This document shows positions 1 to 64,000 of a stretch of DNA of 64,000 nt, in pieces. A program made the translations under genes and the position numbers. The stretch covers positions 1 through 64,000 of the forward strand of contig JABANN010000096.1 of the NCBI GenBank assembly GCA_013115125.1, in the 5' to 3' direction. How positions within the stretch are numbered: position 1 is the first letter of the stretch; every line of letters begins with the position of its first letter. The stretch is from Perkinsus olseni. Its lineage: Eukaryota. The notes under the pieces are model-generated. The model was not told the DNA's origin, searched no databases, and worked only from the letters and a program-made list of their open reading frames with translations.

Positions 1-463
1 ACCGCTGGGCGGAGCGAGGTGTGACAAGATATGCCGGAAGATACGATGCGAGCAATCGTCATCCATCTACAACGGCGACCTCCTGCGAAGGCCACGCCGA
101 GACGCTAGTGGCTAAACTGGCCCCTAGCGTGCTTATTTTTTTTCCACCTAGACACCGGGGAACAGCTCGCCGCAGGTCAATCTGTACAAACTCGGATCGC
201 CGCTAACCGGTCTGGATCCTAGCTTTGACCTCCGACGGCTGTCACGGATACGAGCGCAGTCGTTGCGCGCAGCGCGCTAGCGCCGGGCCGGCCTAGTCCG
301 ACGACCACGCTCGCACCCGTCTCCTCCCAAGCCCCTGTGTTACGGTTTCACCCTTGCGCCTTGGGCGCAGCACTGCCGCTGGGCAAGAGATTATGTAGCT
401 CTTCACGGGGTATCCCGCACTTTCGCAAAGGTGGTTCAATTCATCCTGCACGCGCGCGCAATT

Positions 464-788
464 TGTTACGCCTACAAGTTGCATAGGGTAGAAACTGGCT
501 TCGTTTGCCTGTTTCGTTCCGCTTGTATCTTGCCTCGCGGCGCCCTTGTCTATTTATTGTACGTGCCTGCGCTGCGTGCATGCGTGCAACTGCAGCGTAA
601 GATACGGCCCGAATCGGGAAGGTTAGGGTTGGACTATTGGTTCTTCTCACTTACGCACAGTCATTTAGATTGTGTGAGTTGTTACCTCTGCTATTGGTAC
701 TCAGTCGCTGAATCATTCTCGTAGATCTTTTTGCCTGCTAGGCTACTCTTCGATTGTCGTTGTGTTTCTCTAGTAGTGGTAGGTAACA
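464..788 (+). repeat. 5' LTR
   Basis: TGTTA...TAACA termini; the last ~170 bp (616-788) are near-identical to 2019-2191. Confidence 0.8.
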
Positions 789-1827
789 GCTTTCTGGTAG
801 CAGCTCCTTGTTCGATAGTCGCTACAGTTTGAGACCCTATTCACACTGGTAACGGTTGGTTATGAGGTACATAGTATCTACTGGTACGGTCTATCATGTT
901 ATCCGGTAGTGTAGACGGATGACTGTAACTAGAGGAGTTCGACGCAGAAGTACAGGCGCGTTACCTCCTTCTGGTCTGGAAGCTCCTTGACGCATAGGAA
1001 CTTATGTATCAGGCCTGTGCACGGTGCTGATGATTGTTGCCTGTGGTCTTACATTCAAGTCTACCTGCTCGGTTCTCTGTTCTCCGTATTTGAGTCCCAG
1101 AAGCGCCTCCCCGGAGGAACAGCCTATTTTCGTGGACTCTCTGGCCCACGCTTTGCTCTGTGTTTTCTTTCTTCCACTCCCTGGTGAACGACTATCGGCT
1201 GCAATCTCGACTTTGCGATTAGGATTTTGTTGCGGTTATCATCGTCTGGAGGACGACTAAAGGTCGTCGACAACGACTCTGACGACTTGATGGTCCTCAC
1301 TGGTGAACTTCTTAACCACAATGGCCACGTGGGGTTCCCACGGTGGGGATGACGTTCGCCTGAGAGGCCGACCACGACTGCGACGTTTCCGTTTATGTGG
1401 TGCTTCGACGGTGACATTGGCAATATGAGGGTTTTGTGCGGCAGCGGAAGGCCTGCCTGCGGGAGTTTCGGCTATGTCTTACGCCCTGTTCATCCTGTCG
1501 AACGGTTCGGTTTACATGTTGAATGGTCACTGTTGATTGCATGTCGGTGATGCAGCCTGATGACGTTTTGACAAAACGGTTTTGTCGACCAGGGGACGCA
1601 TGCTGCTCCGCAAACTGAAGAGGGCCTCTTCAAGAGGCTGGTGAGCCAGTAGGTGCTCACATTCGCGAGCTGACCTGCTACGGTAAGCGTGAGTCGGCAT
1701 GCCCCGCGTATATCTTATTATGGACGACTGACTTCGTGTACTAAGATACGAATATCGGATATGGGTTTTGAGCCATGACGCTATGATGTGCTTGTGCTGC
1801 GCGAACCCGAGTTTCGAGGGGACGAGG

Positions 1828-2191
1828 TGTTACGGCTGCAAGTTGCACCCTATTGTGCGAAACTGGCTTCGCTTCGCCTGCATGAACCTCAGCTCACTTT
1901 TGGCCTAAATTGGTGCACAGCTATGTGCATGCGTGCAGCTTGAGGGGCTGGCTTTTGTGATAATTGGAGGCTTTGAGGCCCTCGGAGGGCTATCTTCCGA
2001 TGATGGAAGGTCGGTCCTGGGAAGATTAGGGTTGGACTATTGGTTCTTCTCACTTACGCACAGTCATTTAGATTGTGTGAGTTGTTACCTCTGCTATTGG
2101 TACTCAGTCGCTGAATCATTCTCGTAGATCTTTTTGCCTGCTAGGCTACTCTTCGATTGTCGTTGTGTTTCTCTAGTAGTGGTAGGTAACA
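1828..2191 (+). repeat. 3' LTR
   Basis: TGTTA...TAACA termini; preceded by a polypurine tract; 3' half matches the 5' LTR. Confidence 0.8.
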
Positions 2192-3311
2192 AATTGTGTC
2201 ACTGTCTAGCTAGCACGCCTGCGTCATCCTGATTCGAAAAAATCTGCCCAATAGATTGACCTCGATCTCAGTTAATGCTCGAAACGTACTTAAGCCGCGG
2301 GAGTCCTGGAATCACCAGTTTTTTGCAACTCCGGCTAAGGCGAACCGCCTCAGTTGACTTCGAGCTTGCGGAGGAAAGGGAATCGCCTCTCGTAAGGTGC
2401 AAGCCCCGAGCTTTTCTCGTTATGTTCAGCGACAAGCCTACTTTCAAACTCTTCATAGTAACGACAGTTTGTATCAATGGGTTACTCATTGATCCTCCCT
2501 TCCGGCTGCTCAAAAAGTCATTGATTTCTGAGAAACATTTCAATTTGCTAGTTACAATGTCATCGTTGTCAGCTAACAAATTGTTAGTAATAATCCTCCA
2601 CTGTTAGTAGCAAGTTCAGTCCAGGGTGTCAGCTTGAAGGCAATCAAACTCTTTGTTATGGAAGAAGATGTAAGTATCATTGTTGTCACTACGGCTAGTA
2701 ATCTCAGAGTGTAGATAGATGCGTTGTTCTTAGTAAGAACTTCTTACTCCTTACTGGCATAGCTTGACTGTTGCTTTATAGCGGATGATATGATAAAGAG
2801 CTTTTTTACCACCCATCAGTCGTGGTGTTTGTCTGTAGTCGTCTCTCCTCAGTTCTAACTTCGGAACTCGACATAGGGAGTCGGGAGGCCAAGTAAAGAG
2901 GGACCACGCGCTGACTTGGCGCGATTGCGGGCCGCTAGCTAATATCACTCATCTGTCTACTTCATCTACCGCGCACAACGTCACGCTGTCTCCTTCTCAA
3001 CGATTCCACCACATTGTCCTAGTGCTGTAGGGCTGTATATCAATGAACTACTGCAGCACTCTTGGCTTCGAGCTCAGGATATTTCCTTTCTGGAAGTTTC
3101 CAGCGAGCTCAAAAAATAAGTCTACGCACTACGGTCACAAAATGATTAAACTCACGACAAGTGCTCACCATACCTACAGCAAGCCAAGCAACTGCCTTAC
3201 CACCTGTTCAACCTTCGAATAGTGGTTTCTCATTCTATGCGTGAGAGAATTCGAACCTACCCGCCCACAACCGAGAGACCTAGGTCGCGGGGAGATTGCT
3301 GAGACCTGGGT

Positions 3312-4110
3312 AGGTATGCGGATCCTGATCCATGAATCTGTGCGATGATCCGAAAACACTATTGATCCGGCTTCGTGAACCAGATCACACCAAGATCCGA
3401 AAGGTCTGATCCAGATCCCGCAATAACGGTTCTGATGCGTGATTTCTGATCCTGAACCTTGATGCATGAACCGGAATCTTGATCCACGATCCTGATACGC
3501 GATTCGTGATCCAGATCACGCGTGATCCAGATTTTTGATCCTGATCCTCGATCCGTGAGACAAATTCGTGATCCGTGATCCGTGGATCACTCGCCTGAGA
3601 AATTCTCGGCCTCGTCGAGAAATTTCGGTGATCCATGATCCACTAGCTCAGTGGATCAAGGTAGGTGATCCGGATCATCCAAAGGTACGAGTGCATGATC
3701 CGAAAATCGTCTCACGCACAGAATCACTCTTTTGTGACATGTTATAGAGGCCCGATCCTGTCGGGCTGTTTAGCTCAGTGTCGATCGATACGTGGCGAAT
3801 GAGCCAAGAGAGCCAGACTCGCAACGCTTCGCCTAAGCGCGCCAAATTCTAAGGCCTACGTGCTCCGATCCGTGGGACCTGATCCGTCGACTCCCTCAGC
3901 TGAGTCATAAACAAGTATTCTGATACTCAAATATGGGATCCACGTGCGATCTGATCCATGGATAGTGATTCGGAAACCGTGGATCGCCCACTTGATCGTG
4001 GTAAACGGTACTTGAGACAAAACTCGGGGAAATGGTGGAAAGAATCAAGACCTGATCCACCCGTCTGATTTTCTTCTCAAGATCAGCCATGGATCAGGAT
4101 CCGCATACCT
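3312..4110. mobile_element. Non-autonomous TIR element (MITE-like) with dense GATC subterminal repeats
   Basis: Perfect inverted repeat GGTAGGTATGCGGATCCTGATCCATG (3309-3334) vs its reverse complement (4088-4113). Candidate 8-bp TSD ACCTGGGT (3304-3311) / ACCTTGGT (4111-4118), one mismatch. The interior carries dozens of GATC/TGATCC motifs and no credible ORF. Confidence 0.75.
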
Positions 4111-5785
4111 ACCTTGGTACGTCTTGGGATCACCAGTGGCGATCTCATGCCCCAGCTCGGGCACTGTGGTTCGCTTGCCCACCAACTCGCAGTGGTTGTC
4201 ACAGTTCTGGCACCTGACCCGCCGCCCCTGTCTGGGGCAAGCCGTTTGACACAGTTCACGGCTGCTCTGAGATGCCTCACGAGTGACAATCCGCTGCGCA
4301 GGGCTCACTGCACTGTTCGGGCTTCGGGACCACCTCCTCCCAGTCCCCGCGGCTACGGTTTTAGCAGCAGTAATCCTGTATACCTGATACATACTTTACA
4401 GCAGCGCATGCACATAGATCAAGTGCAACCCTTACTTGCGCCTAAGCTATATTCGACTACTGTACTGTATTCCCGTCAATCGACCCTACGGGACGCGTTG
4501 CCTTGGGCGTGCGCAAGAACGGTGCTGCACGCGTGCGCAACACAATTGTAACGGCCGGGATAACTGTCGCAAGGGAACTAGGTAGATGAACTTTACTCAC
4601 CTTCCCTCCTTGCATTGACTATGAGCATCAACGGACAAGCAACAATTGGGTCCAGTAGACTCACCATTAATGAAAAGGCTCATTTTTCGGGTCCCCGAAT
4701 GGGGGATGACTCGAGCGCCATGCGATAGTGGCAAGAGTGGTCAGTGACCACCGGTCAGCTTGCCACCAGCCGACCGCTACTCTGATTCTATGCTGTCCAC
4801 TATGACGGCTTGGTAACCTTGAAGACAAAGCAGTTGTTGGGCTGCCTGCGCGCTCGAGATAACGCTGTGCCGGCGATTGGAATAGAGAATGAGGTTTAGC
4901 CGACTAGAGTTTATCAGACCGAGGAGGTCGGGCAATGTGATGCCTTTAGAGCAATGAGCTAATCGCCACGGTTATAACATGACGGGGAAGCACTGCAAGT
5001 GCAACGACTAAATCTCTGAGCTGGGGCAATGAGGTTGGCGAAGAGTAGATGCATACCAGCGAATGAAGTTAGTTTCACCTTGAAGGTGTGGGCGCGCCTC
5101 AGCGTGATCAAGATGGGAACTCAACATGAGAGGGGAATAGGAGCGGCCAAGAGCTGCGACAACAGACAGTTTAGCTCTACGGTTCACACGTGAACGATCG
5201 CGGGCTGAACTCGACAATGACTGTGTGAGGTACATCATCGTGATATTACTGGCTGGATGATGTCTCCCCCTTTATGCTTGGTTGCTCGTTATAAACTTCA
5301 TGACTTTCGTACCATACCTCACCCTCTTCGTCAGCTCTGGCATCAGTACTGCTATCACAGTCTTCGTCGTTGGCTACAGGAGTGCCTGCAGACTTATTCA
5401 GGCCTCCGCGATTGATTAGAGTCCCACCTCTCGCCAAGGTCCGTCATCCCTGTAAATGCCAATCCCCACGCAGGCCACCCCAGATGAGCAGACCACCTCC
5501 AACTCTCTGACGAGTGCAGGCCTCCGCCTTGTGTTCATCACACTGGTGAGATACGACCACTGAGGCTCAGTGACTGAGCCCATTGCCGATATCTTCCCCT
5601 GCCAGCTTGCCTCGACCGGCCTCCTCTACTGGCTCGCCCGTCGCCGGGCACTCCGGCCAGGTGGTGATGACAACAGCGAGAGAAAGTAGGCTAGTTTCAC
5701 CGGTCCCGCATGCATTCTCTCAATGAGCGATGGTCCGTCAGCTTACGTAGATTCACCGTTCCATAGCATACCACTCTTCGTTCAG

Positions 5786-8700
5786 ATCGGGCAGGAGCTG
5801 GTGTTCGCTTCACCCCTTGCAAAGAAGATACCTAATAGTCTATGTCCTGGCCATGCTCAGTGATTGGCTCCAGGGGCCGTAGGCTCTTGTCTTTCATCTA
5901 CACCAACGTAGCCACCTCCATCAGATACGTTTACGCCCTGTACGAGTCCTATGGCTTCGATCGCCACCAGAACGCCGGCCTCTTCGTTTGTGGCTTCGCT
6001 GGCTCCATGCTCTTGGGGACCTTCATAGGCAGCTTGGCCGACAGGTCTGATCAACGTACGCAAACACTCCTTGCACGACAGTCACCAGGTGCGGCCGTAA
6101 GCGCTTCTGCCTCCTGTACTGCGGCCTCTACGTACTCTCCTGCCTGACAAAGCACGTCCCCTCCTACCCGGTCCTCATGCTTGGCCGTCTTCTAGGAGGT
6201 ATGGCGACCAGCCTCCTCTTTAGGTAGGAGCAGCCATTGCCCTTGCCGCTGGACACTGCCGTTGTGTTAGTGTCTTCGATGCATGGTTCATCTGCGAGGC
6301 TTCGACTACCAATCAGGCTGACCTAATCCCTCAGACCTTCGGTATCGCAGTGGCTCTCAACTCTATCACAGCCATTTTCGCTGGAGGTACCTGCAAGCCA
6401 GCCCTTGTAGCGTCACCCTTGCCTTTCAGTCTTGGCCCAGGCTAGCGTATCGATCGCCCCCATGCAGCCATGGACTCCTTTCTTCAATGTCGCTGGGTGA
6501 GTTGCCGGCGCCGGTGAAAATCCCACCGAGCGTATATGTCTATCAGCATGACAATGTTATCATCCAAACCCGACAAAAGCTACCCTGATAAGAGCCTGGT
6601 ATTTATGAATACAGCGGAAGCAAATACTACAAGCGCTAGGGGATAAGTGGATTGTGCCCCTGCACCATCACAGAGATTGAGTGTTGATAGCCGGCAAATT
6701 GCCATTGTCATAATATGGCATAATAAATTATATACGCGACGTTTGACCGCAGCCTGCCCTATGGAGAGATTACTGTCGGAGGGAGGTCTTTTGTGTAAGG
6801 TACTGCAGCCCATTCGACCTGTCCATTATATCACTGCTGTTCACAGCCGTTGGCATTCAAACAACGTGGAGGGAGAACTTCGGGGCGGCGGCGAGTGGAA
6901 CGACGGAGAAGAGCGAGGGCAGCGGCGGCACACAACTATCATGGCGATCACTACAGCAGTGGACCCAAGGTGATGGTCTAATTACTTGGTATGATATAGA
7001 TGAAATTATAATTCTGATAGACAAGGATAACAGAATACCATCCCCGATGATTCCATGTCATGGTTTATTTACCAACTATTCACCGCATCATATTCAATAC
7101 CCCCATGATCGATAAATTCTAACTTTCTCGAGAGGTTCACTGCGGTGTCCAAATGAGGGGCCATCATCCACGATTATGGACCATCCTCACACATCTGAGC
7201 ACTTCCAACACCACGGTAGTTGTACAAAGACGGGGGTCCTACGATATTCACGCCGCCCCCTGCCCCTCCCAATCATCAACTCGCGAAGAAGAGCACAGAC
7301 GGGGTTTCTCGTTTATCGAGAAAGGGCTTTTTTCGGATTCTGGTCGGAATGGCAGTCCGTAACGTGAAGACGATTCGTCCCATGACTGCACAACTTCTTG
7401 ACACAAGATGGTTGGAACCGCTACTGGTTGCCTGCTCACCAAGCCGCTGCTGATACAGTCGTGCAATATCCAAAAATGAGGCCACTATCTGTTGCCTGGG
7501 AATCGTACAATACTGGCCTCAATTTAATTTTATAATATTCGACCGCCGTTCTCGTGCCCTCACATGTCAGGATAGTTGTCTCGCTTGAGCACGTCGCATG
7601 CCTTTCGTCGCACACTCTATTCCCCAGGTCTCCTGCAATCCCTCCGATCCGATCGTTCCATCATTCCCCTAGGCAGCGTCCAGGCACTCTATGAGGCCTC
7701 CATGTGAGAGAACTCTTCCTCCTCCTCATCCCCGACCCTCCATAGCACAGGTATATATTCGTGTTCATGTGGACTCCTGCACTGGAGCAGGCCAATGGTG
7801 GTGCAGCTGCATCACTGGGCCTGATCTTCGCCTGCTTCATGACGGCCTGCACTGCGGGGTCCCAACTCTTCCGGTAAGCCGGCCACCATGAGCGATCCTC
7901 ATGAGTGGCGGTAGGTACCTCAGCACTCCTTCCATCACCACCAGAGCCCTCTCCTCAGCTGCTATCCTCCGGCTGGTGTGCTTAGCTGCCCTTGTATCGC
8001 AGGGAATTGTATTCATGTAAGCCCTCCGGTGTCACCATGCTGTCACCAATCCGCCATCGTTGTGCTACGGGTTTGCAGACTATAATAGCCTGGGCAGTCG
8101 TACGGAGATGAGCATCCGCATCAATCTTGCTCTGAAATGGTAAACTCAACCACTTGACGAGAAGCAGCTCTCCTCACCTGTGTGAAGGCTGTCCCAATGG
8201 TGTTGCCGGAGTACTTGCCCGGGATGAACCCCGAGTAGCCAGCGATGCACCTGGTGGGCCTGGCGTCCCGTCTAGGAGGCCATTCGCCAGGCCAGTACAC
8301 TTTGGGACTGGATAGTGTCAACGATCGCTAGCTAGCTAGCTTCGCTCCGCTCACTGTCCACCGAGCACCGAGCGATACATAGTGTCGTTACGCTTTACAT
8401 TCGATACCTCTGCTTCGTTAGTGAGTGTGCAGTCTCGGGCGCACTCGACCCTCTATTGGCCTTGACCAGGTTCCCGTATTCCGTGTGGACTGTGTTGCTA
8501 TCTTTCCTCACGTTTGAGGCCTCGGTCGGTGTCTACTACCCCTCAATGGGAACGCTCAAAGCCGAGATTGTTCCGGAGTCCCGCCGAGCTACGATATACA
8601 ACTTGTTTCGGGTAAGCCTGAGAACTGTGCAAGGTGGCGTCCTCGTGTGAAAGTGGAGACATGAGCTGCCTTCAATCACGCGAACAGATCCGTATATGAT

Positions 8701-9166
8701 CTGTCCTACGGTGCTCCGGTGATTTGTACTTTTTTCTGCTTTGGCGAGTATTAACTCACGTCGCATACCAATGGGACGCTTTTCATGTGCACGTCGTCGT
8801 CTCCTTGTTGTCGCAACATGCTTCTCCAACCTTTTTTATGAACCACCGACTCAGTGGCGATGACCACTTCGAGTACCATCGTTTAGGTGTTGGTTATAAT
8901 ACTCTAGGTATAAGAAACTCAAATGGCCTCATACCACCATTTGAGAGCATCTCTTGGCGTGTGGTATCATCCCCTGCCAGGTGCCGCTGAACCTACTCGT
9001 CATCGGCGCTCTCCTTGCCAAGCTGGAGGTGGCGGAGGCATTCGGCGTCACATCACTGCTCTTGGCCCTTGCCCTGGCCCTCAGCCTTCGGATAACACCA
9101 ACCGCTAACACAGTGAGTTCAGCTACCCGCCTCCCTCTGCTGCGTCGGGGCCAGAAGGCTACCTGA
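5786..9166 (+). CDS. MFS transporter, MFSD5/MOT2 (molybdate-anion transporter) family; multi-exon, start not located, possibly disrupted
   Basis: Spliced exons read RRYLIVYVLAMLSDWLQGP|YVYALYESYGF...GTFIGSLADR|CGRKRFCLLYC...LMLGRLLGGMATSLLF|SVFDAW...|SVQALYEASM|YIFVFMWTPALE...GLIFACFM|...FEASVGVYYPSMGTLKAEIVPESRRATIYNLFR|VPLNLLVI...stop 9166. These are hallmark MFSD5 motifs. I could not find the first exon or the central W.ENYG exon. Confidence 0.85.
8083..8259 (+). repeat. 177-bp identical copy of 10165-10341 inside an intron of the MFS gene
   Basis: Direct base-by-base match at offset 2082; includes an intron of the donor gene. Confidence 0.95.
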
Positions 9167-10123
9167 TGTACAAATCGTGACGCTTGTTGCTCGGGCGCGG
9201 TCCTCCACCATCTCCCGTTTTCGTCTGTTGTTTGACCTTTATAATTGTCCTGGTCTTTTTTCTGACACCACTAGCGATTGATTCCTGTGCACGATTCCAC
9301 CAATTCTGGCTAGCGCCTCAACCTTAGCACGGTTGGGATACTGAACGCTCCTGTTGCGTTGAAACCCTCAGGCTCATCATTCTCAGACGGACAGCGGAAA
9401 TGGTGACACCACCGATGATGCAATATTAGCGGAATGATGGACGAGCATGATGCAAACTGAGTTGTCGTGCGAGTGCGGTACAGAGTGGCTTGCGTCTTGC
9501 GAGTTCACGGACTCCATGGGCGGTGTGCCCCCCAGCCTACCGAAAACAGTATAGCTGAAGCGAGGCGACTCGGCAATAACGCAACAATTCGATGATGGTG
9601 ATAATCACTCCTACTAGGAATTCCCTAGTACGAATGTTGATACTACCATCTGAGGTCTGTAATACGATCAATGCGGCTCCGTAATTTCCGGACCAACAGA
9701 CTAGCATAGACAACGTTTTCTCTGTGTAAAATTGGATTGGACTTGGCTGTCATTTGGAGTTGCCTAGTGATGCCTCCTGTGAGAGGAAGGGAAAGCCTAC
9801 CCGACTAAGGCTACCTTGAGAGGTTACTAAGCAAACCAGAGTCCACCAGAGCTCCCTCGATCACTAATCAACACTCTACCCCAATGAAGGGGTCTTTGAT
9901 TTCGTAGCTGTAACGTCAACAGCCGAATCGCCAGCTTCACTTGCTTTGTGATCTACACTCGTCGTGCAATGGATGGTTTTGGACCGTAGGCAAATCGAGT
10001 CCTTCTTTTCGCCTATCGGTGGTAAGTTTCCACTGGAGATCAACTCAAAGCTCAGCTGTCGTCACATCGAACGTCGAGTCCATTTCACACAGCATGTTGA
10101 TGATATTTGATAGATAGTCAGAA

Positions 10124-10807
10124 TTAGATGGTAAGATTCTCCTGAGGCTTCCGGACGCCGAACCTAATAGCCTGGGCAGTCGTACGGAGATGAGCATCCG
10201 CATCAATCTTGCTCTGAAATGGTAAACTCAACCACTTGACGAGAAGCAGCTCTCCTCACCTGTGTGAAGGCTGTCCCAATGGTGTTGCCGGAGTACTTGC
10301 CCGGGATGAACCCCGAGTAGCCAGCGATGCACCTGGTGGGCTTGGCTTCGTCAGACGCCCCTTCTGGGGGTTTGCTGATGGACGTGTAGGTGATCTGGTA
10401 GCTGACGGAAGAACTTCGAGCGGAGACGATCCAATCAGCCATCACTATGTGTTGGTCTCCTCATTTCTGTTCCAATCAAACACCCCCCTTCTCTGACTAG
10501 TCGGCTCCTCCCTCTCCACCTGAGCCTGACCGGAGACCATAGGCGGTCCATCAGCGACTAGAGCCTTACTGGTGAGCTCTTCCCAGTGCTGCCGTTGTCG
10601 TCGTATCTTCCCCTAGCCCTCGGGGAGTTGGTACGCCACCACCTGTCCTCCGGAGAATACACGATCTTGGCGTTTTGTGGTACGCGGTACCTATTGACAG
10701 TGTAGGTGCGTTACTGTCGAGTAATGTTACCGTTGATCGAATTTAGGAGGAGACCGCTCCTCTAGTAGATCGTCATAGGTGGTGGTCTTGGCAGCAGATG
10801 GACTCAT
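10124..10807 (-). CDS. Small multi-exon protein with IAGYSGFIPG motif (FAM166/CIMIP-like GYG microtubule inner protein motif)
   Basis: Exons MSPSAAKTTTYDDLLEER|YRVPQNAKIVYSPEDR|...|YQITYTSISKPPEG...RCIAGYSGFIPGKYSGNTIGTAFTQ|SKIDADAHLRTTAQAIRFGVRKPQENLTI* with GT-AG boundaries. The family call rests on the short motif only. Confidence 0.6.
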
Positions 10808-11086
10808 TGGGCTACTGAATGCTGATATAAGATACGATCTGTTTATCCCGCAGACTCTCGGTTCAATAGATGGGAGATTGGCAAAACTCGGGCGTTCCCA
10901 AAGAGGCTAATACTCAACGGAGTATCCTGGCACCCAGCTCGACCAATAACAACATCACAGTTGAGACAAGTTATCAACAACAGCTGGGGGAGGTATCCTT
11001 CCCCTCACGCAGCCCAGGAAGGGTGGCGATCGGGTCTGTCCTCATCATTGTTAACAACGCAAGCCGCTGTGGGTATTCTAATCATC

Positions 11087-12139
11087 TCAGAAAAGCGCAT
11101 AAGCGGATAGTGTAAAAATGAAAGTAAGGAAAGGTGAATACCCAATGGTCGCGAATGATCCCGGTTGGCCGGTCGTCGAGGGTGTCGTGGTCGAAGCAGG
11201 TCCTCTGGTGGTGGTCGAGCTCGGGTTGGGAGTAGTCGTGGTACCGGTGAAGTTACGAAAGGCATCATCCATAATCCATGCTAGCCTGGCTGCTGCCTTG
11301 GCCAGCTGTTCCTGCAAGACACCAACCCGACTGGTGTAGTACTCCCTCATTAGACCGTCGTTGGTTTGGATATCACGACCATCGATGTGACGGTAGGCGA
11401 CCCTGCAGGCCAGATCAGCGGACTCGGTGAGCATCTTGTCAATGCAGGCGTTGAGGCCGTGCTCAGTGCACTCAGCCAACCAGGAAGGGACCTTACCGGC
11501 GTATCTTTGGTCGAGGTCCGCACCCAACAGATTCGAAGATACTCGCCAAAACTTCATCCGATCGGTGCTACCAGAGGCGTCCTGCTGTACATAACTTCCC
11601 GGGTAAAGCGCACCCTCCATCTCATCGAGTATCTTCTCTTCCCAGGCTTTATGCAGGTTAACATTGGTAAAGTCCGCGAAGTTGATGTGCACGTTGATCG
11701 TATCCCCACCCTGGTCCGCTGTACGACCAGCGTTCAAAGGCATGTGAGCATCGGCCACCAAGTGAATCAGGAATTTTACAGCCTCGTTTCTCTGGTCCTT
11801 GGAAAGGTAAGGGTCGATCATTCTGTTAGTGTAGTTCCAGATGGCCCCGGCCAAGCAGCGACCGTTGGAACAGTCTCTCTTGTAGTCGAAATCACAGTGG
11901 GCGTTATGAGCCCGATCGAGGCCTACCATCCAGGACCTCGTCGCCTTCATCGCGTCGAACCAACTGGCAGCATGAGCCAGACGATAACCATCCCCCATCA
12001 CAGTGGAGAGATCCTTACGGGTTTTATCGGCTATCCGCTGGTCAGCCAGCTCGGCTACTACAGCATGGGCATCGGGCCCAGAGGCAGCGATAATAGGGAA
12101 GGTGAGGAGTAGCAGTAGTAGTGATGGATGGATGGACAT
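11087..12139 (-). CDS. S1/P1 nuclease family protein (3'-nucleotidase/nuclease-like), secreted or surface anchored, intronless
   Basis: Signal peptide MSIHPSLLLLLLTFPIIAA. Family motifs AHAVVAELA, CDFDYKRDC..GRCLAGAIWNYT, EAVKFLIHLVADAHMPL, DQGG, NLHKAW, EQLAKAAARLA. Thr/Ser/Pro stalk and hydrophobic C-terminus. Confidence 0.92.
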   Translation of the reverse strand: MSIHPSLLLLLLTFPIIAASGPDAHAVVAELADQRIADKTRKDLSTVMGDGYRLAHAASWFDAMKATRSWMVGLDRAHNAHCDFDYKRDCSNGRCLAGAIWNYTNRMIDPYLSKDQRNEAVKFLIHLVADAHMPLNAGRTADQGGDTINVHINFADFTNVNLHKAWEEKILDEMEGALYPGSYVQQDASGSTDRMKFWRVSSNLLGADLDQRYAGKVPSWLAECTEHGLNACIDKMLTESADLACRVAYRHIDGRDIQTNDGLMREYYTSRVGVLQEQLAKAAARLAWIMDDAFRNFTGTTTTPNPSSTTTRGPASTTTPSTTGQPGSFATIGYSPFLTFIFTLSAYALF

Positions 12140-12699
12140 AGTGAGTCCCCAGGCGAAGGGAAGCTCTACCAACATGACCATTACGCGTGAGTTTTTTAGC
12201 CAGCGTCATGAAAATGATGGAGAAAGCCTCATGCCCCATCCGAATGAATTGTCAATCGACCCAACCAGGATTGCCTCAATTTCCACCTCAGAGCTGAGCA
12301 TGATTCCTCCAGGCGGTGTGCAGCAGCAGGAGTGGGAACACTTCACCTCTACTGTGCTCCTTGACCCTCCCCTTATCCTATCAATCCGTGCCTCAATGAA
12401 TCTTCCCCAGTACAGCCGGAATCAACAGCCGACTCGGAACCGGAGGTGAAAAACATCGGCAGCCAGCAGCCGAGTATGCAAATACCAGACGGGAGTAGCA
12501 ACGCGGCCTGACAATAAGCTAGCGTTCATACTCATGTCTCGGGGTTAGTTGGGATTTGTGCGCGAACAGCGGAGCGAAGCGATGCATGTTTTGCATTTTG
12601 CCGCAGTGGGTGACTCCTCGTTGAAAGTCTAGTGCGAGTGGTTCAGCAGGCAAGCGAGGGTCAGAAGGAGGGTGATATCCCCAGGAAGGCTCTTATCAG

Positions 12700-13386
12700 G
12701 GCTAGAGGTAAGCGGGGCTGAGCGATGGTCCTGCGTCACGCGCCACGAAATCGATCGCCTCTGTCCCTTCCTGGTCGGGACCTCTGTTTCAGGGCATCTG
12801 TAAAGCTCATAAAAAGTTTATTGAAGTTTTCCGGAGGTATAAAGGTATGAACGGGCCCCCGATTCTCTGTGTTCTCTAATATATTGCGGTTTGGTCAGTG
12901 ATGTCCGCTCCCGCCGGAGCTCACATCAAGGAAGATTAATTAATTTCTGTTCTTTCGAGGATCTGTGGCCATTGAGGCTTACCATATCGAGATTCGCTCG
13001 TGCGGGTCGTGTGATGGGCGATGGGCTCTGAACTTCTAACGCTCGAGTGTAAAGTTGGTATTGAATGGAGTAGTTGTGAAACTCAGGAGCGATTCTAGAA
13101 TTGATTTTTACACGTGAATCGTTGCGGTTTCAGAATCAGTTCTGAGTTTTAAAAATTGTGTTAAGGACGTCTCCATTGACTCGACTGCTGTTCATATATA
13201 CTCCAAGGGATAAGTACAAACTTCGAGGGAGCATGTTCGGTGACTTGCTGCTCTCGCGGGGGGACAGCGGGTTTTCCGTTGCCCTTGGTAACACTTCCGG
13301 GATCTGAGTTCACCCGCAGTTGAGAATTTCTTCTCTTGCTTGTAATCGACTGTCGCGCCCGATTCCTTCGATTTTGGAACCGCCAT
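12700..13386 (-). CDS. Hypothetical small multi-exon protein divergent from SAMDC
   Basis: ATG-initiated ORF 13386-13192 with downstream AG/GT-bounded segments near 13027-12983 and 12797-12700. No recognisable motif. Confidence 0.3.
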
Positions 13387-13604
13387 TCCTCTAGGGGGTG
13401 AATATCGAGTAAGCGGAAGGTGGCCGAGATGTGCTCAGTCTGAAGGAATCATATGACGGTTTCATCGGATGGGTAGATGTTTTGCGTTGGTCTCTCTTCG
13501 ACCTAAGATTCCTTGCTAGTTCAGTGTCCTTCGTGGCCTCTGTCAAAATTCCCGCGTCGTTCTCTTGACATCATCCATCACTACCATTACTGCTACCACC
13601 GACG

Positions 13605-16600
13605 ATGTGCGCTTCGACCCACGTACCAGCAGGCATGCCGCCTGATATCCAGCAACTCATACGGGAAGAGAGGAGCCTGAGGCAACCTCAACAGCAGTTA
13701 CCCAATGAACCGGCTTTTGAGGGTAGTAGTAGTCGGGGATGGTCTAGCTGTGCATTGGAACCGCATGAGAACTTTAGATGGTTGAAGTCGGTTAAGGTAG
13801 ATTTTGCGAGTTATCGTAGCGGTGAATTCATCACCGTTGTTGCCATGAGTTTACGTACTGGCGTGAATGCCACCAATTTACTGTCGAGGCGCGCACGTTC
13901 CTTGACGGATACAAGCGCTGAGTGACGGAGTAGTAGTGATGCAGTAAGGGGTATGAGTGGCGTTAGGGAGACATTTTCGAGCCCGCGAAATCGTGTTTTC
14001 CTATTTTTATTTTTACATTGGCCGCTGGGAACTCCAGTTCGAATCTCGAATCCAAGGACGGAGGGAAGGCGTCGATGTGACTCGGTCATTTCACAATGTT
14101 CTTGGTGCCTGGTCAGGTACCGAGAAGCGTATTGAAATAGACTTCGCCTGGAGCGAGGAGGAATCTGATCTCGGAGCTAGGGTTATATCCAGGACCATGT
14201 GGGACAAGGTGATCATCATTATCATGGAGGGGATAATTTCGTGGCGCGGTGAAGGTTGCTGGAAAGTTACTGTCGGTCTTGGTGCAGATACTGGACTTAT
14301 GCGAGTGCACTATCGTCTCTCACAAGGTGTTGAAGCGATTTGACGCGTATATACTGTCGGAGAGCTCACTCTTCGTCTGCGCGGATAAGGTAGTATGGTG
14401 GTTAAGGTCGTCCGTTTTTACCCGTGAGGACCGGAGTTCGAATCTCTGGCCGTGTATTTTAACCAGCTCTCTCCTGGTGAAGGCATGGTCATCAGCATCC
14501 TTTGTTTACCCTCAGATCATCATCAAGACCTGCGGCACTACCCTCCTCCTCCAAGGCCTGCGGACCCTTCTTGGTAATAGGAGGAGCAGGCGCACCTCGG
14601 CGGTGCAGGGCTTCCCGCACACTTCATGTTACCGTTGTTTCGATAGTCTTCTTCATTCCTGCCTTCTCAAGGTGGCGATTATCCGGACTTGGCGTCCGAG
14701 TCGTATCTTAGAAAAGTGATTAGAGTTGAGGAAGCATCAGCGCCGCTGGCATCGGGAAGATATTCGCATTTCCACTCCTTCGGGTATGTCGTTGAAATTC
14801 CTGTGCTGGCACGGAAGCATTATAATGTCGTTGGTGGGGATCGAACCTGGGACCTCTTGTGTGTTATCAGATCATGCTGTTAATGAGCTGGGGTTGGAGC
14901 TGGAATGGCTGTTCTATTCGAGGAAGAGCTTCCTCTTCCCGGATTCTCAACGAGGAGTTCACGGCTCATTTGAAGACGAGGTGAGAGGTACTCTTGCAAT
15001 CTTGCATTTCCTCAACGCCGTCGTCGGTGTCAGGTCTCCCTGCTGCGTGAGGTTTGTAAAGAGTTTGGTTGCTCGACTGGTAACGCTTACGTGTTGGGTC
15101 CGCTCAATGGCGATCATTGGATCATGTGGAACGCGGATTTTAAGGAGGTGGATTCGAACTACAGGTGAGGGCGGAGCGAAGCTGTGCGCGTTTGTAGTTT
15201 TCCTTCACTAGCTGTTGTTGATAGATACGACCATAACTTGGATATTATGATGTATGATCTACCAGCTGATGTAATAAAAGGGTGGATAGCTTGGTTGGTT
15301 CATCGCAGTGTTTAATGCTCTCGAGGGCGACGGTTCTATTCCTGGCGATACCATATTTCCGCGTTTTTCTATGAGTATAGACAAGTCTCTCCATGAATAT
15401 TTAACGTATTATTCCGAATTATATTTTTCTCTTATCCTGTTATTTTATTATTATTTTCCCTAACAGGTTCGTTCCAAGTTCTTCAACTCTACAGTATCCT
15501 CTGCTGTGGCTGACCACATGTCTGTTGACTCTGGCATATCCAGCATCTATCCGGGAGCGCAGGTTGACGCCATCAACTTCACCCCGTGGTAAGTTGCCGT
15601 ACGTGCAACCTTCGGCAACGCCACTCTCGTTGGAATCGGATTATTCGGGCGCTGGTCGGAGTGTCCCTTTTGGTTCCTCACAAACGATGCTCGTACGCAG
15701 CTGGAGGAGGTTGCGAATCTTCCAAATGGTGAATGATACAGTCTTGATTGGCTGGATGCTGATCGGAGATTTTATTTATTGATTGTAGGATAGGGTATTA
15801 TGTATTAATTTCGTTAATGTATTGCATGGTGTGGTATGGCCACTGGAATCTCTCTCAGCGGCTACTCCTGCAATGCTTCCCTCGACGATGGTCAGTCCTT
15901 CTTCACCATCCACGTCACCCCGGAGGAGTCCTGCTCGTACGCCAGCTTCGAGACAAACGTCCGCTGTATGCCGCCCGGATCTGTGCGCTGTGGTTAGTGA
16001 TGTGCTCAGGTTCGAGTGAGAAGCTTGTGGAGACCATCCGTCGGGCGGTTGATGTGTTCAAGCCCGGGAGGTTCTCTCTAACGTATGTAGCAGATAACGG
16101 TATCATTAAGGAGCTCAAGGGAAAGGGCAACTCGGGACTCTTGCCGTAGTAGAGGGAGATTGGATGCTTTGGATTTTTCGCATGCAATGGTAGTCGTTAT
16201 GACGAGGGCAGCCTTGGTGGGCCGGTGAGGTCGGGCCGGAATTGGAGAACTCGTATCGGGAAATGGAGGGCCATTGAGATGTTAGATAGGTTACGTGTTG
16301 TGGTATAGCAGTTTGGGGGGCCATACACGGAAGGTTGGAATTGAGGTGTTAGATTCTAAGGGCTGTCATGATCATCCTTTCCGTAAAATGCCGGTAACAA
16401 CGCGAGAATGAGGCCACTATGCCACGCGGTTGTTGGCAGCAGCGGGACTCTAGGCAGTACTCGGGCTCAGTATTTTGTACTGCGACGACCGCCGCCGTCG
16501 TTCTCGCGGCCACGGCGCAAGGTGGCCTCACTGCTACATCCCGCAGTTGTCTCGTTAGGAAGTGTACGAGGTTTGCCCCCTTTCGTGATACGCTCGTCTC

Positions 16601-16852
16601 GACTGAACGTATCTTTTATTCTGTCAGATACGAGCATGGTGTCTTTGATAAAGATTACAAGGTTCGAGCAACCTCGACATACAGATGGTAGGTTGATGCG
16701 TGAGTAACACGGAAAGGAAGATACTCTTTATTTTCAGGGAGTTGGACTACCAAGCAAGCGTCTCGTCGTACGTGTCCCGTCGTCATGCAGTGTCACCGTC
16801 AAACACCCTGTCTACGATCCCGAGTTCTGATGCAATCTCCTGTGAGTATTAG
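13605..16852 (+). CDS. AMD1: S-adenosylmethionine decarboxylase proenzyme (eukaryotic type), multi-exon
   Basis: Exons give AFEG|TEKRIEIDF, FDAYILSESSLFV (E-S autocleavage site), IIIKTCGTTLLL, YSRKSFLFPDSQRGVHGSFEDE, SGISSIYPGAQVDAINFTPC, FTIHVTPEESCSYASFETN, VDVFKPGRFSLT. The 3' end is uncertain (stop at 16852 or a further exon). Confidence 0.95.
14390..14460 (+). repeat. tRNA-derived (SINE-like) sequence at the start of a SAMDC intron
   Basis: A-box-like TAGTATGGTGG, T-arm CCGGAG-TTCGAAT-CTCTGG, 3' TTTT. It does not form a full cloverleaf. Confidence 0.55.
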
Positions 16853-16947
16853 GAGCAGCGGGTTTGAGAAGAGACTGAAAGGCAGACAAAGGCGGACGTT
16901 TCTTTCGGCTGAGGAGGTCTTGTGTTGTTATGTGACTCAGGAAGGGG

Positions 16948-17027
16948 TGATCTCGTAGCCGAGCGGTTGGTCGGGAGGTTCACTATTCGTTAATCCCGGG
17001 TTCAATTCCTGGTCGTGTTATCTTTTA
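16948..17027 (+). repeat. tRNA-derived (SINE-like) sequence
   Basis: A-box TAGCCGAGCGG, B-box GGTTCAATTCC, 3' end CTGGTCGTGTTATCTTTT similar to that of 14390-14460. Confidence 0.5.
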
Positions 17028-17082
17028 TGCTTCCGTGAAGCTGACAGAAAGGCGGTCGACTGATTGCCTTCCTTGAACTGCC

Positions 17083-20000
17083 ATGATCAGTTTTCGTGGA
17101 TTCTTCCTCATGTGCGTGTCGATATGCACCGGCGAGGGCCTCCCCATCACCTCCCGCTGGACCCAACTTCGCCCCAGTAGGTCAACGCCGCTTCCGCCAC
17201 CCTTCCGTCGAGCCGTCTGTTATGTAGCGTTCATGGAAGGCTTTTCGTGTATCCCAATATCACGTGAGGGTCGTATCCGGTCACTCTTGGGAGGAGTATA
17301 GTGGTGCTGACCTGCAATTAGGAAGATAAAGTATCTCAGCTTTGCCCTGCCCGCTACCTGAGGGGTACTTGCTGTTCTCAATAAATTTGCCTCAACCCAT
17401 CCCTCTTGGAACAAGATACTTCGGTGGTAGTCTGTCGACTAAGCCGTTTTCGGCGTTGGACTTAAAACTCACCTCTAACACTTACGACCGTCTAGTTGGA
17501 CGACAACCATACGACATAGGAAAAATCACTGCCCCACCGACCTGGCTGAAGAGCGTCTGATAGTCTTGTCAATGTACAGTAGCTTAGTCGGAAAATTGAT
17601 ATTAGTACTACGAGGGGGTGCTACAATTCTAAACTCCGCGGGATTGTCCAGAAACGGTAGATTTAGGTCTTTGTTTCTGCTCACCATCTTTAAGCTGTTA
17701 TTATCTCAGGTATCGAGATGAAGCCTGGTGAGTTGGTGGAGTCGAACCTCAAAGCAGCGGAGCGACAGGGAGGGCACGGGTCGTCGGAGGTCGGCAGTGA
17801 TACTGGCTTTCTGTCGCACTCCCCAGTGGGCGTCATGTACTCTTGTGTGACGTGGTCTCGGTGGTGACCGCTTCGTGTTATACTGTTTGATACCTATAAA
17901 AGATATCTCTCTCGCGATAATGCCCCAGATGAGGTTATTAGTATCCTTCCTTAGGAGGGCGAGGCGAGCAGTACAACAGCTGTCGACAGCACTTCTAACG
18001 AGAAGCCTGAGGATGGGTGCGTTGAACGGATGGCGGCCTTTGATGCTTCATTCCAGAGGGGATGTCGACGAGATGCTGCAGCAGCAGCCACGACGAAGGT
18101 GTCGTCTGCGGGTGTATGAGAACGATAAGGAGATACGTATTGAGAGCATACCTGGTAGGGGTTGGCCGCTCTCTTCACTTCCCTAGGTTTTTGAAAAAAA
18201 AATTCTACACTAAAAATTTTCGTAATAATTTCACTTTTCTAGATTTTCGTAATATTTTCATCGCCGTAGATATTCAGCATGATCATTCTCATCAGTGATG
18301 AGTCATCACCATGAATTAATGACAAAAAACAGTCCCGACGGTGTACCGTTGTGGAATAGTGCTCCCCTGGAGACTGTAGGCAAACCTTCCTGTCCTACTC
18401 CCCCTCAGAAGCTAGTCCTGTTCTGAGGAGGGCGGAATCTGACAGAACCGCAGCTCGACCACAACAACAGGATGACACTGGTGAGCAGCAGACCTTGATC
18501 GGTCCTCTGAACCACTCAGTCCCACCAGCCCCACTTCCGCCGCCATCTCGCCGGGCTGTGTCAGCGAGGGAGGCGACTCCCACTGGTAGGGCGGTCGGGT
18601 GGGTACCGGCGAAATAAGGTTGAATTATACGTAAACGGGATCCTATCTCGGCCCTCCTTACGGTCAAGCAGGGTTGGAATCTTCAGCTTCAGCTCTCCTC
18701 ATCGCCATACTGTATCCAGCGCAGTACATTCGCTGGCAGGTCAGCAACAGCAGCCGCCCTCCTTCGTCGCATCGACGCCCCTGTCGAAGGAAGCACAGTT
18801 TGCTAAGGTCATGAGCAACATCAATGGACTGCTTGATAATGACGAAGTGAGTGGGGATCATCGCGACCGTTGAGGAATTGCAAGAGTGCAAGATTGACCT
18901 CCTTCGTGTAGGTTTTCGCAGCTGAGGAGGCTGTAAGACGCTTGTTGGTGTCAACGAAAGATGAGGACATGGCGAGGGTATCCGGGGGATAATTTCGTGG
19001 CGCAGTGACGTGTTCGGGTAGGTCCGCCGTCACGCGGTGTTTGAAAGATTCCGGGCGTCGATGGATGAAGTTGACAATTTGTTACTTAAGTTGACTGATG
19101 ATAGGGGATATGAACTGAGAGGAAGTCGAGAAGAAGGGAAATTCAAGATTTGGTAAAATTGCAAGATTTGGGAGCGATGGTGTCCTTCTCGAGTGCTTGC
19201 CGTCAGGGTTAACCCCGGCTACGGGAGGGTGTTGCGGACTAGGATGTCGTCCCTTCTGTTTGGAGATTTTCTGATGATCTGCAGCGCCATCGACGCTATC
19301 GCCTTCCCGGCCAAACCTGAGGTATCATCGATCAAGGTAATGCCATCTCGTATCTTACCATACAGAATCTTACCATATCGTATCTTGCCATCTTGTGAGT
19401 CACGAGTCGTGACATACTACCTTTTCCTCTTCTCTGTCACCGTTGTATCCAATACCCTCACGAGTTCAATTGATATAGTCCGCGCTTCAATGAGTGATAC
19501 CTACTGAGAGACATCTTTGACGGCGTGATAAGGCGTTTGAACAGCACTCGTCTCGCGTAGTCGTTGTAGTGGTCTTCATCTGCCAGGATTTAACGCCCTT
19601 CTCGACCGTCGTGAAGGCTACTGTCAAGATGCAGTTGATGCTGAGAAGAAGAGAGGTCGTAGCGGTCAAGCGCTGGTGAGAGGGGCCAGCTTCGCAGTGT
19701 CTGAGTCATCCGGACGCTATTAGGTTCGTTAATGAGCATGAAGGCTTCGCTTTGCTGCACCTGCGGACTGCGGCGGGGAAGGATGCCCGGCTTACTCAGA
19801 CCGACCGCCGCACGCCTGAGATGATTCTGGTGGGGTGTGGTATCGGGTGAAATCCATGTTGTTATTATCGCCGTGAATTCATATTTTTTTCTCCCCGTTC
19901 GCTATAAATATCTTTCAGGAGGATGTCATCATTCTTTTGGTGCCGATGGCGGAAAACCTGACCTTCATGACGAGGTTAATGGCCTTTGACCCAAAGATTA

Positions 20001-22353
20001 ATTTGGTAAAAATACCCTCGCCAGGGATAGAACTTGGGCCCTGGCCAGGTTCGCTTCAAGTTGATGGAGATCATGTCGGGCCGGACTGCGCTGAAGCAGG
20101 CGGAGGACTTCGAGAAGTTGCTGTCGACGCCGGAGACATTGAAGAAATCAGAACCTCTGCCGCTAGCGCTGTAAGGGTTGGGATCTGATCGCTGCTGGGA
20201 GACAGCCGTGCTGTGTAACCGTCCCTTCCTCAGACGGCAGCGTCTGACTGCATTGAGTCAGCGTCGACTTCTGCCGAACAGAGTCAAGCGCAGATCGTCA
20301 CTGGAGCTGCTGGGCACGGGTTGGATAGCTGATGCGGCGGAGAGATGGGCGAGGTCATCATCATCAAAGTCCATCAGCATCGCATCACCTTCTGCCACAT
20401 GTTGCTCGCGCAGTAAAGGGTGTTTCGAAACTACGTGAAGAACTTCTAGGCAGATTGATTCCTAGTCACTGATCTCTCCTCCTAGTCTCCCAATGGTATT
20501 ACCGCTGATACTGACTGCTCCTCTGACTGCTACCCTTGACGTACTCTGCTCCCTCTCCATGCCCTTGTGCGACCCATATCATGAGGAGCCAAGATGTCGA
20601 AAGAGCTACCTTTAGTTTAGGATGCTGTTCACTGAGCCTTGTGATTGAGATAGACTACCGAGATGGTTGCTCCTTTGTTTGGAGTTTGACAGCATGTGGC
20701 GGGGCAGTGGGTGCCATGCGAACTCAGCAGCACAATATCTTGTCTTGGAGCTGATCTCGTCTGGCGTCGTAGCGGTTGTTGTTCGAATAGCATTAGAATG
20801 CTGTTTGATTTTCCTGCAGCCGTGGGCGAGGGAATCAAGCGCTCAGTCGTTTGGTTGGTGTGGGATACGGGAGGTCTGTCCGCCAGGTTTAATCGGGACA
20901 CTTTCCGCAAGACGACAAGGAGGATGCTGAGCCCATCAAGTGCGGGAAGTCGGATAACGGATAAGGGATTGTAGATGTAAAGCTACCGTTGACCGAACGT
21001 TGCTACACGGTGATTAGGAACTCTATCGCAGTATTCGTTATACACCGTGCGAATTCGGCTTTCCCTCAGTTTTTTGGCCGCTACAAGATGAGGGGTGAGC
21101 CGACTTGTGTGTACCAGCGGGATAGCTATCCATGGTCTGCTAAAGAGTGATGAGGACCGCTCGAGCATTGTGCATGGCTTCTTCAGGCGTTATTCGGTCT
21201 CCAACGGCGGCCAAGTTGTATCTCTGCCCGTCTCCAACTGTTTTTGTGTGTCAGCTGCTACTCACGTGAACATGCGGCAGTTTCTCTTTCCTCTTGCTGG
21301 TTGAGTTGACTTCAATACGGGAAGCCACCATTATCCGAGAAGCTCAGTGCATCATTGGCGATGACCGTATCGGAAGTCTTTCAGGCTCGTATGGCGGAAT
21401 CTGGCCTAGGCGGTAAGAGAATATCCGCCTCCTGATGAGGAAGGTAAGCCTAGAGTATTTATACTAGGGGCTGCTTCTCATTGAAGAAACCCCTCTGCAA
21501 GAAGCTCGCAAGCACTTGCTCTCTGCTAGAGATGAACCCACCGAATATCAAATTTCCGGTCATCCCTGAGGAAGCTTTTCGACTCGTCCCGAAATATGGG
21601 AACCGCATGTAGGGGCCCCACAGTAGAGGAGCCTGCCGCTAGAGAGCTGGGTCGCTCCACTGGAGTGTGCTCATGGACCGATCGGCATGGTGAAGCTTGA
21701 TGATGGGAGCTGTTCCTACAAATACCGGCGATCCAATCTCGGGTTGGAAACTTCCGGCTCTGGGTTGTAGGATATAGCCCGGCTATAACTCTAGTTTATT
21801 GCTATGCTCTTACCCTTTCACTGTAGCAACTACCCGTTCGCCTCGCAACTTTTTTAAGGAAGAAAGGCGACCAAGGTCAACACTATCGCGAGGGTATTTG
21901 TTTGGCGTTCGAGGGTAACACAGTGCGAGGGTATTGACAAGGTGGCACCGTCAAGTTGCCCCGGCTCCAGCAGCCCTTGGTATCGTTATGGTCAGAGGGG
22001 CAGTTCCGGGGTTCACTAGACGACTGCCAGTATTTACATTGGGCTGGTTTGAGGCGTGCCTGTAGGTGGAGGCTGTGCTTTTCCCAGCACTAGTTGAAAT
22101 ATTGCTATTCAAGGTTGTCACAGCGCTGTCGCTGTCGTTGACCTTCAGCCCGGCTGCGCATGCGGTCGAGAAACGAGGCGAGCGTCCGACGCTCAGCTTC
22201 GTTGACCGGGGATCGCGCGCGAGGGAGATGGCTATTGGCGAACGTGAGAACATGAGCGTGCAGGGTGTCAGCTTGTTCTCAGTGAGGAAGAACAAGACTA
22301 TCACTGTCGTGTGTAAGGGGATCGGGACTGCAGGAAAGAAGGAGGAGGGATAA
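17083..22353 (+). CDS. One or more hypothetical multi-exon genes
   Basis: A series of AG/GT-bounded open segments, e.g. VRFKLMEIMSGRTALKQAEDFEKLLSTPETLKK (20049-20171), RQRLTALSQRRLLPNRVKRRSSLELL, and a terminal exon 22066-22353. No family recognised; gene number and limits are uncertain. Confidence 0.35.
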
Positions 22354-23819
22354 GGCTTACGAGAGATGCCTGCTACTCGGGAGAGTCGTATATGTTAGCT
22401 ATTCAACATTCGGGTGGCAAAGGGCAGACCGTTTCCGAATGGACGTGTTATAGTATGGAAGGCGATGAGTATCCCACTGGTGTCGTTTCTGTGCTTTGAT
22501 ATGAAACATACGAGCGCCATTAACGGATACGTCTCCTTTTCCAATGTCACTTTCTCATAATCTAGGATATTATCCTGATATGATGGTCCGTTGATAAGCC
22601 CGCGGCCGCGGCTTAACTCCGAGGGCTCCGGTGGCAGTGCTGGTATTTTCATAACAGCCCGGTTCGTCCTGCTAGGAATGCGCGATGATGATCTGAATCA
22701 TGTGCTCCTCGTTGCTGCAGCTCGATCTTTCACAACTCATAGTCCACCGGGGCAGATTTCGTTACCATCTCTTGAGTTGTTCCTCAATCATACACCGCTG
22801 AACGGTGACCTTTCGGCCGCTCGGAATTTCTCACGAGCGAGGGATGGATATCAGTGGTGGCTCATCCATACTCTGTGTCTACCAAATCAAAATAAGTTTG
22901 AGTTCGTTAACGTTTTTCGATGCAGTTGAACTGCTTCGTGGAATGAGTCTCGGGGTAGCACTGGTAGATAGAGCCCTCACTTCGGGATTGATTGGCCACA
23001 TTGATTCTTCCAAATTTCAAAGGAGCGTTAAGTGACCCCAAGACTCTCTCGTCACTTGTCTGTTGTGGTCGCCTGAAAAAGGTATACGAGGAGTATACCA
23101 TGTATATCTATATTCTCGATTAGACACCTACTATTGATATTGTGAATATTGATATCCCAACGTTTTCACTTGACTCGATCAGGCTTCGCGTTCTCCTTCG
23201 CAGCGCCCTAGTCCGAGGAGGCGCCCAAGGAGTCGAAAAGGCTGCCGCAAATGAACGCCTTAACGCCATTTACTAGCTGCTATTCGATATTTCCACTAAT
23301 CTTCCGGTCGTTCCGCTTTTTAATTGGTTGCAAATTTGTGTCATTTCCGCCCCCCCTTTTTTTGTTCCGTACCAGCCTCTTGAATCCCCAGCAGTGGCTT
23401 AACTGTTGTTTGTATCCATCCCAGTGTTGCTGCGTCGGCTTTCTCGTGTGCATGCCATAGTAGTTTTTACCTCTCCACGCTTCGAGTTGGGCTATTGAGA
23501 GAATACAGGGGGGGGAGCAGTCTTTTGCGCTGTTAGTTAGTAGCTGGCTTAGATATTTCGTCTTACAGGTTCGATGACTTGGCTTTACGGTGAGGATTGA
23601 TACTGCACAGCTTGTCGCTGCGTAGGCCGTGCAATAATAGTTAGGGAGTTTCGGAACCAGGTTCCAGGAAGGTTCTTTCTCCCGGAGGTGCCATGTAGTT
23701 GTGCGGTCATTAGGATGATAGCAAATACCACAGCATCCATACCATAGGTGATGCAGCCTAGGTTGCATTTTTCTGCTCTTCCTCATCTCTGAGATAAATT
23801 CTCAGAGATTCCATCGGTA

Positions 23820-25860
23820 GCGACAGCATAGTAGCGCACTTGCACTTGCACCTGCTCCTTCAATGCTTTGAGCACAGGAGGTCACGCAAGATCCGGACCT
23901 CGAGAGGTTACGCGGGCTGACGAACAACTCGGCCGGAGTGATCGCGAGTTGAGCGAAAACAGCTTCCCATCGGAAGCATTCATGATCGGTAGTAGGCTAG
24001 AAGTGACCGTGGGTGGCAGGCAGGTCGTACTTGGGCGTTTCCTCTCGAAGATGGAGACACCCTTGGCAGCCTCTGCGGGAGAGCAGCTGCCAGTGCCTGT
24101 TGAATGTGAGTAATCGGGGTATCGTGCATTCTGTTGCTGTTGACGCGTACTCACCATTTACAAGAATAATCATGTTGATGCTTTCAGATGGATCGATCAG
24201 CGTGCGAGTTGAGGATGCGCCGTGTCATGAGTTATTCGAGAGAGTGGGCAGATCAGATCCTGTTCAGGAAACCGTTTACGAGTGTGTAGCTCTATGTTTC
24301 TCAGAATATAGAATAAAATAAGTATCATTTTAAACCGACCCTCACTGCTTTGCTACGACGTAGGTATATACCGCCTGACAAGATTCCACCGGGTGGAGAG
24401 GAAGAGCCCGAGTGAGTACTCTTACCGAGAGTGTGTTTTCTCTCTCATTATGGACTTCTGCTGCTTGACAGTGCCGGCTGGGCGTGCGGGTCTCAGGATC
24501 ATCCTTCAGGACGGAAGTTATGCCAGTGGCCGGAGCAGCAGCATGGGAGGCCTGGGGCGATTGTGAGGAGGAGAAAGAGGAAGGTTGGATCTTTGCCTGT
24601 CGCTGTCTTGCAGCTCCTATATCAGATGGAATTCCCGAAGACCGCCGACGAGCCCGTGTAGATCGCCTCGAGAGAGACCTTGATGAGCTACGCCTCATGA
24701 TGAAGACTTACGAGCAACGTCTGGCACAGTCTTCTGCTACGGTGAGAGTTCACAACACTCGAGATCTTTTCCTTGCGAAGGTGGTTCTCCTGCTGTGAGA
24801 GCCGGTCTAGCCACAGTCTACGGTGGTCACCGTTGTTTATATTGTTATCTTCGTACAGTCCAGTCAAAAAAATTTCAAACACCGTTTTGAAGTTCTGCTC
24901 GGCGGGACTGTAAAAGATATTCGTGAACTGATACTCATGTACTTTGCCCCGAGCCTTTCTGTGGTACCTAGGTGCCGCTGGGCAATCGATGGGCCGCTCT
25001 GGGTGGTGGACTGAGCTGAAGTCCATCGCCTTCACTGGAGCTCGTGATCGGAGGGCATATTCATAGCGTCGTCGTATCATTCAATTTTCACCCGCCATAT
25101 CAAACCACATTTCACATCGCGGCTTTGACTTTGCGAAAAACGGCCCTCCACGTATCCCGGATGAACCTCCAATTTCTATCGAGTGCCTCTACCGTGAACT
25201 CGGCATCTCGTCCTCAGTCGCGGTCGGTCGAACAAGATGAGGATGTTCGTGTTGGGGAGCTGATTGAACAGCTGGAGGTGATCATCCCTACATATTGGGG
25301 ACCATTTTCGGACGACTTCATATTTGTTGTCAGAGCATGCGCAGCTCGGCAGTGGACGGTGGTAACCCCGACAGGCGGTTGGCTGGGGGTGAGTTTGGCG
25401 GTGGTCAGGGACGGGTGTGATGCATTACAGTAGTGATTCTGATGATAGTGTTATTAATTGTATTATTGGAATGCCTCTCACGATTATCATTGTCGTTGGT
25501 GGATATCCTCTTCGTTTTTTGCGTATCCTCTTCAGAGGAAGGCGACGCTTTGTGGCATCAGCAAGCTTCGACTGAGCGGATGGAAATGCTGGAGAGGAAA
25601 GTGAGAAGTCCGGGTCAGGGCCGTAGTCCTCGAACGCTAGGGCCATTGGCCAATCAAGCGCGCGGACCTGGGGGAGGTCTGGGCCTGCCCCCCCCCCTCA
25701 AGCGGGACTTCTTTCGGGGCCCCTGGAAGAGAGGCTGAGCGGCGTCTGTTGTTGCCTCGGTCGCCGGGTTCCCTGCATGCCCTGACGCTCAGGTATGCCT
25801 GTTGGAAGCTGGCCTGGGGGTTGGACGCCTGGGAGACGGCATAGGAGGAAGAGGGTGAGT
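23820..25860 (+). CDS. Hypothetical multi-exon protein with coiled-coil segments
   Basis: Exon-like segments ending in GTGAG/GTGAT donors: ...AGEQLPVPVE, RARVDRLERDLDELRLMMKTYEQRLAQSSAT, VEQDEDVRVGELIEQLE, QASTERMEMLERK. Confidence 0.45.
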
Positions 25861-26815
25861 GCAGTTTGACCCTCACCTGTGAACGGCAGGAGCTCCGCTT
25901 CTTTGTGGGCTGTCAGACTTTGTCTGAAACCAAAAATTGCATTGAGCCAAGATGGCTGCGGACGGACTAATACCAACCTTATCGATACTGAGCGCACAGC
26001 GTCCAACCAGTGTTACCAAAGCTCTTAAGAGTGCACGCACGTACACTGGCGGATACACAGCATTGCGGCATTCCTGTAACAAATTTCGGCTAAGCCTGGG
26101 GCGATAACCTGTCATTATATATAACATATCCAAGGAACAACTTAGCAGTAACCACTTCATCCGGGTCGTGAAGTTGCTTAGGGATGAGCTGCCATCGATT
26201 GGAATCCACTCCAAAAGTTGCTCATGACCGTCCTCTGTGGGACGCTGCATACCTGATGAGATAATTGACGCCAACTCAGCGTTCTCAGGTTGCGAATTCC
26301 CATCACGACGTTGTTGTGTGATCTGAGCCGCCAAGTGAGTATCCCCGAAGCCAAAAGGCCGCCGGTAGCAACATCATCATGGTCGTCCATCGCTCGCCGT
26401 TTCGTTCTCGGGAATGTAAACCTTTTTGCAAGGAATTAATTTGCATTGTAGTTTTTTTCTCTTACGCGGTTTTTACTGTGGTTTTTCATTCTAAGTTTTT
26501 TTGAACTCAGTATGCGTAGAGAAATAAAATATTCTAAGTAAGTATTTTACTTGTGAAACGCGGCACAAGAAGACTGGGGTATGCTTACTGAGAGAGAGCT
26601 GATAAAGTCGAGGGAGTCGAAATTAATGACGGGTCGCCTGTTCGAAGCTAGTAATGACCGCACAGTTCAATTCTGTTGTGTATGCTTGTTCGGCATCCGT
26701 TACTCTCTATGCGTTGATCGTCTTGTGCATGCGTGCATGGCTTATTCCCCGCTAGAGAGTAAGCTTAGAAGCAGAAAGTAGAAGACTTTACCATCCTTCT
26801 CGCCGTGCGTTGACT

Positions 26816-27925
26816 ATGAACAACAACGGAGACGCACCAACATCTCATCGGATGGACGTGAGCGAGTGGTCTCAGGGTGAGGAGGAAGTGGCAGCGACAT
26901 GCGCCGCCCTGGATTTGCTTCTTGAGAAGCAGGCCGAGCTCGAAGCTACGCTCGGCGTATCATCGGAGGAAATAGACGCTGTAATACGTGAGTCTTGATC
27001 TATAGGCATGGCACTGGTCACGGTGGCAGATCGAAAGGCTTTATGATATGTGTGAGCAAGGGCGAGCGTTGGGGGCTGAGGTGATGGCTGTGGCGAAGGG
27101 CCTACGGGACCTGCGGGTGAGGAGTGCTGCTTCTCTGCTGCCGCTCATCGCTGGCGCGGAACGAGATCTCATCTCGTAGCGTCCTCTCATTTCGTCAGGA
27201 CCTCCCGAATCCCAGTGTCGCGTAGTATTAACAGAAATGTACCCAGCGGAATTTCGTAGACACCTGCGAAGTAGAAGAGAATTCTTCTGAGGTTTTCGGG
27301 AGGAATCAGACGCGCACGCGTGTACAATCAGGGACCGTCGCACAATGAGCGGCAGACGACAACGAGTGCAAAGTCTTTTCTTCTAAGCTCGCTCTCTAGG
27401 GTAGAATCGGATGTGCACGCGTGCGCAGGAAGGGAACGGCGCATAGTTAGCAGCGTAACTTGGCGTGCTTTGTTATTACATCAGGGCGGACGTCAGCTTT
27501 GTTCGGCGTATCTTGAGCTCGAGCTTGCATTTCTCATAAAAGGTCGACGTGTAGTATCTTTTTCTCTGCCTTCTGCATGCTTAGAGCTACGAAGAACAGG
27601 CCGAGTTCTATTCAACAGCTCTCGATGATGTTGAAGCGCTACAGCGGGAGATGGCAGCGGCTGTGGAAAGTCTTCGTCAACAACCACCGATCCGCACATT
27701 CCAGAAATAACTGCATGAAGAATAACGAGTTTCTTTCGTCTTCACGGCCTTTGCCATCAGTGATCTTAATCATGGCGGGAAGAGTATCGAAGCTCATCTT
27801 GCAATCTTGCTTTTTCTCAATTTTCTTAAGTGGCTACAAGCATTAATTCAGTAGTATACACCCTTCGTTAGCAGTCCAGCGTAGCTCGGCTTCTACGAGT
27901 TCTTCTTCTCAACACCCCACATTAG
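26816..27925 (+). CDS. Hypothetical small coiled-coil protein, multi-exon
   Basis: MNNNGDAP...LDLLLEKQAELEATLGVSSEEIDAVI|IERLYDMCEQGRALGAEVMAVAKGLRDLR|...|SYEEQAEFYSTALDDVEALQREMAA, with plausible splice sites. Confidence 0.5.
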
Positions 27926-28363
27926 CTGCAACAGAGGACAATTCGCAGCACGCCCTTGCACGCATGCACACGATCATCCTCTGAAGAGTCGGCGGGAGCT
28001 TCTCAAGCTCGTTGTCGAGTGGAACTACGGGCAAGAAGTGATCGCCGCGTTGCACCTCTTGCCAGGATTTCCCAAAGGAGTGGTATGCGATATCTCTCTC
28101 TAATATGTATGTCCGAGATGAATCGCATGCAGCTACGTGACTAATAATTTCTGTGATACAGATCTTGTATATCACCATGCGTCGTCCCATAACTCCTAAA
28201 CTGTGGCACAGACTTCCGATGGAGCATTTCTGTGAGTCCGTCATGTGCCCTCTCTGTACTAGCACGTGGGGTTGGGTTTCTCCAATACTAATGGGAAGCC
28301 CTCAGGGTTAGATTCCCAGTAATACCGTCATGATCAGATTTTAGTACCTTCCTCCGTCCCCAA

Positions 28364-31300
28364 ATGCCGCGCCAGGCGGGTCCTCCCTACACTGACTGGC
28401 TCATCTTAGTGAGTCCCTCATCAACATCTTGAATAACTTCCCTTGTCTGCTCAGGTAGCGACCCTATCTTCTGTATTGGGAGCTGGCACCGGGTGGGTGG
28501 GAGCTTGCAATATTCCACAGTTTCGACCGGCTGGGTTCGCTCGGAATCAACTCTGGGCTTCAGCTGAGGGGAAAAATTTATCGTTGGTTGAGTTCGTCAT
28601 CGGGTGGTACGCAAAATCGATAGATTTTATTTTTGAGAAAAGTGAGGGACGAGTCCTCCGTGGATGGAATGAACTAGTGACATCAGTCGTCGAATCTTTG
28701 TACACTCTCGACCTCTATGGGAGAGGTCGGGATGTGACATTGGAATCTTTTCGGTCAGGTCTTGTGATGGTCTACCGCCTCAGCCGAGGTTGAAGATATG
28801 GCCAGCACCCAAACTCATAGAGATGAGGGATGAAGTTCCTCAGTTTCAGCGTGAGTCACTTGTACCATAGCCGCCGCGAATTGCTCAAAAAAATTTTGAG
28901 GGTAGAAAATGAAGATTTTTCGTGTGGTCGAACAATTTTTTTCGGAATTATGAGAAATTTTCTCATCTGGTGGAATCGAAGGAACTGGTCCTGTCTGGTG
29001 AATATCCGTGGAGAATTTCCCGCTGAACGTGTAGCTATTGGAGACCGACTGATTGAGAACAAAGATGGGTTTTATCTGCTGTCTTCCTTGTCATTTGCGA
29101 CTTACCTTTAATGTAGCTTCTTTTCCGAGCAAGATAGGACCAGGGAAATATGCTCAAAAAGAGGACTTCGGAATCTGTGAATGACTTAGTAGACTGGCTG
29201 ATTGAGAACACGGGAGCCGAGTTTTTGCCGTCTGAAAACTAATCTTTGTCTTCGCATCATCAACGATTCAACGTAGCTTCTTATCCGAGCAAGACAGAAT
29301 CAGCGATATAAAAATCACAGCGGAATTTCACCCTCAATGCGTGAAGTGCAGAACACGAAAATTGTGCCCTTTCAAACCACGGGTGGAGAGTGTGGAACAC
29401 TTTGGGCGGAGCCGTTCCGGTGCTTCGTTTGGCGGTACACTGTGAGCGGAGCGAAGCTCAATCGGCGATATGAACTCAACAGCGGCGACGGAACAGTATC
29501 ACTACGGAATGCGACGATGTTATCTCGTTCAGTGCCCTTGGTGGGAGCGCAAAGAACGATTTGCAAGGATGCGGAGTATACGGCTTTGTTGATGGAAACC
29601 TTCATTGGCGGTGATAGTAAGTTGGGCGATTTGTGGTATGAGAAAGTTCATTTTTGATTTCAGAGGGGATGCCAGTCCCCACTATTGCGTGTGATAATGA
29701 TTTTCCGTTCGTGGCGACTGTGCCGGGAAGCTACGAAGTGTTGTGTCGGAATTTGACCTGCATCATCAGATTCCAAGACAGAGCGGGCCTAGTGTATGCT
29801 TACGGGACTCTGGTAGGTCGGTGCCTCTGTTCTGATATTTCTGGCCGTGCGGGAAAATCCTAAAATTTTTTCCGGGTAAAATTCGGATGCTGAACGACAT
29901 GAGAGTATGCGTTCTGTATTGTTGTGGTCATTGTCATACCAAAAACTTTTTTGGAAAAAATAACTTACATCCTCTCTATTGGATAAAAAATTGGAAAAAA
30001 GTTTTTTTTCCTGAATTCATTGGACTCACCGTCGCGTTGAACGGCAGCCACGGAGTATCCAGAACACGACCATGCCCATCCAAAAGTGGGGTTTTTTCCG
30101 ATGTCGTAAACGTTTTCGGATGCCCTCGACCGGAGCCCCAGGGAGCGTCACTCGAATGGATGATTCGTAGAATTCTGAGTAAGTATACGCCGGAACCTCG
30201 CACTTGCGCGCTGTCGACATGGCACAATGGAGCTGTGCTCATACTAGCTTCGCATTATCAACTCACATCCTCTCGACTACTCCACTTTCTATCTGCGCTA
30301 TCTCGTTCGCTATGAGCCCAATCTACTTATGTTGTCTTTTGTAGCAACACCTAGTGCAGCGAGATAGTGCACGCTTGTGTAGTGGAAGGAGCATTTTTGT
30401 GTCATTCTTCGCGCCGAGTCTGGACGAGGTTGGAAATTTTTACACCGGCAGTGCTGTTAATTATAATGATTTGTGGTGATCAGGGCCAAGTACATCGCAA
30501 CCACGAGAATTCAACACATATATTTGAGAAAGATCTGAGAATAGCCGACTACCCCTCCTTCCCACATCGAGGGTTACTCATTGATACTGGCAAGAGGTAT
30601 CTTTCCTTGCAAGATATTAAACAGACTGTGAAGCTGATGGCCTCCGTGAAGGTGAGTGATGACGATATTACACTTAGGGATTCTTGAGACTGATGTTTCT
30701 GCGCGATTATCGTACTTATGGATTCTCGTAGTCGCGTATGTCACTTACTATTTCTATCAATAGCGATAGTGTCTATCATAGTGTCGTGATAGTGTCGATG
30801 GTGATTATATGATAATCACTGTGATCATGACGCTTCTCACATTTTGATACGTTTATTCGTGTACTCTCAAGTATGAGCATTTCCAAAGTCTAATGCGTCG
30901 ATGTTCTAATACTAAGCACTCTGAAACTTATGGCCTCCGTGATGATGAGTGATGATATCATGGCCGGTGGTTGGCAAGGCGAACTCTCCCTCCTTGTGAG
31001 CACAGTTTGGTAAGAAAATTGTTCATAGCTGATCTCATCCATTCAAAGTTTTACTATTGGAGCAAGAACGGACTCCTTAGACGATGAATCTGTAGGGCTT
31101 TTGGATGATATGAGTTTTCCCACAGCAACATCGGGCGTGGTTTTCAGCCACGCGTAAATGAATTCTCGCAATGGTTCCGAACATTCTCTCCCTCTCGCCC
31201 CATCGCTGTCAGTTTGATGATGACGATTTTTACACTAGCCCCTTTACTGTGAGTTAGATGGTCATTTTTGCATGCCTCTTCATTTCTTGTTCCACACATT

Positions 31301-34300
31301 TGAACCTGCTCATCATCATCCTTGCTTCTTGAAGTGGTACGATGGGGCATGGCGATGCTACTACTCATCAGTCGATCATGCCCTCATTATACAGGTGGTG
31401 ACGCTGGCGAGCTAGGCCGTGCTCCCAATAGTTTTCCAGTAGTGCCGTCTCGGTAGCCTTCTCCGAGTTACGATGCCATGTAGCTGTTTCCGGATTATGA
31501 TGATTCTTGTGATTGTATATTATATAATTTTTGCGTACCACTCCTTTCAGAAAAAAAGGTTGAATAAATCGTCACTCTTCTTGTGCTGACCAGATGAACG
31601 TCCTCCATTGGCACCTGACAGACGACGTTAGTTTTTCGCCCAATGTGAAGCAGTTCCCCCGACTGCAGAAAGGAAATCCGAGCCCTTTTAGGTGACAAGG
31701 TCGATGCTTGACAGAAACGGAAAGAAAGATATCTCTGTCAGATACTCCGCCGAGGATATCTCAGAGGTTATTCAGTACGCTGACCAGTACGCTATTGTTG
31801 TTATTCCTGAAATTGATGTGCCGGGGCGCACTCAGAGTTGGATACGCGGGTGAGGGTGTCGCTGGAGGCTGAAATCATGATTTTTATTTTCTTTTTCCCT
31901 CTTTCTATATTTTCCTTATTTTTTCTCTTTTTTTCTCCCTTTTTTCTCCCTTTTTTCTCTTGTTTCCTCGCTTTTCTGAGTAGATAATCTTGGCTGAATC
32001 GATAACCCGTTTCGAATGAAGTATTGTTGTTTGAAACGGTTTCTGAGTCTGATCATTGAGATAGCCATTTGGCGGTGCAAGAAACTTGAATGAATGAGAA
32101 TCTTTACTCCCCGTGTTCAACGCGGATCAACCTCCGTTCAATACCACTCCATCACTATCTCTCAGGTATCCCTTTCTCAAAGGCCACGCTGCCTACTACA
32201 TGGATCCCACCAGTCGGATGACGAGGGACATGGTGGTCGGGGTTGTCATGAGGGTTGCGGACATGTTCGCCGAGTCGCGCCCAGGTGAGCTGGTCACCTC
32301 AGGCAGCACGTCATTGCTGTGGCTGAGTTGATCTGCAAGTGGTATCTTTGGAATATTCAACGTGCGTTTTCTTGAGTGAACGTAATGCGCCGAATGAAAA
32401 TGACACCCGTGGGATTCTGCCAGAATTTGTCCCAGTGTTTGCGATGCTTTTTCCCTATGTTCTGTAGTCAATTATCATAATAGAATTTCGGGCTTTCATG
32501 AGATAAGATTCCGTAATGGTGTAAGTGCAGGAGTTATTGCGCCGACCATCCCTCCTCATCCGGCACGAGTGCTGTGGACGGCAGTCTGTCTCACGGTCGC
32601 TCGGTCACCATTTGTTGTCGCTTTCACCAACGTCGGCGAGGGGATTCACAAAATAGAAAATAAATTAAGTAAATCAAAAAGGAATTGCGAGCTTTCATGA
32701 GAGAAGATCAGGATGGCTTGAGGTGATAACTACCAGCTTTCGTTCAGGAAAAAACTGGAAAAATTCTATTTAACCCGGCCTAATTTTCATTAGCCCCGTC
32801 ACACTGTCGGAGTGAGGGGAAGGCGTTGTTGGCTGATGAGGGTCTCCCTCTGCTCCCCTCGAGTGTGCTGTTCAGATACAAGGCTGCTGCATCTCGGGGG
32901 CAGCTCTGTGGACAAGGCTTGGGATACGAAGGCCCTTGAGGATTGGACGAGAAAATACGGGTAGGTGGGAGTGACTGCTGATAACGCGACCCGTGTATGA
33001 GCACATGGCGTTGTGAGACTGGATAGTGAGTGACTGGGTGAAGGGGTGTGGCTCGCTCTTGCATAATTGCATGGAACATGAGGTGCACAGGTTCGAATCC
33101 CACGGGTGTCACTTTTACGTCCAGTTATCGTTGAGTGAGAGTATACGCTTTGTCCGCTCCGTAATGGGTTGAAGTTATTGCTCCTTGTTTCTTCCAAACT
33201 TTAACGTGGCTGTGGCTTCCGCGCGTTCGTGTGCGGTCGTTGGGCGAAGTTTTTCTCGACGTCTCGCGAGTCGCGAGGCCTGCGTCAATCCGAAATGGCA
33301 GGATTGGTGTATTCTTCCATGAGGGTGCGATCAGTTGTTAGACTTCCGTCCTGGCAACGTGACGCGTGCTGCGTTATGAGCTTCAGGGCAATGTAGTGGC
33401 TGAGATTGGGAGATTCCTCGCACGTCATCCACCCCCCGCCGCTTAGAGGACCTGCGTTCGGCTAATTACGGGGTTTTCTTGCGTGTAGAAGGGAGTTTCC
33501 TGACGTTCGTTGTTATGATGATCAGTAAATTCCATAATAAGACGGACCTCATCAACGCGTGGTTACGTAGTGTCGTGGCGAGGGTGAAGAGACATACGGG
33601 TAGTACAGGGAGAAGTAAAGCGCTCGGGGGGTGTTTGTGCTGATTTTCGGTGGGAATGTGGTATGCGCTCGGTTGTGTGTAGTCTTATAGTGTAGTGAAA
33701 TGGGCGGCGATACTGATACCGTATTTCCACCAAATCCTGTTGCTAGATGCTGAGATCATGATGTGGGACGACTTCTTGCTTGAGGGAGCCGCTGTCCTCA
33801 CGCCGGTCAATACCTGGCAGATTCTCAATCACAATATGGAGGAAACTTTGAAGGTACGTTTGGTGTGGTAGGATTAATATTGTTGTCGGAATTAAGAGAT
33901 TACCGCTGACAGCGTTCATCATTGGAAATCGGCCATTTCGTGCGCGGCATCCGCGGTCTCTCGTGGGGTGGTTGACTAGGAGGGTTCACGCTGTCGGTCG
34001 TGGATCATTCCTCATCATCGTTGTTTCTTTGCTCGTGTTTTTGTCATTGATGCTAACTTGATCCGCTGGAGTCTCCGTAAAATACAGATTTTTTCTTTCT
34101 CAATTTTGGTATTTTCAAGTAATTTTCCCTGACATTCAACTCGTTAAGAAGGAGAAAAATCACGATGAGAGCATCGGAACAGCGCGCGATGTGGAATGGA
34201 GAGGGGGGGACCGTTTCGGGTGAAGCTGCTTTGTATGACTTTACTGTTCTGAAAACCCGAAAGTGTTTCCCTGATCTTCCGACCAGCCCGGATGGAATTG

Positions 34301-37034
34301 AGTATCTTATATTGCAGCTCGCATCAAGCGGAAGATTCAAGAGCCTCGTCTACAGCACGGATTTCGTCCTTTCCGATTTGGGGACTGGATATGGGAAGTA
34401 GGAAAGTTGTGGTACTGTGCGATTTCATGGCGTTTTCTCAGTGACTGGGCGAAGTTCTATGACGTTAAGTTTATGGGCGATAGGGGAGGGGTTATCAAGG
34501 GGGGAGAGGCAGTCGTTTGGGGTAGGCTGAAAGTCCTTGAACTGGGCGAGGGACGTTGTCAGCTTTGTCAAGAACTGCAACTGTGGTGTCATCACTAAGA
34601 CCCTAATTAGTGATAGAAGCTTTAACGTTTCAGTCAAACAACACAGTTGAGGTACCTGTCCCCTGAACTGAATAGGGTAAATACATTGCACGAAATGCAC
34701 GAAAATGCGTTTCGCCGTTTCCCCTCGTACGGAACGATCCAGACAGAAACCAATATGTATTCTGAATCTCCGAATTCTGTTGCATACCACATATGAAAAC
34801 CTACCCGCCGGAGTTTTTCCCACTATTGTGTACAGATTTGACACCCGTGAAGTGGATTGAAGGGAGCTTGTCAACTCTTGGCGAACTGTAACCGTGGCGC
34901 CATGAGTGGAATTCAACGTTAGTGATAGGAGACATAACGCTTTCGCTCGAACACGGTGAAGGGGACGGAGGGGTTGGTGGGAGCCTTAGTAATAGAGCAC
35001 ATCAGTTTCCTGTCTTCTGCTTCTTTTCAATTTTTCTCTTGTTTCCCGCGTTTCGTCACGTTCTCTTGTTTCTGTGCTTTCCCGGAAAGTCGAGGTACGT
35101 GATTTGTAAATTTTTTACGCGAACTCCAACCGTGGTGTCGTTAACCAAATCCGCCACGGGAGACTGATAGACGCCTACATGAAATTAAGATCTTATTTAT
35201 TATAACTAGCTGGACTACTTACATTACTTATTCTCATGAACACTATGTGGAACTGTATGGAACTCGTCCTTAGCGCTGAGACAGGTGGATTTTGTGTCAA
35301 CAGAATGACACACACATAAAGCTGCCAGTCAAATTCAGGGTTGAATTTTTCCCACGCGAACGTTACATCTTGCCAGGTGATAAGGTTGATTCGAGTATCC
35401 TTCTGCCGAGGGTTTGGCCACCGGCAGCAGCTGTAGCGGAGCGCCTTTGGTGCGCAGATGGAGCGATTTGTCCGTCAGATCATACCTGGGCGGTTAACAG
35501 GCTCGCTAGGTGAGAAGTTTTATGCTACTTTTACATGGACAATCGATTACTCGGTATGCTAATCGGTGGGGCGGAGGCGAAAGTGAGATGGTTGAGCACC
35601 CTTTACTGTCGAGACACAGGTTTTTAAAAGTCAGTTCTCAGCGCGAGCAGTTGGTATCTTCGCGCTCTGCTTTTGCCTATGGCCGACCTGTATAATGCGA
35701 TCAGTGATATTGAATATAGTGTGTGTGAAACGAGTAAATGATGATAATTAACATGAAATTACCTCCACTCGACGCACGTGCAGAGGTGTTGCAGTAGGTG
35801 TTGTTGTAGAACACTACACAAGTAGATTGGGCTTATAGCGAACGAGATAGAGCAGATAGAAAGTGGAGTAGTTGAGAGGATGGAGTGCTAATGCGAAGCT
35901 AGTATGAGCACAGCTCGATTGTGTTATTGAGACAGTGCACATGATGTGATTCTCTCTTTTGGGGATCCAAGATAGTATCTTCATTTCCGCAAAATCCCTT
36001 GATCAACCTCGAGCGGTGATGATGATGATGATGATATTCATGTGTTTCAGATGGCGGTGTTACGCTACGCGATGGTTGCTAGGCTTCAAGGAACCAGGAG
36101 ATATTTATCCCATTGGCAATGCTAAGGACTGCTCGAGTGCCGGACGATTCTTCTGGTAAGGGAATTGAATTCCATCGTAGAGGGTGTGCATTTTGAGGAG
36201 GTACAGTACGTTGAGCTCACTAATGTTTTCTTTCGTCATGGACTGCAGCTGTCCCGTAGGATTTTACCGGTGAGAAAATTGGATTCCATTGTAGACGGGC
36301 ATGCAATCTGTCCCACCGAAAATTTCCGCATTGAGAAGTTTCCGCTAGAACGGTACACAGGACGAGTTTAGAGATGAAACTAAGTGTTACGGAATATTCA
36401 ACCGAAGACCCCCAGCTCAACCGTCTGAGATCATTGCTGCCCTGCCAGTCCAGAAACCTATTTTTGAAGACTCCGCTATGCGGTTGCTTCATAGAGAGAT
36501 AACGCTGTTGCAGTAACACCACACCGAACATGTTAGCGTATCCCGTACATCGGAGGTCTTAGAAAACGGTTCCCGGGTTGGCAGGGAAGTAGTGAGCCGC
36601 GACGGTGGGTGGGCCTGGGGGGCACCATCAGGTGCGGAGCATCGTGACTATTTCGGAATGCTAAGTTTCATTGTTGAACTCGTGCAATGTTTTGGCGCAA
36701 ATTTCCCGATGCGGAAACTTTCAGTGGGACAGACTGTATCAGAGGAAAATAGCTGCCCAGCCTTCTATCGTGGGGATTACCGACCTATAGCACCGCCGAT
36801 CATGTTATCACCCGACTTTAATGATACCGATGCATGATAGATGAACAATCGATCTTCACTCTCATTGACGATACACCTTTCGGAGTGCACTCTGTACTCG
36901 GACCGCACCAGGGCACTTTATCAAGTCTTCGCAGCAGCCGTCATTATTCTCCTCTTAGGGACGATCCTTACCCTGACCAGTGGTGGTGTCCGGAATGGGA
37001 TAAGCCTTCCCCGGGCGTGGACGTTTGCAGCTGA
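28364..37034 (+). CDS. GH20 beta-N-acetylhexosaminidase paralog A, predicted catalytically inactive
   Basis: Exons LPPQPRLKIWPAP, IADYPSFPHRGLLIDTGKRY, MNVLHWHLTDD, VIPEIDVPGRTQSW, LLHLGGSSVDKAW (32876-32960), IMMWDDF, VIKGGEAVVWG|DKVD...RVWPPAAAVAERLW, DQWWCPEW...stop 37034. Exon structure parallels paralog B. Confidence 0.9.
30206..30360 (-). repeat. ~155-bp dispersed repeat, copy 1 (inverted)
   Basis: Reverse complement matches 35790-35941 and 48597-48749 (core ATGCGAAGCTAGTATGAGCACAGCTC, AAGTAGATTGGGCT). Confidence 0.85.
35790..35941 (+). repeat. ~155-bp dispersed repeat, copy 2
   Basis: Aligns by eye with 48597-48749 over its whole length. Confidence 0.9.
36308..36732. mobile_element. 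Degenerate inverted-repeat (MITE-like) element in an intron
   Basis: TCTGTCCCACCGAAAATTTCCGCATTGAGAAGTTT (from 36308) imperfectly matches the reverse complement of AAATTTCCCGATGCGGAAACTTTCAGTGGGACAGA (ending 36733). Confidence 0.5.
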
Positions 37035-37778
37035 TGAACTTCTCCTAGGCGTGACCTTCTGCTTTCAAATATTTTATCATCTTTCCGATCTTTTTTGATC
37101 CGGCCGTGTACATTTTTGCTTCATGCTCTTCATCATCGGTCATCGGCTTCCTCTAACGATTATGTGTGTTGCTTGGGGTGAGGGGAGCGAAGTCTGCAAG
37201 GACCTCCCGGCAAAGATATTTCTCAGGAATTTCCGGTTTCCTTCACTGCTTTTCCAGAAATCGCCGGTCTTTTTAACTATTCTCTCTTGCTTCACTTTTT
37301 TTCGGTTGGATCCAAATCCCGGTCTGCCATGTCCGCCCTCGCTCAGCATTGGGAGGAGAGAGGGCGGTTCGCGAATCGAATAGTCGGGGAGAAGAGGCAC
37401 TCTTGCCCGTTGCACGCAACCACACCAATGTCTCCTTAAGCGCATTAGCCAGTTAGCTTTGCCTCGATGTTACAGGTCATGTATTGCATGATTTGAGTGT
37501 GCGTCACACGCGGTTCAGTGGTATCTGGAATCTTACGGGGATCTATTGTAACTATGTGGCATCTTGATTATTCTCGTTGCGCATTTGTGACTCTTAGTAT
37601 TACTAACTAGTAACGGACTGTTGGTGTCAGATCCAGGAATCCTGGATCTGACGGTCAGTCCTGGACCAGGATCTGTTAGGATGCAAAAAGTGAGCTAATT
37701 TGCGATTTTGTTTTGCCCATGCGATGGTGAAAGGGGAAATTATGTTCTCACCTATTTTGTGCTTCTTCCCCATTATCA

Positions 37779-40700
37779 ATGAGAATCTTCAGCCTCTTCT
37801 GGGCAACTCTGATGGTAGCAATGAAAATTGTGCGTCAACGGCTACCTCGTCATCATTTTAGGTCGCTCAAGTAGCTGTGGAGGCTGACCCGTCGAAGTAA
37901 GTAAAATCCTTGTCACCCGTCTCTGTACGCTACCAACTTGGACAGGGACAGTAGGCAGCTGCCTCCGCAACCACAGCTGCAAGTGTGGCCCGTTCCGAAG
38001 AAAATAGAAGTTTTGTCAGAGGGTGAGTTCATAGGTCATTCACTAGACAATAGTGTCGAAGTATAGTGTAAGTAATGACGTAAACAATCATTCAAGTCAA
38101 ATGGCCGTTAATGATGGAGAGGGGCCACTAGCATGACGCTCGATGATGTCAGTTTAACGGCAGGTGCTCCGCTCCCTTGTGGGTTGCCAGACATTCACTG
38201 AACCCAACAATTCAGAACTTGAGCCAAGATGACTACGGACTGACTTATACCATCTCATCAGTACTGATCGCACAACAACCAACCAGTGTTACCACAGCTG
38301 AAAGGGTGCACGCATTCACACTGAGATTGGGAGATAGACAACAATAAGACACTCCTTCAAGTCAGCACACTATCGTGGAGACTAGAGACACAGAAGGGAA
38401 TCACAACAAGTTTGCGTCACTAGTGAGCGTCAGAACCTGAGCTCAATCAAATGATGGAGAGATTTATGATTTCATGTCCATCACTGGTTTCCAAACACGC
38501 GGCCAAGAATTCGCAACAACAAGGGAGGGGGCAGACAGCCACAAGGCAAATAAAAATACATCAGCAAAGAGGTGCTCGAATCGAGGACCCGTGAAATGTA
38601 TTTTGCCCCACGGTGACACAGCTGGGCTATCACCAGTGATTCGGGGACCAGTCTATAAAAGGACGTTATCACAGACGACCTCGACACCCCATCAATGGTT
38701 TCATGTTTGGCCAGATTCGCCGCCGAGGGACTTTCCCGATCGTTTCCATCTGTCTCTGTCCATTGACGAAGCTTCGTTCAAAGGATCGCCAATCTCGCCG
38801 CCACAGCTGCGCTTCCTGTACCACTACTACGGTCGTCCCACGAGAGGTCGGATTCGCGGTATCGCTCGTCTGGACGGGGAGTATCTTTAGGTCACTCTAG
38901 CCCGTTACATGTTCGGCTAAGCTACACCCCTTTTGGCAAGGAAGGGAGCTATAAGATTCTCTGCGATATTCCGTGGTGTAAGGGTAGAGCGAGTTCTTAC
39001 GAAGGAGCCGTCTATTTGTTTGGGACTATGGTGAGTTCTTGGGCGCCACCGCTATACCAACTTTTCCGTAACTTCAGCAACTTTTTGGATGAGACAGTTA
39101 CAGGAATCACCCTCTTGCCGCTTTTGCGTATTTCAGTATCGTTCAGGGTTGATTCGGCCGTCCTTTCCTAAAAACCTATATGCCCCAATTCTCCGCCTCA
39201 GTACAGAAAGCGGAGTTTGATTGTTCCCTCCTGATTTTGGGTGATCGTGGTTGGGTGTTCGCACGACAGGCTTCGAGCCTATGACCGTTGGGATCCGCCT
39301 TTTTTCGTGGAGGCTATCGAAGGCTTGTCTTCTGATCTCCCTCGCATTCGGTTCACTGCTAGTTATTTCGTCTATGGGCATAGATCGATTCATACTTCGA
39401 GTGCTCTCTTTCTATGGAATCTGTTTCGTATCAGATACAAATTATCGAGGGGTATCCCTATGTCAATCATACGGTCCCTCAGAAGTTCGTCATCGACGAC
39501 TATCCGTCATTCCCCCATAGAGGAATGCTTTTTGATACGGGAAGGCACTATCTCCCTATGGAGATCTTATATAAGAATCTTCAACTCATGTCGTTTAATA
39601 AGGTAAGATTTTTGTTCATGCACTTTTACAAGCGCGAGCTCTGGAAATTACCAAATATCAATTTCGAGTTTGACTTTGATTGGAGCATTTTGTCCGCTTT
39701 GCGAAGGCCTCTTAGCAGTAAGTACACGCTCAAAGTTCTGGTGAGTTCACAAGTACTTAAGTTCAGTAAGTTTAAGTAAGTACACTTTAAGAGACTCCTC
39801 CAGTGCGTGTTCTTTTTGCCTTTCTTTCTTCCACTATCGTCCTGTGTCATGCTTACCTACGCAAACGGCTCCGTTTCGATCGCATCGCCACTTGACGCTT
39901 TCCTCGGGTCAGATGAATGTCCTCCATTGGCACCTCACTGATGACATCGCCTTCTCGTTGGACCTAACCAGGGACCGAAGATACTCTCGTTTGCAAGAGG
40001 GAAATCCTTATCCCTATACGTACCGCCCTCCGACCTACTCTGTGACTGTCACTCTTCAACTTTAGATACTCCAAGCGAGAGATTATCAAGTTTGTCAAGT
40101 TTGCCAACCTGCTCGGCATTAAAGTCATACCGGAGATCGACGTGCCCGCCCACACTCAGAGTTGGATCCGAGGGTGAGCCGGAAGCGGGAGGTTAGGTGC
40201 TCCGCTCATCCCGTTCAACCTTGAGCGGGGCAAGGGCCCGTCCGGGGCGATCGCTATCCCTCCTGTTGGGAACTTCTGGTTTACAATGACCAGGATACTG
40301 GGCTGAGCGATGAGCAAGAAGTGCCCGGCCTTGGCAGCCAAGGCCAACTACCATCTCATCGTGATGCCATCTCAGGTCGCTTCATAGAACTTTGCGTGTA
40401 GCAGCTACTCGAAACCGGGCACTACCTTCCGCCGATTCTCTCATGAAGACGTGCTGGCCACAGGTCACAATGTCCATGCATATCCTTCGATTAACATTGT
40501 CGAACCAAACGTTGTCGATTTTCCGACTTTGGCCTATTTTTCGCAGACACGCACCCCCAAACGATACGTTCGCGACCTCTGTCGCGAGTTCCTTATCGAT
40601 ATTGGTTGACGCTTGATGCTCCGCGGTCAGTTTGCACATGAGCGCGCGCCGAAGCCGAGCTAGGAAATCTTGGCCGAGCTCACCCTAGCAGGGAAGAATG

Positions 40701-43700
40701 CAGTTTCTCTTCCCTGAAAATTTCCGCGGTATCCCCGGTTATTGGAGGAATGATCCATTACTCCCTGATGAACGTTCTCATCGAAGAAGCGCTTCTGTGT
40801 TGCTACGAAACCACAGTGCGACGGTGTTTGTCATAAGGCGGGTTGACGATAGTCGTCACCTATCGTCTGCAGGTACCCGGAACTGCAGGGCCATGCCCTC
40901 TACTGGATGGACCCAACGTCGAGTTATACTAAAGAATTTGTGAAAGGAGTGGTATCAGAAGTCGCTGACATATTTTACGGCGATAGGCGTCGTAGAGAAA
41001 CCTACAATGGTACTTCCTTTTCCCCCTCAGCGCCGTGTGATCAGAATTTAGGTGAACGCGTGGTCCATCTGGGTGGGGATGAGACCTGGGACGCATGGGA
41101 CACTCCGTACCTTCGCAACTGGACTAGAGACCATGGGTAAGGGTATGATCGATTTACTTAGCCGAGTATCACATAGTTTGTCTCTCGCGTACCAGAACTT
41201 GTAAATCTTGATTTTATCGCGCCTAATTTAGCTCTTTAAGATTTCGATCAGTATCTTGTTTTCTGTCAGATGCTACCATAACAAGACGGACCTTGTCGAC
41301 TACTGGCTGACTGAGGTCGTGGCAGATATCGCAGAATCTACTGGTATGACGTCATCATTGCGATTGAGCGTGGGTTAAGACTCCTTACTAGGTTCCAAGA
41401 TTACACTGTGGAATGACTTTCTTAATGACAACGCTGAGGCACTGTGGCCTGTCGATACCTGGCAGATTTGGCTGTACAACCCAGCCGAGACAGTCGAAGT
41501 AGGGACGTCCGGGTCGAGCCCGACCGTTATTGCGCATATTATTGTTACCATCATGAAATAGAAATTATTGTGGTTACGGTCAACTATTCGGATACGAATC
41601 ATCATGTAGTTTTCGATGAGAAATTTGGGACTGTCTGATCGCCGGCAGGAAGTTTCAAGTATTGATGGACCGAATCTCATGTGTGATGACATTGCCTTCT
41701 TCGTCTTCAGTTGGCGGAATCTGGTCGTCTGCCGAAGGGGAGCAGCGTGCTGTTCAGCCAAGCCTTCTATTTGGACGCCCTCCAGATGTGAGCTACCTTC
41801 TTTTTCCGTCGTCTTCTCTTAGCGCCGATCGAAGGTTGAAAAATGAAGGCTGTGGAATATTTGTCTCCGAAGAAGAATTGTCAAAGATTCTCCAGAGAAT
41901 TCTCAAGAATTCTCAGGAGTTACTACCCGTGGATATATCACTCGGATTGCCTTGGAAACTTAAGATATCTTCGAGACTCGTCAGTTGCCTGGCGTTCTAC
42001 TAAGAAAGAATTGCAGACCTTCTCACCACCTTTGTGGACATGAGCCATCCGAGCTCGCTGTGTGTTACGTATTCTGCCTCGAAGAATACAATCGCTTTGG
42101 CAGGACCTGGGCTGACTTTTACAAGGTCCCCTTCCGTGGAGACTGCTATGGTGTGATCAAGGGCGGAGAGGCTTGCATGTGGGGTACGTTACGACACCTT
42201 AGTGGCAATCTAGCGTCTCGAAGCACCCTTGAATGCCACTGTGGCAAGGGTGCTTCGAGACGCTATAATGAACGAAGATAAGAGGTTGACGCCGATCATC
42301 ATTTGCTTGGCATCTTAGCTTGATCTGATATGACACTTAATCCAAGCGGACGGATTGGCGCAAAATCATGAGTCCTACTTGAGAAACGACAGTTCTGCAA
42401 GAGCATGGGATAGCATGGGATCTCACGTTATCGATCGCTTCAAGTTATATGCTTTGAAAGGATAATTCGACCCTGCACTACTTCGCTTCGCACTCTCCCG
42501 CGCTCGTTTCTGGTCGGAGTCGCTGTTGGTTCTAAAGATACTTAGACCGATGGATCCATTGGGTTGGTTCATCCAACTTGGATGGATATCATCGACCCGT
42601 GTGGAATCTTGCGGTGCTTGTGCGCTTTGACTCCGGCGTTGGTAGTACCGGCTTAGCCAGACTTTGACCTTAGATGCGCTCGGTTCTTCTGGGCTCTACG
42701 CGCAATTGATTCTCTGATGGTTTGTCAGAAGTCATTCCTTGGCGTTTTTTCGGCATCTGTCGGTGACTCAGCCGTGCTCACGCCTTGTAGGTGAATTTGT
42801 GGACGCTAGCAACTTCATGTCGAGAGTATGGCCCCGTGCAAGTGCAATAGCCGAGAGGCTTTGGTGTGATGATCAATCGATCTGCCCACTCAACGAGAGC
42901 TGGGCTGTTCGAAGGCTGTCGAGGTGAGCTAGTGTACGTTTGGGTGCGCGTACTTTTCTACGAGTCAAGGAAGGTTTCTAGGAAAGACTCTCGGCACTCT
43001 CAGGCGGCAGCACACTTTTATTTCGGCAAACGCACCGAGCTTTGGCGGGGGTTGAGGAAAGGTTTAGAAGCGGAAAGTCTGAGCCGGCACTGCTGGCCCA
43101 GCAGGGATGTTCCAGCTTTGATGGAGAAACACAACGCGAAACATCGCCAGAAAGTTAGAGCGTACTCGCGAAGTCGTACGGCTCGTAATTCAAATTATCG
43201 TCCAATCTTTCTATCGATAAATTTGTTGATGGAGAAGTGTAAAGGCGTACTGAGTAATCCTGTATCATCGGAACTGCCCATTATATAACAGTGCTCCAAA
43301 TAATGTCAGAATACTTCCAAAAAGAGAGATATCTCTGTAACAATCACGAATCAGAACCTGTCTCTTGGATATGTCGTGTATAATTCGGATTGTGGTTCTG
43401 ATTCGGGTTTCTGTAGCAGCATTCGAGTGTTGGGCTAGTAGTCCTACCAACACGCCTGTTGTACCGTTGTGGACTACAGCTCGTAGTCGATCTATGCTGG
43501 GGTCTCCCAGTCTTTCTGGTGTGATATGTATGGTCAGATTCCGCTGCTTCATGTCGAGCTACGTCTTGAGGCATTCGGGTCCTGAGGAGACCTCTCCGCT
43601 GGGTTGGTTTCAGGACATCAGTGCCCCGGCGAGGTTCTATTCGTAAGGACGCTGAGCTGCGGTTGTTGTGGATGGAGTGGTATGGGAAATTTTGCAGGTT

Positions 43701-43883
43701 CAATTTGATCAAAGATCAGTGGTGGTGTCCCGAATGGAGCTCGAACCCGAACTCTGAGCACGAGGGAGAATACTATGGTGGGCGAGAGCATCGTTCCTTG
43801 AATCTCACCCTATGTGATAATATGATACATGCTTGGATGTTTTAGCTAGCAACGCTCCTCAGCTCCGCTCCGAGCTAGAATGA
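37779..43883 (+). CDS. GH20 beta-N-acetylhexosaminidase paralog B, catalytic residues intact
   Basis: Signal peptide MRIFSLFWATLM|VAQVAVEA. Motifs LQVWPVP, IDDYPSFPHRGMLFDTGRHY, MNVLHWHLTDD, VIPEIDVPAHTQSW, VVHLGGDE (41066-41083), WQIW, FYLD, GGEACMWG|E, RVWPRASAIAERLW, DQWWCPEW. Confidence 0.95.
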
Positions 43884-45325
43884 GTTTATTCCATTTGCGC
43901 GCATCTTCCTCTCTGCCGTTGAGCGTGTCGAAACTCAGAGCTAGATCCCTCGCTTCCTTTGTGTTGAGCAATCTCCATCCAGAGAGGACACAAATCGGTC
44001 TCTATCGCCCTTGAAGTGAATGAGAGTCGGCTGAGAGAACCATTTACACTTTTTCAGAGGACGTCTTCGCTGTCGGGCCCGAGCTTTGATGGGGAGCTCA
44101 TCAAGACCAACTCATTATTGTCATTGTCTAACAGAAGATAGACTCCAGGTTGGAATCCTCGGCAGCTCACGCCGTAGATTCCTTCATTTTTATGAACTTC
44201 TTTGTCGAGTCGTGGTTAGTTCGTCATCAATACATTCCGCTGAGTCCGGGACTTCCGGACCGGGAGGGCGGGCAGGCGTCGTCGCCCTCCTGGGGATGGA
44301 GTTATGAATTTTCATATTATTCGGTAAGTATGAGGAAGCGGTTTAATTTGTTGTTTCGTGCGTAAGCTCATCACTAAGAATAATCCTCTTTGAGAAATCC
44401 GGCGTTGGACGTACGGAAAAGATTTTCATGCCAACTGTTCGCGTTGAGACCAGTCAATTCGCATTTGTGGGAAGGCCAAAGGTGAATTTTCATCGAAAGA
44501 ATGTTCCGAGTTCCAAGCAGAACTTTGAAAATTTTTCGAAAGGCTCCTCCAAGGCTAAGCTTCGAGCTTGAACCTCGCACCCCAAGGCTCGAGGCTCGGC
44601 TCGGGCTGCCGCCTGAAGCGGAAGGGGCAATAAGGCAATTAATTCCAAGGGGGGGCCATTAATTCGCCCCTTTGAGAGGGCCGAGGGGACCCGACGTCAC
44701 AGACTAATACCAGAGTAAAATGCCACTGGACAGAACTATCGGATAGTTCTGTCCAGTGGATCCACCCAGCGGATCCTCCCATTAGGATCCGTCCATTACC
44801 GCCCAGCGGACGGCCAACGAAGTATGTCCCGCGGCGACTGCAGTATGCTGCATATTGTATGCAGTGTGGTGAACCCATGACTATGGGCCATAGCATCTAA
44901 CTAGCATGAAGGGTCATGTGACATGACTCATGTCGTAGGCGTGCAACTCCACATACTCAATCGCGGAGTGCTGATGTTGGCAAATTGTGTTCCCGAAATT
45001 CATTTTCTGCAAGTCCCAAGTTGGGAGTCCCAACCGGCGGGAATGCAACACAAAATTGAGCTTGTAGATGAAACAGGTAAACCCGAATCAATAGTCGATG
45101 TACGCCGAAACTGTGCCAAACCTATAGCACGGACAAGGCAAAAAGGTTAATGATCGTACAAGCTTGAATCGTGAAGATTCTTTATTGATCTGAAGATTAA
45201 TCTTGAAAGAAGATTAGCATGGTAATTATCGAGAAAAATGGTCGGGTCTACTTATTTAGCTCAAGAGTGAACCATCAAGGCATCAACTTGCGATGCGCGT
45301 CTTCGTGCCCCTATGACACTGCTTT

Positions 45326-46393
45326 TCATACGGATAAAAGAACGCGGCCGTTGGGGGCGCCGTTGCCTCCATTACCACCGGCACCTCCGTTGTCATTGCC
45401 CCCGCTGCCGCCTGGACCGCCATTGCCGCCATTATTATCGGCACCGTTGCCGCCAGAACCACCGTTGCCGCCAGGGCCGTCTGGGCCAGAGCTGCCGCCT
45501 CTGCCGCCTTGGCCGCCGCTGCCGTCATTATCGCTGCCACCGCGGCCGCCGGCACCGCCGTCCCCGCCAGCATTGCCGCCGCCACCATTACCACCATTAC
45601 CGCCATTTCCACCGTTGCCGCCAGGACCGAGAGGGCCGCCATTACCGCCGTTGCCACCGGCACCACCATTACCGCCCTGAAGGAGGCGACCATTAGGAGC
45701 ACCGTTGCCCCCATTACCACCGGTGCCTCCGTTGTTATTGCCCCCGCTGCCGCCTGGACCGCCATTGCCGCCATTATTATCGGCACCGTTGCCGCCAGAA
45801 CCACCGTTGCCGCNNNNNNNNNNNNNNNNNNNNNNNNNNNNNNNNNNNNNNNNNNNNNNNNNNNNNNNNNNNNNNNNNNNNNNNNNNNNNNNNNNNNNNN
45901 NNNNNNNNNCCGCCAGGGCTGTCTGGGCCAGAGCTGCCGCCTCTGCCGCCTTGGCCGCCGCTGCCGCCATTATCGCTGCCACCGCGGCCGCCAGCACCGC
46001 CGTCCCCGCCAGCATTGCCGCCGCCACCATTACCACCATTACCGCCATTTCCACCGTTGCCGCCAGGACCGAGAGGGCCGCCATTACCGCCATTGCCACC
46101 GGCACCACCATTACCGCCCTGAAGGAGGCGAAGAGCATTGCTTGACAAATAGCGACCGGTGAAGTGATCTAAAGCACTGATGGCGTAGTCATCATGAAAC
46201 TGTTTCATTGAATTGAATTGAATTGTTTCACAAGGATGCGCTACCTGTTTCATTGAAACAGGTAGCGCATCCTTGTGTCGGCATCCTGGGCAACCGGGAA
46301 GCTGAACTTTTCAACAGCGTCTTGAGGGCCATCGTCTTGAATGGCAACGACAAGAGAGATGATGAGCAGAGCAGCTACGACAGGAGGGGTCAT
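45326..46393 (-). CDS. Secreted Gly/Asn-rich GGX-repeat protein; frame interrupted by a 59-bp insertion (possible pseudogene) and spanning an assembly gap
   Basis: Signal peptide MTPPVVAALLIISLVVA and at least two 114-aa (342-bp) GGN/GGA/GGP repeat units each starting RLLQ. The insertion at 46195-46253 introduces a stop and a frameshift. Confidence 0.8.
45814..45909. other. Assembly gap (N run) inside the tandem repeat
   Basis: Run of N; the flanks are equivalent positions of the 342-bp unit, so unit number is unresolved. Confidence 1.
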
Positions 46394-48499
46394 GTTCACG
46401 GGAAAAATTGAACCGAACTGAACTGCACTCGTCAGAGCTTCAATATAAAGTAGAGATCCCATCCATTCCTGATTGGAGTTGATGCAAGGCAAATGAGAAT
46501 CGACCTCAGCATGGGTGCCACTGCATATGCCGTTAACGAATGTGTTTCTGCCGTTCGATAAGAATCAGACCCACGCGAACTTAAGGCAAAGAGAACGTGT
46601 AAACCAGAGATTGGCCTGTTTCGAGCTTCATTCAATAAACACGTCACGCTAAATGCGACAAATCACGCTGCGTGACTCACGCACATACACAAGGCGCCAC
46701 GAGTCGCAGCGCCGGAGCGTATTTACGGACCCGGTACGATGCTTTGATGATCAGAAACGATACGAAATGGTCGCACTGAGATGCCCAGAACATTAAGGCA
46801 CGGTAGGACGGCCGCTCTCTGTGCGTGTGAGTGAATATGATGGCATGTACGGGCGTAATATTGGGAGACATCAGAGAGACACGCTATGGGGCATAACTAG
46901 CGGCCTTCCCGTGCTGGATATTTGGCCTCCGCTCTTCTTGGTCTGAGGCTTGTATCGTCTCTTCTTGTGCTTAGTAGAGCTTCAGAGACTTCACTACGAT
47001 CCAAATGTAAGTCCACGTGACCGCAAGCTAGAGCAGTGATCGTAGACCAATGCACTGACCGAGAGAGCAAGGGGGCTGTCCCTGGGACATGTCCCTCGCC
47101 TTGCTCCGTCACTGTTTGTCAGAATGTAAAATAACGGGGAGACGATGAAGCGATTCACCGCTGAGAACTCAATACGCGAGACCAATAGATTGGGAGTAGG
47201 AACTCGGAGATGATCTCGGTGGTGGCTCTGTCGCATTGATTATTACAGTTGTACTTTGTACAGCAGTAACAGCACGCATGCTCAAAAAGCTCCGTCTTCG
47301 AGTTAGCGTCACGCTCGAAGAGGTTTCGTAACTTCTCACCAATTATTATTCACACTTTCTCCTTTTTTTCAAGTTGCAATACCTCGCTCCTGATAACTCG
47401 CATGCACTTCAGCGACGGCTAGTCTGCGTTGCGTCAACTCGCGGTGTGGGGGGTCCTTGATTGAGGCCGGCGCGGAGAGATCTGTATTGTATCGTTCAAT
47501 GGCTAGTTGCGACTCGCTGCAAGTCTTGGAGACTTACTAAGTCTGACTTGGTCTCCAGACTTATGCCATTCCAAGGTTCGGAAGATCTTTTGACGCTTCC
47601 GAAACCGTGGTGTAACTCTATCATTTTGCCAGTGACGTGGCGACAATGACATCTCGTGTTAGCGGCTGCAGACGGGCTATGTAATGGTGAACGTCGATGC
47701 TCAGCAATTGGTAGCTGGATGAAGGTGTACGAGTATTCGAAACATGAGTCCAAAATGTACGAGTATTCGATGTACGAGTCGTGAACATTTCGTAGCATAT
47801 GGCTGCGGTTAATACTCGACAATATCCTACCCAATACCTCCAATCTCGCAAAACCCGAGCGACCGCTGGCGAGCCTCCCCTCAGGGGAGGCCTTTTTGGT
47901 CAGGTGCCTTGGATTTTGTACTTTGCCCTGACGCGGCCAGCCGCTGGCTTCACTGACGGACTGTCAGTGACGGTATGTGACTCGGCCCGATCGCAGGTTT
48001 CCGCCGGCCGTCGGTGTTTGCAATTACCGTAAGCCCACACGGCGTCTGAATTTGGCGTGGTCCGAGCCTTGAGCAGCGAGGTTCGAACGGTGACGCTATG
48101 GCGTACCAAAGACCGTGACGCAGCACGGTGCACCAAAAACCAAAATGCCCCAAGAAAAAAACCGATTGTAGATATCTATGTGTAGGACTCACATACGAAT
48201 TTTCAGGGCCATATTCGCATGCTGTGGCTCACACTATTCGTCGACAGCTTAACCTGTGATTTTGATACTTCAGTGGTATTTGCACAGGGCAGACGGTTTA
48301 CATTGACCTCGTGGCCCCTATAATGGCTCAAATCTAATGATCAAAAACAGGACTATCTAGAAGGGAGCAATGGCTCTTTAATGGCGGGGTTCGCCCTCGC
48401 TCATTGATCTTGAGTAGCTTCTGCTGGGGTCATTCGGTTAGTATCTTTTCTGTGGGACGAGCGGGGAAAAGGTTGACATGTAGCTTCTGACCAGCAGTT

Positions 48500-48910
48500 G
48501 AAGCCTCTGGTCTCCGAGATAGGACAAGGCGCGACACCCTACTGGCGTCAGTACGGAAGAGATGACGTCACGACAACGGCAAGTGCACTATCTCGCTGCA
48601 GTAGGTGTAGTTGTAGAACACTACACAAGTAGATTGGGCTCATAGTGAACGACATAGAGCAGATAGAAAGTTGGAGTAGTTGAGAGAATCGAGTGATAAT
48701 GCGAAGCTAGTATGAGCACAGCTCCATTCTGTTATGTAGACAGTGCACAGGGGTAACGCGAACTCAAACTTTTCCCAGGTCGAAAACTCGGACGGCCGAC
48801 GATCGTCTGCTGGACTCGCTGTCAAGCATTTGACGGCTCGAGCATGGTGCTCTGGCACTAGCCTGCTAGCTTGGGAGGCACAACTGGGACACGGGGTGTC
48901 CTCGTGTGCG
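48500..48910 (+). repeat. Diverged dispersed repeat (homologous to ~60700-61020) carrying nested copy 3 of the 155-bp repeat
   Basis: Shared blocks CCTCTGGTCTCCGAGAT..G.CAAGGCGCG, GGGTAACGCGAA, TCAAGCA, TGCTAGC, GGGACAC..GGTGTCC in the same order. 48597-48749 is absent from the 60700 copy. Confidence 0.7.
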
Positions 48911-49067
48911 TGCTATGTACATATCATTGCCTGCGCCCACACCCAGATGGACTACTCGTTTATCCGCTGGGAAGTTCATGCACGGGACTCGGACCGCATA
49001 GTGCAATATAGTAACAACTTACTGCTCAGTAACTTGTTTTGCAGTAGTGACCTCCATTTGAATAGTC

Positions 49068-50135
49068 ATGAACATCCCTGCCTCTCTCTTCTCTATCGGG
49101 GTGCTTCTTGCGACCTCCTGTGGTGGTGAGGTGATCAGGATAAAGATATCCACACAGCAGACTAAACCCTGGGCGCCTCGGAGACGTATCGTCACTCCTT
49201 TGAAGGCCGACACTCAAGACCTTTACGCCGTTATTGATACTGGAAGTCCTTACACTCATTTGGTATGGAAATCATGGTACGAAAGTTTCCCGCAGAACAA
49301 GTGCGATGACTTTTTTTACAAGTGCTACGACTGCAACCCATCGCCGGTCGAGCTGCACGCCGCCAAGAAGATCACTTTTGTTGACAAAACTTCGCTCACC
49401 ATATTCCCACACGCTGGGGACTTCTACTTCAACGGTGTGACTGTCGAGGACATAGACTTCGGAGTGGTGATGGATGCCTCACACGGCGCCTGGGCAGCTC
49501 TCGGCCTCGGACCACAGGACACCAGCCCGCCGTTTCCGCGCTTCGTTGATCAGCTGGTCGATGCGGAACTCATCGACACTCCTGTTTTTGCGGTTAATTT
49601 ATCGTCCGGGGACTCCCCATCAGGCGAGCTTATCATTGGTGGTGACGATCCTAGTAAATATGAGGGTCCTCTGGGGTACATGGATGTTGTCGACATACAG
49701 CTTCATACCAACAAACTTGAAGCTTTCGCCATCGGAAGCAAGACGCAAAAAGAGGCTGAGCCAGTTGTCTTTGACACAGGCTCCTCTTTTATAAGCATCC
49801 CCAGGCGGCTCCGTTCACAAGTCTTAGAGCTTCTCAGCACCGCCGGCACGAAGAAGGTGGAGGTTTTTGAACAGGGTGATGTCTACGGCGTCGACTGCAA
49901 AGATGTCGACTACTTGCCGGTTATGAGTTTCACTGTGAAAGGGATGCCCGGCAAAGCTGATGTTACGATTGCGATACCTCCTAAAGCATGCATCGTTACG
50001 CCCGAGCCTGACGTATGTATCTTGTACCTTGATTTCGGTGACAGGTTGATTTTGGGATTACCAGCATTTGTCGGTCACTACTACTCCTTCGACTGGGTTG
50101 GAGCTCGTGTAGGTGTCGCCAAGGCGAAGGAATGA
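49068..50135 (+). CDS. Pepsin-family (A1) aspartic protease, secreted, intronless
   Basis: 355-aa ORF with signal peptide, two catalytic motifs VIDTGS and VFDTGS, ALGLG, GELIIGGDDPSKYEG, ILG...F...YYSFD...RVGVA. Confidence 0.97.
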   Translation: MNIPASLFSIGVLLATSCGGEVIRIKISTQQTKPWAPRRRIVTPLKADTQDLYAVIDTGSPYTHLVWKSWYESFPQNKCDDFFYKCYDCNPSPVELHAAKKITFVDKTSLTIFPHAGDFYFNGVTVEDIDFGVVMDASHGAWAALGLGPQDTSPPFPRFVDQLVDAELIDTPVFAVNLSSGDSPSGELIIGGDDPSKYEGPLGYMDVVDIQLHTNKLEAFAIGSKTQKEAEPVVFDTGSSFISIPRRLRSQVLELLSTAGTKKVEVFEQGDVYGVDCKDVDYLPVMSFTVKGMPGKADVTIAIPPKACIVTPEPDVCILYLDFGDRLILGLPAFVGHYYSFDWVGARVGVAKAKE

Positions 50136-50223
50136 TTGACGGCTTGAGTGAGGGTCTAGAACTCCCCGGTCACCGGAATACTATATGTCTTTTCTTCTGT
50201 TATGTTTCGAGATCTCCTACTAA

Positions 50224-50420
50224 GCGCTTGGCGTGCTGCTCCTACTTCTGGGACTCACGTTCCCCTTGGGGGATCGAACTCTGCTTCTAGTTGTTTTTTC
50301 ACCTCTACCGTGGACAATGCTTTTGTAAATGACCCAGTTTCCTCAAGCGTCACCTTATGATTGAGGACCACGACGACGCTTTGGGGTCAAGACCGCTCCT
50401 TCAGGAAGCTGATCGTGCTT
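50224..50420 (+). repeat. ~200-bp diverged direct repeat (second copy ~51383-51560)
   Basis: Shared TTGGCGTGCTGCT, ACTCACG, CCTTGGGG, AACTCTGCTTC, GGAAGCTG..CGTGCTTG. Confidence 0.7.
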
Positions 50421-51159
50421 GTCGTCGGTGATGCAGCCTCGTACAGGATGCTGCCACCCATCTATAATCACTCTGCGCATGGAGTCCACTGTCAGAGCTT
50501 ATCAATGAGGACCGTTCATTATAGATTATCGTTCATGGGTATAGGCTATGCGACGGTTGCCGATATAAAGCTTTCTTTCAACACCCTATGTGTTTGCGTG
50601 CTACTATGTAACACGCGTGTTTTGCCCGGGCCGGGCAATGGCCGTTCTACTAGTCAACGCTTTTGAAAGGGTCTATCGAAGAAGCTCCTAATTTGGTCGT
50701 TGTACTACTCGCTTAGACCAGTAGAATGACTCGATCATAGTCCCGATTTTCACTTCACTGTCACGAGATCAAGCCCAGTCAGCACTTTTCTCGACACCTT
50801 AATGGCACTGAGTTCAGTTACTGACCTTCAGTCCCGGGCGAGTACCCCCCCCCCACAAACATGATTTTCCACTACTGAGCCGACACTGACGTTGTCGGAC
50901 TATACAGAAACGTGAGAGGATCCCTAGCCTACTACGTCGTAGGACCTACGATGGATGAGGTGTTTGCTTTCGAGCTCCCGGATCGTTATCGCGGTAAGAC
51001 TGATGACGCCCATCACACATAGGCAATCAGGCTGATGTTCGAGACGAGGACATGGTCGTCGTGCGCAGGACTCTATTCATCGGAGAACTACTTACTTTCA
51101 CATTCTGGATCAACACTGTTGATTCAACAGTTAGTTCGAGTAGATCAAGTCTTGGTCAC

Positions 51160-51260
51160 TCAGATGGAAGGTCGAAAGTAAGAGGCCCCAATGCAATATT
51201 CGGAGAGCGATGAGCAATTGAGCGTCTAGTAGTGCTAGCCTACTATGAATCGGAGGAAAA
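51160..51260 (+). repeat. ~100-bp diverged direct repeat (second copy ~52428-52530)
   Basis: Shared AGATGGA.GGTCGAAAG, TGCAATATTC, TAGT.CTAGCCTA. The second copy carries a 14-bp footprint insertion. Confidence 0.7.
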
Positions 51261-53224
51261 GCGCATGGGGCTTCTTCGTAGGTGACACCTCAGTCCGAGA
51301 GTTTCTCTCTGATATCGCCTGACTTGGGCACCCGCGCCTTCTCATGCGTTTGATATCTACTTTCCCACACCATTTACCCCTCAGCGTTTGGCGTGCTGCT
51401 GCTTCCGGCACTCACGGTTTCCTTGGGGAGCCAAAACTCTGCTTCCTCTCGCCTCTCCTACATCTATCGTGAATATCCCTCTTGTAAAAGACCGTTTTTA
51501 GTGTCACGTTATGGTTGAGAATGATGACGAGATCGCTCCTTTGGGAAGCTGGCCGTGCTTGCCGCGACTTGCCGTACTCGGAGTACATTCACGGGCTGGT
51601 AGGCAGTGACTCACCACCCACCCACCAGATTTGATAATCGCTCTACATACACACCCCTCCGTACATAAAGCCCACAGGAACTGGGCACATCGGCGTTGGC
51701 GACTCGCCGTTGGCGAGAGCTCGACTAACTTAATGACCGGCGTTGGACTATAGGCTCATACACACAGGAGACTCCACAGAGAGCCCGGCTCAACCCAAAC
51801 TCAGAGCCTCCTACGACGTACGAGAGGTTGATTTCTGAGCTCTTCAACTGCTATTGCGTTTAGATTGAGAACGTTCATTGGACATAGGGAGGCTTGGTTG
51901 GTGTTCGAGGAGACGAAAGAATGACCTTGACAACTTTGACCACGAGTTGCACTCGGGGTCTGAAGACCGCTGGCGGTAGCCACTTCTCCCACGGTCGGTT
52001 TCCGACGAGCAGCCTTCGGAAGAGAAGGCTGCCTATCAGGTTGCCAACACCTGTGGTACCAGCAAATGAATAATCTCGGTAACAGTCTTCTCAGGCCAGG
52101 AAGACCTCGGGTCCACCGAGACAGTATCCAGGATTCCTGAATCAGGAAATCAGCCGAATTCTCACCGTAGCTCATCTAGCGGGCCGGGTGTTAGTGGAAC
52201 TTCCACTGTGGAAGCATCAGTCGTTTTTCCCTCGTGACTTCGGCGAAGTCACTTCGCGCTTCTCTAGTCAACTACATTGCTTTGGGTCCGGGCTGCGGTC
52301 TTTCTACCCGAGACATTCGTCCGTGGTTGACGGTAAACCGGCGGGTTTAAGCTGCTACCGATGCAGCTAACTCAGTTATGATGCAATTTACTCCCCGATG
52401 GCGAGTAGCATTGGGTTGAAGGAGACCAAGATGGATGGTCGAAAGAAGGAGGCTCCACTCAGTGGAGTCCACTGCAATATTCCGGGATCTTTGAACAGTT
52501 GACCTGCTTGTAGTACTAGCCTAATATAAACGCATTTCTGCCATGTTCGCGGAGTGCACCTTCTGGACGACAGAGTGTGAATTCTCTAGGCACAGAAACG
52601 CCTTATCATGCCAAACGATCGACAGTTGCGCGTCTCGATGTGCGGGGGCGGCGCTAGTCAAACGGGTGGCTAAGCTTGGAGAGGAGCCCTGTGACGTCGA
52701 ACATCGATTTGGCTCTACTGGCCAAGACGTTCACAGCGATCTTGAAATTGTGACTCGCTCTGGCATTGTCATCACCATGACGACTCGACGAGTCATTATG
52801 ACGAGCCCCCCCCCTTTCTGCCAGGAGGCTGCCGACTCGGCAGTGCCGAGTACAGTCAGAGCCGCTCAAGCCGTGTAGGTCGCGTACTGCAAAGTCTGCC
52901 CAGTGAACCAGATGCACTATAATAACAACTACCTCCATTGCTGCTGCGTACCCACCTTGCTCTATGCTCGCCTTTGCTCGTTATACGTACGTTCGTCCCA
53001 GCAGACACGTGCGTTCCTCGCCGTGCTATTGAACATACGTTCACCCGTCATCCAGAACGAGGTCAGTTCTCTCCGAACTCCTCTCGACTCCGGTTTACTC
53101 TTCTTTGAGCCCCGTCTCAAATAGCCATACTGTACTGAGTTATAGTGCAGCAGTGGTAGCAGCTCCTTGCTCTCGGAGCGAGGGATACCCTTTAACTCGC
53201 GCATACGTTCTTCAATGGTGACCA

Positions 53225-53861
53225 TTGAATGGTCTCGACTACCTCCTTTCTCGCCTGTATTGTATTATTTGTCGGTTCCTGCGCCGCAGGACCTGCGGTG
53301 AAAATATAATTAGGATGCCCATATCCAGGATTCTAACTACGGGAAAGCCGCCAGAGCTACTTATGGTGACCCCTATAAAGGTCGACGGTCTAGATATGTA
53401 CGCCCAGGTGGACACCGGAAGTTCTCACACACAGTTGGTATGGCGGAAATGGTATGAGAGCGTTCGTACAGGAGGGTGTCATGATCTCTTCTACACGTGC
53501 TATCACTGCGCCCCAACTAAATGCCAAAGGGCTCCTACCACCACGACTATCCATTATGTTGATGGGTCTTCATTGACCGTATAATACGGTCAATTAGCCG
53601 TGTTTGGGAATACGGTCCGTATTCCCACATTCTGGAGGCTTCTCTTTTCACGGCGCAGCTGCCAAAGGCATGAAGTTCGCCTTGGCCACTGGAGCTTCAC
53701 GTGGGCCGTGGGCGGCTATTGGCCTCGGGTCGCGAAGCGTCAAAGCACCGTATAAGCGCTTTGTCGATCAGCTACGATCCCAGCATCTGATCGACAGCGG
53801 AGTCTTCTCGCTGTACTTATCGTCTGGAGGAGCTCCCAGCGGTGAGCTCATAATCGGAGGG
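53225..53861 (+). pseudogene. Aspartic protease pseudogene, paralog of 49068-50135
   Basis: MYAQVDTGSSHTQLVWRKWYES...CHDLFYTCYHC, then FPHSGGF...WAAIGLG...RFVDQL...GELIIGG in another frame. A 40-bp insertion (53583-53622) causes a stop and a frameshift. The C-terminal lobe is missing and there is no ATG at the homologous start. Confidence 0.93.
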
Positions 53862-56800
53862 GTCCCCTGTGCTGATTCCCACCACTGTGGTGGGAATCAG
53901 CTGCACAGCTAGCGCTAGTGTTAGACTCTGTCTCTGCACACGAGCGTTCGAACTAGTTGGGCTCATTTCCGTTCGGGTGAGACGGCTGTGTCCTTGCGGA
54001 GGCACGCGGGTCGCGCCGTCCGGTTTCCGGTGAACCGTTCCCCGTTCCAGTCTTATCCGCCTCACCCCTCAACGCCCTGTGAGCAATGTTAAATTCCTCC
54101 TTTTTCACTCTAGTCGTATTGTGAAGATCGCTTTGTGATTGCTGTCCCTATGGAGTCGCTTCCCCTTGTGTTACGCTGATATATCTAACCTCGCGCTACT
54201 ACTGTAATTGTAATCTATAAGTTAGGGTCAGGCTAACCAAGTCTATCTTGTGTTAACTGAATAAGTGGGATTGCCCACAAGGGCTCGTACACAGTCGGGT
54301 GTCACGAGTCTGATTAATGGTAATTATTTCAACTCTTGCGTTGGCAGTTCGTTCATCAGCCAACTATAAACTCAATTAACGTCCAATTGGCAAACCGGGA
54401 TCATACGGCGAAGCTTGCTAGATCCTAGGAACGCTGATTTTCGTACTGCGGAAACTCGTACTATATTGCAGTATCTTATTCCGTGTCGAGCCCCATGAAC
54501 ACCGGCCTGCCCGCTCAGCCTTCAGGAGACCAAAAGTAAACCACCAGCTCCAGTCGTCCTTAACTATCGGTCATATTGCTTTCCGTGTATCAACACTAAT
54601 CGTAAAATAATTATCCTGTGCGATAAAAGTTCTCTTCCCGAGTCTGTAACCCCGCCGTAGTTTGGCCCCCCTTTCAACTCGACACAGCTCTGTTAAAGAA
54701 AGCAGACACGTTCCTGACTTCAACTGCTACCGGCATGCGCAGCTCGAGAATTCAGGAACGGAATTATGCCGCTTATTACTCTAGCGGCGGAAAGGCCTAT
54801 TCCACGTAGCGGCGGTCCGAAGGGAGAAAATTCACTGGAAGGTAGCAGCTCCGTCTTGTGGAGTAGTGAGCCACTCACAGGGGACTCGGCTGGTTTGTCT
54901 GAGCAAGAGAGCACGGAGCTAGCCAGGCAAGTAGAGGAGCTCAAGGCTAAATGGGATAAAATAACCACAAGTGCGTTGGAGAAGTCGTTCGCTCGCATGA
55001 TCACCATTTACGCGTTACGCGCAGCGCGTGTCAAGGAATCGTGTCAAGAATATGCGATTCATCTTGTTTAGCACGCGGTCTGCATGAAAATGGGATTACC
55101 TCCTCATTGTCGTCGGAAGCACCCTGGTGTGGTTGTTAGTGTCCTTGTATCGCCATCAGAAATAAGAATGTCGTTGTGGAATTTGCATCCGCATGTGCGA
55201 GGATTAATGATAATCTTAGTGATGACGCGCCACTCGTGTATGTGCACGGTCCCTAGATGACTTTCAGTTGTGCAGGTCCTGGCCTCGAGTACGGCTGGTC
55301 GGAAAAAAATTCTCAGCTCATTCACGATGCTTGTATAGCTTCTCTAGATTCCTTGAACGATGACATAAGGACTGAACTGGACCTGACTTATAACAGTAAC
55401 AACATGGATGTAGATGGGGAGCTGGCATGAAACCACCCTCCACCTACCGTACTTCTGGAGACCTGCAAAGCCTTGAGCAACCCTTTTACTCGAACTGACG
55501 TTGAAACCACAATTCTCGACGGACAGCAGTGTCCACTTCGAGTAGCAGGAAGTTATTTCATGCTAGAAAGAGTTGAGAATGAAAAAGCACTTGCAGGAGC
55601 AGCTGTTCGGCGGCCACTATGATTTGACAGACGTTACTCTGATTGGGCAGTATCTTGAAGCATTCAACTATATCAGTCATTCACACAGCCTGCATGAATG
55701 ACTCGCAGGGTTGGGCGTTCAATGGTGGCTAGGATTTCTTGAGTAACATAGGCCTAGACTGGATCTCGCTATGTACTACAGTACCCAATGTTAATTAATC
55801 ACATGAGCAAGATCTAAACTTATTTCATAAATATTGCACTGAAGGAAACTACTTGGCCGAAAGTAATTCTCCTTGTTTTTCATACAGCTTCTCGCATTGG
55901 ACAGAACTGTAGATCAGGCCCGACCGATTCTCACTTGCAGATACAAGATCAATGGTATCAGATGGTCCCTCCGAGCCCGAGGGTTGCTATAGGGCACTCA
56001 GCGGTCTATCCGACTCTGAGTTCTACAGGGCGAATGACGATGCTCATGTCCACGCTCGGCTTGTCAGATTTCCTGTGTCGACGGAACACCAAGGAGAAAA
56101 GATTGAAGTTACGCTGAAGAACTACCCCTACGGGACTTCACGAAGGAAGTGCAATCAGGTCGCTTTCAAAGTGACCGCAGCTAAGCCCTTCACTACGGGT
56201 AGCATAGGGAGAATGTTATCCCTGAGTTGACTCTGTATGAATAGCACCCGCACTCGCTCGTCGCTGTTGATGCCCGATTAGAATGCAGCAGAAATAGATG
56301 AGAATGAGGTAGATCGGGTACTGAGTTGACAGAAAATGCGTAGAGCAGTCGGGTTAATGGGAGTGAATGGGAAAAGGCTTGTGAGGTTGGTGTCGGGGCA
56401 TGCAGAGGGTATACAACGGAGTTCGACTCGCAATATGAAAAACACCAGCGAAAAAACAATTCACTTCGCGGATACGGGTGAGCCTACATTGGACAGTGTG
56501 AAGCGCGAATCGTTCTGTTGATCGCGTTATTGTGAGGAAGGGGGATGCGAATACTCCAGCGGTAAACGACACGTTCTCTTGACTGTTCTCACGAACTCTT
56601 GGCTAATGATAATATTCCCTGGTGGCAATATTAGAGCCACGGTTGTACATTTTAGCTACTGAATACAACATTGAGAATTTAGTTTCATGCCGAGTTGATG
56701 AACATTGTCGATCACGATCTATGAGAATCGCCCAAATCTCAGGCGATGGGTCGGCAATGGTGACATCACGAAAATTGAAGACTGGCCAACACACGGCCGT

Positions 56801-57820
56801 GTTCGATATGACCCCGGAGGTATCACGGGATGCAGGCAATTTCCTTTTGAAGCACGCAGCACGCAATGCAGTGCTTCGAGGAGATTCCTGGGGCTCTTGT
56901 GGCAGTTGTGATGAGCAGGTACCACAGTTTATCACATTCTCCCGGTCTCACGATGAAGCAACTACCAGGCCAGACGCAATTCACCCGTAAGACCATCCTT
57001 GGTAGCCTGTGCACTGTCTCAACAACTAATATAATATAATAAGGCAATAATATAATATTAATATTATGGGCAATAATATAATAACTAAGCAATATTAATA
57101 TTGCTCCACACACGATTGGTCCAAGGTGTGTCATCGCTAGAGCACACTCATCATCTCTTACCGTCATCTTTTTATCCTTTTTACCTCTCGTCCGTCCATA
57201 TACGGACCCTGTCTGGTTGTTATCGCAGTAGTGCAACGAGATAGTGAACCTGCCTGTCCTGAAATATACAGTATTCTAATTTGTCCTGACATCTTCTATT
57301 TCACAACCTGCGTTCTATGTTTTGTAGAATATCTGGCACGAAGCTTGACCTCCAAATATAGTTTCCCGTTGATCCGAACAGAAGCCTTTCCCCTCCTAGG
57401 TATCGTACATCCAGGTCACTACTTTCTTCACAAGAGAAACTTCGATCGGGTGGGCATTGTTGCGAGCCCGTCTGAACTGTAGAAAATCTAGTGTCACGTC
57501 GCTGATGTTCTTTCAGGCTTTCATCACGACGACTATGATATCCACAGTCTCGTCGAAGACCTTCGAAGTTGCTCTGAGGTAAAGCCCTTCCAAAGTCGGG
57601 AGTTGACATGAAAGTGCGTACAGGCAATTATCGATTCGACTAGTCGAAGACTCAGTGACAGCATCCTAGGTCGAAGGCGACGTGAGGAGGTATCGGAAAC
57701 GACCCCGCGCGATAATACTGACGAAGCCTTCGGGGTAGAGGCCTACCTTCGAGAGCTGAGGGCTATCATTCGTCCACTCGGTGGGAAGAGCTAGGCGGTT
57801 TCTCGGCTATTCCGCTACAG

Positions 57821-59470
57821 GGATGATATCCCCTCAAGCGGCATCTGCATTGGAGGTGATTGTGAAAGGGATTCTCTTGAATTCTGACTGGTAAAGATTT
57901 TTAATGACAGACGCGAGTCCGAGGCTTCATTTGATGGTGTTACTGCAGGGCAATCAGTGATCGGAATATAACTATAAAGGAGCTCGGTGACTGTGCGGAA
58001 GAGATTGATGAGCTGCGGGGAGCCATGCAGGTCGGGTTGCAAACAGCATCGAGCTTCTCGGCACTTATGGCGCCTTCCTTATTCTCCAGGGTTGCTATAA
58101 TTGAGCGATCGATCGATCTCACTGTTCAAACACTCAATAACATACACTCGGTTCGTCGTGGTCATAGAGGCATCCTCATACATCTGTCGAAGTAGCACTT
58201 CCATCGCTACCTTTGTCTCAGACGATAAAGGAGGCGCACCGTAGGGACCTCGCTATTGTGGGCAAGGAAAGAGCGGCGGTGGAGCGGAAGCTTGAGCTGT
58301 AGAGCTCGCGCCGGTCTTTTTCAGAGAATTCCGCACTTCACCGACCTGCGGGTCCTAGTATTTCTTCTATCCTCATCAGGGTCGAGCAAGAGAAGGCTTC
58401 GCTGAGGCAGAGTATAGAGGAGCTGAAGCTGGAGTTAGCCCAGCTGGCGCCAAATAGCCAGGATGTCGACAAGGTAGCCGTGGTGGTAGTCTGTCTAATA
58501 CCAATTGCCGGTGGAAACTCATCTACATGTTACAAAGAGATCTGTCGAGCGCTCCTACGAGCGAAGGCGACTCTCATTCTGGCTAGTGCAACGAATGACA
58601 TCAGGACTTTAGCGAGCTACTGTTGTGAAATGTCACGTCAGTGATTTATATTGTTATATCCGCGCAGCACCAGCGACGAATCAGGAGTATAGCGCGTAGC
58701 GTCTCAGGACTGCCCCTCCTGATGATGCTCGACCTTGGAAAGAGAACAGAAAGAATGCTTTCAAATACCGCTTCCATGATTGCATGTCGCCGAATCTGTT
58801 TAGAATTTTTTTTGATCATTACGAGCTTACTCGGTTCCAGCTCCACTAAATTAGCGACACTAGTTAACATGAGTGGTTTGTCACTCCTACGTATTCAGGT
58901 GAAATCCCTGATGGATGATTTTTCCAAGTTGATCGCTGCATTTGGAGATGAGGGAGCTAGGCACGGAAAGATCCTGGAGGACTTCAAAGTCTTCGCTCAC
59001 AAAATGGCCAGTGTATGCTTCTTCGACGGGGCCCTCGGGAAGACGTCGATTCGCCCCCGCCCATCCATCAGGACACCTCGACTAATATCGCTGCTGCCAG
59101 AGCGGAGGATAAGGAGGGTGACGGCGGAAGACAGGTAGCTGACGATCCTCTTTCTTTCGAGTTTTTCCGGGGGTCTCGCACTCGCTCCCGTTTTGAAGGA
59201 CGTGTCATTGACAAGGGCTGTGCGCTGAGGCGTTCAACAAAAAAGCTAGCATTAATGTTGTGTCCATGATCCAGACCAAACAATCTGGCGGCCAGATTCT
59301 GGCCTCGTGTCAGCTGCGATGCCTCTCTCTCGAATAGTAGTTGTCCTTGTTACTGAGCAAGACTTAGTGAGAGTCAGTGAATTATAACGAGGGTCGAAGA
59401 AATATGGAAGCCGCCACTGTATCCTCAGTTGCAGAGCTACCAGAAGGGGAGGCTCGTTCAATTACAATCG
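57821..59470 (+). CDS. Hypothetical multi-exon coiled-coil protein (limits uncertain)
   Basis: AG/GT-bounded segments KELGDCAEEIDELRGAMQ, TIKEAHRRDLAIVGKERAAVERKLEL, VEQEKASLRQSIEELKLELAQL, VKSLMDDFSKLIAAF. Confidence 0.5.
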
Positions 59471-61564
59471 GGCGAGCTGCTCCTCCGGCACTACGACAGC
59501 AGTACGAAGAGGCTTTGTGTCGGCCAGGACCCCTTCTCGCCCTCAGGGGACTTCACAAGTCAACTGTGGGAGTCAGAGCTCACCCAAGTGGACCCTAGGG
59601 CAACTCCCTGGCTGTGCCCATCCTACCTGAGGACCTTCCATCACCGGTACGTGTCTACGGGGGTCTACACATCGGTCTACTCTCTGCAGCGATCGGGCGG
59701 TCAACGAAGTTTGTCACTCATCTCAGTTACATGTGGGAGTCGCTCCCACCGATGAACGTCCATAATCTCGAGGAGCTTCTCCTGCAGATAATAGCAGATC
59801 TCCCAATGCTGAATGGGGCTCCGGTGCAGAATCCAGTGATTCCGTGTCGTCTTGACAGTCTGACAAGAACCTTATCGAACAGAGACCCAAAAGAATGACG
59901 TTGTCATTATGACATTGTCATAAGATCATTCTTTCAGAACGAGATAATTTGTATTACGATTTTCCAATATTCCTGAATCAGGAATCCTGATCACAATTAC
60001 CAACAGCATAACCACCTCATTAATATTCTCACAATCATTGTGAAAATTGTGGTGAAGACTTCCGTTCAGATCCCAAAGTTTCACGACTGTATCATTGACT
60101 TCACTCTGGCGCATTCCGCCTGCCTCGAGGAAGCGGAGCTGAGGCTGTACACGATGTTTCGGTGAGAAGCTAGGGCGCCCCGCTAGTTCGGCGGGATGCC
60201 TGGTCGTCCTCAGCTCGACCCTCGCGTACCCCTTCATGCCGGAAGATGTGCTCTCCGTTCCGCCAGCCGTGCATCTCCTCCGCCGTCTACTGAGAGTCTC
60301 TCCCCTCAGCGTGGTTATCCCCTACCCGATAGCCGCTGCCTGCCTGGCCTGTCTCAAGAGAAGTAGGTGCTCAGCAAATACAACCATCCCGACGGTTTGA
60401 TGGGAGAGATCGAGTTCCATGCAGGTATTCAAGGCGACAAGACCCTCCAAAGCGTTATACTTGAGAACGAGGAGATAGAAATCACTGAACTGTGAGCTTT
60501 CCGCTGAAGTCCTAGTTTCTAGACTATCACCTACCGCCAGCTCGTGTGGTACGAATTTCCGCTGTACGATCTGAAGTTTTACGACGTGATATTTTGTGCA
60601 TCGAAAACGTTCGAAGCGATTCTGCGCGTAATTCTGATTTACGCGATTTACTTGATTTAAGTGGATTCTGGAACTTAACCAATCCAAGGTTCGTAGTTTA
60701 AAACCTCTGGTCTCCGAGATGGGGCAAGGCGCGGTACCGCGCTAGCGTCAGAAAGCTCGACAGGACCTCACGACGGTAGCGAGGGTAACGCGAAGGCAAA
60801 CTGTGCCGAGGCCGAAGGCGATGCTGCAAGTGGCAATCGCGGTTCGTCAGGCACAAGTTGCCTCTCGAAGACCTCGATTAAAAAAAGAAGAGAGCGTCGA
60901 GAGGACGACGTTCGACTTCCGAGCCGTTATCAAGCACCTGATAACTCAAGCCGGTAGTCGGCGTACTAACTTGCTAGCGTGGGGGGGCGCAGTCGGGACA
61001 CTAGGTGTCCCGCTGTGCACACAATATAACACGGCATCTCTCCGCGCCGGTTTTAACCTAGATGAACTACCCGTTTATCCGCTGAATTAATTGCTAATAG
61101 ATGGATCTTTGTGCTTTGACAGTTTGTTCGCTGAGCGTGCGGGTTGTCTTTCCGTCAGTTTATTTCGGAGCGAAATGGGGCAGAAAAATTGCTGTCTCGT
61201 AGGCTTTACACCGCTTAAAGCCTACGACCACTGAAAACGATTAAATTACACGAGGTCAAATATGGATAACATCTGAGTAATGCTCTCTAGCGTCACGCTA
61301 TAAATGAGCAGACGCAACAAGAGGGCAGAGCGAACACTCAGATCTGGCTCTGCGCGTACATGGGGAAAATCGACACAGCCGCTTCGACAAAGCGTGCGGA
61401 TCTTCGAGGTGACATCCACTCTGCCCCACGTTCTGAGGTGTCCGGATCGGGGCTCCGTACGATGTGTCCGACATAGCAAAAACTTGGTATGTAAGACAAC
61501 TATTGTGCAAAATAGGAACACCTCTACATAGTGGCCACTGTACTGCTTGAGTCAACCAGGTTTG

Positions 61565-61620
61565 CACTGTACGAATTGCAACTGTACGACTGGAATCTGT
61601 TCGAGTTGAAACTGTACGGA
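61565..61620. repeat. Short 15-bp-period tandem repeat
   Basis: ACTGTACGAATTGCA / ACTGTACGACTGGAA / TCTGTTCGAGTTGAA / ACTGTACGG. Confidence 0.6.
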
Positions 61621-62333
61621 AGTGCCTTGTACCAATATGCTCTCTACGGGCTACCACTGTAAAATGCGATGCCAACCCCGCCTGAGTACTGTCTCTCGAA
61701 GTAGTACTCTGCGACAAGTACTTCGGGAGAACAGTACGGTCGTGATTATCGGGAATTGGGCTTTTACTGGTGACGCCTTAGGTGTCTCGCTTAACTTCTC
61801 TGAGAAGTGTGGGATACTGTAGTACGCGGCGAGAGCAGTTCTCTCAGGCACACTCTCATCAGCGAAATATGTATGCCCAGCCGAAAGGCATCCCAGGGTA
61901 TCATAGAGGTGCGTTGAGGAATTGCAAGATTGCAAGATCACATTGCTTCTAGGACCATAAGGACGTAGTGGCGGACTTAATCATCCGAGCTCTCGCACCG
62001 TATTGCCAAGGAGAGGATGATAGTGAACAACGTCGCATTGAATCAGAGCCGCAAATTTTGAAGGGTTTTGGGGTCCTCAGGCGCCCTAGGGGTACAAGAC
62101 GGCTACTGGCGCGTCATGGAAGCGGTAATCCATACACGAGTTCAAAAGCAATGCCCACCCATGTAAGAGGTTGCCGCCATTGTATTTATTGGAGTGATAT
62201 TCGTATTACTATCTCAGTGTCACCTTCTTGCGGCGTTGCGAGCAGCTTTCCGTAGGAGAGGGCTCGGCCGAGCATCATCTAATTCCTGCTGAGGATATGG
62301 TGAGCCTCCCGTTTGCCCTTTTCTCGGCTATAG

Positions 62334-64000
62334 TCAACCTGATATGAAGAAGGTGGACTGTGGTAGGCTCATGAAGTATTTGCAGGAGCAGACCTCGATT
62401 CCGTAGACCCTAACGCTATGGCTATGAAGTTCTCGTCCCCTAGCTATCGTATTTCCTACGATTTCTTCGCTTGTCGTTAGATCTCCCCCAATCCGTTCTA
62501 CTCTAGTTTTGAGCTGAATGCTATTCTGAGAGTAGTGCATGGTTCTCTGGTCCGTTTTCAACCTACCTCACTCCCAATTCTGAATATTCAGATTGTAGCT
62601 CTTCAAGAAAGCGGTCTCTCCATCGGACCCTTGAAGAATGCCTGCGAACTCTTGTCAGCGAGACTCTCTTCTACAGGAAGTCACTTGCAACCTTCGGTGG
62701 CCGACGACGCTACAGGTAGCCCCTATCGGCTGATGATGGCACGATTGCGTCATCAGCTTGAGACGCCATCATTCACCTGCGATTTCCTTCAGCTGAAAAA
62801 CTGCATGTCTCGAGTGAGAAGGTGCTGGAGAACTTCGGTCCACTGGGAGTTGTGAAGTATCTCCTTTGTGTGCGTGCAGATTGATACCACTCCTTTCACT
62901 GCTCCTAGGCACTCGCCTCCGGTTTTACAGGTAGAGGGCTCTACTAGTGGACTTTTTGTACTTCTAAGCTGTATTGCGGAGGTTATGACCGAATTGTAGT
63001 AGATCAGCTCTGGTCCACGCTCACTTTTTCGGGGTCCCACTGGAACCGTCCCAGGTTCGATCCTCGGGGCTCTCGTTTTTCGGCAGGTATCGGAAGAATC
63101 TGGAGACTGTTCGAGAGCAGTGGAGTGTAGTCATGGACGGCAGAGGTAAATGGCATTTCAATGGGGATAGGATACATAGCGAATGCAACTTTTCATGAGC
63201 CTCATTCTCGACGACCTCATTCGAGGTCGTTCATCTTCATCCATCTGCAGTCGCTTCTTTCGACCGCTCGCGCACGCGCCTCGAGTAGTAGCAGCCTTCC
63301 TCTCAGCTCCCCTTCCGTCGGAAGGTTCACCGATGAAGGTAGTAGACTCATCAATGAACATCCCCGACTTGCCGTAGCGCGTCTTCAAGATATCTGCAAC
63401 CTTGAATATGCGCGGCGTTCATTGCAGCTGCCAGCTGCTCACGCCATCCTATTCAGTATCAATGACAGCATACCGCCTACGGCGTAGGCGGTATGCTGTG
63501 ATTGTCACGGCCTCTGATTGATAGCTCCTACGGCCACCTTAAATGCCCTTCCCCAGCCAGGAAAGCCATGTTCTCAGTCATGTTCTTTCTGTCGGCCTGC
63601 TCTTCTCGAACCCTGGTTCTCCAACCATCAGGTATGCGTCGGAGACGTATTGAAGGTACTCGAAGGGCACACGGAGAAGCAAGAGTCATCAGAAGCCCTA
63701 CGGAAATTGGCAATTGACGTGTAGGCTGCTTGAGGGAGAGTGATGGTTATTCAACTCTGTCCTTACTGAGCGAACCCTCCAGGAGGGAAGGGCGCTACGC
63801 TGCTCTCCCAAGGATGGCATTCCTTCTCCTTCGGGATATCCAGGTATAAGCACTGTGAGGAGCTTGCCTCCGATCTTACCCAGACGGCCAATCCCAGCGA
63901 GATTCCACCGCCTAATGTCGGCCGAGGTGCCCAGGAGAAGCGCACTTCGACCATCACCGAAGACATTTTCGTGAGCTCGCGATCCGAACTCGAATCAGCC
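62334..64000 (-). CDS. Hypothetical multi-exon gene, probably entering from beyond the window end
   Basis: Minus-strand AG/GT-bounded segments VADILKTRYGKSGMFIDESTTFI and LKTRVERIGGDLTTSEEI. No family recognised. Confidence 0.35.

What the first reader, a model, noticed from the sequence alone, without database searches (positions are those of the whole stretch)
1564..59991. Window-wide recurrent 22-bp scar with the geometry of hAT-type hairpin excision footprints
Seen: for an 8-mer X-core6-Y, the pattern is X-core, comp(Y), revcomp(core), comp(X), core-Y. It occurs perfectly at 1564-1585 (CGTTTTG A CAAAAC G GTTTTGT), 2726-2747 (GTTCTTA G TAAGAA C TTCTTAC), 5558-5579 (CACTGAG G CTCAGT G ACTGAGC), 44913-44934 (GTCATGT G ACATGA C TCATGTC), 51109-51130 (ATCAACA C TGTTGA T TCAACAG), 52453-52474 (CTCCACT C AGTGGA G TCCACTG) and 59970-59991 (TTCCTGA A TCAGGA A TCCTGAT). 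One-mismatch copies start at 42563, 44842, 47530, 50930, 52127 and 59901. The 8-mers mostly differ, so no repeat finder would group them. Fourteen positions are constrained, so a uniform-base expectation is about 64000/4^14, or ~2e-4 perfect hits per window. Established: hAT transposases make 8-bp TSDs, nick one base into the flank and leave hairpins on flanking DNA, giving palindromes centred on the complement of the last TSD base (related to RAG P-nucleotides). Inference: both hairpins are opened and joined through the shared inverted TSD as a microhomology, leaving a stereotyped +14-bp scar. At roughly one per 4-5 kb this would be a major, unannotated mutational process here and a readout of this organism's end-joining pathway.
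Basis: partly seen in the sequence, partly recalled or inferred. Interest (0 to 1): 0.9.

Follow-up and report, generated by a model that had tools for sequence, protein, structure and literature searches.

The report
Transposon excision scars littering a Perkinsus genome
This stretch of a Perkinsus (oyster and clam parasite) genome is peppered with one stereotyped 22-base scar, best read as what remains each time a cut-and-paste (hAT-like) transposon jumped in and out again, so it records both heavy transposon traffic and how the cell rejoins broken DNA.

Summary
The pattern W[1-7] + revcomp(W) + W[2-8] (W is an 8-mer) occurs perfectly 15 times. It occurs 31 times with up to 1 mismatch and 41 times with up to 2 (0.5 expected). 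It never occurs for target lengths 6, 7 or 9-12. Only palindromes with one unpaired central base are enriched; even ones are not. The two spacer bases follow the complement rule in 15 of 18 sites. The rebuilt target 8-mers give a palindromic consensus nTCnnGAn, which contains the hAT nTnnnnAn.

Three longer variants keep both inverted copies of W, plus inverted flank and filler. This shows two separate hairpin-derived tails. One of these variants (53577-53616) is polymorphic. Contigs from four public runs carry the allele without these 40 bases, which is the predicted empty site with a single W.

The window also holds a 799-bp element with terminal inverted repeats, subterminal repeats and an 8-bp target duplication (7 of 8).

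Protein identity places the window in Perkinsus.

Best reading: excision footprints with hAT-type chemistry, joined by in-register annealing of the two tails. No transposase and no filled site were seen, and the whole genome could not be scanned.

The parts
1564..1585 (.). perfect 22-bp scar, W=CGTTTTGT
2726..2747 (.). perfect 22-bp scar, W=GTTCTTAC
5558..5579 (.). perfect 22-bp scar, W=CACTGAGC
44913..44934 (.). perfect 22-bp scar, W=GTCATGTC
51109..51130 (.). perfect 22-bp scar, W=ATCAACAG
52193..52214 (.). perfect 22-bp scar, W=AGTGGAAG (new). It lies in the stretch 52181-52598, for which a contig 40 nt shorter also exists
52236..52257 (.). perfect 22-bp scar, W=GACTTCGC (new)
52453..52474 (.). 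perfect 22-bp scar, W=CTCCACTG
52829..52850 (.). perfect 22-bp scar, W=CTGCCGAG (new)
53213..53234 (.). perfect 22-bp scar, W=CAATGGTC (new)
53277..53298 (.). perfect 22-bp scar, W=TCCTGCGG (new). The divergent run X7's contig is 17 nt shorter, all of it deletions, over 53228-53576. This is compatible with an empty site but was not seen base by base
59283..59304 (.). perfect 22-bp scar, W=ATCTGGCC (new). X7's contig over 59076-59454 has too few gaps (8) to lack 14 nt, so the scar is probably shared
59970..59991 (.). perfect 22-bp scar, W=TTCCTGAT, a full match to the consensus nTCnnGAn
1328..63054 (.). 16 one-mismatch scars, starting at 1328, 2573, 19392, 22180, 42563, 43083, 44245, 44842, 45013, 46662, 47530, 47953, 50930, 52127, 59901 and 63033 (each 22 bp). 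Also 10 two-mismatch scars, starting at 4737, 9607, 22793, 40322, 45159, 50812, 51696, 54022, 55009 and 59894
   Evidence: The mismatches are spread over the left, middle and right copies (13/9/6) and the two ends (8)
53572..53627 (.). unmerged variant scar, W=ACCGTATT. It has two odd palindromes (arms 11 and 11, centres 53583 and 53616) that run past the 8-mer into inverted flank, with about 10 nt of filler between them. The 40 bases 53577-53616 are absent from an alternative allele
   Evidence: The joint 53576->53617 appears in contigs of X1, X2, X6 and X7
46194..46277 (.). unmerged variant scar, W=ATGAAACA. The left palindrome has 7-nt arms (centre 46201). A 20-nt filler follows, containing (TGAAT)x3. 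The right palindrome has 24-nt arms (centre 46253), which makes a right tail of 25 nt
37626..37672 (.). unmerged variant scar, W=TCCAGGAT. The left palindrome has 13-nt arms (centre 37639), giving a 14-nt tail. A short filler follows, then a second inverted copy (7 of 8) next to the right target copy
44723..44759 (.). single long odd palindrome (arms 18, centre 44741), read as a one-sided hairpin tail. The sequence after it fits a partly resected right target copy
   Evidence: the resection is inference
53871..53901 (.). single long odd palindrome (arms 15, centre 53886); no partner copy found
63465..63499 (.). single long odd palindrome (arms 17, centre 63482); no partner copy found
3304..4118 (.). 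resident non-autonomous TIR element, 3312-4110 (799 bp). It has 23-bp perfect terminal inverted repeats and many subterminal TGATCC/GGATCA repeats. It is flanked by an 8-bp target duplication, 3304-3311 and 4111-4118, matching at 7 of 8

Best explanation
The 22-bp motifs are footprints left when cut-and-paste DNA transposons excised.

Proposed sequence of events:
1. An element inserts and duplicates an 8-bp target W, giving W-element-W.
2. At excision the transposase nicks each flank one base short of the element. The free 3'-OH attacks the other strand, so each flank ends in a covalent hairpin. Its apex base is the complement of the target base next to the element. This is the chemistry known for hAT elements and for Ac/Ds footprints.
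3. Host nucleases open both hairpins on the 3' side, some distance from the apex. Tails of 11-25 nt are preserved in the variants. The left end then carries a 3' tail starting with revcomp(W), and the right end carries the complementary tail starting with W on the other strand.
4. The two tails anneal in register over these 8 bases. Flaps are trimmed and gaps filled.

The product is always W[1-7] + revcomp(W) + W[2-8], a net gain of 14 bp. It does not depend on where the hairpins were nicked, which explains the stereotypy.

When the tails fail to anneal they are joined with filler, giving the 'unmerged' variants with two inverted copies.

Scars then decay by point mutation. The roughly flat mismatch spectrum suggests a long-running, roughly steady process.

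Shown: the geometry, the length specificity, the odd-palindrome excess, the complement rule, the target consensus, the unmerged variants, one empty allele, and a resident 8-bp-TSD element.

Inferred: the identity of the transposase, the side and enzymes of hairpin opening, and microhomology-mediated joining.
For: - Counts by target length: 15 perfect copies at k=8, against 0 in 60 simulations, and none at k=6, 7 or 9-12. With up to 1 mismatch there are 31 at k=8 and 0 at k=7, 9, 10 and 11.
- Geometry: only one geometry among all direct-inverted-direct triples is enriched.
- Palindromes: perfect palindromes with one unpaired centre number 38 at arm 7 (3.0 expected), 11 at arm 8 (0.7 expected) and 11 at arm 9 or more (0.2 expected). 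Even palindromes number 18 (13.3 expected), 5 (2.8) and 2 (0.6).
- Complement rule: both spacers follow it in 15 of 18 sites that have perfect core, revcomp(core), core (p=6e-16).
- Target preference: among the 31 sites with up to 1 mismatch, T at position 2 or A at position 7 occurs in 30 of 62 positions, and C3/G6 in 29 of 62. Background is about 0.25 (p=6e-5 and 2e-4).
- Unmerged variants: three variants have a self-consistent W and inverted flank in their tails.
- Empty allele: the 40 bases 53577-53616 of one variant are skipped in one contig each of runs X1, X2, X6 and X7. That leaves the single-W site.
- Independent reads: exact contigs from three samples of two studies carry the scars, for example 52181-52598 and 53804-60727.
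- Resident element: it has an 8-bp duplication, 23-bp TIRs and subterminal repeats.
- Clustering: scars are clustered (chi-square 46.8, 15 df, p=4e-5), with 7 lying within 2.5 kb of the resident element. This fits local hopping.
- Literature: in passages I read, Ac/Ds footprints are palindromes centred on the complement of the base next to the transposon. Arms reach 20 nt in S. cerevisiae, and 88-89% of junctions there use microhomology (PMC5873905; PMC1978519).
Against: - No hAT transposase or any other transposase was found. Among 38 ORFs scanned against Pfam, the only hits were S1/P1 nuclease, aspartyl protease, SAM decarboxylase and a GH20 fragment.
- No allele with an element sitting at a scar's 8-mer was seen.
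- The resident element begins AGGTATG, which is not the textbook hAT terminus (recalled as YARNG), and its family copy number is unknown.
- Experimental hAT footprints are diverse (28 types among 128 events in C. albicans, PMC5873905), whereas one product dominates here. Short classical footprints show only weak excess, though the test has low power: 6-mer tandems 33 vs 15.6 expected; one filler base 10 and 6 vs 3.9; two filler bases 3 vs 1.
- A 16-kb stretch (24-40 kb) has no scar and I cannot say why.
- The empty allele could in principle be a secondary deletion through the 6-bp direct repeat.
Confidence: 0.78

Rival explanations
1. These are excision footprints, but of a different transposon superfamily that also makes duplications of about 8 bp and flank hairpins. 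Candidates are a Mutator-like element, a P-like element, Merlin, Zisupton/KDZ, or an undescribed one.
For: Mutator-like Muta1 makes 8-9-bp duplications and flank hairpins (PMC5499845). Merlin-related genes are reported in Perkinsus marinus (PMC8101967) and Dada elements too (PMC3706591). The resident element's ends are not classic hAT ends. No hAT transposase was seen.
Against: The Muta1 hairpin product was 43+43 nt, that is even, with no one-base offset. More than 90% of its excisions were precise. MULE and Merlin duplications vary between 8 and 10 bp, whereas here only 8 occurs. The T2/A7 preference is the hAT one. Dada makes 6-7-bp duplications.
Confidence: 0.13
2. The pattern is a transposon-independent mutational process, such as polymerase template switching or fold-back synthesis at breaks, that copies 8 bases from the opposite strand.
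For: Template-switch events are known to create local inverted copies (recalled, not looked up). No element was seen at any scar. The fillers in the variants look like iterative templated synthesis.
Against: Such processes give variable lengths and loops. Here the length is exactly 8, the centres are single bases obeying the complement rule, and the sites share a palindromic target consensus. By my reasoning, two flank hairpins each containing the whole 8-mer need two copies of it, which means a prior target duplication. This is inference, not a computed result.
Confidence: 0.06
3. The pattern is an artefact of library preparation, sequencing or assembly.
For: The pattern is oddly regular, and the window contains an N gap at 45814-45909.
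Against: Contigs assembled independently from short reads of three samples in two studies reproduce the scars without a difference, although two of those samples may be the assembly's own source. The scars show graded decay by point mutation. They share a target consensus. One is polymorphic with an empty allele within and between samples.
Confidence: 0.02

Closest known systems
Ac/Ds (hAT) excision footprints in plants, S. cerevisiae and C. albicans (Coen 1986 hairpin model; Weil & Kunze 2000; Yu et al. 2004; Lazarow 2012; Mielich et al. 2018, PMC5873905)
   Same: An 8-bp target duplication is retained. Palindromic (P-nucleotide) additions are centred on the complement of the base next to the element. 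Junctions use microhomology. Tails can be long, with arms up to 20 nt in yeast (passages read).
   Different: Those are experimental events at single reporter loci and give many different products. Here one product, the in-register merger of both tails (+14 bp), dominates. It is fixed at about one per 1.6 kb of natural genome in an alveolate. I did not find this exact 7+8+7 product described in the passages I read, and Yu et al. 2004 is not held.
Hermes transposition chemistry (Zhou et al. 2004, Nature 432:995; recalled, seen only in reference lists)
   Same: The flank hairpin is formed after a nick one nucleotide into the flanking DNA, which predicts odd palindromes.
   Different: That work is biochemistry on an insect element. 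Nothing is shown here about the enzyme.
P nucleotides at V(D)J coding joints (RAG hairpins opened by Artemis)
   Same: A hairpin forms on the flank, is opened off-centre, and the palindromic addition is retained in the joint.
   Different: As recalled, RAG hairpins are even and P tails are usually 1-4 nt. There is no target duplication, so no in-register merger is possible.
Genome-wide catalogues of transposon excisions, e.g. Asian vs African rice (PMC4423477, passages read)
   Same: Natural excision footprints are inferred from genome sequence.
   Different: Rice gave 94 putative excisions from 63% of two aligned genomes. Their outcomes were heterogeneous (deletions, filler), and only 9 of the transposition events were hAT. 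Here tens of scars lie in 64 kb and they can be recognised without a second genome.
Mutator-like Muta1 (PMC5499845)
   Same: It forms a flank hairpin and makes 8-9-bp duplications.
   Different: The hairpin is even (43+43 nt), excision is mostly precise, and the duplication length varies.

Membership tests
hAT-superfamily excision footprint | 8-bp target-site duplication | tested here: met
   The pattern exists only for k=8: 15 perfect and 31 with up to 1 mismatch. There are 0 at k=7 and 9-11.
hAT-superfamily excision footprint | Palindromic additions centred on the complement of the target base next to the element (flank hairpin with a one-base offset) | tested here: met
   15 of 18 sites obey the rule at both centres. 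Odd palindromes are enriched more than 10-fold and even ones are not. The rule itself is taken from PMC5873905.
hAT-superfamily excision footprint | Target preference nTnnnnAn (consensus recalled from the Ac/hobo/Hermes literature) | tested here: met
   T2/A7 occurs in 30 of 62 positions (p=6e-5), and additionally C3/G6 in 29 of 62.
hAT-superfamily excision footprint | An empty site (single 8-mer) or a filled site (element flanked by that 8-mer) at the same locus in another allele | tested here: inconclusive
   An empty allele was found for one unmerged variant (53577-53616 skipped in contigs of 4 runs). For the 22-bp scars there are only length hints: 378 nt vs 418 nt over three scars, and 17 nt missing over 53228-53576. 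No filled site was seen.
hAT-superfamily excision footprint | A hAT transposase (DDE with hAT dimerisation domain) and hAT-type elements in the same genome | not testable with these tools
   No whole genome is held. None of the 38 window ORFs scanned hit a transposase family. One 799-bp TIR element with an 8-bp duplication and subterminal repeats is present, but its superfamily is undetermined.
hAT-superfamily excision footprint | Heterogeneous junctions typical of end joining | tested here: not met
   One product dominates. Other P-nucleotide combinations show at most a weak excess. Three unmerged and at least three one-sided variants exist. This lowers 'typical hAT footprint spectrum' but not the shared chemistry.
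Mutator-like (MULE) excision footprint | Duplications of 8-10 bp (usually 9), an even flank hairpin, mostly precise excision | tested here: not met
   There are no k=9 or k=10 copies. Only odd palindromes are enriched. Muta1 properties are from PMC5499845.

The most novel reading that the evidence does not exclude
Insertion-excision cycles of hAT-like elements may be a leading source of insertions and short palindromes across the whole Perkinsus genome. Extrapolating from this window gives tens of thousands of scars. These are resolved by a nearly deterministic hairpin-opening plus microhomology-annealing pathway. The genome would then carry a dateable fossil record of transposition that can be read without any comparison genome. 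A bolder version is that the host, or a domesticated transposase, systematically purges such insertions, as a defence by excision analogous to ciliate DNA elimination.
Probability: 0.35. Interest if true: 0.8.

Novelty: new variant of a known kind. Interest (0 to 1): 0.68.

Why it matters
Transposon excision footprints are usually rare, heterogeneous and visible only by comparing genomes. Here a single, self-identifying 22-bp signature marks each event, at roughly one per 1.6 kb.

If it holds genome-wide, several things follow:
- Past cut-and-paste activity in a protist parasite could be measured, with an age spectrum read from scar decay.
- It would be a natural readout of how an alveolate opens DNA hairpins and joins ends, which appears to be by annealing 8-base tails.
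- It would be a steady source of small palindromes and +14-bp insertions that gene annotators and variant callers should recognise.
- It would give a simple way to find hAT-like activity in other genomes, by scanning for an excess of odd over even palindromes.

Tried and rejected
- Own genome: none is held, so no genome-wide scan and no search for transposase, Ku, ligase IV, Artemis/Pso2 or Pol theta was possible.
- Orthologous DNA from metagenomes: a scan with the aspartyl protease as anchor matched 74 stretches, and none was a relative. I did not use the second scan because a pattern bridging a scar would have meant typing two nearby stretches.
- Paralogues inside the window as empty-site controls: self-BLAST gave 13 alignments, and none covers a scar.
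- Strict scan for TIR elements with perfect 8-bp duplications: none found (one search timed out). The relaxed scan found one element, against 0, 0, 1, 1 and 0 in five controls.
- The ~167-bp high-copy repeat (30205-30372, 35790-35941, 48583-48749) as the source element: no convincing 8-bp duplication.
- The contig joint 51762->52915: the shorter side is only 27 nt within repeats, so I did not interpret it.
- Coding context: period-3 signal is strong only at the nuclease, the protease and the 45-46 kb repeat. Scars avoid these, but the 24-40 kb scar-free stretch is not obviously coding. The ORF overlap test was uninformative.
- Direct-repeat offset scan with 7-mers: it cannot see the scars, which repeat only 6 bases directly, and it showed a general mild excess of tandem duplications.
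- Earlier notes of this scan: nothing on this genome or on such scars.
- Literature searches for Perkinsus with hAT, palindromes or footprints found nothing describing this. Supplements were not consulted.

Full report
**Observation**

The pattern is written from an 8-mer W = X-core-Y. It reads W without its last base, then the reverse complement of W, then W without its first base, 22 bp in all.
- All seven sites given as perfect match this exactly.
- A full scan finds 15 perfect copies. The eight extra ones are at 1617, 18288, 52193, 52236, 52829, 53213, 53277 and 59283.
- The scan also finds 16 copies with one mismatch.
- Sixty second-order Markov simulations of the window never produced a perfect copy at k=8. 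They reproduced the observed counts for short targets: k=4 gave 15.5 (16 observed), k=5 gave 0.98 (2 observed), k=6 gave 0.17 (0 observed).
- There are no perfect copies for k=6, 7 or 9-12. With one mismatch allowed there are none for k=7, 9, 10 or 11.
- A blind tabulation of all 5-mer direct-inverted-direct triples within 60 bp found only this geometry enriched: 26 and 21 hits, against 3 or fewer for every other offset pair.
- Counts for 0, 1, 2, 3 and 4 mismatches are 15, 16, 10, 31 and 89. Eight simulations gave 0, 0, 0.5, 5.0 and 57.5.
- So the window holds at least 41 copies, and probably 70-95. The roughly flat spectrum is what a steady process followed by point-mutational decay would give (inference).
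- In the imperfect copies the mismatches are spread over all three parts.

**Organism**

The window is eukaryotic and has few long reading frames.
- Pfam hits are an S1/P1 nuclease (11087-12181, minus strand), an aspartyl protease (49068-50135), a split SAM decarboxylase (14249-15211) and a GH20 fragment (39384-39776).
- The nuclease is 94% and 83% identical to Perkinsus olseni proteins, 66% to P. marinus and 52% to P. chesapeaki.
- The window therefore comes from a Perkinsus, an alveolate parasite of bivalves, and not from a fungus.
- No whole genome is held.

**Is it real DNA?**

Contigs assembled from public short-read runs of three samples in two studies reproduce the scar-bearing stretches without a difference. 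Examples are 51342-52207, 52181-52598, 52974-53780 and 53804-60727. Two of those samples may be the assembly's own source; the third, X6, is not flagged as such. Graded decay, a shared target consensus and polymorphism (below) also argue against an artefact.

**Anatomy that bears on mechanism**

1. Among perfect palindromes, only those with a single unpaired central base are in excess.
   - Odd palindromes: arm 7, 38 (3.0 expected); arm 8, 11 (0.7 expected); arm 9 or more, 11 (0.2 expected).
   - Even palindromes: arm 6, 18 (13.3 expected); arm 7, 5 (2.8 expected); arm 8 or more, 2 (0.6 expected).
   - The apparent loop-3 excess is the same objects counted again.
2. Eighteen sites have perfect core, reverse-complement core and core separated by single bases. 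In 15 of them both spacers are the complements of the outer bases Y and X. Two have the complement on one side and the base itself on the other (45013, 59901). One has another base (p=6e-16 for 15 of 18).
3. Rebuilding the 8-mers of the 31 copies with up to 1 mismatch gives a palindromic preference. T at position 2 or A at position 7 occurs in 30 of 62 positions, and C at 3 or G at 6 in 29 of 62, against about 0.25 background (p=6e-5 and 2e-4). The consensus nTCnnGAn contains the hAT target motif nTnnnnAn, which I recall from the literature.
4. Three longer structures have the same logic but keep two inverted copies of W.
   - 53572-53627 (W=ACCGTATT): tails of 12 and 11 nt that continue into inverted flank, with about 10 nt of filler.
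   - 46194-46277 (W=ATGAAACA): a right tail of 25 nt and a 20-nt filler containing three TGAAT units.
   - 37626-37672 (W=TCCAGGAT): a left tail of 14 nt.
   - In each, the two palindromes independently specify the same 8-mer.
   - Three further long odd palindromes (centres 44741, 53886, 63482; arms 18, 15, 17) stand alone.

**Empty site**

Laying contigs on 46000-64000 showed a joint from 53576 to 53617 that skips 40 bases.
- It has 6 bases fitting either side and appears in one contig each of X1, X2, X6 and the divergent X7. In X7 the contig continues 246 nt beyond the joint.
- The skipped bases are exactly the added part of the first unmerged variant. What remains is window 53570-53576 followed directly by 53617 onward, which is the flank, one copy of W, and the other flank.
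- X1, X2 and X6 also hold the scar allele, so the site is polymorphic within samples.
- Perkinsus polyploidy is reported in the literature. I saw this only as search listings.
- A secondary deletion through the short direct repeat cannot be excluded. However, the structure of the longer allele is derived entirely from its flanks.

For the 22-bp scars themselves I have only lengths.
- A 378-nt contig (X1, X6) lies on the 418 nt of 52181-52598, which holds three scars. It shows 48 gap positions, which implies 44 deleted and 4 inserted; three scars would account for 42.
- X7's contig is 17 nt shorter, all of it deletions, over 53228-53576, which holds one scar.
- X7's contig over 59076-59454 has only 8 gap positions, so that scar is probably shared.
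- These lengths are compatible with empty sites but do not prove them.

**Resident element**

A relaxed scan found one TIR element, 3312-4110 (799 bp).
- It has 23-bp perfect terminal repeats and is flanked by 8-bp direct repeats matching at 7 of 8 (3304-3311 and 4111-4118). Five controls gave 0, 0, 1, 1 and 0 hits (sequence).
- It holds 24 of the window's 38 TGATCC/GGATCA motifs. This is a subterminal-repeat architecture typical of non-autonomous Ac/Ds-like, and also Mutator or CACTA, elements.
- Its termini (AGGTATG...) are not classic hAT termini, and it encodes nothing recognisable.
- Seven scars lie within 2.5 kb of it.
- Overall the scars are clustered (chi-square 46.8, 15 df, p=4e-5). 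There are 25 of 41 between 42 and 55 kb and none between 24 and 40 kb.

**Mechanism**

[quoted passage not shown] They are explained by flank hairpins that host enzymes open. In S. cerevisiae arms reach 20 nt, and 88-89% of junctions use microhomology (PMC5873905, passages; PMC1978519, passages). The one-base offset of the first nick is recalled from Zhou et al. 2004, which I did not read.

Working through the strands by hand (inference) gives the following.
- The left hairpin, opened 3' of its apex, gives a top-strand 3' tail that begins with the reverse complement of W.
- The right hairpin gives a bottom-strand 3' tail that begins with W.
- The two tails are complementary over 8 bases.
- Annealing them in register, trimming any flaps and filling in yields exactly the 22-bp product, wherever the nicks were made.
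- This explains why one product dominates. It also explains why the unmerged variants, with tails of 11-25 nt, look like the same intermediate joined without annealing.
- Two hairpins that each contain the whole 8-mer need two copies of it. A prior insertion with target duplication is therefore required, which a transposon-free process does not supply.

**Against, and open**

- No transposase was found in the window.
- No filled site was seen.
- Short classical footprints show only a weak excess: 33 vs 15.6 expected, 10 and 6 vs 3.9, and 3 vs 1. In that scan the scar at 18288 was dropped by the low-complexity filter, so it counted 14 rather than 15.
- Experimental hAT footprints are far more varied: 28 types in 128 events.
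- Mutator-like Muta1 also forms flank hairpins with 8-9-bp duplications. However, its hairpin is even (43+43 nt) and more than 90% of its excisions are precise (PMC5499845).
- Merlin and Dada elements are reported in P. marinus. I found no report of hAT there, nor of such scars, in four searches.

**Comparison and novelty**

The chemistry is the known hAT and V(D)J-like one. Three things appear new: the dominant in-register 7+8+7 product, its density (about one per 1.6 kb at up to 2 mismatches), and its occurrence in Perkinsozoa. For scale, a rice genome comparison found 94 putative excisions, heterogeneous in form, across 63% of two genomes (PMC4423477). I file this as a new variant of a known kind.

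**Verdict**

- Confidence that these are excision footprints of hAT-type chemistry is 0.78.
- The superfamily identity and the genome-wide extent remain to be shown.

Noticed in passing
window 24000-40000: A 16-kb stretch has no scar copy with up to 2 mismatches, although about 10 would be expected. It shows no strong coding periodicity and has slightly lower G+C (0.46-0.48 at 28-40 kb). The reason is unknown.
   Followed up: partly
window 45013-45034 and 59901-59922: Two otherwise perfect scars have the right-hand centre equal to X itself instead of its complement. This would fit a hairpin opened on the other side of its apex rather than a later mutation.
   Followed up: partly
window 59894-59922: Two overlapping scar copies (starts 59894 and 59901) suggest a second insertion-excision cycle into an earlier scar.
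   Followed up: no
window 30205-30372, 35790-35941, 48583-48749: A repeat of about 167 bp begins and ends with GTGCAC-type inverted termini. Contig depth there is about 50 times the single-copy level, so it is a high-copy family. At 48.6 kb it interrupts a sequence whose paralogue at 60.7 kb lacks it. No clear target duplication was seen.
   Followed up: partly
window 52611-53211 and 60424-61625: Further high-copy repeats show contig depth 16-38 times single copy. They include a 48-bp core (53102-53149) at which many contigs end.
   Followed up: no
window 45200-46310: A repetitive stretch has long open frames in several frames and strong period-3 signal. Internal duplications are 92-98% identical, and the N gap 45814-45909 lies in its middle. 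It is probably a repeat-protein gene that the assembly could not close.
   Followed up: no
window 616-788 / 2019-2191 and 8083-8267 / 10165-10349: Two pairs of 173-185-bp segments are 99% identical and lie 1.4 and 2.1 kb apart. They have no inverted ends or target duplication and their nature is unknown.
   Followed up: no
window 52181-52598 (runs X1, X6): A second contig at similar depth differs at about 9% of positions from the window's allele. This points to deeply divergent haplotypes within one isolate.
   Followed up: partly
window 14249-15211: The SAM decarboxylase gene is split over two adjacent open frames (14249-14719 and 14726-15211). This may be a short intron or a frameshift.
   Followed up: no
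window 3505-3528: A 24-bp W, revcomp(W), W-like string with one mismatch lies inside the resident element. It is made of the element's subterminal TGATCC repeats and is not a scar.
   Followed up: yes

Follow-up and report, generated by a model that had tools for sequence, protein, structure and literature searches.

The 64-kb stretch of Perkinsus olseni DNA analysed here (hereafter the window) contains two aspartic-protease paralogs, one intact and one broken, which are listed with the other features of the locus in Table 1. All relatives of the intact paralog are from Perkinsus. The broken paralog was delimited by tblastn with P0013, an intact relative of 391 aa from another isolate, and the Pfam scan of the protease ORFs returned the Asp family only. 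When a closer intact allele of the broken paralog was sought, P0013 (80% identity) was the sole match. The C-terminal half of the broken paralog is absent from the window: the homology stops at 53861, and the pseudogene contains no counterpart of residues 193-352 of the relative. At least three disabling lesions are present in the pseudogene. One of them is a 40-nt insert, with which the second frame change found by tblastn with P0013 coincides exactly. Since the three pieces lying between the lesions are free of stop codons, the gene died recently.

Two repeated sequences adjoin the pseudogene. On its right side, about 40 nt at 53898-53937, to the right of the unpaired palindrome at 53871-53901, are covered at 5-10 times the depth, with loose ends on both sides, and are therefore repeated elsewhere in the genome. 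This depth suggests that the protease gene lost its end when unrelated repeated DNA was joined to it, and the palindrome is possibly a one-sided scar at such a junction with unrelated DNA. Just upstream of the pseudogene start, a 48-nt core at 53102-53149, part of a wider repeat at 52904-53171, reaches about 150 times the single-copy depth in DNA contigs. The same core has many different flanks and an extremely high depth in a run that may be of RNA, and it occurs once in the window. It was considered as a transposon end or a small RNA and rejected in both roles on the basis of its single copy in the window, its overlap with an ORF that has no protein relatives and its unremarkable fold (z values of -1.55 and -0.96). 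The Rfam search of 52850-53260 gave no match at E ≤ 1.

The 40-nt insert belongs to the segment 53572-53627 which, read directly, consists of two perfect palindromes of 11+1+11 nt with 10 bases between them. The initial annotation of this DNA had described two 11-bp palindromes with 1-nt spacers and a 10-nt filler, and the sequence itself bears this out. The overlap of the outer arms is an 8-bp target duplication, ACCGTATT, and the base at either centre complements the target base that would adjoin an inserted element. The target and the two complementary spacers had also been predicted, and they hold at 53583 as well as at 53616. Altogether 48 bases stand in place of 8, which is a net gain of 40, and since 40 is not divisible by 3 the reading frame changes at the insert. 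No local template of at least 7 nt was found for the filler at 53595-53604 within 400 nt, the best local matches (6-7 nt) being at the chance level. By eye, CCGTGTT in the filler resembles the target core with one change, and a mutated third copy of the target is a possible, unproven source.

The alignment of the intact paralog (49068-50135) with the broken one (53225-53861), which the initial annotation had put forward as a check, was carried out at the DNA level. It contains one 40-column gap, located at the insert, and no further gap until the homology ends at about 53861. The relatives read through the insert site uninterrupted, as TLTVFPHFG in P0013 and as SLTIFPHAG in the intact paralog. 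The single gap confirms that the 40 nt are an insertion with respect to the ancestral state given by the paralog. The assertion that this footprint knocks out the gene is not established: the 40 nt do shift the frame, but at least two other disabling lesions are present, any of which may have come first.

Table 1 Features of the protease locus and hairpin scars in the window
Feature	Position	Strand or frame	Details
Intact aspartic-protease paralog	49068-50135	+	355 aa; scar-free; 100% identity to a P. olseni protein; reference for the ancestral state
Broken aspartic-protease paralog	53229-53861	+	tblastn with P0013, 80-85% identity per piece; Pfam Asp, E 8.1e-07
P0013 residues 1-20	53229-53288	frame 3	tblastn
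P0013 residues 17-112	53291-53581	frame 2	tblastn
P0013 residues 111-192	53616-53861	frame 3	tblastn
Left flank arm, native	53572-53582	+	ATTGACCGTAT; last 7 bases (53576-53582) ACCGTAT = target positions 1-7
Predicted left hairpin apex base	53583	+	A, complement of target position 8 (T)
Left palindromic (P-nucleotide) tract	53584-53594	+	ATACGGTCAAT, reverse complement of 53572-53582
10-nt filler	53595-53604	+	TAGCCGTGTT
Right palindromic (P-nucleotide) tract	53605-53615	+	TGGGAATACGG, reverse complement of 53617-53627
Predicted right hairpin apex base	53616	+	T, complement of target position 1 (A)
Right flank arm, native	53617-53627	+	CCGTATTCCCA; first 7 bases (53617-53623) CCGTATT = target positions 2-8
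Canonical 22-bp scar, target TCCTGCGG	53277-53298	+	14-nt insertion; frameshift in the signal-peptide region, codons 18-19
Canonical 22-bp scar, target CAATGGTC	53213-53234	+	overlaps the start codon region
Unpaired 15+1+15 palindrome	53871-53901	+	begins 10 nt past the end of the protease homology; loose contig ends at 53896-53898 and 53937
Four canonical scars just upstream of the pseudogene, local cluster	52193-52850	+	starts 52193, 52236, 52453, 52829
Canonical scars, start positions	1564, 1617, 2726, 5558, 18288, 44913, 51109, 52193, 52236, 52453, 52829, 53213, 53277, 59283, 59970		
Second extended scar, target ATGAAACA	46194-46277	+	left arm 7, 20-nt filler, right arm 24
Third extended scar, target TCCAGGAT	37626-37672	+	left arm 13, 6-nt filler, right arm 6
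Empty target CTACTGGC in the haplotype of the window	52715-52722	+	14 extra bases in the second haplotype of runs X1 and X6
Contig with the 40-nt scar, runs X1 and X6	52974-53780		807 nt
Contig with the 40-nt scar, run X7	53527-53916		390 nt

Structures of this type recur across the window. Perfect palindromes with arms of at least 9 nt numbered 11 with a 1-nt spacer, as against 1, 1 and 0 with spacers of 0, 2 and 4 nt, and none appeared in 20 shuffles. With arms of exactly 7 nt, 38 had a 1-nt spacer, as against 5, 6 and 5 with spacers of 0, 2 and 4 nt. This latter class is explained by a stereotyped 22-bp form composed of target bases t1-t7, the full reverse complement of the target and t2-t8. 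At a target length k of 8 and with a 1-nt trim, 15 perfect examples of this canonical form were found in the window and none in shuffles. The window contains no canonical form at k = 6, 7 or 9-12 with the 1-nt trim, none at k ≥ 5 without the trim and none at k ≥ 7 with a 2-nt trim.

A scan for the complete rule required two palindromes with 1-nt centres, an overlap of their outer arms by an 8-bp target and complementarity of each centre to an outer target base. It detected 18 palindrome pairs in the window (15 canonical and 3 extended with filler) and 0 in 10 shuffles. The initial annotation had regarded the scars in general as insertions at an 8-bp duplicated site, and all 18 of the 18 rule-obeying sites agree with 8 bp and a 1-nt offset. 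An unbiased scan for a 6-nt core in a direct-inverted-direct arrangement also gave 18 sites, and cores of 5, 7 and 8 nt gave none. In the unbiased set, both centres were complementary at 15 sites, one at 3 and neither at 0, which makes 33 of 36 centres as against the 25% expected by chance. In one of the extended scars, at 46194-46277, the filler (46209-46228) contains TGAAT three times in tandem, which looks like iterative, slipped synthesis during end joining.

These regularities bear on the idea that the scars arose independently of any transposon, by repair of random double-strand breaks in which fold-back priming or template switching copied the flank inverted. Templated inverted duplications of about 5-34 bp, formed via fold-back at yeast breaks, are described in the available part of one report (PMC11724301), and they resemble the P. 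olseni scars as short inverted duplications of the flank at a repaired break. However, the products of fold-back, which depends on a loop and on microhomology, should vary in length, whereas the scars always have the 8-bp overlap and the 1-nt spacer, and nearly all of their centres are complementary. In the accessible descriptions, fold-back insertions show neither a constant overlap of 8 bp nor a constant centre of 1 nt, and they lack a target-site bias. In the window, moreover, palindromes whose spacer is 0, 2 or 4 nt do not exceed the background. We therefore consider fold-back repair a very improbable source of the scars.

When mismatches were tolerated, 15, 11, 11 and 21 sites were found at 0, 1, 2 and 3 mismatches, respectively, as against 0, 0, 0.3 and 3.1 in shuffles. 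This roughly flat series points to a long-running process with neutral decay, of which it would be expected. Including the decayed copies, the scars total about 40-58 in 64 kb, i.e. one per approximately 1.1-1.6 kb. They are clustered: 8 of 40 lie within the 1.8 kb of 52100-53900 (binomial p = 1e-5) and none in the 24-36-kb region. The cluster could reflect local hopping, relaxed selection or both. When scar positions were set against the Pfam-matching ORFs of the window, no scars were found in the intact protease paralog or in the other such open frames (the S1-P1 nuclease, the pieces of SAM decarboxylase and GH20 and the MFS_5 piece). This fits with selection against scars in functioning genes.

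Several long palindromes with a 1-nt spacer have no partner that obeys the rule, namely those at 44723-44759 (arms of 18), 63460-63504 (22, with one mismatch), 53871-53901 (15), 40327-40345 (9) and 47873-47891 (9). Deletion or rearrangement of the other flank may have left them as one-sided scars. The window also includes an assembly gap of 96 N at 45814-45909.

That the scars are insertions follows from three comparisons: the intact paralog is without the 40 nt, P0013 has neither the 40 nt nor the 14-nt insertion at 53277-53298 (it reads VGSCGENIIRM at the latter site), and two haplotypes differ at 52715-52722. The relatives that give the polarity of the 40-nt insert are 50-85% identical. As to the haplotypes, a second one occurs in X1 and X6 with roughly half the depth, and its 14 extra bases are placed around 52707-52714. 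On realignment by hand, these correspond to a 22-bp scar at CTACTGGC with one centre base departing from the rule. The site is thus a polymorphic scar, empty in one haplotype and with a 14-nt scar in the other.

The 40-nt scar itself is unchanged, without any differences, in the contigs of three public runs which represent three samples and at least two studies. No allele lacking it was found in the contigs of X1, X6 and X7, and the contig of X8 stops at 53573, at a depth of 2, and so does not cover the scar. The depth over the pseudogene corresponds to about one haplotype in the runs examined; other haplotypes may be too divergent or may lack the pseudogene. The presence of an identical sequence in the runs from several samples also argues against the palindromes being an artefact of sequencing or assembly. 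Library preparation can create palindromes and one of the runs compared, X1, is a possible source of the window, but the decay series (15/11/11/21 sites at 0-3 mismatches) and the freedom of the recognised intact genes from scars also contradict an artefact, which we find hardly credible.

The 40-nt insert is probably a scar of the repair that followed the excision of a hAT-type cut-and-paste DNA transposon. We infer the element, the enzyme and the repair steps from the structure of the scars, their rule, their recurrence, their polarity as insertions and their target bias, all of which are observed directly. According to this scheme, an element would have inserted into the protease paralog at ACCGTATT and duplicated the 8 bp. 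During excision, the transposase would nick one nucleotide into each flank, and the 3'-OH of the flank would attack the opposite strand to form a covalent hairpin on each flank. The 2004 work of Zhou and colleagues on Hermes is said to have placed the first hAT nick one nucleotide inside the flank. The hairpin apex would be the complement of the target base adjoining the element. The left hairpin would consist of ...ACCGTAT joined to AATACGGT..., with its mirror image on the right flank. The host would open both hairpins on the far strand and no closer than 12 nt to the apex, which would generate long 3' overhangs of palindromic P nucleotides. The opened top strands would be ATTGACCGTAT-A-ATACGGTCAAT on the left and TGGGAATACGG-T-CCGTATTCCCA on the right, and these predicted strands match the observed 53572-53627 exactly.

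By the usual route, the overhangs, complementary over the 8 target-derived bases, would anneal and the flaps would be trimmed to give the canonical 22-bp scar, i.e. the target minus its last base, the inverted target and the target minus its first base. At 53572-53627, the ends would have been joined end to end with 10 filler bases and without annealing; both 12-nt tracts would be kept and a 40-nt frameshift would result. The bases inserted at each site are the reverse complement of the flanks of that site, and the fillers vary from one site to the next, so that the insert itself is not a mobile sequence. The possibility that the 40 nt are a miniature mobile element was likewise discarded, as there is no common inserted sequence between sites.

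The target sites may provide an independent point in favour of a hAT-like enzyme. Among the 40 best scars, counted symmetrically, T at position 2 or A at position 7 was found in 37 of 80 cases (binomial p = 3e-5) and C at position 3 or G at position 6 in 36 of 80, which suggests that the targets are biased to nTCnnGAn. Hermes, according to the accessible part of PMC10368747, makes 8-bp duplications and prefers nTnnnnAn. It is the nTnnnnAn bias of the scar population which may speak for the hAT-like enzyme. With C at position 2 and T at position 7, the target ACCGTATT itself does not fit nTnnnnAn.

The scars might also be excision footprints of another superfamily that makes duplications of about 8 bp and flank hairpins, either Mutator-like or one of the poorly studied 8-bp families, to which Zisupton and Novosib belong. 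The Mutator-like element Muta1 resembles the case described here in its 8- or 9-bp duplications and in the hairpins formed on the flanking DNA (PMC5499845, in the part available), and the ORFs of the window include no transposase which would decide the superfamily. However, in the same source, as far as it extends, a hairpin of 43+43 nt is reported for Muta1, with precise excision in more than 90% of the yeast events, whereas the window contains no canonical scars at k = 9 and none without the offset. With respect to the footprint expected of MULEs (a 9-bp or 8-11-bp duplication with an offset-free hairpin), the window gave 0 forms at k = 9-11 and 0 without the trim. The agreement of the nTnnnnAn bias with that reported for Hermes (PMC10368747, in the accessible part) also stands against another superfamily. 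We consider such an origin unlikely and the excision of a hAT-like element the better explanation.

The proposed excision mechanism is of a known kind, and the scar at 53572-53627 is an unusually long-armed case of it. In the available descriptions, the footprints of hAT elements (Ac/Ds, Tam3, hobo, Hermes, TcBuster and Tol2) have an 8-bp duplication and inverted flank copies centred on the complement of the element-adjacent base, as here. They also show microhomology joining, which is proposed here for the canonical scars, and the nTnnnnAn preference, towards which the population of Perkinsus scars is biased. The rule for the palindrome centre as the complement of the element-adjacent base is taken from the accessible part of PMC5873905. 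The portion of that paper available gives arms of up to 20 nt in yeast and of a few nucleotides in Candida and plants, and a few nucleotides are added by TcBuster in human cells (PMC3499496, in part). In contrast to the short tracts reported in these plant, Candida and human systems, both tracts at 53572-53627 are of 12 nt and are accompanied by a filler. The usual Perkinsus product is a uniform 22-bp target/inverted-target/target form, which was not found described for hAT elements in the literature covered. A further difference is that no donor element is present in the window.

The closest likeness in arm length is to the Ds footprints in budding yeast (Lazarow et al. 2012 and Yu et al. 2004, both cited in PMC5873905), whose arms also reach up to 20 nt in the text available. 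Microhomology was found there at 88-89% of the joints (PMC5873905, in part), and the long arms together with the microhomology imply hairpin opening far from the apex. The yeast Ds products are, as described there, experimental, from one reporter locus and heterogeneous, whereas those of Perkinsus are natural, fixed and genome-embedded, with one dominant product.

The P nucleotides at the coding joints of V(D)J recombination by RAG and the case of Transib share with the P. olseni scars, in the descriptions accessible to us, a flank hairpin of the transposase type that is opened away from its apex, and the addition of palindromic bases. Hairpins of RAG and Transib lack the 1-nt offset, and Transib makes 5-bp duplications. 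Neither even palindromes nor forms with k = 5 are enriched in the window.

The search for the element itself covered exact direct repeats of 8 bp that are separated by 30-8000 bp and whose inverted termini match at 11 or more of 14 positions, and it gave no candidate for a TIR element in the 64 kb. No transposase domain was detected with Pfam in the 299 stop-to-stop ORFs of at least 70 aa in the window or in the three protease ORFs. This set comprised 78 of the 80 ORFs of at least 110 aa, two protease ORFs having been scanned separately, and all 221 ORFs of 70-109 aa. The Pfam families found in the window are of host type only (S1-P1 nuclease, SAM decarboxylase, GH20, MFS_5 and Asp), and the Rfam search of the whole window returned nothing at the gathering threshold. 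The initial annotation had recommended a search for paralogs or alleles with an intact site or for a TIR element. A paralog with an intact site is indeed present, and neither a scar-free allele nor a TIR element was found in the 64 kb.

The lack of an element in 64 kb despite about 40-58 scars would agree with a domesticated hAT-like transposase or another nuclease which makes 8-bp-staggered breaks and hairpinned ends, the element never having been inserted. A domesticated hAT transposase that forms hairpins, Kat1, is cited in the accessible part of PMC10368747. According to established transposition chemistry, however, hairpin formation should need a transposon end at each flank, and the 8 bp duplicated on both flanks would be the product of integration followed by gap repair. 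To our knowledge, no nuclease gives the hairpin-scar pattern. A domesticated enzyme thus seems to us quite unlikely, and integration and excision of a hAT-like element remain our preferred explanation of the scars.

We found no report of palindromic scars or of hAT elements in Perkinsus in the literature covered, outside which most subscription journals lie. The Dada transposons known from P. marinus belong to a different superfamily (PMC3706591, in the part available). Within the same literature, scars of such density and uniformity seem to be unreported for Perkinsus. What seems to be new is the host and the scale, i.e. about 40-58 scars in 64 kb with one dominant 22-bp product and no element in the window. 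The 22-bp product may already have been described for yeast. We propose tentatively, as a conjecture with slightly less than even odds, that the P. olseni genome is peppered with hairpin scars left by a hAT-like transposase that has long been very active but whose elements are seldom found inserted, and that the hairpins are repaired by opening far from the apex and annealing over the 8-bp target.

The 40-nt scar accounts precisely for the origin of one lesion of a pseudogene, with the ancestral state provided by an internal paralog. If the observed density holds genome-wide, excision scars would be a dominant indel class in Perkinsus and could serve as datable markers of known polarity for the haplotypes and isolates of this polyploid organism, and gene annotators would be warned that 14-nt insertions of the scar form break otherwise open frames. 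The uniform 22-bp product would then report an unusual route of hairpin repair, in which long 3' overhangs are annealed over the target duplication, in an alveolate parasite of clams whose DNA repair has been little studied. If the genome-wide reading is true, the scars would record both the history of transposition and the end-joining pathway of the host, and the process behind them would be an important and hitherto undescribed cause of indels, frameshifts and pseudogenes in the lineage of this parasite.
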